Assembly (NCBI GenBank): GCA_051313645.2
Contig: JBNRSN020000008.1
Coordinates: forward strand, 74,400,001-74,464,000
DNA: 64,000 bases
Direction of reading: 5' to 3'
Source: Centroscyllium fabricii
Lineage: Eukaryota
The notes beneath the pieces are model-generated. The model was given only the letters and a program-made list of their open reading frames with translations. It made no database searches and was not told where the DNA came from. The translations under genes and the position numbers were made by a program. This document shows positions 1 to 64,000 of the stretch, piece by piece (the stretch's first letter is position 1; each line of letters opens with the position of its first letter).

Positions 1-39
1 GCCGCTGGGCTCCGCTCCTCCTCCAAGTCCCGCTTCCCC

Positions 40-1273
40 AATCATGTTCAACAAATTTGCTGGAGTTCTTTGAGGATGTAACAAGCCGGGTGGATAAGAG
101 TGAACCAGTGGATGTGGTGTATTTGGATTTCTGGAAGACATTCAATAAGATGCCACACACAGTAAAAGGTTACACAGTGAAGGGCCGAATGGCCTACTCC
201 TGCTCCTAAGAGCTTATGGAGCTGGGGGGATTATATTAGCATGGATAGAGAATTGGCTAACTAGCAGAAAGTTGGGATAAATGGGTCATTTTCCGGTTGG
301 CAAACAGTAACTAGTGGGGTGCCACAGAGATCGGTGCTGGGGCCTCAACTATTTACAATCTACATTTATGACTTGGATGAAGGGACCGAGTATAATGTAG
401 CCAAGTTTGCAGATACAAAGATGGCTGAAAAAGCAAGTTGTGCAGAGGATTCAAAGAATCTGCAAATGGATATAGACAGACTAGGTGAGTGGGTAGACAT
501 TTGGCAGATGGAGTAATGTGGGAAAGTGCGAGGTTATCCACTTTGGCAGGAAAAATAAAAAAGGAAATTGTTATTTAAATGGAGAGAGATTACAAAATGC
601 TACAGTTCAGAGGGACCTGGGGGGTCCTTGTGCATGAAACACAAAAAGTTAGCATGCAGGTACAGCAAGTAATCAAAAAGGCAAATGGAATGTTGGCCTT
701 TATTGTAAGGGGGTTGGAGTATAAAAGCAGGGAAATCCTGCTACAACTGTACAGGGTATTGCTGAGACCACACCTGGAGTACTGTGTACAGTTTTGGTCT
801 CCTTATTTAAGGAAGGATATACTTGCATTGGAGGCAGTTCAGAGATGATTCGCTCGGCTGATTCCTGAGATGAGGGGGTTTGACTTATAAGGAAAGGTTG
901 AGCAGGCTGGGCCTATACTCATTGGAATTTAGAAGAATGAGAGGTGATCTTATTGAATCATATGATACTGAGGGGGCTCGACAGGGTAGATGCAGAGAGG
1001 CTTTTCCCCTCGTGGGGAAATCTAGAACTTGGCATAGTTTCAGAATAAAGGGTTGCCCTTTTTTCTTCTCTGAGGGTCGTAAATCTATGGAATTCTCTGC
1101 CCCAGAGAGCTGTGGAGGCTGGGTCATTAAATACAGATAAGGGGGTAAAGGGTTATGGGGAGCGAGCAGGGAAGTGGCTTTGAGCCCAAGATCAGCCATG
1201 ATCTTATTGAATGGCAGAGCAGGTTCGAGGGGCCAATTGGCCTATTCTTGCTCCTATTTCTTATGTTCTTATG
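40..1273 (+). mobile_element. CR1-clade LINE, 5'-truncated, degraded RT domain plus 3' tail
   Basis: Broken reading frames give PQRSVLGPQLFTIYI, KFAD, LRPHLEYCVQFWSP and RRMRGDLIE. Ends in the CR1 tail GATCAGCCATGATC...TTCTTATGTTCTTATG. Confidence 0.9.
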
Positions 1274-1953
1274 TGTTCCTTTTTATGTAGATAGAGAATA
1301 TCAAATTAAATTCTATATTATATTAATCTTGCACCTGTGCATAATTCTTGTCATTTTTCTGTCATAAATTCCTATAGCCGCATTTATAGTGGAAACTGCC
1401 TGTATAAACATGTCACGCTATAGTTATAGCTGCCAGTGGTGGTGTTGACAGGAAGTGCATGCAGATATGAGTTTTAATGCAGACAGATACTTTGAGGGCT
1501 GGTCGACATGCTATAGTCACCAGGGGTTAACCTGAGGCTTTGCAATGAACTTGTCAGACAGGACTTGAAGTACTGTTCACTTCTGGTTATCACACTACAA
1601 ACGGGATGTATATTTATTGAAGAGAGTGCAGAGAAGAACAAAAGTGATTTTAAATGTAATGGGGATAACTGGGGATAGATTAGAAAAGCACAATCTTTAT
1701 ATAGTCCATAGAAGACTGTTGAACAAGCAGGTGAACCAAGTATATAATTTCAATCTTACTTCATAAGACAGACAGGTACAAGCAGGGGATATAAGAATTA
1801 CATTAGATGAAATGTCATTTTAAAACCAATATTAGAAAGAACTTCTTTACACATAGAGTGCTGAATGTTTGGAATAATGTATTGGCGGGTAGTAGAGATA
1901 ACATTATGGACTTTCAAAATACAGTTGCATGCTGGACTGTAATTTTTGAAATC

Positions 1954-2680
1954 CAGGTACACAATCCTTTATCCGAAAATCTCGGGACCGGACGGTTCTC
2001 GGATAATTTCGGTTTTCGGAATGGTCGCATGGTTGATTAGCTGCACAAGTGGAACTTTTGTCTTTTAAAGGTATGTACTGGTATTGTACTGTACAACTTC
2101 TTTGAATACTTCCCACTGTTTGTAGGTTTACCTTTTAAAAGTTCAGCCCAGTTTATTGTGCAGCGAATCTTGTAAATATTCACCTGAGAGTCTGGGCCGT
2201 CGGGCCTGCGTGGCCCCCACCACGAGGCCTCTGATCCCCACCATGAGGCCTCCCCCGCCACCTAGCAATGATGCTCAGGCCGGCCACAATCTTCCGGTGA
2301 CTGGCCCCCATCCTCTCTCCCCCTCGGCCGACCGCCCCTGCCCCCAGTCGACCCCTCCTCCCGCGATCGTCAATCCTCCTCCACTGCCGACCCCCCCCCC
2401 CGCGATACCTGATTCCTCACTGCCGAGCCCCCGGCGCCGCCACACACCCCCGCACCCCCCCCTGCCAGCGATCCCCAACTGTCGATTCCTGACACCCACC
2501 CCCGCAAAAATCTCCGACTGTCGCTTCCCGACTCCCCCTCCATGGCCGGAGCGTCGGGGCCGTTATGGACCAGACTGGGACTTACGGGAAAGGACATTTT
2601 AATATCTGCATCGTCATTTGAAATTTCATTTTTTGGAGGTTTTTGGTTTTCGGAGTCGCGGATAAAGGATTGTGTACCTG
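1954..2680. mobile_element. Tigger/pogo-like MITE
   Basis: Terminal inverted repeats CAGGTACACAATCCTTTATCCG / CGGATAAAGGATTGTGTACCTG, TA on the right flank, GC-rich non-coding interior. Confidence 0.8.
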
Positions 2681-2734
2681 TACTAAAGGCACAAGCTTTG
2701 ATGGGCCTTGCATGTTTCTGATTCTTTAAAAAAA

Positions 2735-3035
2735 AAATGATTCATTCAAGGGATGTGAACGTCGCTGGCAAGGCCAGCATTTATTGCCCATCCCAAATTG
2801 CCCTCGAGAGGGTGGTGGTGAGCCGCCTCCTTGAACCGCTGCAGTCTGTGTGGTGAAGGTACTCCCAGAGTGCTGTTAGGGATTTCCAGGATTTTGACCC
2901 AGTGACGATAAAGGAACAGCGATATATTTCCTAGTCAGGATGGTGTATGTCTTGGAGGGGAACTTGCAGGTGGTGGTGTTCCCATGTGTCTGCTGCTCTT
3001 GTCCTTCTAAGTGGTAGAGGTCACGGGTTTGGGAC
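2735..3035 (-). mobile_element. 3' tail fragment of a second CR1-like LINE lineage
   Basis: Reverse complement matches the 3' end of the element at 56270-57437 (GGCAATTAGGGATGGGCAATAAATGC...GCCAGCGA...CACATCCC). Confidence 0.75.
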
Positions 3036-3288
3036 TGCCTTGGTCACAACAAGGCAGAAGAGGAGGAATCCCATTTCAAATTGTATGTTTGAGATTTTGC
3101 TGCAATTTTTGAATGTTGACAGCTTCAAGTGTTGTATTGTGACTATTAACTGCATAGAAGAGAGGCACATATACACCATTTATGCAGCTCTTGTTGGGTG
3201 GATTTATGTGGTTTTAAATACTTATGCTGTACTTCTACCCAAATGAAATAAAAATTCATTATGTTCTGCCTTTTTATTATTCTACCAG

Positions 3289-3402
3289 GAATATATCCAC
3301 CGTGTGGGGAGGACTGCACGAGGAATTAATGCACAAGGACATGCATTACTTATCCTGAGAGCAGAAGAACTGGGTTTCCTTCGTTATCTCAAACAGGCCA
3401 GG
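3289..3402 (+). CDS. DDX18: DEAD-box RNA helicase DDX18, internal coding exon
   Basis: AG/GT-bounded, 114 nt, phase 0. Encodes [38 protein letters not shown], containing helicase motif [10 protein letters not shown]. Confidence 0.95.
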
Positions 3403-4092
3403 GTAAATGTTTTTGATTTGTTTTTGCATGGGACATGAGATTTAATTCAAGGTTCAATAACCTAGTTAAAAATGTTCATACTAGTCAAGTAATTCCTAAT
3501 TTTTGCTTCTATTTTAAAAATTATTCTTTTTTTTTTACAAAAGTGGAAGTAAAGCTGCATGTTTTGCCAAATTTCCAAATTCTTTCAAGACCGGGTCAGT
3601 CTGATGATCCTTGAACCAACCACAGATTTTGAGTCCCATTGAAATACTCAGGAGCCCATGTAGTCTGAAGAAAAATTCAGGGATTATTACCGGCGGTAGA
3701 ATAGAATTTCTCTCAATTTGTAATCTGTAATTTCACCTTGCTAGTTCCGATCTACTGTTTAATGGTGACAGGCTGAAAAGTAGGAAGAGATTCAAAAATA
3801 GAAACATGGAATATTTGTAGTTTTGCTTTGTCTATTGGTGCAACTCGGAGTTTGTCTAAAACAAATGGGCTTTGTAATAGAAAGAAATTATTTGTATTTA
3901 TACAGAGCCTTTTATAACCTCGGGGCATCCCAAAGTGCTTCACAACCAATGAAATACTTTTAAAGTGTAGTCACTGTTGTAATGCAGGGTCATTCACATA
4001 TTATGATAAACATATATTTTGGGTTATCTTTTTAGTTGCTGGCAGAAATATATAGCATAACTTTTACACGGTGCTAAATTTTATTTTGCTAG

Positions 4093-4149
4093 GTACCTCT
4101 GAATGAGTTTGACTTTTCCTGGAGCAAAATCTCAAACATACAAGTTCAG
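4093..4149 (+). CDS. DDX18: DDX18 internal coding exon
   Basis: AG/GT-bounded, 57 nt. Encodes VPLNEFDFSWSKISNIQVQ, in frame with both neighbouring exons. Confidence 0.93.
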
Positions 4150-5016
4150 GTAAAATTGCAATAGTTATGGCAGGTATATATTGTGATGGTGTTCATTTAA
4201 GAGGTTTTTTTTTTTTACAAAGCTTTGGATTCAAAAATTAGTTTTGCAAGAATTAATTACCAATTCCATGCATCCAATGAAGCCAACATGCAAAGTTACA
4301 AAATTAATCCTTTAGATCTGGAGCTGCATGTTTTGCTTACAATCCTGTGATCTGTAGGAGTCAGGAAAAGATATTTGAGAAAAGGAAATCTCTCTGATCA
4401 TGACTGAATTTGGGGAAGGGATAGTCACACTGTATTGGTGGGCAATCTTGGAATGAAACAAAATGGCTGTAATAGTAAGAACGAATAAAATTGGGCTACA
4501 GAAACTATTTCTGAATTAAGATTAACTATATGTGAATCAGTATTTTGCATATTTAAGATAATTGTTTGCTTTTAAAAGTTGAATCTGCTCAGTAATCCTT
4601 TATGGTGTTATGGTGGTGAACATTGGAGCAACAACTTGCAGCACCATGCAACAGAGACTTGGAGCTTTCTGAGGTTACCCTTTACTCTGCGTTCTTGATC
4701 TTTGATACTGTGTGGTTGTCAAATAGCTGCTGTAACAAAACTCCGCAGCTGCCTGCAGAGCGGCAACTGGTTGCAGGAAAGCCACGGGAGATGCATGGCC
4801 CAGGGAGATCTGAACACCGAGTATAATGGGGAGAATAAAGTAATTTTACGCAAACATATTTGATCTGCAAGCACATTCAGCCTCTTATAAACCACAGTAA
4901 ATTGTCTCTAGTTACCACAGTATAATAATGACATTGCGTGGCAAGCTCTTAAAGCTGAATTAGCCTCGTTCAAGCTGCTGTAATTTAATACCCTGTAATG
5001 GGCACTTTTGTCCATA

Positions 5017-5316
5017 CAGGCACGCAATCCTTTATCCGCAACTCCGAAAAGCTCCGAAAAACGTTTTGGAGCACAAACCTAAATTTAATCGGGGCCTGCG
5101 GCCTACACCGGGTTTCCAGCCCACCCGCGGGTACAATTACTCCCCGAGCCCACAATCTCCTACCGCCTCCCGGGAGCGTCTCTTCCATTTCAGAGGACGG
5201 TGCATGAGCAGAGCGCCGTTCTGCGCCTGCGCACTGGGCTGCCAACACGACCATCCAAAAACTGAAAATATCCGAAATACGAGACCAAGGGTTTCGGATA
5301 AAGGATTGTGTACCTG
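5017..5316. mobile_element. Tigger/pogo-like MITE, same family as 1954-2680
   Basis: TIRs CAGGCACGCAATCCTTTATCCG / CGGATAAAGGATTGTGTACCTG with TA on both sides. Confidence 0.85.
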
Positions 5317-5488
5317 TATTAGGAGTGCTAAAAATGTGCATATAATTTTTTTCATCCAAGGCAGATGTGATTTTGCAAGTTGGTAGAAAATAGCAGTTCA
5401 AAACTACATCTATTTAATCACCCATTTTTTCTAATTGCTAGTTTATATGTGGATTTTGGGCAGTGAGAATATATGGCTTATTATAAGA

Positions 5489-5805
5489 TGTAAGAAGTCA
5501 CACAACACCAGGTTATAGTCCAACAGTTTTATTTGAAATCACAAGCTTTCAGATCGCTGCTCCTTCGTCAGGTAAAGTGAAGAGATGCATATAGGCACAG
5601 CATATATAGTCAGAGAACAATGCTAGATGATTACAGGTAATTTTTCTAACTGCACTTTATCACACCTCGGCAGAGAGATAATCACCGCAATCAAAGGTGT
5701 AAATGGTGTCCAAACAGGTCAATCAGCAAAACATTCCATCAAAGAACAATGAGGTGGGGTCACAAGAGGTCAAATGTTGCACATGTTGTATGAAAAACAA
5801 ACAAA
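5489..5805 (-). mobile_element. Penelope-like terminal-repeat fragment with a hammerhead-like motif
   Basis: Homologous to 19824-20130. Minus strand reads TATA-like CTATATATG, then CTGACGA-AGGAGC-AGC-GATCT-GAAA-GCTT-GTGA, then AATAAA. Confidence 0.7.
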
Positions 5806-6333
5806 GCAATAAAAAATTTGCTGCATTTTAAAGTACATCACTATTGTTTTTGAGAAGTCTCTGCAGAATATTTTTGCCTTTTATGTAAAGCTATTTTGTG
5901 AAAACAATTATATTTTGGGATTGAACTATTGGTACATGACTTTGGGAAGTTGGGGGAGGGGGTGCTGGTGGTAGATGACCACGCACCTATGAATGCTACT
6001 TTTGAACCTTTGAATTAGCACCTTGCCTCGCCAAAACAGCCGTTCTGAGATTGGAACTTGCCGTGTGGGTAACTAGGTGAATTGCATCTTGCTCATCTGT
6101 TGTACGGTATTTTGCCACCAAGCTACTCCTTTCAGCACAAAATATTGATGCTCCTTTTTCTTCAATTCTAATTTTTTCAACATTAGAAAATAAAGACTTT
6201 CTGGAGGCTGAATGATGAGCAATGTGTACAGTTTGAAAACCACAGCGGTCACTTGGTACTCTAGTTGACCACAGATTCCTGCCGATTGTCTTTCATTTTT
6301 CATCACCTTGAATCTAAACATGTTTTTTTACAG

Positions 6334-6511
6334 CTTGAAAAACTAATTGAGAAAAATTACTACTTGCACAAATCATCACAGGAAGCTTACAAGTCTTATA
6401 TCCGTTCCTATGATTCTCATTCTCTGAAAGAGATCTACAGTGTCCGCACCCTGGATCTGCCCAAAGTGGCTCTGTCATTTGGCTTCAAAGTACCACCATA
6501 TGTCGATCTCC
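6334..6511 (+). CDS. DDX18: DDX18 penultimate coding exon
   Basis: 178 nt. Encodes LEKLIEKNYYLHKSSQEAYKSYIRSYDSHSLKEIYSVRTLDLPKVALSFGFKVPPYVDL plus 1 nt, followed by GTATCCTTTT. Confidence 0.95.
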
Positions 6512-7242
6512 GTATCCTTTTGCAATTACTTTATTTTTGTAGTGCAATTCTAAATTTAAGAAATTATATAAAAGCATTCCCTCCCTTCAAAAAAAATTAC
6601 AGTTCTTTTACTTTGCCTTTAGCCTTTTGTCAGTCTTAGAAAAAATAAACTTTCTGTTTCTAAGAGGGTGGAAACTGTTTCAAGTGAAGGCACTGAAGTT
6701 GGTATTTCATGGGATATTATACACGTGTAATTGCAAAAAAATGGTACAAGTGCCTGTGAGGTTTATTTTTAGTTGAAAATGTAATTTTTGCAACAAACAT
6801 CACAAGTGAGAGGTACTTTGAGATGTTTATAAACTTTGTTTTTTTAACCAGCTTGTCCCAAAGTCGCCACTTGCTTTAAAACAGAATTAGACAGATTGAT
6901 GATGTTTTTCCTTTCAAATAATGCAAAATAAGTTAGAATACTGTTTGAAAATAGCAAACTCTTAAACATTGTAGCATCTTTTTGTGCTAGAATATTGACC
7001 CAAGGTTGGTTAAATCAGAAGTCCCAATTGAAAACAAACTAGATTGTTCATTGCGACCATAAATACAGATCGTGTTTTTCTGTCACTAATTTAGCTGTAG
7101 ATTTTACTTAATTGTGATTCGCTTTCCACATTTCTCCCTTGTTCTCCCAGTAGCAATTTTTTGTTTTGAGGGTGGGCAGTCTTGGGAATTTTCCAGTCAT
7201 GGGGCTATTACTACCAAACCAAGCCCAGTCTCACCAACATCA

Positions 7243-7427
7243 CATAGATTTACATAGAGACACCCAACTGATCTGTGTCGACATTTATGCTCCACATGAG
7301 CCTCCTCCCACCCCTCGTCATCTCACCCTATCAGCATACCCTTCTATTCCTTTCTCCCTCATGTGCTTATCTGGCTTCCCCTTAAATACATCCATGCTAT
7401 TTGCCTCAACTACTCCTTGTGGTAGTA
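7243..7427 (-). mobile_element. Degraded CR1 3'-end fragment
   Basis: Reverse complement resembles a CR1 3' end (CTACCACAAGGAGTAGTTGAGGCAAATAGC...AAGGAATAGAAGGGTATGCTGATAGGGTG). Confidence 0.6.
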
Positions 7428-7716
7428 CTTGAGGTGAATATACACTTTAGAAAGGCTCACTGGATAGCTGTCTGGATTGGAGGTTTTGTGGGGAGGGGCA
7501 GTTGCCTTCCCAGCCAGTTGAACCACAACTTTACCTTCTGCACACCCTCCCCTGTATTATCCTTGGGTTAAATTGGCTAACTTAGCACAGTCTAGAGATT
7601 AAGCCTCAGACTTTTCGTATGTGTATAGAATATTTTTTATATATATATATATATATCTTATCTCTATCTATATATCTATCTATATGTGTGTATGTATATA
7701 TATATAATTACATATA

Positions 7717-8229
7717 CAGGTTGAGCACCGGTAATCCATAACCGAAACGCCGGCAACTTCAGTGGTCCGGTATAAATCGCCCCCACTGCGCATGCGCAAA
7801 ATGCCAGCCTTGATCGAGGCTTCGGCGAACGATCTGCGCATGCGCCGCCGAACGGCGAGCGCATGCGCAGATCATTCAAAACGGCTGCCGGATGTTTTGA
7901 ATGATCTGTGCATGCGCCGCCGGACAGCGAGCGCATGCGCAGATCATTCAAAACGGCCGCCGGAGGAGCTGGGCCTTCCGTGGCGTCAGGGCGCGGCGGC
8001 TCGCGCCACGTTTTAAATGTGCGAGTCCTGAGCGCCCACCATGGTGAAGCGCGCGGTTCCCTGGGGCACCCTGCAGGCCGTCATCAGGAGGCACACACAG
8101 CAGCTGAGACTCAGCAAGGACGTTTGGCGGCCATTTCCAATGTTGTGCGCATGCGCACGGACCGACTTCATTCATTCTATCGGTTTTTTCACTTTCCCGG
8201 CACGGGCCTGGTCCCGCCCGTGCTCAACC

Positions 8230-8231
<2 letters not shown>
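7717..8231. mobile_element. Tigger-like MITE inserted in a (TA)n/(TG)n tract
   Basis: TIRs CAGGTTGAGCAC / GTGCTCAACCTG. Internal ~70-bp repeats rich in GCGCATGCGC. Confidence 0.8.
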
Positions 8232-8318
<87 letters not shown>

Positions 8319-8345
8319 CTACATATCTATCTCCATATACATATA
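8231..8345. repeat. (TG)n(TA)n microsatellite
   Basis: Direct reading. A degenerate TA-rich tract also flanks the other side of the MITE (about 7637-7716). Confidence 0.95.
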
Positions 8346-8356
8346 TCTCCATCTCT

Positions 8357-9105
8357 GGCCCAAACAGTAGCCTCGGAGGCTTCCTGTGCGTGTATGCCTC
8401 AGAGGTCCACTTGCCCTGCGCTCCTGCCGTTCTGCAATTCTGCGATGTGAAATCCCAATTTGTAAAGCTGCTGCAGGCTCCAGGTGCCGTGCTGGTGTAA
8501 CTCAACGTTGTAGTTAGTGGGAGATCTCATGCGGGACCATGTGATCTGCAGGGAGCCAATGAATGGAAGCAATCGTCCATTCATAACTTGTGTAAAATCT
8601 GTGTAAGCTATGAAAAGGAAGAGCTTCAAAAGCACATCTAAACACAAAAATAAAATTTAAAGATCACATTTTTTAACAATACTCTAACATAAATTACCTA
8701 TTTTAAAGAAAAAATTAAAATTTAGAAAAAAAATTAGTTTTTAACTGGCCTAAAAAAATACTTGCCTGTCTTTAAAGTTTAAAAAAAAAAGTAAAAACCT
8801 GTAAGAAAAAAACTTAAACTCTATAAAATATAATACTTACCTGATAAAAAGGGATCGTTACAGCTGATATTTTTCAGCGTAACTTTTTCGATACTTACAC
8901 AGATAAAAAAAACTTTAAAAATTGGTATCCTACTGCTCACCTCCTGGTGCGCAGGTGAACGCGATATAGCTCACTGCAGCTTGCGACCCCCCGCTGGCCT
9001 CCATCGGAATTGCAGGTAGCACTGGGAAATAGCGTCTACCTGCAATTCGGAGCCCACACGCGTGAGTAAGTGGCTCCAGAACGGCCCGCGGTCACCCTAA
9101 TTTAG
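8357..9105. mobile_element. GC/AT/GC-structured non-autonomous DNA element, right end missing
   Basis: Starts GGCCCAAA. GC-rich ends with hairpins around an A/T-rich core, the same architecture as 42114-42825. No matching right TIR found; the element abuts the Rex1 LINE. Confidence 0.5.
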
Positions 9106-9109
9106 GAAA

Positions 9110-12100
9110 ACGAGAGCAGACCTCCGCTACAGCAGGCAAGCCCTTCTTGACATCGGGGCTGGCTGCGGGGCACTTTCACTGGGAGATCTCGATCTCCCAG
9201 CTGAAATTAACAAGGCAGCGGCAGCGTGGCGTTCAGCTGGGGGCCGTCAGAGGCCCAGAAGAGAGGCGAGAGAGCAGGGACCCTCGTCAGGCTGAAGAGG
9301 GCCCCTCTCAAACCCTCTCTGCCCAGCATCTACCTGGCCAACGTCAGGTCGCTAGGGAGTAAAATTGACGAAATCAAACTTGGCATCTCCACACAGACCA
9401 GGATCAAGGAATGCTGCGCCATGATCTTCACAGAGACCTGGCTGAACGACGGCATTCCAGACTCCGCCATCCAGCTGGCGGGTCACACGGTCTTCGGCGC
9501 CGACAGAACAGCCGACTCCGGTAAGAGCAAGGGAGGCGGCCTGTGCATCTACACGAACAACGCCTGGGGCACGAACGCGGAACTGGTCGAAAGTTCCTGC
9601 TCCGCCGATCTGGAATTCCTAACTGTAAAGTGCAGACCCTTTCACCTGCCTCGGGAATTCACGGCCGTCATCTTCACTGCGGTCTACACCCCTCCACATG
9701 CTAATGCCAAACTGGCACTAAAGGATCTCCACAGGGCCATCAGCGAGCAGCAGACCGCACATCCGGAGGGAGCCTTTATCGTGGCGGGGGACTTCAACCA
9801 CGCTAACCTCAAATCCGTACCACCGAAATTTCACAAGAATGTCTCCTGCCCCACGAGGGGCGAGAACACGCTGGACCAGGTCTCCACCAACATCGCAGAG
9901 GCTTACAAAGCCATCCCGTGCCCCCCACCTCGGGAAGTCTGACCACCTTTCACTGTTCCTCGCCCCAGCATACAAACCACTCATCAAACGGGTGAAAGCT
10001 CCAGCCAAAACAGTCAGGGTATGGCCAGAAGGGGCAGTCTCAGAGCTACAAGACTGCTTCGAACGCACTGAATGGAGCATGTTCGCTCACACGGACATCG
10101 AGGAATACGCATCCACAGTGCTTTTTTACATCAACAGCTGTGTCGAGGTGGTCACTACCCAAAAAACCATCAAGACATTCCCCAACCAGAAACGCTGGAT
10201 GAACGGGGAGGTCCGCTCGCTGCTGAAGGCACGTGACGCAGCTTTCAAATCTGGGGATGTGACGACTTACAGCACAGCCAGGGCCAACCTAAAGAGGGGT
10301 ATCAGGTCTGCCAAACGAAATCAGACACTGAAGATAGAGGAACACTTCCACAACAACTCGGACCCTCGGCGTATGTGGCATGGCATACAGTCCATCACGG
10401 ACTACAAGTGCAAAAACACCAGCCCCCCGACCAGCGATGCCTCCCTACCGGAGGAACTCAACAACGTCTACGCTCGCTTCGACAGGGACATAGAAACATA
10501 GAAACATAGAAGATAGGAGCAGGAGTAGGCCATTCGGCCCTTCGAGCCTGCTCCGCCATTCAATGAGATCATGGCTGATCATCCAAACCCAGCACCCTGT
10601 CCCGGCCTTCTCCCCATATCCCTCGATCCCTATCAAGCCTGCCTCGACACATAACCCACCCTATCCCCGTAACCCCACATATTCAATCCCCCTAACACTA
10701 AGGGTCAATTTATCATGGCCAATCAACCTAACCCGCACATCTTTGGACAATCGTGGCAACTATGCAATGGTATTCCAGAAAGAGTCAGCCCTTTCATGAA
10801 ATAATTGGGGATGGGTAGCGTGGGGGAAATTAGAAACAATGAAAATATAATCTTTGCTCAGTGGCTGTGCCTGTGCCTGTGAATAAGAAGGATGTGAGGT
10901 TCACCCCCGACTTAAGCAGGAAATCTAGATCTTCAGTGCAATACTGAGTGAGTGCTGCATTGTCAGAGGTGATACAGGGAGCCAGCCACCAAAGTCCTGC
11001 AATCTCCGGAAGACCAGTCACTAACTCCTCCGACGTAAGAGGTGCTCTACGTGGAGTGAACGCACGGAAGGCCGTGGGTCCTGACGGCATCCCCGGCCAG
11101 GCACTCAACGACTGTGCCGACCAACTGGCTGAGGTCTTCACCGACCTCTTCAACCTGTCACTGGCGAAGGCAGCTGTCCCTACCTGCTTCAAGACCGCCA
11201 CCATCATCCCTGTGCCCAAGAAAACGGCCGTGACGTGCCTGAACGACTACCGACCTGTCACACTCACACCCATAATCATGAAGTGTTTCGAGCGGCTGGT
11301 CCTGGCCCACATCAAAGCCAGCGTCCCCGCCGCCCTGGACCAATACCAGTTTGCCTATCGAGAAAACAGATCAACGGAAGATGCAATCACTGCGGCTCTT
11401 CACTCTGCACTAAACCACCTGGATATCAGAATGCTGTTTATTGACTACAGCTCAGCATTCAACACCATCGTCCCCAGCAAGTTGTCTACCAAACTCCTCA
11501 TACTCGGCCTGAACACCTCCCTCTGCAGCTGGACCCTGGACTTCCTAACCAACAGACCAAAGTCTGTGAAGTTAGGCAACCTCACCTCCCCCCCCCCCCC
11601 CCCCCCCTTACCCTGAACACAGGGGCCCCACAAAGCTGTGTGCTGAGCCCCCTCCTCTACTCCCTCTTCACTCACGACTGTGCGGCTGTCCATGGCTCCA
11701 ACACGATCATCAAGTTTGCGGACGACACCACGGTGGTTGGCCAGATCACCAACAACGATGAGTCAGCCTACAGGGATGAGATCCAGCGCCTTGTGGGATG
11801 GTGTGCCGATAACAACCTGGCACTGAACACCAAGAAAACGAAGGAGATCATAGTGGACTTCCGGAGGACTGAAAGCAGAAGACACACCCCCATCTTCATC
11901 CAAGGGGCTGAGGTGGAAAGGGTGTCCAGCTTCAAGTTCCTCGGGGTCCACATCTCTGAAGACCTCTCCTGGTCACTAAACACCTCCTCTCTGGTTAAGA
12001 AGGCCCAACAGCGCCTGTACTTCCTAAGGAAGCTGAAAAAAGCCAAGCTGTCATCCGACATCCTCTCCAACTTCTACCGCTGCACAATCGAAAGCATACT

Positions 12101-12557
12101 GACAAGCTGCATCACGGTCTGGTATGGAAACTGCACCATCTCGAACCGGAAGGCCCTGCAGCGGGTAGTCAAAACTGCCCAACGAATCACCGGCACCCAG
12201 CTACCGTCAATTGAAAGCATCTACCTCAAACGCTGCCTACGGAGGTCTCTGAACATTATTAAAGACCCCACACACCCCAGCCACAGTCTGTTCACCCCCT
12301 TGCCCTCCGGGAGACGCTACCGATCAATTCGCACCCGCACAACTAGATTCAAGAACAGCTTCTTCCCCAGGGCTGTCAGCCTCCTGAACTCTTAACAAAA
12401 AACTCCGGTACCTGCACACCTGAAAATTTACTTTACTGTATGCAATTGTATGTAAATTATTTGCACTACTCTCTGGAGCGGCGAGTCTTCATCTTGTTGT
12501 ATTGTACTAGTACTCTGCAATGACAATAAAACTTGAATTGAAGAATTGAATTGAAAA
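9110..12557 (+). mobile_element. Rex1/Babar-type LINE, near-complete endonuclease-RT ORF with a few frameshifts and one insertion
   Basis: ORFs 9226-9942, 9839-10501, 10948-11616 and 11640-12395 give APE motifs (LANVRSL, TETWL, GDFN, SDH), RT motifs (GPDGIP, QFAYR, KFADDT) and a C-terminus ending RTRTTRFKNSFFPRAVSLLN. 3' tail is AATAAA plus (GAATT)-type repeats. The 5' boundary is approximate. Confidence 0.85.
10489..10748 (-). mobile_element. 5'-truncated HE1-like V-SINE inserted into the Rex1 element
   Basis: Reverse complement matches the 3' ~240 nt of the full SINE at 37104-37494, with a (CTATGTTT)n tail. Confidence 0.85.
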
Positions 12558-12984
12558 CCCATCTGACTGGCCAAGCCTTTAGTTACTCATTCTGAAGTGA
12601 AGACTACACAACCAGCACAGGGTTTTATTCAGTGGAGGATTGGAGGGTAGGACACACTGGCCCTAATATTTATGGGGTAATTCCTCAACACCCCCACTTT
12701 GGGTGGAACTTTGCCAGCGCTCAGAACGGGTTTGGAGACGGGACCGCTGTCAAAATCAAAAAGATTTGACAGTGGGCCGGCATCCCGCTCTGAACCCGCC
12801 TCCTTGTCAGGTTCCCGAGTGCCGGTTCTGCCTGCACTTTGCAGACACGGCACTGAGCGGCAGGTCATTCAATTGTGCTTGTTAGGAGGGTGTTTAAACT
12901 AATTAAATCCCCATTTTCCCAGCTCCAAAGCATTTTCCCAAGTTTTCCACGAGGTTTCCATCGCTTGGGGATCACGCCAGGTAA

Positions 12985-13113
12985 GTATGTCAGGATGTGT
13001 CTGTAGATGCAGGGTCCTGTGCGCCTGCTAGAAAGCGTTGGACGCCGAGCGGCTCCGCAAACTGAAGAATTTGTGCCGAACCACCGGGTGCCGGATTACC
13101 GGTGCCCAACCTG
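12985..13113. mobile_element. One-ended Tigger-like MITE fragment
   Basis: Ends in GTGCCGGATTACCGGTGCCCAACCTG, matching the TIR of the MITEs at 7717 and 40942. Confidence 0.6.
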
Positions 13114-13439
13114 TGTGTGTATATATATCCAATCTACACCTCCATGCATTTATCCATTGAGTCATTCGGTTTACTGTTCCAATTTGTATGATGATCTGGC
13201 TCAAGGAGGAGGGATAAAGTAACTCACTAAATGTAAGTTGAACATGTCTCCAGCCTGTATGTCAGTTTGGTTTGATAGTAATCTGTCGGTTTAACTTTTG
13301 TTTTGCACCTTTAATGATGTATATACCTGAATTTTGTCATTAGTTTGTAATGGCGCTGAGAATTTCTTCCTAGTCATTCCTGCTGTAGTTTAAACTCCTG
13401 TATTTATATTTGCATTTTTTCTTAACCAGAGTACTTTAG

Positions 13440-13585
13440 ATATAAATGCCAGCAGAGGAATGAAACTGAAGAAGAGGGGGGGTGGAGGTGGATTTGGGTA
13501 TCAGAAGTCCAAAAACGTCCACAAAGCAAAGATCTTCAAGCAAATTGGCAAGAATAAATCAGACAAAAGACAGTTTTCTCGTTAG
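13440..13585 (+). CDS. DDX18: DDX18 terminal coding exon
   Basis: Encodes (H)INASRGMKLKKRGGGGGFGYQKSKNVHKAKIFKQIGKNKSDKRQFSR-stop, matching the KKRGGGGGFGYQK...RQFS C-terminus of vertebrate DDX18. Confidence 0.95.
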
Positions 13586-14016
13586 ATGTCCCTACCACAA
13601 CTGTAATATTATTCATCTTTTGAGTTAAATGCCTCAGCTTAATCAGCTTTGGAAACTTTCTTCAGACCTGTACTGATTAAAGCTCAGTAACTGACTCCTG
13701 GTCACCGTTCTACTTGTGTAAACCTACATTTTTTTACACATTTGCTCGTGTATAGAATTTGCTATTTAAATGAGTTTTAATTTGAAGGTTAAAGCCCTGT
13801 TTAGAATTAATCTTTCAATTGTGGCATCCTTCGAATACATTGAATAATATTAACTGACTCATTGACATATTTTGTATTAAGATCAACCAAAGCATTCCCC
13901 TTTCTAACACATCTTTTTAATGAAGATATTTAACAGGACCAGAGACAATGATAGCTTTGTGTCTCATTGACTAAATAATCTAGAGATGTATATGAAATTG
14001 TCTACTTTCTGACTGT

Positions 14017-14022
14017 AATAAA
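14017..14022 (+). terminator. Candidate DDX18 polyadenylation signal
   Basis: AATAAA about 430 nt after the stop, at the end of an AT-rich 3' UTR-like stretch. An ATTAAA variant lies nearer, at about 13676. Confidence 0.4.
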
Positions 14023-14053
14023 CTACGGTATTCCATGTTTCCACATACAAGTA

Positions 14054-14398
14054 CAGGAAACTCTCTTTTAACCAGTATCTAAATCCCCAGAAATCCCACT
14101 TAACCGGCAAAATGCAGGAGTAGGTTCCGGTAAGTTTTACTTTGTTAGTGGCCGTGTAACCGGGGTTCCGGCACCTGTGGCTGTGCAACAGGGACTCCTG
14201 CACAAGTGCCATGTAACCGGGACTCCTGCACAAGTGCCGGGGTTCTGGCACCTGTGGCTGTGCAACAGGGACTCCTGGATCTGTGGCTGTGTACGGGGCT
14301 CTCGTACCTCGGTAAGTATACCTCTCTCTAATCCGGTCTTTTTGATCAACCGGCACCACGCCGGTCCCGTCGGTGCCAGATAAAAAAAGAGTTTCCTG
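14054..14398. mobile_element. Tigger-like MITE, third TIR type
   Basis: TIRs CAGGAAACTCT / AGAGTTTCCTG with TA on both flanks. Internal short tandem repeats. Confidence 0.8.
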
Positions 14399-15589
14399 TA
14401 AATGCAAGTGTCCTCCAAAAGAAGAGAAACCATTGGGACGCTTCCTGTTGGAAAGTTTGATACCATTTTGTGGACATGTGGTCTTTGAGCACTTGCCGAG
14501 TATAAAGCTTTATTCTGGTTTAGCAGTTCAGGTTTTTTTCTGCCATTTACAACAATTTGTACTGTTACTTTGTCTTCTGCATAGTATGTGTTCTGAAGTC
14601 ATTATTCCTTTTACTAAAGTAATTTGGATGCATTTTATATTTTACTCGTGTTTATTAAGCTGAAACATATCAATTTGAAAATAGCATAAGCTTCGCTTTG
14701 AGCACCCAGTGCTATGCCTTGACAGATCATCCTTGGAATTCACAATTGCTGGCACAGAGTTGGGCTATTTGCCAACCAACTGCCCCGCAAATATGGACAG
14801 AACTCTTACGGTTGCTGAATCTTTTCATTCCCATGGAACTGAATGAGTAGTAAAAGCACAAATTAAAATTTGAAGAGCTGTGTTGTGATAAAATTAATAG
14901 AAGACAAATTAATTTTTAAAGTATTTAAGAACTAGCTTGGTTTCAATTTTATTTTTTGGAATATTTGTAGCTTTGGGGGTCCTCCAGTGTAACTTACAAT
15001 ACCCCTACCGTCCTAGTTCCGTTCACCAGCCTTCCTTATAATGCTTTAAAATTGCTGTGCGACATTGCCCAGAATACGGTGATTAGGGTTAATTCACTAA
15101 TACAGCTTCCTGATGTTTACTTGAAGCCGCTCTATTTTTCCTCTGCAGCTGAAGAAATTTAATCTCAGGGTGATGCAGGACCTTGACTGACTGTGCAACT
15201 TTAAAATGCACACACGCTCATAGCGCCCAAGTCCCTCCCGTTGCACTGACCGCTCACTAACTACAACCATCTCCTAAAAGTAGAAACAGATGAGAACAAT
15301 CTACAGTGGCGCCGAGTGCGACAGAAAGAACGGCTGCAAAGGAGCAATAAGTAACCAAGATCTGAAGACAAATTATTTTCTAATTTGGGGAATGGGTTCA
15401 CTCCGGTGCAGCAGTGTAGTGAATCTCCCGGATGGAAGAGAAAATGAGCCCAGAAAATAACTCCCATTGGAAAGAATCTCAGGAAAGAATCAAGAGTTTT
15501 CAAATCTCTTTAAAAGTCTTTAAAGGTTTCTAAAAGTTTTAAAAAACATTAAAATACACTTACATTTAACAGGTACTCTCAATGGAAGA

Positions 15590-16200
15590 GACAAGTTTCT
15601 GTGGGCGTGGCTTAGTTTTGACAGCTTTAGTGGGTCTTCCCTTACTGACATGGGAGCATTTACATCGACCTGTGGGGGCAGACAAGGCCTGATCATAAAA
15701 CAAGTTCATCCGCCTCCAATTCTAATCATTATTAAGCCAAGATTCCTTAAGATTCTCATTTTTCTCAGGTAAATAATTGATTTGAGGTAAATAGCCAATG
15801 CGCCAGATGTAGCAATGTGGTGAATGTTGGTAAAGCATGCTGTAGTATTTCCCTACACCTTCCCTCCACTTCTGACATTTTAAAATAGAAATACTGTTTT
15901 TATTAATATATCCTTTGTATTTACCAGTCACGAAAAGATGTAATGTTTGTGTATATGTGTGTAATAGATGCTTGAGGTGAGGAAGGCTTCGTGCACATCC
16001 CAATACTTTAGTTGCCACACAAAGCCAGGGGAGCGTGTTGGGAAGTGAGTGGCTGCTATGAACAGTGGTAACTTCACCCGAGCCTAGTTCCCTCCCTGCT
16101 ATGGTAAATCCGCAAGAAGAGTGAAAGGAGGGCGTGTTCTAAGTATATGTAAAGCGAACAATGACAATTGTCCTTTACCTGCAGGCTCAATGAATCCTAT
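15590..16200 (+). promoter_or_regulatory. Possible promoter region of the 5-HT5B gene
   Basis: Repeat-free, CpG-retaining DNA with GC boxes (GGGCGTGGC ~15603, GGGCGTG ~16130) and CCAAT (~15795) upstream of the ATG. The transcription start cannot be fixed from sequence. Confidence 0.3.
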
Positions 16201-16785
16201 TGTTACTCTAACTAATGTTAAGTGAATTGTCGTGATTTTTAATGCGAATAATAAAGCCGAAAGCAATAGTCAGCTAACAATGTTTGGATCAGAGGGAAAT
16301 CATGCCATAGAGTAACAGGTAAATCGCCCCATGTCAGTATGTAAAGACGGGAGACATGATGATCTCAAGGCTCTATGTCTTTCTGGGAACAGGTGTCTTC
16401 CATTTCTGTGTCTCATCAACATGGTTATCACGTACAGGGTTTAATGTTACAAATTGCTCAGTCCTTGAACGGTATTTGCATAGAGCGGTGATGCTCAGCA
16501 TCAGGTGTGGGCTTCTTGGGAGAGCTTTGAAGTGGTAATGTTGAAGAAAAGCGCTCTCCTCTGTCTGGTAAATGAATGCACCAACTGAACGATCCAGGAT
16601 GCACTGGTCTTCTTTGATCAAGTTGAAAACCATGGAAGATATATAAAATAAGATATAAAAAATGTTGGACCATAATTTGCTGTGGCGGGGCATATAGGCT
16701 CAGCTCGCTGCAAGAGGGCATCTTCCCACTGCGGCTTGTTGGGGATGAAGCTAACTTGCGTGTTATTTCGCTAAAGCTGTGAATC

Positions 16786-17484
16786 ATGTGCCTCAACGGG
16801 TCCTTGTTCCTGAATGAAAGCTCGGGGAGCCGCAGCCTGAGGGGAGAATCGTTCACTGTCTTTCGGATCCTGATCGTGACTCTGTTGGCCCTTCTCATCA
16901 TCGCCACCTTCGTGTGGAACTTGCTGGTATTGGTGACTATCCTGAGAGTGAAGACCTTTCACCGAGTCCCGCACAACCTGGTGGCCTCCATGGCCGTCTC
17001 TGATGTGATGGTGGCCGCCTTGGTGATGCCGCTCAGCCTGGTCAACGAGCTGTTGGGGAGGCGCTGGAGGCTGGGCAGGGTCCTGTGCCATGTCTGGATT
17101 TCTTTCGATGTCCTCTGCTGCACCGCAAGTATCTGGAACGTTACTGCCATTGCCCTGGACAGGTTCTGGTCCATCACCAGGCACCTCGAGTATACGCTAA
17201 AGACCAGAAAAAGGATCTCCAACATCATGATTGGCCTGACTTGGGCGCTCTCCGCTGTCATCTCATTCTCTCCCCTTTTTGGCTGGGGCGAGGCTTACTC
17301 CGCCGACGAAGAGAACTGCCAAGTCAGCCAGGAGCCCTCCTATACCATCTTTTCAACCTTTGGGGCCTTCTATTTGCCTCTCTGCGTGGTTTTGTTCGTA
17401 TATTGGAAAATCTATAAGGCTGCCAAGTTCAGGATCGGGAACCGTAAGAGGAATGCTGTTGTCCCCATGGCCGAAATACTGCAG
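16786..17484 (+). CDS. HTR5B: 5-hydroxytryptamine receptor 5B, exon 1 (TM1-TM5)
   Basis: ATG preceded by an in-frame TGA. 233 codons including [51 protein letters not shown] and STFGAFYLP. Donor CAG|GTAAAA. Confidence 0.9.
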
Positions 17485-17948
17485 GTAAAAGAGTTTCTGT
17501 ATTCGCTCACCCACAACCATCAGATCGCTCCTGTCCAGAGGCACATCCACCACCACCATACATGTAGTGACTGCTCCAACCCACAAAGGCCAGCCGGTTA
17601 TCCCATTACACTATTGGAGCAATTATAATATATTTTGGTAAAATATTTATTCTAGTGCAATCTTAAAAGCCGCACAACTCCGGGTTGCTGACGCACTTTC
17701 ATATATGTCCGATAACCAACCTGTCGAAGTGGACTCGGCTGATTTGTTGGTGTGAAATGACCGCTGATCATCTGCAGAACAGACCAGAGAGCTGACCCCA
17801 GTCTGGGCTGAGAAAGTTCAGCAACAGTTGAATGCTAAACTCCGGGCAGAGAGCAAGGTCAAAAACAACCACAAGTGCAATATCGGTACCATTTAAAATA
17901 TTTTTGGATCAAAAATAAAAACAAACAGGCAACAATGCGTATTATTAA

Positions 17949-18174
17949 CATAGAAGATAGGAGCAGGAGTAGGCCATTCAGCCCTTCGAGCCTGCTCCGC
18001 CATTCAATGAGATCATGGCTGATCATCCAAACCCAGCACCCTGTCCCTGCCCTCTCCCCATATCCCTCTTGAGCCTGCACTGACACATATTCCACCAACC
18101 CCACATATTCAATCCCCCTAACACTAAGGGTCAATGTATCCTGGCCAATCAACCTAACCCGCACATCTTTGGAC
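17949..18174 (-). mobile_element. 5'-truncated HE1-like V-SINE in the HTR5B intron
   Basis: Matches the 3' part of 37104-37494. Confidence 0.85.
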
Positions 18175-19091
18175 CTAACCTGGCAAACTTATCCACAGTT
18201 TACATATTCACCTATTTTTGCTTCAAGCACTCTTTCCAAATGATAAAAGTAAAATGCCTGGAATCGATTTTAAAATGCCTAATTGTAGAAACACTGTCAG
18301 CGGATAAAATCAGAGGTTGGGTATCGCCAGCGCTTCAAAATGAGCCGCTCACTGTTTCACCGGCTGTCGAGGGGACGGAGTGACTGAGGAGAGGGGACAG
18401 TGTCTGGAGAGAGGACGGGGCGTTCGAGAAGTTACTGGGGGGAGACGGTGTTAAAGGGCCGGACTGTCGTGTGTGTTATTCCTTATCCGAAAACAAAGCA
18501 GAGTCAGCGACTTGAGCGGGATGATGAAAAGGCTGAGAGCATCAAAGGGAAAGTTGGGGTCGCGGGGGAACATGGCAGCAAGCGCTCTGCTTTCGGGCAA
18601 CCCTGAATTTTTCAATGATGTCTGTTTAATTCTGGACTAAAAGACTAATGGTCCAGTAACTCTCACAATGTGCTCCAGTATTTGAGTTTATAGTTTTGAT
18701 TGGAATTTCCCCGATATTAAAGTACCTCAATTGTGAAAGTGGGGCTGAGCACCGAATGTAGTTCTCAATAATTCGCCCCAGTCCTTCACACGGTGGTTTT
18801 ATTGATCCGTTTTCTTAAATCACAGTAATATGAGGACAGGGCATTAGAATTGATATTGCTTAGATACAAATAAGGCAAATGGATTTCTAATTAGTAATAT
18901 GGTGACAATTTAGTCCATACCGATGCCTTAAATGGTCAGTATGAGCGAGTGTTACTATTCTCGGGTTGAAGTAATCATTCTATTCTGGTGCAGTATTGAG
19001 GGGGATTGAACATTCAGCGCGGAAGAAACCCCGCATTGCTTTGTCCTGCTCCCTGCGATGATGATGTTTTAACCCGTGAACCTTGTTGTAG

Positions 19092-19424
19092 GTGAAGGAA
19101 GCCAGTCACCAGCCCCAGATGGAGTGTGCGGTCCGACACCCCGCCCTGACCTTCCAGGCGGACGGAGAAGCTTGGCGCCAACAGAAGGAAAAGAAGGCAG
19201 CGGTGATGGTGGGGATCCTGATCGGGGTCTTCGTCCTGTGCTGGACCCCGTTCTTCATCACTGAACTGCTCAGTCCCCTGTGCTCTTGCAACATCCCCCC
19301 GGTCTGGAAGAGTATATTTGTCTGGCTGGGTTATTCCAATTCCTTTTTCAATCCTCTCATCTACACAGCTTTCAACAAAAATTACAACAACGCCTTCAGA
19401 TATTTATTCATAAAGCAGCGATAA
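19092..19424 (+). CDS. HTR5B: 5-hydroxytryptamine receptor 5B, exon 2 (TM6-TM7, C-terminus)
   Basis: Acceptor TTGTAG|GTG, phase 0. Contains [20 protein letters not shown] and the C-terminus [16 protein letters not shown], closer to 5B (..TKQR) than 5A (..SRQH). Position between DDX18 and CCDC93 supports 5B. Confidence 0.9.
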
Positions 19425-19692
19425 AAGATTCGATGTAAACGGATGAATCTGCCCTGAAGTTACTGAACAACAGTAACATTCCGCCCGTGTAACTGATCAA
19501 ACATGCTTAATACTTCATTCTATTTCATCTCTGTTTATAAAGCTTAGAGATCTCTAGTCTGGATTATAAAAACATACCAATTGTTTACTGTGTTGTACTA
19601 CTTGATTTTATTATTTCGAAAATGACTCATTAAATTAAAGGTGATGTCGGCGGGATTCCCTTAGTGGAACAGAATCACCTCCTTTCTATAAC

Positions 19693-20167
19693 AATGTAAG
19701 AAGTCCCACAACACCAGGTTAACAGTTTTATTAGAAATCACAAGCTTTCGAAGCGCTGCTCCTTCATCAGGTGAAGTGAAGAGATGCATATAGGCACAGC
19801 ATATATAGTCAGAAAACAATGCTTATTTTTTTTGTTTGTTTTTCATACAGCATCTGCAACATTTGACCTCTTGTGACCCCACCTCATTGTTCTTTGATGG
19901 AATGTTTAGCTGACTGACCTGTTTGGACACCATTTACACCCTTGATCTACCGAGGTGTGATAAAGGGCAGTTAGAAAAATTAACTAATCATCTGGCATTG
20001 TTTTCTGACTATATATGCTGTGCCTATGTGCATCTCTTCACTTCACCTGATGAAGGAGCAGCGCTCCGAAAGCTTGTGATTTCAAATAAAACTGTTGGAC
20101 TATAACCTGGTGTTGTGTGGCTTCTTACATTTGTCCACCCCAGTCCAACACCAGCATCTCCACAAAA
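19693..20167. mobile_element. Fold-back Penelope-like insertion
   Basis: Inverted arms 19695-19822 / ~19996-20129. Flanking direct repeat TTTCTATAAC at 19683-19692 and 20168-20177. Confidence 0.8.
20043..20079 (+). ncRNA. Minimal type I hammerhead ribozyme motif
   Basis: TCAC-CTGATGA-A-GGAGC-AGC-GCTCC-GAAA-GCTT-GTGA: stem I TCAC/GTGA, cores CUGAUGA and GAAA, stem II GGAGC/GCTCC, palindromic AAGCTT in place of a full stem III. Confidence 0.7.
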
Positions 20168-22029
20168 TTTCTATAACTATAATGAGGGCTTACTCTCCAA
20201 GACACCGACACTAACATCTTTCAGCTCCCGATCAAAATTATTCATACAATCCCAAATAAAACACATCGGTATTTTATTATTTAAGATATTGCCTATATTT
20301 GAAATTATATAATATTCTCAGTTATATCTTCAGTAAGTTGTTATTTTAATATATGATGGAATAATTGCAGCTTTAAAACCATGTTTCTGAGTGAACTGTA
20401 AATCCTTTTTGAATATTGATGTATACAATTCTTTTTTGTTTCATACTCCTAGAATATAAGTGTGCTCTTAGTAGATAGGCTGAGAGAATACTTGTTAAAG
20501 TGATATTTTATTTATAATATGATAGTTTGTAAATGGATAGTTGGTTTATGGTCACAGTTTAGTAAATTTACTGTTCTGACGCTATACTGAAACTTTAGGG
20601 TGTTTTGTAAAATAACTCCAGGACAAATTTACTGTCCCCCCGTCCCGTCCCCGTCCCCCCCAATTCCCCATCTCTCCTGGAGGTGCTGACTCCTTTCTGA
20701 GCTATCAGTGCTGGCTAGTGTCCTCTGATATTTAACCCCAACTGATCATTCATGCCCGAGCCTTGCCAGTGGGTATCAGCAGGCTTTACCATATTGAGGG
20801 GTGAGGGATGAACAGCTGAGCCTCATCCTGTCCACGGTCACACATCCAGTTGCTTTTAACATGAGAGTTTAAGTTACACAGGTACAAAAATGGCAACCCT
20901 TTAATATATTGTATTATCATACAGCTGTAAATTGTACCATTGCTAATAACATTGTGTGTATAAATTACTTAATTATTCTTAAATATTTATAATATTTATG
21001 TAACTATTGGAAAACATTGATCTTAAAATAAAAAGGGTTGGAGTTCTGTCACTGGGTCAGGTGTTTAAATGACTGAAGATTCAAGTTTGCTTCATAAACC
21101 TGTGGACAGCTCAGAGTTACAGGTGTAACGCCTATAGTGCCTGCTCTGAACTGCTGGTTGCATTCTGCTCATTTTACAGGCTGTTAACTGGTATAAATAT
21201 TATTTACTCTTTGTGCTCCATTGGCTGTTAAAGCTGGTAACTGGTACATTTGCAGATGCAGCATCTTACACATAAACGGAACAACTTCTGTACATGGCTT
21301 TCCATCAGTAAGGCAGAGCTATTTAAGAATTGTCCATCAGATCATTTAACCCACTAAATCCCTTTCTGTGATTGGTTTATCTATTGATTCCTTTCTCTCC
21401 ACCCCCTTTTCCCCAACTTTACTAAAATGCTTGTTTATCTTTTAGTCTTCAGTTCTAATGAAGGGTAAACACTCAATACCTATATTTTCTTTTTGAAGAT
21501 GCTGACTGACCTGCTATGTATTTCCAAAAGCTTCTGTTTTTATTATAGATTTCGAGCTTTTGCGGTTTTCTTTCTAATGCCCATATGCACAGTACACATA
21601 CGTATTTAGTTAATGCTGACTATTTCTCATTCTGTGACTGCAAAAAGTCATTTTTATAGACCATAGTAGTTATTCTTTTGATAGTATTTCAGAATTATTC
21701 TATGTTAAGATCGTACATGGAGATTGTAACCTGTAGAATAAACAAAATTTATGCCTCCAATTTTGGACTGCAGATCATTGCATTATTTGTTCAAATATAG
21801 GAACAGATTAATTTCCTATTCCAATTAGTCCCTAAACAACCTCATTTAATTGATCCAAAGCATATACTTTAAAATTGTGTTACAATGTTAGTTTAAATAT
21901 TTATATTTCACACGTTAATGCTGCAAAGAACTCCCCTTCCTTCCCGTGCTGTAATCATCAGCTGATGCAATTCATCCCCTTGGAAGAAACTCTGTATTCA
22001 ATTGTTTATCATCTGTAATAGCACACTTA

Positions 22030-23190
22030 TTGCAGAAGCATACGAGAGCATAGGCCTTACACTAAACATCTGTAAGACAAAGGTCCTTTACCAACCTGCC
22101 CCCGCCACACAGTACTGCCCCCCAATTATCAAAATCCATGACAAGGCCTTGGACAACGTGGACCACTTTGCATACCTTGGGAGCCTACTGTCAACAAGTG
22201 TAAGAAGTCACACAACACCAGGTTATAGTCCAACAGTTTTATTTGGAATCACAAGCTTTCGGAGCACAGCTCCTTCATCAGGTGCATGTAAAGAGATTCT
22301 CTTTACATGCACCTGATGAAAGAGCTGCGCTCCGAAAGCTTGTGATTTCAAATAAAACTGTTGGACTATAACCTGGTGTTGTGTGACTTCTTACATTTAT
22401 CCACCCCAGTCCAACACCAGCACCTCCACATCATGGCTACTGTCAACAAAGACAGACGTCGATGACGAAGTCCAACACCGCCTTCAGTGTGCCAGTGCAG
22501 CCTTCGGTCACCTGAGGAAGAGAGTGTTTGAAGACCAGGACCACAAACCCGGCACCAAGCTCATGGTCTACAGAGCAGTCGTGATACCCACCCTCCAGTA
22601 TGCCTCAGAGACATGGACCATGTACAGCAGGCACCTCAAAACACTGAAGAGGAACCACCAATGCTGCCTCCGCAAGTTCCTGCAAATCCATTGGCAGGAT
22701 AGGCGCACCAACATCAGTGTTCTCGCTCAGGCCAACATCCTCAGCATCGAAGCTTTGACCACGCTCGATCAGCTCCGATGGATGGGCCACATCATCCGCA
22801 TGCACGATACGAGACTCCCAAAACAAGCGCTCTACTCGGAGCTCCAACAAGGCAAGAGAGCCCCAGGTGGGCAGAGGAAATGCTTCAAGGACAGCCTCAA
22901 AGCTTCCTTTAAAAAGTGCATTGACACCTGGGAATCCCTGGCCCAAGATTGCACAAAGTAGAGGAGAAGCATCCGGGAAGGTGCTGAACACCTCAAGTGT
23001 CTTCGCCGGGAGCAAGCGGAAGTCAAGCGCAAGCAGCGCAAAGAGTGCACATCAACCCAAGCACCCCACCCACCTGCCCCTTCAACCACCATCTGCCCCA
23101 CCTGTGACAGCGACTGTAGGTCCCACCTGTGAACTCATTTTTAATGTGGAAGCAAGTCATCCTCGGTTCCGAGGGACTGCCTAAGAAGAA
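22030..23190 (+). mobile_element. RTE-clade LINE, 3' part
   Basis: GLTLNICKTKVLYQP, FAYLGSLLS, ASAAFGHLRKRVF, QLRWMGHIIRM and RLPKQALYSEL; ends in AAGAAGAAG. Interrupted at 22198-22436. Confidence 0.85.
22198..22436. mobile_element. Palindromic Penelope-like insertion with hammerhead motifs on both strands
   Basis: Near-perfect hairpin 22199-22395 with a 3-nt loop. 13-bp target duplication CTACTGTCAACAA at 22185-22197 and 22437-22449. Confidence 0.85.
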
Positions 23191-23442
23191 GACAGAAGAG
23201 ATAAGACCACGACTCGAATGGTTCCCTTTCTTTACAGTTCAGTCTCCAAAATGAATCCTATATTCCTGGCTCACAGTTATAGTAATTGCAGCCCTAAATA
23301 TGCATACATCACATCTTGATGTGGTAAACCTATTGGGTCAGTAGTGGTATAATTCACTGAGACAAGAGTATGTACAGCAGCTATATTCTGAGCAATGTAC
23401 TTACCATAACTAATAATGAGTGGTTAGTTATGCCACCAGTAT

Positions 23443-23850
23443 CAGCCTTGGCTCAGTGGTAACACTCTTGCCTCCGACTCAGAAGTTTGTGGCCACTCCA
23501 GAGATTTGAGTACATAATGTAGGCTGACACTTCAGTGCAGTATTGAGGGAGTGCTGCACTTTCAGAGGAGCTGTCATTTGGGTAAGGTGTTAAACCGAGG
23601 CTCTATTTCCCTTTGCAAGTGGATGTAAAATATTCTATGGCAGTCTCTGAAGAAGAGCATGGGAATTCTCTCGGTGTCCTGGCCGACATCATATCACTAA
23701 AACAGATTATCTGCTCATTATCTTATTTCTGTTTGTGGCTGCCTTACTGTGTGCAAATTGGTTGCCTTGTTCCCCTACACTAACAGTGACCACACTTCAA
23801 ACGTACTTCATTGGCTGTAAAGTGCTTTGTCGTGAAAGGTGCTCTATCAA
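23443..23850 (+). mobile_element. DeuSINE-like (SacSINE1-like) SINE
   Basis: tRNA-like head TGGCTCAGTGG, Deu-domain-like CAGTGCAGTATTGAGGGAGTGCTGCAC...TGTTAAACCGAGG, tail CATTGGCTGTAAAGTGCTTTG. Confidence 0.7.
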
Positions 23851-24039
23851 TTCTGCTTTGTGAGAGTTCTGTTCTGCTACATATATACATAAACCCGGGA
23901 GTGTCTGTGGTACAGACCTGATTTGATGAGCAGAATCATGAATTAAATAAAAATGTTTTACTTCATGATCCATAAACAATATTTAATAAATCATTTGCTT
24001 CTGCATACAAAGAAAACCTACCCTTACTGGTTCAATTCA

Positions 24040-25545
24040 GTAATTAGAGAGCACAGCACAAAATACTACTAAATGGTACAATTTTAAAGGGGGTGCAGAA
24101 GCAGAGAGATCTGGGGAATCACATACACAAATCTTAGAAGGTGGCAGGACAAGTTGATAAAGTTGTTTAAAAAAGCATATGCAATCATTGGCTTTATAAA
24201 CAGAGACATAGAGTACAAAAACAATGAAGTTATGCTGAACTTTTATAAATCACTGGTTAGGCTTCAGTTGGAATAATGGGGGCAAAATTGGCTTGCGCAC
24301 AGTTTGAGGCGTTAATCTCAGCGCAGCGCTATCTTTAGCGCCAGCTGATCGCTGGCGCTGTTAGTGCTAAAATTCGCCTGCAGCACCCATAATAGGAGGG
24401 TGGGCACTAAAACGGGAGCCCGCCCTCACTCTTAGAGCGATACGGTCGAAGATCGGGGCGCGGGCGGGTTGCTGCGACAAGGAACGCATAGCGGCAGCCC
24501 GCGTTACTGCAGGCGTTCCTCCCCAATCAAAGGGGAGGGGCCTAGCACGGCTGCGGCCGGAGCCCTGCGGAGCCACCGTGGGATGACATTTATCAGAGGG
24601 AGTCCAGCACTTGAGGGAAGTGGCGGGCTCACAGGTAGGTGGCCTGACACCATGGGGGTAGCGGCAGAGGGGGAAGGCGCGGGCAGTTGGCCAGCAATAA
24701 AAATGGCCGACCGGCACCCTCCCCTTTGAGCAGCGCGCTCCCGCTGCGGTAATGGCCAGAAAAAGCTGGCATGGGCAGCGTCCGCCGAAAACTCAGCAGG
24801 CGTTGCCTAATTTCAGTCGTGGGCGCCTCCCAGGCACTGCGCGGCCTGATGACGTCATTCCTGTCGGCCGGCTGGCCGAGAAATTCAGTGAGGCGCTACC
24901 GGTTACCACCCACCTTAGCGCTCCACTGAATTTCGTGGTAGGCGCAAGCACTGGCGCTAATTGTGTAGCGCCCCATTAGCGCCAGGTGCAGGGTGGCCAA
25001 TTTCTAGCCCATTTTGTCCAATTCTGGGCACCAAACTTTAGGAAGCATATCAAGGCCTTGGAGAGGTTGTAGAGGAGATTTACTAGAATGATACCAGGGA
25101 TGCGGGACTCCAGTTACGTGGAGAGACAAGAAAAGATGAGGTTGTCCTTCTTAGAGCAGAAAAGGTTAAGGGGAGATTTAGTAGATGTGTTCAAAATTAT
25201 GAAGAGTTTTGATAGAGTAAATAAGGATAAACTGTTTCCACTGACAGGCGGGTCGGTAACAAAAGGATACAGCTTTAAGATAATTAGCAAAAGAACTGGG
25301 GGGGTGGCGGGAGACGAGTTTTATTTTTACACAGCAGGTTGTTATGATCTGGGATGCTCTGCCTGAAAGGGTGGTGGCAGCAGATTCAATTGTAATTTTC
25401 AAAAGGGAATTGGATAAATACTTGAAAAGGAAAACATTGCTGAGGCTATGGGGAAAGAGCGGGGGAGTGGGACTAACTGGGTCGCTCTTTCAAAGAGCCG
25501 GCACAGGCACGATGGGCTGAATGGCCTCCTTCGGTTATTCTATAT
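24040..25545 (+). mobile_element. CR1 3' portion interrupted by a MITE at 24278-25010
   Basis: RT C-terminal motifs continue across the insertion (LVRLQLE...VQFWAP, RLRGDL). CR1 tail GGCACAGGCACGATGGGCTGAATGGCCTCC. Confidence 0.75.
24278..25010. mobile_element. GC-rich non-autonomous DNA transposon with AT target duplication
   Basis: Imperfect TIRs GGGGGCAAAATTGGC / GCCAATTTCTAGCCC, flanked by AT on each side. Confidence 0.75.
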
Positions 25546-27124
25546 TGCCATAAATTTACCATGTTGATGTGCCTTACAGCAAAAATGTAATACTTGCGCC
25601 CATCCGAATTTATGGAACTGAAACAACAAATGTGGCTTTTTCACACAAATGTCAACAATTCATTTGAAAATACAATCAACTTGCTGGGTTAAATACTCCT
25701 ACGACCATCATTATTAATTGATGAAACAAATAGTAATTAGGCCAAAACACCCCTGAATCATACTTGCTGGTTTGATGCCCCTTCCAAAATCTTAATTGAA
25801 TGTTCAGACCCCACAGCAACATGAAACAAATCGTTTCACTCTCACTGTTGAGCTCACTCCCAATACAATTACCATTAACAGCCCACATGACATAAAGTGG
25901 AGTGTGAATACTCTAATGCTTTTACAATTCAGATCACAATGAAAGAAAAAATATTTTTATTAGACTTAGTAAAGAATCCACACATGTTGTACATGTGCAA
26001 TAGGGAATACCGATCAGTGGAATACTCAAGTGTAATTCACTTACAAAGAAAATGTTCATTAGTAGCTGGGGGATTAGGTGGTGTGGTGTGGTGGCTCAAC
26101 AGACTGATTTTCAACCTTTGTAAGTTGGGTTCAGATCCAGTTTGGACTAACGACATGCTGGTTATAAAACAATTCTTACATAAAACGACTTGGTGTATTC
26201 CCAACACAGTTCCTAATGGGAGTGGCCCAACAGCTCGAATTTGACAAACCAACACTCCCACACAGAAAGGTAACCTGGATGTCTCGTGTGGGAAATGTAA
26301 ATATTCACAGCCACAGCTCAGGGGTTCTCTTCTGAAGTAGGAACTAAGGCATATTGTTGGAGTAAAGCTTGAATGTTCATTAACCCTGCAATTTTAGTGT
26401 CGGCATGAAGCAATTTTGACGTTGCACCAATAATAAATTTACAGAGTGAATCTGGAGCCTTGGTTCAACCTGACTCTGGAACAAAGTGGAGTGAGATTCC
26501 CTGGTGGATCGAGCTTTATACTCCTTGGGTATCCCCCAAATTGAGTGCAATTGCAGCATGGTATCAAACCTAATTAACCTTAATTTAAAATTTTAGAGAG
26601 CAATATTTTCCCCTGCTCTCTAAATATCTGCACACACATGAACTCAGACATGTACAGAGCTCTCTCCCAAGCAGGATAGCTAAGTGTTCCAGCCAGGTGG
26701 AAGTCTAGCAAAATAAATAGTCCTGCCGGATGTAGTACAAGGGTGTGTTTACACTACAAGTTTAGTGTAGGTACAAAGTGGTTTCAGCTTCCTACTGACA
26801 CTAAATTTGCACAGAATAAATCCAGTGTTAAGGCCAGATCTGGTTCAAGAGTGAAGCAGACCGAGGCTCCCTCCATTTTGTTCCAGTTGGGTCCTGACTC
26901 CAGATTCAGGGTGCATTCTCACTATAATTGCAGCATTGATGCAAAATGGTTTTGCTTTGCACAAATGCTACATTGTATAATATAAGAGGAGGACATTTCA
27001 GCTAGCTGGGAATAAGGAGACTCGTGAGTTACCACTGTCTTCCGGAGCTTATTTGAGTGCCCTAGGGATTAGAATGGAAGTATTTTTTTCCTAAATTGGC
27101 TAGAAACTGTCTCTTAGGAGATAT

Positions 27125-28023
27125 TGGGCCCTGTTTTCCTGTGGCCCGATTGCTGCGGGTGCGCGCTCACGTGCACCCGCGGCGCACGCGCACGTAATTT
27201 TTTTTTTTCTGACGGCAATTTCCTGTGGAAAATGCCGGGTTTTTTTCCAGCGTAGGGGTCTGGTTTTTTTTGGTGCGTGGTGCAAGCCACGCCCACTGAG
27301 GTCGGCTTTCCCCCCGCACAAAGCACAGAATCGGCCTGAGGATAAAGAATATCGGGTAGGAAGCACCTTTTTTTTGTTTTTTTAAAGTTTCTAGGAAGCT
27401 GTTTTTTTTAAGTTTCTGCCTTTTCTGCTGTTAGGGTGTTTTTTTTTGCTCCAAGTGAAAAAAACACGTTTAAAGTTGGTTTTTTTTGATTCCTTTGCAA
27501 ATATTTGTCTGTGGTCTTTCAGCTTGTAAATGGGTAGGGTTTTTTATTTTTTGGTGAAAGTGAAAAAAAAACGGGTTTTGAACGCGATGTCAGCAGCTGT
27601 GATGGCCATCAGAGCTGCTGACATCGCGTTCAAAACCCTTTTTTTTTTCACTTTCACCAAAAAATAAAAAACCCTACCCATTTATAAGCTGAAAGACCAC
27701 AGACAAATATCTGCAAAGGAATCAAAAAAAACCTTAACTTTAAATGTGTTTTTTTCACTTCTCAAAGCTGCCTGCAGCCCTCTAAGACTGCTTTTTAAAT
27801 GTGCAGCAAAAGAGAGACTTGCCCACGTGATGCACACGCATTTTGAGCAGCTGCCACAGGAAATCTGCAGCTCAGTCTTCCTGGGTAGGAAGCTGAAGCC
27901 CCTTGCCCATCAGCACAGGAAATTCACGTTTCTGGTAATCACCCGAGCTGCACCCCCACGAGGCATTTCTGACCCCCCTTCGTGGGGGTGCAGCTCTTCT
28001 GGAGCACAGGAAAACAGGGCCCT
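27125..28023. mobile_element. Palindromic MITE with a ~300-bp internal inverted repeat
   Basis: TIRs GGGCCCTGTTTTCCTGTG / CACAGGAAAACAGGGCCC, AT flanks. Second copy in the opposite orientation at 50167-51081. Confidence 0.85.
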
Positions 28024-28447
28024 ATATAACTGTGGGTGGGGGTGGGAGTTATGGGGGAAGTTGAGAATTGTACACGGCTGCACCACATCTGGATGTTGTG
28101 GTCTTGATGGACCAGATGATTTCGTCCACTTCCTTTTTTGCATGTCCAAATACGTATTGTATAAATGTTGCCTAATTCTGCATTTGGTTATGTTACACCC
28201 AACGTGCTGCTTCTGCCACTGGAAGTCTGAAAATTCAAAACGGATTAATTTTTGAGTACTAACATCCCTCACTTCAAAGAGAACAGAAACAATCAAATAA
28301 AAGTATTATTTGTCAGTAATTGAGTCAACTAAATATTACAACGTTCCCCTTTAAGTATCCATTAAATCTCCAGTGATAGCAAATTCCAGCAATCTCACCT
28401 TGTTCAAAAGGCTCATTCACATTTACAGTGTTTGTGAGTTATAGGTA

Positions 28448-28587
28448 CTTTACACTTGAAACATGTCATAACTCTCCATCATGGGCAAGCTATTGTACAT
28501 TTATGCAATGAAAGCTTTACACATGAAATATGTCATAACTCTCCATCATGGGCAATGTATTGTGAATTTATTTATTCAATGAAAGCT
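28448..28587. repeat. Two-copy tandem duplication, ~67-bp unit
   Basis: CTTTACAC..GAAA.ATGTCATAACTCTCCATCATGGGCAA..TATTGT...CAATGAAAG occurs twice in tandem. Confidence 0.85.
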
Positions 28588-31500
28588 AAATGGAAATTAA
28601 ACATTTGTTTGAAAGATTACACCATATTTCTTATAGTGGGTTATCAATGGATGGATGTTCTTTGTGTACCCAATATTTATCCTCTAGCACAGTCATAATA
28701 GCCAAATATAACCAGTTTAAAATAATGCAGAATTGAAATTTGTTATCAAATGGAATAGGCTGAGGTAAACAATAAGGTTAGTTATGTCAGACTTTGCATA
28801 TGATAGAAATCGCAATATCAGTGTAATGGCGGAACTTAGGAGATATGCCTTTAATCAGGGATATATATTTATTGATGTCCATAATTTACACTGTACTTGA
28901 ATATGAATTGTTCTGAGAGGACCATAACAAACGATTTAAAATATATGAAATTACCGCGGTGATATTGGTAGTTTGCAGTATTTTTATTTCAAGGTACTGA
29001 CCTGAAGTCCTTTGTGTTTGACAAACAGTTTACTCCTGATAATCTAAAGATATTTTGCACTAAAATGTGAATTATTCATTAGCACTATATTCCTGCTTAA
29101 TTCAGGTTAAACAATTGAATTCAGATCGATTTTTAATTACGAGTAGACTCTAAATGATGCTAGTTTCCCATGTAAGAATAGGACTTGATTACACATTGCA
29201 TAAATATTTACGTCTGGCTGCCCCAGCCTTGGTAAAGTAATTATCGGTCAATAGGAAACAAGATTTCTAATCAATTCATTTCTTTATTAACAACGACTAA
29301 ATGCAATAAACACACAGATTAGTAATACTAGAAACAACATAATGCTTCTCTTTGTAGGGTCGGCTCGACAGGATTTAACAGATGCGGCAGGATCAGCTTC
29401 TTGCACAGTTTAATCAAACCAATCTTTGGCAGTCTGAAGCTGCGGTAAAGCAGAGTTCACCCAGAGCCCTTGGGATCCTCTCCTGGCCGCTGCTATCCAA
29501 AATTCCAAGGAAGTTCGCTATCCGAGATTCCCCGCTCTCTGGATATTGGTTTTGTTAATATGTTACGGGAGTTCTTGAATACCTATTAAACTGGCAATGC
29601 ATTCAGCATATACAATTCAATTCTTAATACGCCAGTAGAATACAGTAGTTAATCTCACGCCATATGAATACATAAATATTGTAATCCGTTGCGCTTCAGT
29701 CTATATAATTATTTAATACAAGATCAAAGCCTGTTCTCTATGCAAACCCTTTCCCACTACAGAAAGTCCGGCTGCAGTCTCCATCTCTACTTTGGCCACC
29801 TGTGAACGCATCAGGTTTTCTGGTCGAGAACCTCGATTCCTTTTCTTTTCATGTAACAATGTAGACTCAGGCCCCATACCCCAGCTTTCACCGGAAGAAA
29901 TTGGGATCGTTTTATTTATATGATCTAGATTTTTTTATAGAAAGAAAACTTTTACTTCTTACTTTGAATCGCATATGTCGGGACAAAATTCTCTCTTCAC
30001 TGGTTGTTGATCTTGAAATACTGAGTTACTTGCATTAAATTTCTTCAACGGTGCTCGAATGTATTTTGTGAATGTATTAAATCGTTTTCATTTGCGACTA
30101 AGCACATCGCACTGGATGTTGCACCGGTTGCAGTCGACTGTTTATCGTGAATGAAATGTGGGCTTGGACCAGGGATGAGGACCTTCTTGCGGAAAACTGT
30201 CATTTATTTTACAAGAAGTTCTATTCCAATATTCACTTACAGAAATAAGGAGAGAAGGGGAAAAACTAAAAGGAACAACGTACAAAAGAGCAAGGACGCA
30301 GATTAAATCGAAAATGAAATGAGTGGAATGATGAAAAACAACTGAGTCAAAAACAGAGGAGAAAATGAGCAATCCAGCAGGAATCAATTCTGTAAGGAGC
30401 AGACAGCACAAGGAACAATAACTATATTCAATAGCATTGAGGTACATTCAATAGAAAAGCAATGGTTGCAGACGTTTTCATTTCTTTCACTAGCACCCAG
30501 CAGTGGGAGACTTGAGGCGGAGCACAATAGAATCATTGACAGCCGATGCAAGGGGGAGATTAGTGCTCACTGTGTAGGTGGATAAACAAAAGGCCAATTA
30601 AACCAATAGAGCAATCCACAATACAGCAGCAATTTGAGGGGAAAACGGTTCAACAAAAACGCAAAACATTAATTGCAATATATAAACCTTTCAATACCAA
30701 ACCGCTCAGTCGTAACTAGGCACTACTAGCTGGGGCAAATCATAGAAGATAGGAGCAGGAGTAGGCCATTCAGCCCTTCGAGCCTGCTCCGCCATTCAAT
30801 GAGATCATGGCTGATCTTTAGCAAGCTAGTACCCCGTCCCCGCCTTTTCTCCATAACCTTTAATACTAAGAAACAAAATATTTATTGGCAACTCAATACC
30901 AAATAAATTAGCGCCAGCATTTTTATATATTTTCCTGTGCTTTTTGTACCACTCTTTAGTACAGAGCAAGATATTCATTTTAAATGAATCTAGAATCGTG
31001 GACTAATATAAGTGGGTCATTATAAAATAATAAGTTGGTGCCATACAATACTAATATAATGCAGCCCCAGGAAAAATATAATTATTTCCCACAATTTGTA
31101 TGGAAATTGAGAAGTTAGTTATATTCTTACTTGGAACCCGTGTCTTTGTACATGCAGAAAGGTAACATAGGAATAGAAGAAAGCTTGGAAAAGTAAAGAC
31201 CAGTCAATTGCGCCCATTTTTCAACAGATCAACGCTCTTTCATGATTTTATCCAATTAATGTTGTCACCTTTGGACAAGATATTAAACCCAGGTCTGGGC
31301 CATTTGCTCTGGTGGTACCAATGGATGTTAAAAATCATGGCCCAATTTGAAGAGGTGGAGGAGGCTCTCCCAGGTTACTGGCCAATATTACTCCTTCAAC
31401 CAACACAGCAAAAGTAGTTTGCTATTTATGAGATCCTGCTATGTGAAAAATGGCTGGCACGTTTGCCGACGTAACAGGCATAGAAGTTGAAAAAATGATT

Positions 31501-32885
31501 ACATCTGAAGGGCCTTGAGATGTTCTTCAAAGACAGGATATTGCATAAATGCAGCGTCATTTTTCCTAAAGGTTTTACAAAGTTTACCTTTGCCTTCCAT
31601 CTGTAAATGGACAAACTGCAGAACATGAATCAAATTTTGCACCCTACATTATTCTTTCTTGACTAGTTGTTTGCACGGTCTTGATGTTGCTATGTTTTCA
31701 GCATCTCAGAAACCATTGTTAGATGCAGCATTGAAAAGGTCACATTGAGTATTCACGATGTGCTGACACTCCTTAACCCTGGCCCCATCTGGATAATCAT
31801 TCAGGATTATTTTTAAATAAAGATGTTAATCAACAAAACATTAACTTTTATCTTATTCTATCTTCTTCAACCAATTTTCTACTGTTCCCTCAAAACTGGA
31901 CTAATTGCTGGATTAGAGTGCCAGAGACTCTGCAATACCTTATCTAAGGGGCGATTCTTTACCTAGGCAGGCTAGTCAGGGCTATGGGGAACATTTAGTA
32001 GTCAGACTTGCCAATTTTAAACTGGAGTCATTATTTGCTGCTTGTGGAAAAAAAATAAGAGAAAACAATTCCACATTTTCTTTTGTAAAGTAAAGCTCTA
32101 GTTAGGAAAATACTGTACCTACAAAGTAGTGCAATAAAACCTCCTTTATAGTTCTGTAAAAAAATAGAATACTACTGAACTGATCAGTAACACTGTAGGA
32201 GCAGTCTGTGCAGTGATCCATTCAAAGATAATTGGAGACATACATTCATTGTTGAGTGCTGGGAGTTTTGTTTCTTAGTCAATACAACTAAAGTGGATTT
32301 GGCTACCATCTTTTCCAGACTATTTTGCTCCTGTTACTCAAACCAAACTTTTATTTGGGAAGCATTTGTATTCTAAGTGTTAAATATCAAATAACTAAAG
32401 TTAACATTTAATATATTTGATGCAGTTGCTGATGTATTTTGAATGATTCACAAGTAACTCCACACCTCTATTTTCTAGGACTGATTTATTGATGTTGGTT
32501 TGCTGTTAATAGATCTCGAACAGCATTAGCATAGTACCACCCATAGCCTGGATGGAAATGAAAGAGCTCTCTGTAATTATCCTAATTGAAAAGTCCATAA
32601 AATTGCTCCTTTGATATTACACTCATTAAATCTCACTCAATCAGAAAAACAGACCCATCTGACTGGCAGCATCACAACAAAGAACAGATGATATTATAAG
32701 GTCATAGGACAATGGCCCATTTCAAATATGCTTCACCTTCTGTGACTGATAATTCAAGTTTTTTATAAATATAACACATGAAGCAGGGTACTGAGTGGAT
32801 GCAATATTATATTTTAGTGCTTAGCCCACCATATTGATTAGTGACCTAGAAACAGATGAATACTTGGGTTCTATTAATCATTATA

Positions 32886-33340
32886 CATAGAAAATAGGTG
32901 CAGGAGTAGACCATTCGGCCCTTCGAGCCTGCACCGCCATTCAACACGTTCATGGCTGAACATGCTACATCAGTACCTCATTCCTGCTTTCTCACCAAAT
33001 CCCTTGATTCCCCCTAGTTGTAAGTATTACATCTAACTCCCTTTTGAATATATTTAGCGAACTGGCCTCAACAACTTTCTGTGGTAGAGAATTCCACAGG
33101 TTCACCACTCTCTGGGTGAAGAAGTTTCTCCTCATCTCAGTTCTAAATGGCTTACCCCTTATCCTTAGTCTGTGTGCCCTGATTCTGGACTTCCCCAACA
33201 TTGGGAACATTCTGTCCGCATCTAACCTGTCTAAACCGGTCAGTATTTTAAACGTTTCTATGAGATCCCCCCTCATTCTTCTGAACACCAGAGAGTACAA
33301 GTTCAGTTGATCCAGTCTTTCTTGATATACATATTCCCAG
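32886..33340 (-). mobile_element. CR1 3' end
   Basis: ORF 32992-33357 (RRMRGDLIETFKI...RRNFFTQRVVNLWNSLP) plus CR1 tail. Confidence 0.9.
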
Positions 33341-34819
33341 GGTGGCCGGACTGACATGTCAATTTTATATTATGGTGAAGTCAAAGAATAAAATTAGAAT
33401 GGGATTAGAATAGACAGGGCTTGATGGCCGGCGCGGACGCGATGGGCCGAAGGGCCTCTTTCTGTGCTGTATAACTCTATCGGGGATAAATTTGGTGGCT
33501 TGCGCCTGCTGTTCGCACCCTAAGAGGGCGCAAGGCACTTAGCGCCTGGGCTGCCGCCTCCCGCGATATTCAATTGAGGCGCTGACGTGGGCGGTAGCTA
33601 GTAGCGTCCCATTGAATATTAGACACTGTTCGCCGCCGGGGATGATGTCATGAGCGCAGGGCGACCGTCTCGCGCTCAAGGGATCGAAATTGAGTAGCAC
33701 CCGCCGACTTTCGGGCGGACGCTGCCCGCGACAGCTTCAGTCTGTCATTACTGCAGCGGGGGAGTGCTGCTTCAAGGGGAGGGGGGGGGGGGGGGGGGAA
33801 GAGGAGGGAAACCGGTTGAGGTTGGCCTCTCATCTCAGGCTTGAGGGGATGTGGATGGAGTGCTAACGGTAAGATGAGTGGCACAAGACCAAAGGGTAGA
33901 GCAGGATACAGGGGTTGAGTAAAGAGGAATAGGCAAAGGTAGAAATAGCTTCTCTTCCCATTCCACTTTGTTACCTCCGAAGTGCCCCAAGGATCTATTC
34001 TTAGCCCCCTCCTATTCCTCACCTGCATGATGTCCCTTGGCAGTTGAAGTTGACCTTTTGCAGCCTTGGTATCCTATCTGACCCTGACCTGAGGCCCCCA
34101 TACCCTCTCCATCACAAAGACTGAAACATCACCCATCTTTACCCCTGCTCAGCTAATCTTCTGCCACCCACAGCTTCATCATCTCCAGGCTGGACTATTT
34201 CAATGCTCTTCTGACCGGCCTACCATCCTCCATAAACTTCAGCTCAGCCAAACCGCTTCTGTCCATATCCTAACTCGCACCAGATCCTGCGCACCCAACA
34301 CCCCTATACTTGATGCAGTCCAGTCAGATCTGCTGATAGATGGATAAAATAAGTTGGGTGCCAGATACGCTGAAGTCTGAATCCCTTGGATTTTAGGTTG
34401 TGACCATACCAAAGGATCCAAGAGTCTCAGGACTTGTGAACAGAAAAAAGTATCGACATTTTTTGGGCAACATTGGAGAGGGGGGTTCATGGAAAATTGG
34501 GGCAGGTCCTGGGATCACCTTGAGTGATCTTGGAATCTGAGGACAGTGGGAGGATGGTCTTGGAGTGCGAGATGGCCCTGGGATCAGGGGGAAATGGGAA
34601 CGTGGTCTAGACATTAGTGCGCACTAAGAGGGGTCTTGGGATTTTGAGTATTGGGGAAGTCTAATATTGGGAGTTGCTGGCATCTGGCAGTATCGGGGAG
34701 CAGGTGAAAGGGACCCAAAGTACCATTGGCCCCTTTTGATCCATTATGCCTCAACCATACTCCTCCCCTGACTTGTCTGTAGTCCCTTTTGCACGAACAA
34801 GATCTACCACACAAGCCGC

Positions 34820-35625
34820 CCAGCACCACATTCCCCATGATCAATTGGTTCCTATCTTTATGCTGCGGTATCAAAGCAGCGCCTCGATTTCAAAGTTCAC
34901 ATCCCGGTTTTCAAATCCCTCCATGGCCTCGCCCCTCCCTACCTCTGTAATCTCCTTCAACACCACAATGCCCCCCCAAGTTAACTGCACTCCTCTAATT
35001 CTGCCCCCTTGAGCATTCCTGATTATAATTGCTCAACTTTTGGTGGCCGTGCCTTCTGTTGCATAGAATGATAGAAGGTAGGAGTAGGCCATTCGGCCCT
35101 TCGAGCCTGCTCTGCCATTCAATGAGATCATGGCTGATCATCCTAACCCAGTACCCTGTCCCTGCCTTGTCCCCATATCCGTCGATCCCTATCGAGCCTG
35201 CACCGATACATATCCCACCCTATCCCCGTAACCCCATATATTCAATCCCCCTAACACTAAGGGTCAATTTTTCATGGCCAATCAACCTAACCCGCACATC
35301 TTTGGACTGTGGGAAGAAACCGGAGCACCCGGAGGAAACCCACGCAGACACGGGGATAGTACCCGAGGCCGGATTGAACCTGGGTCTCCAGTGCTGTGAG
35401 GCAACAGTGCTAACCACTATGCTACCCTGCCTAAACCTCTCCGCCTCACTACTTTTCTTTTCTCCTTTAAGACACTCCTTAAAATCTAGCTTTGACCAAG
35501 CTTTTGGTCATCTGCCTATATTGATCCTTGTGGCTCGGTGTCAAATTTTTTGTCTTAAAATACTTGCAGCGCCATGGGATATTTTACTATGTTAAAGGTG
35601 CTATACAAATACAAGTTGTTGTTGT
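34820..35625 (+). mobile_element. L2-type LINE 3' end containing a V-SINE insertion
   Basis: Typical L2 tail ...CTCCTTAAAA...TTTGACCAAGCTTTTGGTCA...TGTTAAAGGTGCTATACAAATACAAGTTGTTGTTG. Confidence 0.6.
35062..35431 (-). mobile_element. HE1-like V-SINE with an internal deletion
   Basis: Reverse complement has the tRNA head, part of the V-domain and the composite tail seen at 37104-37494. Confidence 0.85.
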
Positions 35626-37103
35626 TATCACTAAGACAATGACTTTGGGAGTGGGGTGCAGAACACCCTGTTCCTATAAAACCTTAGAATTAGCAAAAGC
35701 AACACCACAGGAGTTCCACTAGTATAAAATAAAAGACTATAACCACTAGTGTGCACAAGGGTGCAATGCAATTGCTTTTAATTTAATGCTGGCATTTCAT
35801 AGAGATATAAAAGGTGGCTCAGGTGGTTAATGCAACAATGAATCAGTGCAATTGAGTCTTGGTACAATGCTGTTCTTTGTCTGGGCCGACATCAGAAACC
35901 AAAAATATTACCAGAGTACCACTATATTTTGTATAACAAAAAGAAAACAGAACCCCACCCAATAAACGTTAAATGTTTTGTTGGAAGAATCTTTCATTTC
36001 CATAAATACAATAGTCAATTGTACTTGACATCCATTTTAATATTTCTTTTTTGTATTGTTTTCTTCTGTAATACTGAAATTAAATAAATCAATTATTTTT
36101 CCAGTAAAAATTAACTTTGCTATCCCTAGCTGCAACACAATTCAAAATGTTTATTATTTGCTTGTGATTTTCCCTGGTTTACTTACTCCTGCTACCTTTA
36201 TTAAACAGTTCTGCCTCAATTTCCTTTGGCCCCAATTTAAGTGACATTAAACGAATATGATTGACTGTCATCAACAATGGACAAATTATGATTCTTTTCA
36301 CCTCTAATTTAATTAATACAGGTTGTGGATTCTTATATGACTGTAAAGTCTAATTTTCAAGAGAAACATTTTCCCCACACAGGACATCAGATGCCAGGTT
36401 GACCAAAGGGCTGATCTTTGATTTCCTTTGGCCTTTTTCCAGCTAACTAGATACTACTTGCTTCAAGCTTTGTCGTACCATCGTGAATGATCATTTGCCA
36501 CTATCCTGTCACAAGCAGCATGCGCTCATGTGTCAGTTGAGATGCCACAGATTGGTCTTCAGGCAATCCTTACCTATTTTGAACTGACCAAAACACTCTT
36601 TACCGAGCTTCAGCTCACTGAAGAATACCTTCTTGGTTAAAAAAAATCCTATCAGTCATTTGGACTGAGTGACTGCCAAACTTAGCTGTGCCTTTAGCAT
36701 CATCGCCTCTATACCTGGCATATTTGCTTTCCTGAGGACCTTGGAGCCTTGTGCCACTATCAAATTTTGATGATCTTTGAGGCAACCACCCAGATGGAAA
36801 TGAGTTTTCCGATGTGGCAATTGTAAATGGTCCACCTATTACATACATACAGCAGGAATGTTATAAGTACTGCCTTGTAAACCAGTTTTACTGGCCGTTT
36901 AGTGCCCCTTTTATCCCATAACCTCAACAGAGCCTTCCAAAAGCACGACTGGCTTTATAGTCTGAGGCTCACTTCATCATTTAGGAGCACATCACATGAC
37001 CTGGCATTCTCTCGATAGACACACCTATCTACTATAGCCAGTGTGCCCTTTGATGGCATTATTGGGTGATGCACAAGGTTTTCCAGGGGCAGGCTGGTAT
37101 ATT

Positions 37104-37494
37104 GCACAGTGGCAAAGTGGTTAGCACTGTTGCCTCACAGCTCTGGAGACCCGGGTTCAAATCCAGCCTCGGGTACTATCTGTGTGGAGTTTGCACATTC
37201 TCCCCGTGTCTGCGTGGGTTCCCTCCGGGTGCTCCGGTTTCCTCCCACAGTCCAAAGATGTGCGGGGTTAGGTTGATTGGCCATGATAAATTGACCCTTA
37301 GTGTTAGGGGGATTAAATATGTGGGGTTACGGGGATAGGGTGGGATATGTGTCGGTGCAGGCTCGATAGGGATATGGGGACAAGGCAGGGACAGGGTGCT
37401 GGGTTTGGATGATCAGCCATGATCTCATTAAAATGGCAGAGCAGGCTCGAAGGGCCGAATGGCCTACTCCTGCTCCTATCTTCTATGTTTCTAT
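37104..37494 (+). mobile_element. Full-length HE1-like tRNA-derived V-SINE
   Basis: Pol III A box TGGCAAAGTGG (37110-37120), B box GGTTCAAATCC (37154-37164), V-domain TGTGTGGAGTTTGCACATTCTCCCCGTGTCTGCGTGGG...CTCCCACAGTCCAAAGA, CR1-derived tail. Confidence 0.9.
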
Positions 37495-38796
37495 AACTTC
37501 CATCTTCTTCACACACAGGCCAAATTTATACAAGCATCCAAGAAATGGTTCATGATGACTTGGCTCTCTGCTGCATAGGGAACAAAATCACAATAATCAA
37601 ACAAGAGTTCCTAAACAAGTTCTTCAGATGTCTTGGTTTTGGACTGCAGGAGGTGGAGATTGTACAATTTGTATCAGGGCCTGAAGTAAATACACTCACT
37701 TATCCAAATTCCTGAAGACATAAGCAAGCACAGAAGCAAACTAAATAAGGTAGGAGCTAGAACACAATGCCATTTGACTACACTGAAACACTCTATTATA
37801 TGAACACAGGAGATTTTGCTTTTGATATCCTCATTGAAGTAATTTATTCATATTATAAATTCAGACCTGGAGCACTCCTTTCCTGCTTGAACACCTCTCA
37901 TTTATGACCATCTTAACTAATTATTTATCCCACACCATATTTTCTCTTAATCTGTAACTAACATTTAACATGGAACTTTTGTCAAATATGTTTTGAAAAT
38001 CTAAGTCTATTAACATCTCTGGCATTTCCATCATAGCAGCAAAAAAGGTCCAGCAATTTAGTCCAGCACAATCACCCCTCCCTGAATCTATTCCAGCTAT
38101 CCCTCTTCAAAACGAAATTTCCTCTTTGTCTCTACCTTTTTGTAAAGATCTTGATGTGCAGATTTCATTTCCATAGCCAAGTGTGTTTTTGAGGACTGAG
38201 TCATTATTCTTAGTCAGTGCAAGTGATTTCTGGATTTTGTTAATGAGACAAACCCCACAGATGATCTAAAGAACTCAGCCATTTAACTATCACATATATT
38301 GAGGTATTTAATATTAATTATACATAAAAAAGGTTAAAATGCCAAACTTAAATTGGGGAAAAGGAAATTTAGAAGCGATATTAGGAAAAACTTAACTCCA
38401 TGCATATTTTTGGAAATATCCTACTAGACAGGGCATATTGTTCAAAATGCATTTGGATACCAAGTTGGCATCTAGTTGAATGAGACTCAATCCAATGTTC
38501 TTCTCATGTGCTCAAAGATTTGGTCTGTGTCTTGGGTTGCAGAAATGGTTGATCTACACATCTCCTCTCTTCTAGCTTTTACATCAAAATACTGTAGTTA
38601 CCCACAAGCTGCTGTGAACTGCACTTGCCCACTTTGTATCTAGTTAGACTCAGCCTTCTGAGTATCAAATCCTTGTAAGACAATTGACTGGAGGAGCCCG
38701 ATGTGAGATAATTGATATTAAAGCAAAATAACCATGAATACTACAATTGTGGCAATGATGAGAAATGTAATAATTAGTTAAAACACAGGTTCAATC

Positions 38797-38967
38797 ACTG
38801 ATGTGGAGGTGCCGGTGTTGGACTGGGGTGGACAAATGTAAGAAGTCACACACCAGGTTATAGTCCAACTGTTTTATTTGAAATCACAAGCTTTCGGAGC
38901 GTTGCTCCTTCATCAGGTGTAGGATGAAGGAGCAACGCTCCGAAAGCTTGTGATTTCAAATAACTGT
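38797..38967. mobile_element. Short fold-back Penelope-like insertion with a hammerhead motif
   Basis: Intact motif on the minus strand (38885-38919) and a truncated inverted copy. Direct repeat AGGTTCAATC at 38787-38796 and 38968-38977. Confidence 0.8.
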
Positions 38968-39339
38968 AGGTTCAATCCCAGCAGACTATGGGTCAAAGGA
39001 AGCTAGAACAGGTCCTTAACAAGGTTAGCTATAATGGTGTCAAGTGATCTCAGTACTGGATGATGACCATCAATATTGATGTTAAAACAGGCCAGGAATG
39101 GACTCAGATGTAATCAGGAGAACCCTAACTAAATATTGTTGATGTGAAATAATTCTCTACATAGAGCATTTCACCTAAATTCTCAATATCAAGTATGAGA
39201 GAACAGTTCTCAGAGGGAAGCTGCCATGGGCTGTTCACTACTGAACCAACTTACAGTCTACTTTGATGTTCACTGTTTGTTAGTCCACTGTTTGACTATC
39301 TCGAATCTTGGAATAGTAAGAAAGCACGAGCTAGCATTT

Positions 39340-39905
39340 ATACATCATATTTTAGGTCCTCACCCCCATGTGGCAAAGTGCTTCACAGCCACTGAAGTAC
39401 TTCAAAAAAAAATTGAGACAGTGAACATTTAATGCAAGCAACTGCAGCAGCCAATTTTCACACAATGTCCCAAAAACAGCAATGGAAATAACCAGATAAT
39501 CTTTTGGCAACGTGGGTTGAGGGGTAAATATTGGCCAGGACACCAGAACCTGTCTCCTCTTTGTTCCCTCCCACCTCCCAACTTGTTTCATTTAGTTTTG
39601 ATAAAGGGTCCCAACCCGAAACGTCGACTCTATATTTCTCTCCACCGATGCTACCTGGCCTGCTGAGTTTTTCCAGCATTTTCTGTTGTTACACCAGAAC
39701 CTCCCTGCTTCATCAAATAGTACCACGGGATCTTTTATATCCACCTGACGGCAGAGAAACTTAGGTTCAACAGCTCATCTGAAAGAAAGCACCTCTGACA
39801 GTGCAGCACTCCCTCAGCACCGCACTGAAGAGTACGTGTTCAAGTCTCTGACCCACGATCTTCTGACTGAGAAACGAGAGTCCTAGCACTGAGCCATGAC
39901 TGACA
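39340..39905 (-). mobile_element. DeuSINE-like SINE interrupted at 39552-39690
   Basis: Reverse complement is homologous to 23443-23850. Confidence 0.7.
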
Positions 39906-40625
39906 CCACCAGGTACAATGTTAAGTCATTATACAGTCAGCAGTGACTAGGGCGATCAAAGTCAGGAAATGGAGACGCAGGTTCAGAGAAGTTGAAGAAT
40001 GTTAGATAAAATACAAACAAAAATACTAAATCACAACTTTTGTTCAAGGTGCACAGTCAGCTCACAAAAAGTTGTGCATGATGCTAAAAGTTCTTCATCA
40101 AACTTTACATATGGGCGTATTTTCCATCTGTCACTTTAGATGACGCAGGCTACCCTGTGCAAAATTTCATATTACAATACAAAAAATCAAGGCAGTGTAC
40201 AGAAAAACTCCAGGAACAGAAAACGCTGGAGCTACAATAGTAATTAACCATTGAATGAACTCACCTAATATTTACTTATCAATTAGACTTTGCAGCTGTG
40301 AAGCAACACCAACATTTTGGCAGCAAAACACAAAAAAATCACATGTTCTTGTCACCAACAGTAGACCCTTAGACTTACTAGAAGTAGCAGCACAGGCAAC
40401 TTGCATATGTCAATTCAGCTTTAGTTATCAAGAACCTTGTAATTTGCTTAAGCTCAGAAAGATATTTTGCCATCATTTTTATTACACACCGATTGCTTTA
40501 CAACTGTAATACAATGGGTTTGCTCAGACCTTACTGTGTCAGTGAACTTTTCATTTGATCAAATTGCACTTGAACAAAAATAACGTGATGAAATGCAATC
40601 AGTTCCATGGTCCCATTCCTTAGTT

Positions 40626-40631
40626 TTTATT
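40626..40631 (-). terminator. Candidate CCDC93 polyadenylation signal
   Basis: AATAAA on the minus strand about 70 nt after the CCDC93 stop. Confidence 0.4.
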
Positions 40632-40699
40632 AAATAATGAACTCCGGCTATCAACAGGGAGAAGAGCAAGTCCATTCTTTGGACCCCCGGTGAATTCAT

Positions 40700-40756
40700 T
40701 CAGGAAGCCCCCTTTGCTCTCATGTTGGTCAATAACATTTCATTCTTACGACACTC
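40700..40756 (-). CDS. CCDC93: CCDC93 terminal coding exon
   Basis: Acceptor CTGCAG. Encodes ECRKNEMLLTNMRAKGAS-stop. Confidence 0.92.
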   Translation of the reverse strand, partial: ECRKNEMLLTNMRAKGAS

Positions 40757-40941
40757 CTGCAGATTAAAGCAAATTAAACATTAGCGGTACTAGAGAAGAT
40801 ATTTGTTTATAAGGAAGTACATGTTTTTATATTTGACAGCTTGAAAAATAAATTTTTGAAACCGATTTGGTCAAAAACTACCATGACATTTTTTTGTGAG
40901 CAGAACAATTGACATTAAGAATCTTGTCTAAAATTATAATG

Positions 40942-41201
40942 CAGGTTGAGCACCGGTAATCTGGCACGATTGGAAACCGGCGCTCTTCATTTCGCGGAGC
41001 AGCTGTTCGGCGGCGCCACCGTTTCCTGGGAAGGGTGAGCAGGGTTTCTGGTTTTTTAGGTTTTGTAAGCGTTCTATCCCCGGGCTCCTTCCCGGAGAGT
41101 GTTCTACCGCGCGCTCCCCCCAAACCTTTAGTGGTTCGGAATTTTCAGTGGTCCGGCACCAGCCTGGTTCCAAGGGTGCCGGATTAACGGTGCTCAACCT
41201 G
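40942..41201. mobile_element. Tigger-like MITE
   Basis: TIRs CAGGTTGAGCACCGGTAATC / GATTAACGGTGCTCAACCTG, flanks TG and TA. Confidence 0.8.
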
Positions 41202-42113
41202 TATTGTCGTGTGCCTTCAACATCACTGATTGGACCACGGTGCTAGTTAGGTGATAGCACAGATCAACTTGTTAGAAAATAATTTTCAACCTATTTTCTG
41301 CCATCATTTCCCTTTCACCTCCCTATGCCATACTAATCATCCACCAAAAGCATTTTATTCACTCTGCCCAGCATTTGATCCCTTAGGCCTCTGGTTCTAC
41401 TTGTTCCCAAGACCCATCCAGAGTTTCAGTTCTGGCTCCACACTCCTACTCCCTTTCCAGCTACTGGCTCAGCCCTACTCAACCTTGATCAAAACAGTTA
41501 AGTGTCCCACCTAACCGAGTGCAGCCAGCCTCTCTAGTCCCACCCAAATCTGAAGGTAGGAGGAGTGTAAATACTGGGGAGCCTTTTAAATGGTATTACA
41601 TTGCATGGTTTCTTTCTAGTTCACAATCACTTTTTTACTTCTGGTGACAGTTTATTTAGGACATCTACAATGTAATTTTTAAGGTAGTCATTAGTAATTT
41701 GATTTATTGGGCAATTTACATAAATTTAGAATGCTGGAATATTTCATTAATTTGGTTGGCCGTTGTAACCTGCAGATCAAATTTGTCTGTGCTAACCACA
41801 GTCACTAATGCATGCTCGCTCCTGCGATTACCAGGAACCTTGCTCCTGGCCAAACCGTCAGTGTATCTAAGCCCTAGCTTTCCCTGTCCCTCAATATTTG
41901 AGTCCCATGTTCCAGTCAGCCTGCTCCATCTAATCCTCAGACTTGGAGGCCCCCTCCCACTCCACCATCATCTCAGTCCACTATCCCAGTTTACTCCACA
42001 CCCACACCTGGTAGCTAAGCCAGTGGTGGGAGGGGGGGGCGGTGGGAGAGAAAGAGAAGGGAAAGAAAAAGGAGGTTGGAGGACACAGGAGAAAAAGCTA
42101 CAGGAAACACAAT

Positions 42114-42825
42114 GGCCCATAAATTCCGTTCCCTACGGGTATGTACTCGCTGTGTACTCACCCGTAGGGCCAACGGAACTGCTGGCTTTATGTATGTACT
42201 GCGCATGCGCTGGAAACCGGAACTTCCATTCTTTGAAGAAAGGGCTTCACAGGTCAAACGCCTGCACCGGATAGGCAGCGCGTACAGCTGAAACTTCCAG
42301 CTTTTCCCCCCCACAGTTGCTTCACTCCAGGTTAGTCTGAAACAGCTGCGCCTGGTAAAGCAGGCGCAAGGCCTGCTTTTACCAGGCTAAGATGTGAAGT
42401 AAAAAAAATTTTTTTTTTTCCCACTGATTAATCATTTTAAAATACTTTAAAGAAAGGTAAGTTTATTTTAGCCCTGTTAAACGAATTACGTTTTTCAAAA
42501 ATTAAATTTTTTGTTTAAAATAGTTAATATGTAATTTATAGCCATTTAAAAAATGTGATTCAATTTTTTTTTTGACGTTTTACTTAGGTTTAAGGGCTGA
42601 TTTCTGAATGGAAATTCCTTGCTCGGATTGGCTCCCCATGGCCGTGATCCCAGGGACGCAACGAACTGCCTGTGCCCCCTGGGATATGCGAGCCCTGCAC
42701 ACTGGCAGCTTGAAGAGGCACAGCAATGGAATTCTGCGCCTCCTGTGAGCCCTCTGGTCCAGGCGGATATTTTTCCAAATCGCAGCCCTCCGCCCGTGGA
42801 GAGCGGTGAACGGAATTTCTGGGCC
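42114..42825. mobile_element. Non-autonomous DNA transposon with AT target duplication
   Basis: TIRs GGCCCATAAATTCCGTTC / GAACGGAATTTCTGGGCC, AT on both flanks. Confidence 0.8.
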
Positions 42826-43512
42826 ATAACGAAGGGAGAGCGAGAAGTTGTAAATAAAAAGAAAAATCAGAAACAAAATGGAGACAAACAGAAAACGAAA
42901 GAAGCAAAGTGACAGGTTTAGAATTAACTTAATTTTTGTCCGTGTACAATGCCATGTCAGTAGACTTGCAGTGCTTTTAAATCAAGACATTGTGGTTTCA
43001 CGTAATTACTGAATTGGTTACCTCTAATTATATTACTAATTTATGCAAATATACATTACAGGATTACCACTGAAGATTTGACAAAGGCTGATTTACATTT
43101 CTCTTCCACACCATGTTCCCCATTGTTCCTTTGGCCATTCATCCACTTAGCAGTGAAGCAATCAGCTCTTTGACGTTTGCCAAAATTATTCAACTGAGTG
43201 CTTCAGTTTCATCTCAATGCCTCTTCCAGATGGTGCAGTTTTACCATACAAGAACTCCTGGGTACAAATTCATGTCTACTGCTTTATGACTGCACAAGTG
43301 CACCAAAACGCTGTTCAACTAGGATTTATACTACCAAAATATGTTTGAAGCATGCTAAAGCTTGGATTGATAGACCCCAAACATATTCCATCACCCCCTC
43401 ATTTGTCCTTTCCTCATAATTTCCAAAGCATGCCACGCTGCATAATTCCAGAAAAATATTACAACTCTACAAGTGTTCATACTTCATTATACAAGGTGAT
43501 ATAATGTATTAC

Positions 43513-43626
43513 CTCTTTAAATTCTTTGACAGTTTTAAAGTACAGACGCTGTTTCTCCAGCAGTTCAAGATACTCATCATTCAGCTGGTCACGTCTCATT
43601 TTGTTCTCTTGTTTTTTCTTCTCCAA
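43513..43626 (-). CDS. CCDC93: CCDC93 coding exon
   Basis: 114 nt, AG/GT. Encodes [38 protein letters not shown]. Confidence 0.95.
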
Positions 43627-43898
43627 CTTGGGTTGGTGGGTGGGGGAAGGAAGAGAAGCGGATGAAAAAATAAAACAGTAAAGTAAAAGTTTTAAAATCA
43701 CTAGCCATTAACTAGTAATGAGGACCTTTCATTAAATTTAAGTTAATCTAGTACATGCAAAAGAATCAAGTAAATATGGATATTAAGAATGTAAAGAACA
43801 TGCTGCAATACTTTTTTTAGCGCTCTTGGAGGTGGTGAATTTTGGATAAGATGTTAAATTGAAAGGCTAGCCTGTATGTTCAGTGGACAAAGATCTCA

Positions 43899-46097
43899 GA
43901 AACATAGAAGATAGGAGCAGGAGTAGGCCATTTGGCCCCTCGAGCCTGCTCCGCCATTCAATGCGATCATGGCTGATCATCCAAATTCAGTACCCTGTCC
44001 CTGCCTTCTCCCCATATCACAGACACCGAAACACAAAGATAGGAGTAGGCCATTCGGCCCTTCGAGCCTGCTCCGCCATTTTGATGAGATCATGGCTGAT
44101 CATCCAAACCCAGCATCCCCCTCCTACCCTCTCCCCATATCCCCTGACATCCCCAACTCCAAGAACTATATCTCACACACATACTCATGGGCAATTTTTT
44201 TTAGTATCTCCAATTCACCTAACCTGCATGTCTTTGGATGGTGGGAGGAAACCGGAGTACCCAGAGGAAACCCACATGAACATGGGGAGAACATGCAAAC
44301 TCCACGCAGAGGTGTCTCGGGCCAAGCAAGATATCCCTTGATCTCTTTAGCCTGAAGGAATAGATCTAACTCCTTCTTGAATATATTTAATGAACTGGCC
44401 TCCACTGCCCTCTGTGGCAGAGAATTCCACAGGTTCACCACTCTCGGTGAAAAAATTCCCCATCATCTCAGTCCTAAATGGCTTACCCCTTATCCTTAGA
44501 CTATGACCCCTGGTTCTGGGCTCCCCAGCCATCAGGAACATCCTTCCTGCATCTAGTCTGTCCAGGCCTGACAGAATTTTATAGGTTTCGATGAGATCCC
44601 CTCTCAATCTTCTAAACTCCAGCGAGTATAACCCCAATCGACACAATCTCTCCCCATACGTCATTCCTGCCATCCCAGGTATCAGCCTGGTGAATGTTCG
44701 CTGCACTCCTTCCATGGCAAGAACATCCTTCCTTAGATAAGGTGACCAAAATTGCACACAATACTCAAGGTGCGGTCTCACCAAGGCGCTATACAGCTGC
44801 AGCAAGACATACTTGTTCCTGTACTCGAACCCTCTTGCTACGAAGGCCAACATACCATTTGCCTTCTTAACCGCCTTCTGCACCTGCATGCTTACCTTCA
44901 GCGACTGGTGCACAAGAACACCCAGGTCTCTTTGCACTTCCCCCTTCTCCCAATCTATTGCCATTCAAATAATAATCTGCCTTCCTGTTTTTGCCACCAA
45001 AATGGATAACCTCACATTTATCCACATTATAGTTCATTTGCCATGTTTCTGCCCAATTACCCAACCTGGCCAAATCGTACTGGAGTTTCACGACATCCTC
45101 CTCACAGCATACCCTCCCACCCAGCTTTGTGTCATCTGCAAATTTGGAGATACTGCATCCAATTCCCTTGTCCAGATCATTAATATATGTTGTGAACAGC
45201 TGGGGGCCTAGGACCAATCCTTGCGGTACCCCATTAGTCACTGCCTGCCACTCAGAAAACGACTCGTTTATTCTAACTCTTTGCTTTCTATCTGCCAACC
45301 ATTTCTCTATCCAAGTCAGTACCTTCCCCCCAATTCCATGTGCCTTAATTTTACACGCTAATCTCTTATGGGACCTTAACGAAAGCCTTCTGAAAGTCCA
45401 AATACACCACATCCATTGGTTCTCCCTTATCTATTTTACCAGTTACATCCTCAAAAAATTCCAGTAGATTAGTCAAGCACGATTTACCTTTTGTAAATCC
45501 ATGTTGACTTTGTCCGATCCCGCCACTGTTTTCCAAGTGCTCTGCTATTACATCTTTAATAATGGACTCTAGCATTTTCCCCACTACCAATGTCAGGCTT
45601 ACCAGTCTATAATTCCCGTTTTTTCTCTACCACCTTTTTTGAATAGTGGGGTAACATTAGCTACCCTCCAACCCATGGGAACTGTTCCAGAGTCTATCGA
45701 GTTCTGGAAGATAACCAGCAATGCATCCACTATCTCCAGGGCCACTTCCATAAGTACCGTAGGATGTAGATTATCAGGCCCTGGGGATTTATCGGCCTTC
45801 AATCCCGTCAATTTCCCCAAAACTATTTCCCTACAAATACTGATATTTTTCAGTTCCTCCCTTTCATTAGACCCTATGTTCCTCGACATCTCCGGGAGGT
45901 TGTTTGTGTCCTCCTTTGTGAAGACAGAACCAAAATATGTATTTAATTGATCTGCCATTTCTTTGCTTCCCATGATAAATTCCCCTGATTCTGACTGCAA
46001 GGGACCTATGCCCTATGCTTGACTTCACCAATCGTTTTCTCTTCACATATCTATAAAAGCTTTTACAGTCAGTTTTTATGTTCTCTGAAAGCTTACT
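43899..46097 (-). mobile_element. CR1 LINE (RT region plus tail) with a V-SINE at 44019-44330
   Basis: ORFs 45599-46000, 45366-45590, 44867-45412 and 44347-44964 give KSPGPD, QHGF, GVPQGLVLGP, KFADDTK and RPHLEYCVQFW. Confidence 0.9.
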
Positions 46098-46820
46098 CTA
46101 TGGCACTATTTGAAGATCAGGGCATTCTCCCAGCACCCTGGCCAACATCTGTGCCCCAACCACCATCACCAAAACATGTAAACTGGTTATCCATCTCATT
46201 TGCTGTATGTGGGACCTGGCTGTGTGCAAATTGGCTGCCTTATTAACCTATATAACAAAAGTAATGACACCAGAGAGTAATTAATTGGAGGCGAAGCACT
46301 GTGACATTGATAATAAAGCATTTATAATGCAAGCTTTCTTCCTTTCCATCTATATTCAAGTTTTCAAAACAGAGCTGTAATTTATAGCACTGTGGAAAGT
46401 ATAACATACTCAGTAATAATTGAAAGATGCATCTTGTTTGGTTCAGAGGCTCTGCAGAGTTCCAGATGTTTTAGTTATGTGAAGAACCCATCTCATGGTT
46501 TTTTTTTTTTTTTTTTTTAAATTAAAAGAAATATATAGCCAAATTTTCTGCACCAAGAACAAAAACTACAAGCTTCTGCCCCCTTATTCCAATAAACCAC
46601 TTAATTCAGTCATTATTCTCAGCACTCTAGAACACTGCCTAGTTACCTTCATCCCTGCCGTGAATATATTTCTCAAAATCTTTTTCTTTCATTGTACCAT
46701 CACCCCCACTCTAACTGGCTCGGGTTTCTTTTCCCTTCTTGCAATGAAAATGATGTTGACCAATGGTTTCATTTCATATATTGCTAAATGTAATATGTCT
46801 GAAATGAACTGGATTATTAC

Positions 46821-46905
46821 CTTCATGCGATTCTGCTTAATACCTTCCACAATCTGTTCCATCTGGCGCAAGAACTGATCTCGAGCAGCCGTAGAGGCCA
46901 TAGCC
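46821..46905 (-). CDS. CCDC93: CCDC93 coding exon
   Basis: 85 nt, AG/GT. Encodes (Q)[28 protein letters not shown]. Confidence 0.95.
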
Positions 46906-48239
46906 CTGAAACATATTTCAAAATACAAGTTTACTAAAATATTCCACAGTGCATCAAACTACAAACAATCCAATCCCAGAAGCAAGTTTAATGTTTTAAT
47001 ATAGTGCTAATGTGATACACATTCAGTTGAAAAAACCCAATTAAGGTATACTCCTATTCATGTTTCTTCAAAAGTAGATTTTTATCCCCCTGCAAATCAA
47101 TGGATTGGATTTGTACATCAATCCAAGGAAAACAGGCAGATGCCATGCGACACAGCCCATAGTCATGCTACTGTGGGGCTTACATTAAAATCTTCCTGCA
47201 TTGGTGATACTAGGCACCAAACTCAAGGTCACTATCCTGCAGTTCCACCAAATTATGGAATATTCCTTATTTGTTTCGATCAGAAATATTCCAAAGGCGG
47301 AATACATTTGTTAAGTAAAGATTTTAGATTTCAAGGTGGAAAGAAAAGCAGAGTGACGATTACACACAACAAGCCCAATATTTTCTTCCCCGTCCATCCC
47401 ACCACACAAGAAAGCAAATAGCGATACTGAAGGACCAGAGGAATGATTAGGAGTGGAACAAAAGTTCAGTATCTACACAGTATGGAAATTAAGGGAGGGG
47501 ATTGTACAGCACTTGCATGACCAGGTTTGCAAGTCTAACGTTCTTACAATCACTCCATTGGGCAACTGGGTCTAAACCATTGTTGTGAAGGAGATAACCA
47601 AATGAAAATGAAAAAGAATGCCCAGAGCCACAAGTCAAAGGGGATTAACTTTATAACATTGACATAATTAATGGGATTATTCCTTGGATTCAAAATTGAC
47701 AAGTTCCATGTCCAATTAAAAGAACTATGCCCAACTAAAGTGCTAATCGTATTTGCTTCTTTCAGCAACCGAGGATGCATTCCAGCCGACTTACCATCTT
47801 TTAGTAATGCCAATCTTTTTAGTATGAACATATGTACACTTTACTTGCACCAATCATGTATTGAGAACTTTCATTATTTTGGTGATCTTAAGGGACTTTG
47901 CATTTGATTATGAAAACGCAGTTGTTTATCCTCAGTTAATGTCCTCAGTATGCAAGATATCAAAGAATAAAATAATTTCACTAATCTGGGCAAGATGCCA
48001 GTTTAAAGTGCTTATCTGTTTTTGGAAACAAATTTCCTTAAGGCTTACATATGGTGGGCACATAGGAAGCACACAGCCCAAGCAGACCTACCAATCCCAG
48101 AAAAAAAAATATTCCCAAGTATGTAGCATGATTAACAAATGGACATTTATAGCTTCAGCGAAGGTACAAAACAGTGTGGCTAACTCGGTCCCTCCTCTGT
48201 GTACATTTATACAATATACCCAACTTGCATGGTACTCAC

Positions 48240-48277
48240 TGTTGAAAGTTATCATGAATTGAATTCAATAGGTTAAC
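48240..48277 (-). CDS. CCDC93: CCDC93 short coding exon
   Basis: 38 nt, CCAG/GTGAGT. Encodes VNLLNSIHDNFQ(Q); phases match both neighbours. Confidence 0.9.
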
Positions 48278-48339
48278 CTGGCAATAAAGAAAGTTGGATT
48301 AGTCCTTCGAATACACAATGATAAATAAAACATTGTGTG

Positions 48340-49090
48340 GTGCTCATCGTCTTTGCTTCTTTCAGCAACCTAGGATGCATTCCAGCTGACTTACCAACTT
48401 TCAGTAATGCTAATCTTTTTAGTAGATCTTCTCTATCTATTACTATCCTGTCCATAACTTCCCTCTCCTCTTTTAGTGTAACCTTCACATTGCATCTGTC
48501 TTCACAAAGGAAGCAGATAAAGTACTTATTTTAATACTTTAGCCATGTCCTCTGCCTCGACATGAAGATTTCCCTTTGGGTCCTTAATAGGCCCAACTTT
48601 TTCCAAGCTAACCGCTTACACTTTGCACTTACAAAATGTTTTAGGATTCAATTTAATGTTGTCTGCTAATCTTCTCACCTCTTTTTGCCTTCCATATTAA
48701 CTTTTTCAATTCTCTCCTGTACTTTCCATAATCTTCCTGGTTATTAATTGAATCTTGCTCCTGACATTTGTCATAAGCCTCCTTTTTCAATTTTATTTTA
48801 ACTTTCATTCCCTTGGTCATCCAGGGAACATTAGCTTTGGATGCTCTACCTTTTCCCATCAAAAGGAATATACCTGGTTTGTACCTGAACTCTCACTTCC
48901 CTGAGTGCCTTCCATTGCTCAGTTACTGCTTTACCCTGCACTCACCTTTTTTCAATCTACCTGTGCCAAGTCCCTTCTTTAAAAAAAGACTGAAATTAGC
49001 TCTCACCAGTTGGCCATTTTTACCTTTGATATTTTCTAGTCTCTTTCCATAATTACACTAAACTGAATTTTGTTGTGACCACTGTTAGCT
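48340..49090 (-). mobile_element. Old CR1 ORF2 fragment
   Basis: Degraded frames such as KANVPWMTK and LKVGKSAGMHPRLLKE. Confidence 0.7.
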
Positions 49091-49895
49091 AGATGATTAA
49101 TGTTCAATTTAGATTTCAATGGCATTTTCCATTAACAGAATTGGCGAATGCTTTTTGGTATTTGATTTTTTGGGAGGGAATCTGAATCTAAGTCACAATA
49201 ATTACCATGTAGCTACTTTACACAACCAAACTTTGGAGTCATTAAAATCTAATTTATGAAACCAAATTAAAGTAAATGATCTCATTATTGGTACAAATTA
49301 TTTCTCAAAATAACTTTCTGCAGAAATATTCCAATTAAAATTATGCATCACTATATTCTGTCCCTCGAGCTTTTACAACTTCAAAAATACTGATCTATAA
49401 AAGATACAAAACACTCAAAGCTAATTTGCTATCCCAAGAACTTTGGGCAAAACAGCCACTTGCTTCCCTATACAGTCAGTTCATTTACATTTAATTGGAC
49501 TATAAAACTTTATAACCAGTCAAGCACAGAGTTTGATTGTGTTCGTATGTGGATAACTCTCCTTTCCTGGTGGTACAGACAACAGAAGTCATTGATCAAT
49601 ATATTTCTCCTTCCCAAGCAATACAAATACAAAAAAAGGGCTAAATCACAAAAAGGGTGTAAACATAAACAAGAACCTAATTCAAGCTCAATAATGGATA
49701 TTTCAACCACATCTATTGAACTAATTTCCTCAAATCTATGAGTTTTTCCGGGGGGGGGGGGGGGGGGGGGGGAGGATGAATGGAGCAATTAAAACCCCGT
49801 AATTTAAGATCCCAGTGGCTTAGTGGGTATTATTATTTCAAGTGTTAAACGGTAACTTAGGATATGAAGCAAAAGGTTGGCTTTGATTTGCTTAC

Positions 49896-49978
49896 CTCTT
49901 TTTCCAAGTACACTTTTTTATCATCAAGTGTATTATAGAGAGTGAAGAATTGTTTGGTTTCCTTGTGAGTTGCTGCAA
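49896..49978 (-). CDS. CCDC93: CCDC93 coding exon
   Basis: 83 nt, AG/GTAAGC. Encodes (V)[27 protein letters not shown]. Confidence 0.95.
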
Positions 49979-50166
49979 CTGCAACAGAACATATTGACAC
50001 CAGCAGTAGCTTAAAGGCGAATTCAGTTAAATCCACACTTTTCAGAGGAAGTTACAATAGACTCAAAGAACGTTTTAAATGCAGATCACTGTAATATGCA
50101 ATCCACAAGTGGGTTCTTCAAAATGTTATAGGAATGTTTCACTTTATTTGAAAGGAAATAAATGAT

Positions 50167-51081
50167 CGGGCCCTGTTTTCCTGTGCTCCAGAAGAGCTGC
50201 ACCCCCACGAAGGGTCAGAAATGCCTCGTGGGGGTGCAGCTCGGGTGATTAGCAGAAACGTGAATTTCCTGTGCTGATGGGCAAGGGGCTTCAGCTTCCT
50301 ACCCAGGAAGACTTTGAGCTGCCGATTTCCTGTGGCAGCTGCTCAAAATGCGTGTGTATCACGTGGGCAAGTCTCTCTTCAGCTGCACATTTAAAAAGCA
50401 GTCTTAGAGGTGCTGCAGCAGCTTTGAGAAGTGGAGAAACACGTTTAAAGGTAAGGTTTTTTTTGATTCCTTTGCAGATATTTGTCTGTGGTCTTTCAGC
50501 TTTTGAATGGTAGGGTTTTTTTTGTTGGTGAAAGTGAAAAAAAAACCGGGTTTTGAACACGATGTCAGCAGCTCTGATGGCCATCACAGCGGCTTAATTC
50601 GCGTTAAAAACCTGTTTTTTTTCCACTTTCACCAAAAAAAACCCCTACCCATTTACAAGCTGAAAGACCACAGACAAATATCTGCAAAGTAATCAAAAAA
50701 AAACTTACCTTTAAACGTGTTTTTTTCACTGCCAGCAAAAAAAACCCCTAACAGCAGAAAAGGCAGAAACTTAAAAAAAACAGCTTCCTAGAAACTTAAA
50801 AAAACCAAAAAAAAGGTGCTTCCTACCCGATATTCTTTGTCCTGAGGCCGATTCTGTGCTTTGTGCGGGGGGAAAGCCGACCTCAGTGGGCGTGGCTTGC
50901 TCACAACCTACGCACAAAGCACCTCGCACCAAAAAAAAAAGACCCCTACGCTGGAAAAAAAAGCCGGCATTTTCCACAGGAAATTGCCGTCAGAAAAAAA
51001 AAAAAAAATTACGTGCGCGTGCGCCGCAGGTGCACGTGAGCGCGCACCCGCAGCAATCGGGCCACAGGAAAACAGGGCCCG
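50167..51081. mobile_element. Palindromic MITE, second copy of the 27125-28023 family
   Basis: TIRs CGGGCCCTGTTTTCCTGTG / CACAGGAAAACAGGGCCCG with AT flanks. Internal palindrome centred on GATGGCCATC (50576-50585). Confidence 0.85.
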
Positions 51082-52330
51082 ATATGTAGGCAAGAGTCAG
51101 GGGACAGTTCAATGCTACAAAATACTAAATCATTAGCAACAATTACTCACTTAGTTTTATATCTTACCTAAAACATTGAATTAAAAAACTAAATTTTGTT
51201 TGTACAGTTTAATTAACTTATTAGGATGAGCAGGTTGTTTATACACCCATCTCCTTATTCTACAGTCTCTTCATCTCTTTCTCTCTCCCTCATGATCACT
51301 AAACTTAATGCTTCCATGAAATCCACTACCTGCTCCTTGACTCTCCCACTCCAGCTCCTGACCAAACATCCCTTCTCAGTCCCATAATCACCTTCAGCCA
51401 CCTATCCTCATCACCTGGCTCTGTCCCCCACATCTTTCAAAACTCATCAAAAACATACTTTCAATGCCCTCCACCACCCAACCAACCTTCAACTATTACC
51501 CTATCTTCAACCTTTCCTTTCTAAAGTTCTGGAATGTGTTGCTGCCTTGTAACTACACTCATCTTTGTTTGAAGCCCTCCAAATCAGGTGTCTGCCCTTC
51601 TTTGTAGCACAGAAACCACACTGGTAAAATGCAACAATACCTTCCATGACTGCAACCCTTCACTTCCTTTATCCTGGGCCCCTCTGCTGTTTTCAAACAT
51701 TGGCGAGCACTCCATCCTTCTTGAACACCACTCCTCCCCAGTCCAATACCGTAGCACTGTTCCCTGTTCCCTATACTGTCGCACTATTCCCTCCTGGTTC
51801 CACTCCTACCTGCCGTACCATAGACACTACACATCCTCAAATAGTCTCTCCTTGAAAGATCACCCATGATATAACCCAGTGTTCCAACCTTGACTCCCTC
51901 TTGCCAGTTTCTGACCAGCTTGCATCTCGGCTACATTCATCTCTGCTCGGTCCAGGAAACATCCAACTGCAGCTCAGTTGGATTCAAAGCTAGCGTTCCA
52001 GAGATTGATTTTTGTAGCCCATATCATTACAGTTGGAATAAAATTAAAAAGTTTATACAATAACTTACATTTCTTAAAGCCCTCCAGGACATCTCTTTGC
52101 ACATGATGACTGTTATAGAAATGCAAGTTATTGCAAGCATTAAAAAAAAATCCTGACTGAAGTGGTCTGTTGTTGGGTACTGATGTGCATTAGTCAAGTA
52201 CTGTTTTTTTTCTCAGCACTCAGAAAGGATCGTGGTTATATACATATGTCCATAAATGAGCTGAGAGGTCATTAGCAAAGGATACATATTATTAGAAGAG
52301 GTTAAAAAATGAGGTAGATCAAATACACAC

Positions 52331-52439
52331 CTTGGTTGTAGAGTTCAACAAATCGTCTCTGATATTGGGTCAATTCAGCTCTGCTTGGTACTTCGTCAAT
52401 TTTCCGTTGCAAAACAGCTATTTCTCTATTTCGTCGGGC
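52331..52439 (-). CDS. CCDC93: CCDC93 coding exon
   Basis: 109 nt, AG/GT. Encodes [36 protein letters not shown] plus 1 nt. Confidence 0.95.
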
Positions 52440-52614
52440 CTGAAAGTATATTCACAAGTTAGCTTGGTTTCAAAAACCTCAAAACTAGATGGCCGATACA
52501 GAAACTCCATACAGGTCTGTCCATCAAGTGAGTGTACAATTTCATGCCCTGCACTGACTGATATATCAATGCTAAATGATGGAAAAACTGTTATTAACAT
52601 AAAACAATCATACA

Positions 52615-55600
52615 GTCAGAGTTATACAGCGCAGAAAGAGGCCCTTCGGCCCATCGTGTCTGCACCGGCCATCAAGCCCCATCTATTCTAATCCCATTTT
52701 CCAGCACTTGGTTCATAGCCTTGTATGCTATGGCATTTCAAGTGCTCATCTAAATGTTTCTTGAATGTTGAGGGTTCCTGCCTCTACCACCCTTTCAGGC
52801 AGTGAGTTCCAGATTGCAACCACCCTCTGGGTGAAAAAGTTCTCTCTTAAATGCCCTCTAAACCTCCTGTCCCTTACCTTGAAACTATGCCCCCTGGTTA
52901 TTGACCCCTCTACTAAGGTGAAGTTCCATTCTATCTACCCTATCTGTGCCCCTCATAATTTTGTACACCTCAATCAGGTCTCCCCTCAGCCTTCTCTGCT
53001 CCAAGGAAAACAACCCCAGCCTGTCCAGTCTCTCTTCATAGCTGAAGCGCTCCAGCCCAGGTACCATCCTGGTGAATCTCCACTGCACCCTCGCTAATGC
53101 AATCACATCCTTCCTATAGTGTGGTGACCAGAACTGCACACAGTATTCCAGCTGTGGCCTAACTAGCATTTTGTACAGCTCCATCATAACCTCCCTGCTC
53201 TTATATTCTATACCTTGGCTAATGAAGGCAAGTATCCCATATGCCTTTTTAACCACCTTATCTACCTGTCCTGTTGCCTTCAGGGATCTATGTACTTGCA
53301 CACCAAGGTCCCTGATGCTTTCCTCCTCGCTATTTACCATTCCACCAATTTTCATGTCATCTGCGAACTTACTGATCATACCTCCTACATTCATATCTAA
53401 ATCATTAATGTACACTACAAACAGCAAGGGACTCCGCACCGGTCCCTGCAGTTCACCACTGGACTCAGGCTTCCAGGCACAAAAACGACCTTCGACCATC
53501 ACCCTCTGCCTCCTGCCACAAAGCCAATTTTGGATCCAATGTGCCAAATTGCCCTGGATCCCCATGTGCCAAATTACCCTGGATCCCATGGGCTCTTACC
53601 TTCTTGACCAGTCTCCCATGCAGGACTTTGTCAAAAGCCTTACTGAAGTCCATGTAGACTACACAAACTGCACTACCCAAATCCACACACCTAGTCACCC
53701 CCTCGAAAAATTCAATCATATTGGTTAGACATGATCTCCCCGACAAAGCCATGCTGACTATCCTTGATTAATCCTTGCCCCTCCAAGTGGAGACTACTTC
53801 TGTCCCTCAGAATGTTTTCCAATAAATTCCCTACCACTGATGTTCGGCTCACTGGCCTGTAAGTCACTGGTTTATCCCTACTACCCTTCTTGAATAATGG
53901 TACTACGTTAACTGTCCTTCAGTCCTCTGGCACCTTCCCTGTGGCCATAGAGGTTCTGAAAAGTTGCGTCAGAGCCCCTGCAATCTCCTCCCTTGCCTCA
54001 CACAGCAGCCTGGGATACATCGTCAGGGCCTGGGGATTTATCCACTTTTAAGCACACTAAAACCACTAGTAACTCCTCCCTCTCAATACTAATTTGTTCA
54101 AGTATATTCACAATCCCCCAGCCTGATTTCTATGCCTACATCATCCTTCTCCAGTGAACACAGATGCAAAATATTCATTTAAAACCTCACCTACACCTTC
54201 TGGCTCCACACACACATTGCCACTTTGGTCCCTAATAGGCCCTACTCTTTCCCTGGTTATCCTCTTGCCCTTAATATACTTATAAAACACCTTGGGATTT
54301 TCCTTTATTTTGCTCGCCAGTGTTTTTTCATGCCCCCCCCCTTCGCTCTCCTAATTCCTTTTTCCAAGTACCCCCCCTGCACTTTCTATACTCCTCTAGG
54401 GTTTCCACAGCTTTTAGTCCTTTGTCTGTGTCAAAAGCCTCCCTTTTTTTCCTAATCCATTCTTGTATATCCCTCGATATCCAGGATTCCCTGGACTTGT
54501 TGGTCCCACCCTTGACCTTTACAGGAATATGTTGGCGTTGTACTCCATTTCCTTTCTGAAAGACTCCCACTGCTCTGATGTGGATTTTCCTACAAGTAGC
54601 TTATCCCAGTCCACTTTGGCCAGATCCTGCCTCATCATATTAAAAATCGGCCTTCCCCCAATTTAGAACTTTTATTTCCGGTCCATCTTTGTCCTATTCC
54701 ATGACTACCTTAAATCTCACCGAATTATAGTCACCGTCACCAAAATGCTCTCATGACACTTCTACCACTTGCCCGGCTACATTCCCTAGCATTAGGTCCA
54801 GTACTGCCCCCTCTCTTGCAGGACTTTCTACATGCTGGCTCAAATAGCTCTCCTGGATGCACTTTAAGAATTCTGCACCCTCTAAGCCTTTCACATATTG
54901 GGGAAGTTGAAATCCCCTACTATTATTACCCTATTATTTCTACACTTCTGAGATTTGCCTTCATCTCTGTTCCTCTATCTCCCCCTGACTGTTTGGGGGC
55001 CTATAGTACAATCCCAGCAAAGTGCTTGCCCCCTTTTTGTTTTTAAGTTCTATCCATATGGCCTCATTAGAGGAACCAGCTAAGATATCATCCCTCCTTA
55101 CAGCAGTAATGGACTCCTTGATTAATATTGCGACACCCCCTCCTCCTCGCCTGAAGCTTCTATACCCCAGAATATTGAGCTGCCAGTCCTGGCCCTCCCT
55201 CAACCATGTCTATGTGATAGCAACAATGTCATACTCCCATGTGTTGAACAACACCTTCAATTCATCTGCCTTACTCGCAAGACTCCTTGCATTGAAATAA
55301 ATGCCATCCAGCCGTGCCATTGTGCCGTTACATATTTGCTCTGCCTTCCAGACCGACTTGTTTTCTCCTCTATATTTGGCTGGGCATCAGCCCTACTAGA
55401 GTTCCACTCCATATCCCATCCCCCTGCCAAGTTAATTTAACCCCCCCGCCAACAACACTAGCAAACCTCCCCACAAGGATGTTGGTCCGATTCTGGTGCA
55501 ACCCATCTGACCTGTACAAGTCCCACCTTCCCCAGAAGCAGACCCAGTTTTAAACTTTGGCTAATTCTAGATTGCTTTACTATAGTTTGACATGGGTTAA

Positions 55601-56160
55601 AAGTACAAGCAAGAGGTAAGAAGTACAGCGACAGTCTGTTTAGAGATCCTTTTCATAACAATAGCTGCAGCTGCAAGATTAGGAGTCAACACAAGATGTT
55701 GACATTTAATTGGATTTTTATTGTCTCTATTCGCTGAGCATGTACGTTTAATCTTTTTGCAAGGTCTTTTTGCATTTATGTATTTGTATAAATAATTGCA
55801 GTCTCAGAGCGAGCGAGTGCTTCTGGGTTGCTATTGCTTGTGTGCAAACACTTGGGGGTCTCACAGAGTGAAGTACTGGTACTGGGTAATAAACCTTATT
55901 TTACAGTTTCGGACTGTGAATTACTGAGAAAGTGACAGACTGACCGATGTGTTTAGTCTCCTAAAGTAAGAACCCAGACCCCCAGGAGGGTGGGTCCTCC
56001 TCAGAGTGAGTGAGTTAACAATTCATCCAGGAAACTAAAGCCCTCCCTCCTGCACCAACTCTTTAGCCACACATTCATCTGCTCTATCCTCCTATTACTA
56101 TACTCACTAGCACATGGCACCAGGAGTAATCCAGCGATTACAACCTTTGAGGTCCTGCAA
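52615..56160 (-). mobile_element. Long CR1 LINE (end of ORF1, ORF2, tail), interrupted at ~55548-56020
   Basis: APE motifs (WQLNILGY, YYRPPNS), RT motifs (DFSKAFDKV, KFADD) and a CR1 tail. The ORF1 end resumes at 56021-56160. Confidence 0.9.
55548..56020 (+). mobile_element. Possible solo LTR
   Basis: About 470-bp non-CR1 insert with TATAAATA (~55787), AATAAA (~55889) and a TTAACA 3' end. No canonical TG 5' end and no target duplication seen. Confidence 0.4.
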
Positions 56161-56269
56161 TAGTCTATTGAATCATTCGAATGTACATCCGGAATCCTTT
56201 TTGATGATACATCCATAATTTAGACCCCTATCTGGAACTCAATCTTCTAGATATCATTTAATTTCATCA

Positions 56270-57437
56270 GCAAAGTGCTAGAAGGTGTTGCTGACATCAT
56301 CAATAACCTGCTCACCGATGCTCATTTTGGGTTCTGCCAGGAGCACTTGGTACCAGACCTCATTGCAGCCTGGGTTCAAACATGGACCAAAGAGCTGAAT
56401 TCCAGAGGTGAGGCAAGGCTGTCTTTACAACAAGGCAGAGTTGACAGAGTGTGGCATCAAGGAACCCTAGTAAAATTGAAGTCAATGGGAATCAGGGATC
56501 AAACTCTCCACTGGCTGGAGTCATACCGAGCACAAAGTAAGATGGTTGTAGTTTTTGGAGGTCTATCATCTCGGCACCAAGATCATCACTGCAGGAGTTT
56601 CTCAGGCAGTGTCCTCGGCCCAACCATCTTCAGTTGCTTCATCAATGACTTTCCGGCAATCATAAGGTCAGAAGTGGGGATGTTCGCTGATGACTGCACA
56701 GTATTTAGTGCCATTCGCAATTCCTCTGATAATGAAGCAGTCCAGCAAGACCTGGATGATATTCGGGGTTGGGCTGATAAGTGGCAATTAACATCTGCGA
56801 CACACAATGACAAACCCCAACAAGCGAGAGTCTAACCACCACTCCATGAAATTCAATGGCATTAGCATTGCTAAATCCCCCACCATCGACATTCTTGGGA
56901 GGTGGTGTGTAGTGTCAGAACCAGCCATATGAAATACTGTGGCCACAAGAGGTCAGAGGCTGGGTACTCTGCAGCGAGTATCGCACCTACCGACTTCCCA
57001 AAGCCTTTCCACCATCTACAAGGCACTTGCCTGGATGAGTGCTGCTCCAACACAAGAAGCTCGACCAGGACAAAGCAGCACGCTTGATTGGCACTCCCTC
57101 CATGGCTGCAATGTGTACCATCTACAAGATGCACTGCAACAACTCGCCGAGGTTTCTTCGACAGCACCTCCCAAACCTGCGATAGGAACACCATCACCTA
57201 CAAGCACCCCTCCCAAGTTACACACCATCCTGACTTGGAAATATATTGCCATTCCTTCATAGTCACTGGGTCAAAATCCTGGAACTCCCTCCCCAACAGC
57301 ACTATGGGAGTACCTTCACCATACAGACTGCAGCAGTTCAAGGCAGTGGCTCACCACCTTCTCAAGGGCAATTAGGGATGGGCAATAAATGCAGGCCTTG
57401 CCAGCGATGCCCACATCCCAGGAACAAATGAAAAAAG
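56270..57437 (+). mobile_element. CR1-like LINE of a second lineage, degraded RT plus tail
   Basis: HFGF, DRVWHQG, GSVLGPTIFSCFIND and MFADDCTV. Tail shared with 2735-3035. Confidence 0.8.
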
Positions 57438-59475
57438 GTTAGTATTGGCAGATACAAGAATTTATGTATGGCAGCATTCAAGTGCCTCAGGACTCAACAA
57501 ATGGCTGGTCAACTACTGGATCTTTGAGTCACTCAAATCTGCTTTGCAGAGTTGGAGAATGCTGTAATCATTTAAGAGGATCATACGCTGAAGTTTCTCC
57601 TAGTGAACTGCTCCAATTTAGGAAGAACCAGCACCACAATTCTTGGGTCACTGTTGAGATGAATGATGAAACCAAGACTGTTGAGGTACAGGAACTTGTT
57701 TTGTGGGGTCTCGTTAACATTCCTTCCTCAACCATCACCATTCATCTCGTTGATTTTTGTGGGATCATACGGTGTAAAAAAAATAGGTGCTGTATTTACG
57801 CAAGTGATCACTGCATTTCAAAGTGATTTACTTTATGTATCAGTAGGAGACATGCGATTTGAATATATTTTTTAAAAAACCTCCCATATAATGTACATCT
57901 TGCTTGGTAATAGTTATGTTGGAGATGAAAGTGTGACCTCAATCATCATAGCCAAGTGGACGACGCAAAGCCTTAAGTTATTACAAAATAACAAGAGCAT
58001 CATTAAAGGGATCGTTAGTTTGCCTTCCAAATGGTCAATGCTAAGAACAAGAATAGTTATACACAAACATGACCAAATGCCTCCGGATGACTAACAGTTG
58101 ACCAGTTTTCCATCGGGGATAATGTGGAGAAAATTTCTTGCTAGGCATGATGCAATTAGCCAACTTAACATCTGTAGAAGGGGAAGATTTGGGTTAGCTT
58201 TGACAAGTTAGATTTGTTTATTCTACATCAATAACTTTTGTAGTGGCAGAATGTGTTAGATTAGTTTATACAAATTAAGTGATTTTTGGGGGGTGGTGGA
58301 AATTACTGTACAGGGTACAATAAAGTGGAATTGAGAAAATACCATAATTTATGGAACATACATTTTTTAAAATCACTTTTCAGCTCCATAGAGGGCAGCT
58401 ATTTTTGGTCTCATCCACAGAACTGCTCTGCAAATGAGCAACTCCATAATCAGCATTGAGGCACACAAATTCAGTAGTTGTTGAGTACCAATGTGCATTC
58501 GGCAAGTAGTGTTTCTCAGCTTGTGCACCTTTAGATCAATTTCCTTGATATTCTATGGACTATGTCAGTAGTGAAGTGCTTCACTGTTGAGGGGAATGCA
58601 AAGAATTGCAAAATGATGGTTACATTTCCCGAAAGACTGGAGGAGATTTGTTTAACTGCAGTAATATCTACACTGCAGTTGAAAAAAATGTACTGTATAT
58701 GTATAACTTGATATTTGCCATGAATGTCAATGAAACCAGATTATACAGCAGAAAATTGGTAAATTTCAACAGCAGGATTATCTGCAGCCGTTAACCAACA
58801 GAATCTACATATTAAATCAGGAACAAATTGCAGCAAATGATTTTGCCTTGCTATCAGCTAACTTAGCACAGACCAATGATTAAATCTAGTTTTGAATGCT
58901 ATCCCACTCATACAGCAAGGATTTTCAGTACAAAAGAAAAAAATATTTGGTCAGACCACAAACTGAGAATTGTTATCTAGTTTTAGCAAGACATAAGGGA
59001 GCCATTCAAGACCTGGAAGCTCTACAGAGAACAGCCACAAGGCTAGCATCTGCATTATGAACAGAGACTAGAGAAATATGGGCTCAACCTTGAAAGGGAG
59101 GCAAATAAGCAGGAACTGGAATTATGCAAGATAGTGAACGGTGTAAAAAAATCTACAACACTGCCAAGCTTAAATTGTGACAGTAAGACGGGGACAAAGG
59201 GTCAAATTGGGAAAATGCAAATTTGAGCCGTCACAAGTTTTATTCATGCAATGATCAAGGTGTGAAAAGGGCTCTGGTACGGTAATGGAAGAAAATACCT
59301 AAAAGACAGTAGGATGTTGTGATTTTAAAAGGAGGAAGGTTTGAAGGAGAGGAAAACTAGGTTTTTCTAGATAGATAAGTCAAGATGGCCTTATTAGCAT
59401 TTGCCATTCACATTTTTATCTGAAAATATCTGATTTATATAGTCACAAAATAAAGAAATACTATTCAATTCTTAC

Positions 59476-59547
59476 CAACAACAGTCGTATTTTCTGAAGT
59501 TTTTCTCTATCTCCTTTATACTGTTGCTCTATTAATTCATTGTGTTC
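59476..59547 (-). CDS. CCDC93: CCDC93 coding exon, the most 5' one found in the window
   Basis: 72 nt, AG/GTAAGA. Encodes EHNELIEQQYKGDREKLQKIRLLL, continuing in frame into ARRNREIA. Confidence 0.9.
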
Positions 59548-60749
59548 CTAGTTAAAATTAAAACAATTTAAAGAACAATTTAAACAAACCTCTGACTGCT
59601 TTAATACACAGACCACCCTGGCACACCGTATCCATCAAATTCTTTGAAACTCTTTTTTGTAATTCAAATGATTAAACTAGAGGTAAATTAAATACACCAC
59701 TGATATTACTAAAGTATTAATTGTAGCAACAACAATTTACACATTTCCAGGACTAATAGGTCACCTTCATTTGCAGAATTTATGATGTGTAGAACCTCTC
59801 ATCCCAGGAATTCTGTGTTTTGGGAATTGGATTCTACCCTTATAGGGGAAATTTTTCTTCTCTTGAATCTGCTAACCTACTGAAGAGTCTGTCAGGAGAA
59901 ACTACCATGTACAGTATATGACTGTATTAGAAGTATAATTTAAACCAGGGAGGAAGGGAAGAATTGGCCACCACTTGGATCTTAATTCCTGTACCAGTGA
60001 GAAGGTATCAGGAATTTGAAGTAACTTGTAAACACAACATGGAGAATTAAACAATCTTGAATTGGTAGATTAGCAGCAAAACTCATTTACTTTATATTGG
60101 CGCTGCTGGTGGAATACAAGGAAAGCAGTTGGTATGGGTAACAACTGTCTAATCTGCCAGAATACAATTGTAGCAATCAATAGGTATCAATTCATTTATC
60201 AGGCTCTGATGGAGAATTCCTGGTCCAGTATTCAGATCTTCAAAATCAATATGGCTAATGCATTGAAGACATTCAATACTAATAACTGAAAAAAGTGGAA
60301 TTAAGTTATGTGAAACATTGGTTAGGCCCAATGCTCCTTTAAGCTGCACAGTCAGCTTGCATGTGTGGTATTTTGAATGGGGTCACGCACTCAAAAAATT
60401 AATGGGAACTTTGGTTAGGCCCCAGCTGGAGTATTATGGCCAATTCTGGGCACCACACTTAAGGAAGGATGTCAAAGAGTGCAGAGGAGATTTACTAGAA
60501 TGGTACCAGGGATGAAAGACTTCAGTTACACTGAGAGAATAGAGAAACTGGAGTTGATGGCCTAATGGCCTCCTCTGTGCTGTATCATTATATATGATAG
60601 CAGATGATGTAGATACTTTCATCTTTCCCATCTTTTTTAAATGATGTTAGAATCCTTTTTTGCAATTTAAAGTTTATGACTTACTAACCTGTTGTGAACA
60701 TTTCATAGTTTGTCAAGCAGTGGCAGAATTCGAGAGTGACGTCACAGTA

Positions 60750-63700
60750 CAAAAAGTGACGCCGGCGCAGGGGAAGAAGCTGATGAGCAGTGGGTGAGTG
60801 CTTTTTCTTTTCTTCAATTTTAAGTTGATTGCGTAAGGTAGTTCATAGCTAAGGTAGTTCGGGAGAGCAAGAATCTGAGTGTTTAAAAATTTGAGGTAAG
60901 TGTTTTTAAATTAAAAGTATGGCGGGGGACCTCAGTCCCGTGCGTTGCATGGCCTGCAGCATGTGGGAATTCCTAGACGCTTCTTGCAGTCAGGATGACC
61001 ACATGTGCAGTAAGTGCCAATGGTTTGGCCAACTTGAGATCCGGTTTTCGGAGCTCGAGTGTCAGCTGGAGGCAATGCGGTGTATCTGTGAGGCTGAGAG
61101 TTACGTGGATAGCACGTTTTTAGATGTGGTCACCCCGCAGCTTAAGGAAGTGCAGTCAGAGAGGAAATGGGTGACCACCAGTCAGAAGGGGGGCAGGCAG
61201 GTAGTCAGGAAAGCCCCAGAGTGCATCTCACTCAACAACTGTTTTTCTGTGTTGGAAAACAGCGAAAGTGACTGTTCCTCTGGAGAGTGCAGCCAGAGCC
61301 AAGTTCACGGCACTGTGGGTGGCTCAACTTCACAAGGGGGGAGGAGTAAGTGTGGAAGGGCAATAGTGGTAGGAGACTCAATAGTGAAGTGTGCAGACAG
61401 GCATTTCTGCGGCCGCAGACGTGACTCCAGGATGGGATGCTGCCTCCCCGGTGCCAGGGTCAAGGATGTCACTGAACAGCTGCAGGGAATTCTGAAGGGG
61501 GAGGGCGAACAGTCAGAGGTTGTCGTTCACATTGGTACCAACGACATAGGTAGAAAGAGGGATGAGGTCCTGCAACAAGAATTTAGGGAGCTAGGTCGCA
61601 GATTAAAAAGCAGGACCTCAAAGGTTGTAATCTCTTGATTACTCCCAGTGCCACATGCTAGTGAGTATAGGAATAGGAGGATAGAGCAGATGAATGCGTG
61701 GCTAAAGAGTTGGTGCAGGAGACAGGGCTTTAGTTTCCTGGATCAATGGGTCTCTTTCTGGGGAAGTGGGATCTGTACAAATCGGGCGGGTTGTACCTGA
61801 ACCGGAACTGGACCAACATTCTTGCGGGGAGGTTTGCTCGTGCTGTTGGTGGGGGGGGGGGGGGGGGGGGGTTTAAACTAACTTGGCAGGGGGATGGGAT
61901 ACGGAGTGGAGCTATAGTAGGGGGTGATGCACAGCCAAATAGAGGAAAAAACAAGTCGGTCTGAAAGGCAGAGCAAATATGTAACGCGGCACCAGGGAGT
62001 ATGGCAAGGTTGGATGGCATTTATTTTAATGCAGAGTCTTGCGAGTAAGGCAGATGAATTGAAGGTGTTGATGAACACATGGGAGTACGATACTGTTGCT
62101 ATCACAGAGACATGGTTGAGTGAGGGGCAGGACTGGCAGCTCAATATTCCGGGGTATAGAATCCTCAGGCGAGGAGGAGGAGGTATCGCAATATTAATCA
62201 AGGCGTCAATTACTGCTGTAAGGAGGGATGATACCTTAGCAGGTTCCTCTAATGAGGCCATATGGGTAGAACTTAAAAACAAAAAGGGGGCAAGCACTTT
62301 GCTGGGAGTGTACTATAGGCCCCCAAACAGTCAGGGGGAGATCGAGGAACAGAGATGTAGACAAATCTCAGAAGTGTAGAAATAATAGGGAAATAATAGT
62401 AGGAAATTTGAACTTCCCCAATATTAACTGGGATAGTCAAGAGTGTGAAAGGCTTAGAGGGTGCAGAATTCTTAAAGTGCATCCAGGAGAGCATTTTGAG
62501 CCAGCATGCAGAAAGTCCTACAAGAGAGAGGGGGTGGTACTGGAACCAATTCTAGGGAATGTAGCCGGGCAAGTGGTTGAACGATCAGTAGGAGAGCATT
62601 TTGGTAACGGTGACTATAATTCGGTGAGATTTAAGATAGTCATGGAAAAGGACAAAGATGGACCGGAAATAAAAGGTTCTAAATTGGGGGATGGCCGGTT
62701 TTTAATGTGATAAGGCAAGATCTGGCTAAAGTGGACTGGGATCAGGTACTTGTAAAAAAATCCACTTCAGAGCAGTGGGTGTCATTCAGAAAGGAAACAG
62801 AGTACAGCGCCAACATGTTCCCGTAAAGGTCAAGGGTGGGACCAACTAGTCCAGGGAACCCTGGATGTCAAGGGATATACAAGAATGGATTAGGAAAAAA
62901 TGGGAGGCTTTTGGCAGATACAAAGAACTAAAAACAGTGGAAGCCCCAGAGGAGTATAGAATGTGCAGGGGGGTACTTAAAGTAATTAGGAGCGTGAAGA
63001 AGCGGCATGAAAAAACACTGGCAGGTAAAATAAAGGAAAATCCGAAGGTGTTTTAAGTATATTAAGGGCAAGAGGATAACCATGAAAAGAGTAGGGCCCA
63101 TTAGGGACCAAAGTGGCATTGTGTGTGTAGGCTGAAAGATGTCGGTGAGGTTTTAAATGAATATTTTGCATCTGTGTTCACTATGGAGAAGGGTGATGTA
63201 GGCATAGAAGTCAGGCAGAGGGAGTGTGATATACTTGAACAAATTAGCATCAAGAGGAAGGAGGTACTAGCGGTTTTAGTGGGCTTAAAAGTGGATAAAT
63301 CTCCAGGCCCAGACGAGATGTATCCCAGGCTGCTGTGTGAGGCAAGGGAGGAGATTGCAGGGGCTCTGGCACAAATTTTCAGAACCTCTATGGCCACAGG
63401 GGAGGTGCCAGAGGACTGGAGGACAGTTAACGTAATAACATTATTCAAGAAGGGTAGTAGGGATAAACCAGGGAATTACAGACCAGTGAGCCGGACATCA
63501 GTGGTAGGGAAATTATTGGAAAAAATTCTGAGGGACAGAATTGTCTCCACTTGGAGGGGCAAGGATTAATCAAGGATAGTCAGCATGGCTGTCGGGGCGG
63601 CTCATGTCTAACCAATTGATTGAATTTTGAGAGGGGGTGACTAGGTGCGTGGCTGAAGGTAGTGCAGTTGATGTATTCTACATGGACTTCAGTAAGGCTT

Positions 63701-64000
63701 TTAACAAAGTCCCGCATGGGAGACTGGTCAAGAAGGTAAGCGCCCGTGGGATCCAAGGCAATTTGGCACCTTGGATCCAAAATTGGCTTTGTGGCAGGAG
63801 ACAGAGGGTGATGGTCGAAGTTTGTTTTTGTGACTGGTAGCCTGTGTCCAGCGGGGTACCGCAGGGATTGGTGTTGGGTCCTTTGCTGTTTGTAGTGTAC
63901 ATTAATGGTTTAGATATGAATGTAGGAGGTATGATCAGTAAGTTTGCAGATGACATGAAAATTGGTGGAGTGGTAAATAGTGAGGAGGGACGCCTCAGGC
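60750..64000 (+). mobile_element. Near full-length CR1 LINE with ORF1 (zinc finger + SGNH esterase) and disrupted ORF2, running off the window
   Basis: ORF 60919-61638 has CxxC...CxxC followed by VVGDS, PGARV and HIGTND. ORF2 fragments have ITETWL, YYRPPNS, KSPGPD and KFADD. The 5' boundary is approximate. Confidence 0.9.

Follow-up and report, generated by a model that had tools for sequence, protein, structure and literature searches.

Four insertions in a window of the Centroscyllium fabricii genome (the whole 64,000-nt stretch of DNA that was analysed) are probably 5′-truncated 3′ ends (pseudo-LTRs) of an endonuclease-bearing Penelope-like element (PLE) family of this shark. Three of them display a one-sided tail, a fold-back structure and target-site duplications (TSDs) of ~10 bp, which together are the published signature of truncated endonuclease-bearing PLE insertions, and the family looks like a further shark example of a known, abundant class rather than a new ribozyme-driven system. 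The best explanation of the hammerhead found in these copies is that it belongs to the terminal repeat of the parent element and is a decaying passenger here, while it is probably under selection in active source elements. PLEs have been reported in the whale shark (PMC8455134), and cartilaginous fish are represented neither among the 56 PLE hammerhead motifs of a published alignment (Fig. S3) nor in the accompanying Table S1 (PMC4209133).

A 25-nt hammerhead-type pattern matched the window seven times (three exact matches, two with one mismatch and two with two) and gave no match in 100 shuffles. BLAST and nhmmer recovered the identical seven arms, arranged in four insertions (A–D) that total 1,209 bp or 1.9% of the window, and neither method found a further copy in the window (next nhmmer match, E = 0.11). 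The original prediction of four insertions with a common hammerhead motif was thus borne out, as was its description of three fold-backs with TSDs of 10–13 bp: these measure 10, 13 and 10 bp in B, C and D, and A has none.

Table 1 Features of the four insertions (positions within the window)
Insertion	Feature	Position	Strand	Remarks
A	Single tail-less arm, ~320 nt	5489..5812	-	BLAST
A	Degenerate hammerhead	5540..5574	-	Two stem II changes and one stem I change; fails descriptor
B	Left TSD, 10 bp	19683..19692	+	BLAST
B	Short inverted arm, tail-less	19693..19823	-	7-nt internal deletion
B	Hammerhead in short arm	19738-19774	-	Stem II includes one G-U
B	Long arm, ~345 nt, with tail	19824..20167	+	Head-to-head with short arm
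B	Intact minimal type I hammerhead, long arm	20043..20079	+	Descriptor, folding, published consensus
B	Tail	20130..20164	+	Tails occur on long arms only
B	Right TSD	20168..20177	+	
C	Left TSD, 13 bp	22185..22197	+	Within ORF of RT-bearing LINE
C	Short inverted arm, tail-less	22199..22297	-	
C	Intact hammerhead in short arm	22250-22284	-	Descriptor
C	Long arm with tail	22298..22436	+	
C	Hammerhead in long arm	22310-22344	+	First stem II pair broken
C	Tail	22396-22436		Ends in ATGG
C	Right TSD	22437..22449	+	
D	Left TSD, 10 bp	38787..38796	+	
D	Long arm with tail	38799..38919	-	
D	Intact hammerhead in long arm	38885-38919	-	Descriptor
D	Short arm	38923..38967	+	Begins within hammerhead core
D	Right TSD	38968..38977	+	

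The motif has the features of a minimal type I PLE hammerhead (core, bulge, G10.1-C11.1, palindromic helix III and NUH), which supports the proposal of a minimal hammerhead with a palindromic helix III. With the published motifs (PMC4209133, Fig. S3) it shares CUGANGAH, a bulged base before stem II, G10.1-C11.1, GAAA-G-C-U-H, a palindromic 4-bp intermolecular helix III and U-rich 5′ and AU-rich 3′ flanks, whereas the shark stem II differs in having 5 bp with a 3-nt loop; the GAAA-G-C-U-U form is present in the Chrysemys picta and Philodina roseola rows of that figure. Helix I has 3–4 bp across the family, and the B long arm joins a 4-bp helix I, CUGAUGA, a bulged A, the 5-bp stem II and GAAA-GC-UU. 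Likeness to known hammerheads also supports the predicted cut after U17 which, by analogy, would lie between 20075 and 20076 in the B long arm. A minimal-hammerhead descriptor was satisfied by four of the seven arms and had no match in 10 shuffles. The view that stem and cores are mostly kept therefore holds for those four arms but not for A, the C long arm or the D short arm, which are altered, the last being without the 5′ strand of helix I and C3-U4. Loop II does vary, as had been noted, but in three source variants and not four, because TGC and TGT are two arms of one insertion; these two differ by a C-to-T change at a CpG. An Rfam search with E up to 1 returned 13 matches, with no hammerhead family and none on insertions A–D; curated models miss such a minimal form.

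Three of the four insertions have an inverted, 5′-truncated partner arm at the 5′ end, joined to the long arm with an overlap of 0–4 nt or a few extra bases; the junction in C is a near-perfect palindrome. A tail of 35–41 nt, which holds a site resembling a splice acceptor, is found on all three long arms of the fold-backs and on none of the other four arms. Relative to C3, the ends of the long arms fall at +117 to +123, those of three tail-less arms at +82/83; these two 3′ end classes, ~38 nt apart, cover six of the seven arms, and the D short arm stops ~35 nt short of the usual tail-less end, at a third position of about +48. The TSD of C gains independent support from its host LINE, whose reading frame (...YLGSLLST on the left, TDVDDEVQ... 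on the right) resumes across the 252 inserted nt, a multiple of three that includes one TSD copy.

This arrangement closely resembles that of endonuclease-bearing PLEs such as Penelope/Poseidon and Neptune, the latter a clade with a zinc-finger linker. In these elements an inverted 5′-truncated copy and a one-sided tail of 30–40 bp are typical (PMC8557442, PMC3846280) and TSDs measure 8–10 bp (PMC3846280). Further points of likeness are the head-to-head arms, the hammerhead upstream of the tail, the palindromic junction (as in C) and solo copies without a TSD (as in A; PMC3846280; PMC8557442; PMC11167929), and the Penelope-like origin originally proposed is supported. PLE hammerheads have been described as dual motifs on opposite strands 100–700 bp apart and, mostly, as single motifs from truncated PLEs (PMC4209133). 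Inverted arms and TSDs exceeding a few bases might also suggest a miniature inverted-repeat DNA transposon carrying a hammerhead-like motif by chance, but the arms are asymmetric with the tail on one side only, TSD length varies, truncation makes the central part variable, and four arms match the descriptor against none in shuffles, which leaves this explanation scarcely credible.

If the insertions are truncated PLE ends, a GIY-YIG endonuclease would first make cuts staggered by 10–13 nt, as the TSDs suggest, the enzyme itself being assigned from the family. Reverse transcription would then begin inside uncleaved element RNA, at the tail end or at the tail-less point ~38 nt away; the two end classes are observed, and internal initiation is proposed from experiments on anole Poseidon. 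Tail length has been equated with the span separating two RT start sites, and unprocessed RNA is an RT substrate in vitro (PMC11167929); in line with such a substrate, all seven arms extend across the cleavage site, where none begins or stops. Synthesis would halt early, and a single event would yield both this arm and a second, inverted one, primed either at the other nick or by fold-back self-priming. Both arms would derive from one source sequence because they have variants in common, namely four substitutions (three in C and one in D). The arms would finally be joined head to head across the short overlaps or extra bases described above. Set against the truncation reading are the lack of a link to RT or GIY-YIG sequences, the D short-arm end that fits neither start site, the missing TSD of A, the arrival of A and B at one T-rich tract on the 5′ side, and target sites that are not notably AT-rich (AT 0.53–0.64 versus 0.57 for the window).

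The family had originally been interpreted as retrozyme-like and ribozyme-processed, an interpretation that found no support: the window has no tandem unit, every arm crosses the cut site, and the 5′ ends of five of the seven arms are scattered. The two longest arms, those of A and B, are non-coding and 324–345 nt in length, within the ~150–450 nt retrozyme range, and non-LTR retrozymes are similarly non-coding elements of 150–450 nt with a type I hammerhead and a proposed pLTR origin (PMC7229834; bioRxiv 10.64898/2026.07.22.740005). However, the shark copies are inverted rather than head-to-tail, are not tandem (none of the eight arrays in the window overlaps a copy, so that head-to-tail units are missing), have ends set by PLE-type tail positions and carry a minimal motif without the 6-bp helix I and loop 1-loop 2 contacts of the canonical type I form. 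In a true retrozyme, dimeric hammerheads would cut the RNA, a circle would form and rolling-circle reverse transcription would follow. A circular template could likewise give arms that cross the cut site, and the isolated motif folds helices I and II (stem II P 0.93–0.95; helix I P 0.81 for a fragment of 56 nt). Yet the copies in the window show neither direct repeats nor permuted junctions, sequence from 3′ of the cut site is not found again on its 5′ side, whereas a circle would place it there, and in the three fold-backs helices I and II both have P = 0.00 on either strand, the ribozyme of fold-back transcripts being buried within a hairpin in these models. Moreover, the definition of non-LTR retrozymes was based on tandem repeats carrying canonical type I motifs (PMC7229834), although the 2026 preprint (bioRxiv 10.64898/2026.07.22.740005) admits minimal motifs; that preprint reports cleavage of one of nine Xenopus dimers, and minimal hammerheads cleave poorly even as dimers according to a review citing Lunse et al. 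(PMC6765202). We consider a true retrozyme very unlikely.

A second rival is a SINE-like derivative of PLEs that is itself non-autonomous: a solo pLTR of ~330 nt would be transcribed from its own promoter and mobilised in trans by PLE protein, and A and the B long arm would then be full-length, C and D truncated. Should tandem arrays be present outside the window, the copies could be called 'monomers' of a non-LTR retrozyme family, as broadly understood in the same preprint. The promoter lies in the pLTR (PMC2377424), which is sufficient for mobilisation in trans (PMC3846280), and the preprint describes pLTR-derived families with monomers and an average chondrichthyan retrozyme consensus length of 363 bp (bioRxiv 10.64898/2026.07.22.740005). 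Within the window, A and B reach one T-rich tract and no trace of an ORF remains upstream of A, where six-frame translation up to the neighbouring DDX18 exon revealed no GIY-YIG or RT; A is inserted in the intron preceding that exon, antisense to the gene.

The original prediction that the two longest copies share a defined start nevertheless stands only as homology to one tract. The comparison comprises two copies and no third long one, pairwise homology must end at the shorter copy, and the 5′ end of the B long arm is determined by an inversion junction that is T-rich and ambiguous. The edge of A is undefined within the T-rich interval 5805–5818, and A has neither TSD nor partner arm, within 200 bp or out to 20 kb. 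The 5′ offsets of the seven arms from C3 are -235, -235, -54, -16, -15, -3 and +2, so that five of seven arms are variably truncated with scattered 5′ ends, the outcome that had been named as pointing to truncated autonomous copies, and the window lacks a tandem unit. The copies in the window neither demonstrate nor refute a defined non-autonomous ~330-nt unit, and we regard the SINE-like derivative as unlikely.

The long copies have, as predicted, no coding sequence: stops interrupt all six frames of both, the longest open stretch is 63 aa, and no Pfam match was obtained. This distinguishes them from full-length endonuclease-bearing PLEs, whose ORF encodes a telomerase-like RT and a GIY-YIG endonuclease, and is expected for truncated copies. 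Active PLE copies are arranged as a partial tandem, pLTR-ORF-pLTR, and the window holds no such long copy. An ATG where the tail ends, in one of three long arms, is the only candidate start codon, and, in contrast to anole Poseidon, every frame between the hammerhead and the tail end is interrupted. The suggested search for an autonomous RT and GIY-YIG element ending in the repeat found no linked partner in the window or in protein searches. Pfam detected no GIY-YIG domain among 90 of the 94 window ORFs of at least 100 aa (four microsatellite ORFs were left out), and RT matches in window ORFs fell outside the insertion family. None of six candidates emerged as an adjoining PLE ORF when the 63-aa frame was compared with longer proteins, and the 32-aa tail frame had no match among 1.84 billion representative proteins, both being weak negatives. 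There was also no match for ORF 30145-30447 in the PDB, for the element in a plasmid blastn search, or for either of two patterns in GTDB scans for host contamination.

Sequence variation gave little sign of selection on the ribozyme in these copies. Private changes affected 6 of 219 ribozyme cells versus 11 of 585 flank cells (P = 0.42), and the proposed check for excess core conservation was negative (core 1/103 versus flanks 11/585, P = 1.0). In the covariation check, likewise proposed, none of nine pairs had a two-sided change, but the seven near-identical arms diverge too little for this to be telling, and folding z-scores for the motif and three tail regions reached only -1.4 to -1.7. 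Of the substitutions shared by both arms, two lie in the 3-nt loop II, two in the flanks and none in the 32 core, stem and bulge columns; this loop II enrichment (rough P 0.009, post hoc, from two events) is only a hint.

Insertion B follows a serotonin-receptor gene, ~260 nt beyond its stop codon. The four best among 120 listed relatives of this receptor are from sharks, which supports the shark host originally proposed; as judged from sequence, B could give the 3′ end of this gene a 127-bp hairpin and an AATAAA.

The origin of PLE inverted repeats and tails is still described as an open question (PMC8557442), and a literature search on Penelope inversions and twin priming returned no work on the PLE mechanism by title. 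One quite improbable idea is that the palindrome of a self-standing ~330-nt pLTR mainly pairs two RNA templates, so that a dimeric PLE protein would prime both nicks, one per internal start site. Such pairing would be comparable to the role of a retroviral dimerisation signal. Hints in this direction are the source variants common to both arms and the stopping of both arms in C and D no more than 1–5 nt apart, near the 5′ edge of the ribozyme, but fold-back self-priming, already proposed, explains the same data. Template pairing, if true, would give head-to-head, tail-asymmetric insertions and explain the conservation of a poorly cleaving ribozyme. The modest value of the truncated PLE ends described here is mechanistic: B, C and D are short, young fold-backs bounded by TSDs, and such fold-backs, in thousands, would be good material for distinguishing dual priming from fold-back.

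Re-examination of the window bore out the four insertions of the original prediction (copies A–D; see table), whose observation as a whole is confirmed as real and whose interpretation is partly supported. The hammerhead motif pattern matched seven times in the window versus zero in 100 shuffles, and BLAST and an nhmmer profile recovered the same seven hammerhead-bearing segments (arms) with no further copy. A minimal-hammerhead descriptor was passed by 4/7 arms and by no site in 10 shuffles; an Rfam search of the window gave no hammerhead match. The motif follows the metazoan minimal-hammerhead consensus of Penelope-like elements (PLEs) presented in PMC4209133; Fig. S3 there gives the GAAA-G-C-U-U form for Chrysemys and for Philodina, and its entries include no cartilaginous fish. 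Copy A is a single arm without target duplication (TSD); B, C and D each consist of a long and a short arm folded back head to head, with TSDs of 10, 13 and 10 bp, as claimed.

Arm ends were numbered in the ribozyme sense from hammerhead nucleotide C3. The 5' starts lie at −235 (A and B long), −54, −16, −15, −3 and +2. The 3' ends form two classes, +82/83 (A, B short and C short) and +117 to +123 (all three long arms), so that a 35–41-nt tail is confined to one arm; D short ends near +48, outside both classes. None of the seven arms has a boundary at the predicted cleavage site (+28/+29). Arms differ at 6/129, 3/98 and 0/41 sites within insertions and by 2–10% between them, and both arms share private variants in C and in D, indicating one source sequence per fold-back. 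The junction is a near-perfect palindrome in C and has 3 additional bases in D; in B it is T-rich and ambiguous, and the arms may overlap by 4 nt. Both a branch-like motif and an acceptor-like one occur in the tail, which terminates at ATG in C only; from these motifs we infer that an intron and ORF start may lie here. In each of B, C and D, two upstream stretches offer alternative pairing partners for the tail (8–9 bp each), enclosing a loop that contains or adjoins the tail-less end; the z-score of folding in this region is only −1.4 to −1.7.

Taken together, copies A–D show every PLE structural feature testable here, behave overall as a PLE end and are probably truncated insertions of an endonuclease-bearing PLE. 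The TSDs, two 3'-end classes, same-source inverted arm and cut-site read-through are observed directly. By analogy with anole Poseidon, as described in PMC11167929, both target strands would be cleaved, initiation would be internal at two sites bounding the tail, the template would be uncleaved RNA and the ribozyme would be protein-assisted and dispensable for insertion. The second arm may have been primed at the second nick, or it may stem from self-priming, a route put forward in PMC3846280. Against the PLE picture, the searches linked no ORF to these copies, D short ends at a third site, target sites are not notably AT-rich and, unlike in the anole element, no frame is open through the hammerhead.

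No search made found a PLE-defining ORF in or linked to the four copies, the two longest (A and B long arm) showed no coding capacity, and the 520-bp stretch separating A from the DDX18 exon gave no Pfam match in six frames. A SINE-like solo pseudo-LTR (pLTR, the PLE terminal repeat) mobilised in trans is a distinctly less likely reading. As preprint 10.64898/2026.07.22.740005 includes monomers derived from pLTRs and gives chondrichthyan families an average length of 363 bp, this non-autonomous reading too would be of an already known kind. A literature search, with repeat libraries outside its reach, found no published description of this shark PLE-like family.

Of the proposed retrozyme-like PLE family, the PLE origin is supported and the retrozyme-like processing is not. 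Tandem units and a canonical ribozyme characterise non-LTR retrozymes; copies A–D form no tandem units within the window and their motif is not canonical. A circle-forming retrozyme is very unlikely, and a MITE, as a reading of these copies, more improbable still. The proposed defined ~320–340-nt unit rests on two copies: A and B long do reach the same point, but homology of two truncated copies always stops at the end of the shorter. The 5' end of B long is its inversion junction, and that of A has T-rich low-complexity sequence and no TSD, partner arm or third copy bounding it. With no Pfam match in the 520 bp beyond A, the shared edge may be a genuine start, or it may mark a hot spot of truncation.

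In an active dimer, intermolecular helix III would be a predicted 4-bp AGCU duplex (−2.5 kcal/mol). Compensatory changes occur in 0/9 hammerhead base pairs, and post-insertion changes are about as frequent in the ribozyme (6/219) as in flanks (11/585; P=0.42). Of the four substitutions common to both arms, two lie in the 3-nt loop; core and stems have none, which hints slightly at constraint acting on the source elements. Predicted hammerhead helix probability is 0.00 on either strand of the three fold-back transcripts because the antisense arm pairs with these helices, making the present copies unlikely as working ribozymes.

Coordinates of features in the window
Feature	Position	Detail
Copy A	~5489–5812	in intron preceding DDX18 exon
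T-rich sequence	5805–5818	5' edge of A
DDX18 exon	6334–6510	
LINE copy	9211–12395	long; endonuclease and RT remnants
SINE-like repeat	~10500–10750	splits this LINE
5-HT5-like receptor gene	~16783–19424	two exons
Receptor ATTAAA	19629	weak poly(A) signal; stretch including B: 19629–20260
Copy B	19693–20167	~260 nt downstream of receptor stop codon, directly beyond ATTAAA
AATAAA in B	20085	canonical; receptor strand
Tail pairing, B	20094–20151	
Copy C	22198–22436	
~900-bp element	27127–28020, 50167–51082	opposite orientations; ~20-bp terminal inverted repeats
Internal palindrome	27478–27733	~256 bp, no spacer
Copy D	38797–38967	
85-bp duplicate	47740–47824, 48340–48424	600 bp apart, 92%; splice-donor-like motif, minus strand
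Inverted LINE pair	53311–56158, 61610–63999	large; arms 89–94% complementary

Among other repeats, the putatively MITE-like ~900-bp element gave no hammerhead descriptor match and sub-threshold Rfam microRNA matches, and ORFs within or adjoining the inverted LINE pair matched RT, endonuclease and OSK/GDSL-like Pfam families.

Copy C breaks the ORF of an RT-bearing LINE, presumably of the RTE clade, whose reading frame resumes across the empty site and whose relatives (49–63% identity) include several annotated reverse transcriptase domain proteins. The best 4 of 120 listed relatives of the 5-HT5-like receptor are sharks (top identity 92%), so the shark assignment holds. The order of DDX18 and this receptor presumably agrees with the DDX18–HTR5B synteny of other vertebrates. 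Copy B, which brings the AATAAA, may alter the 3' end of the receptor mRNA.
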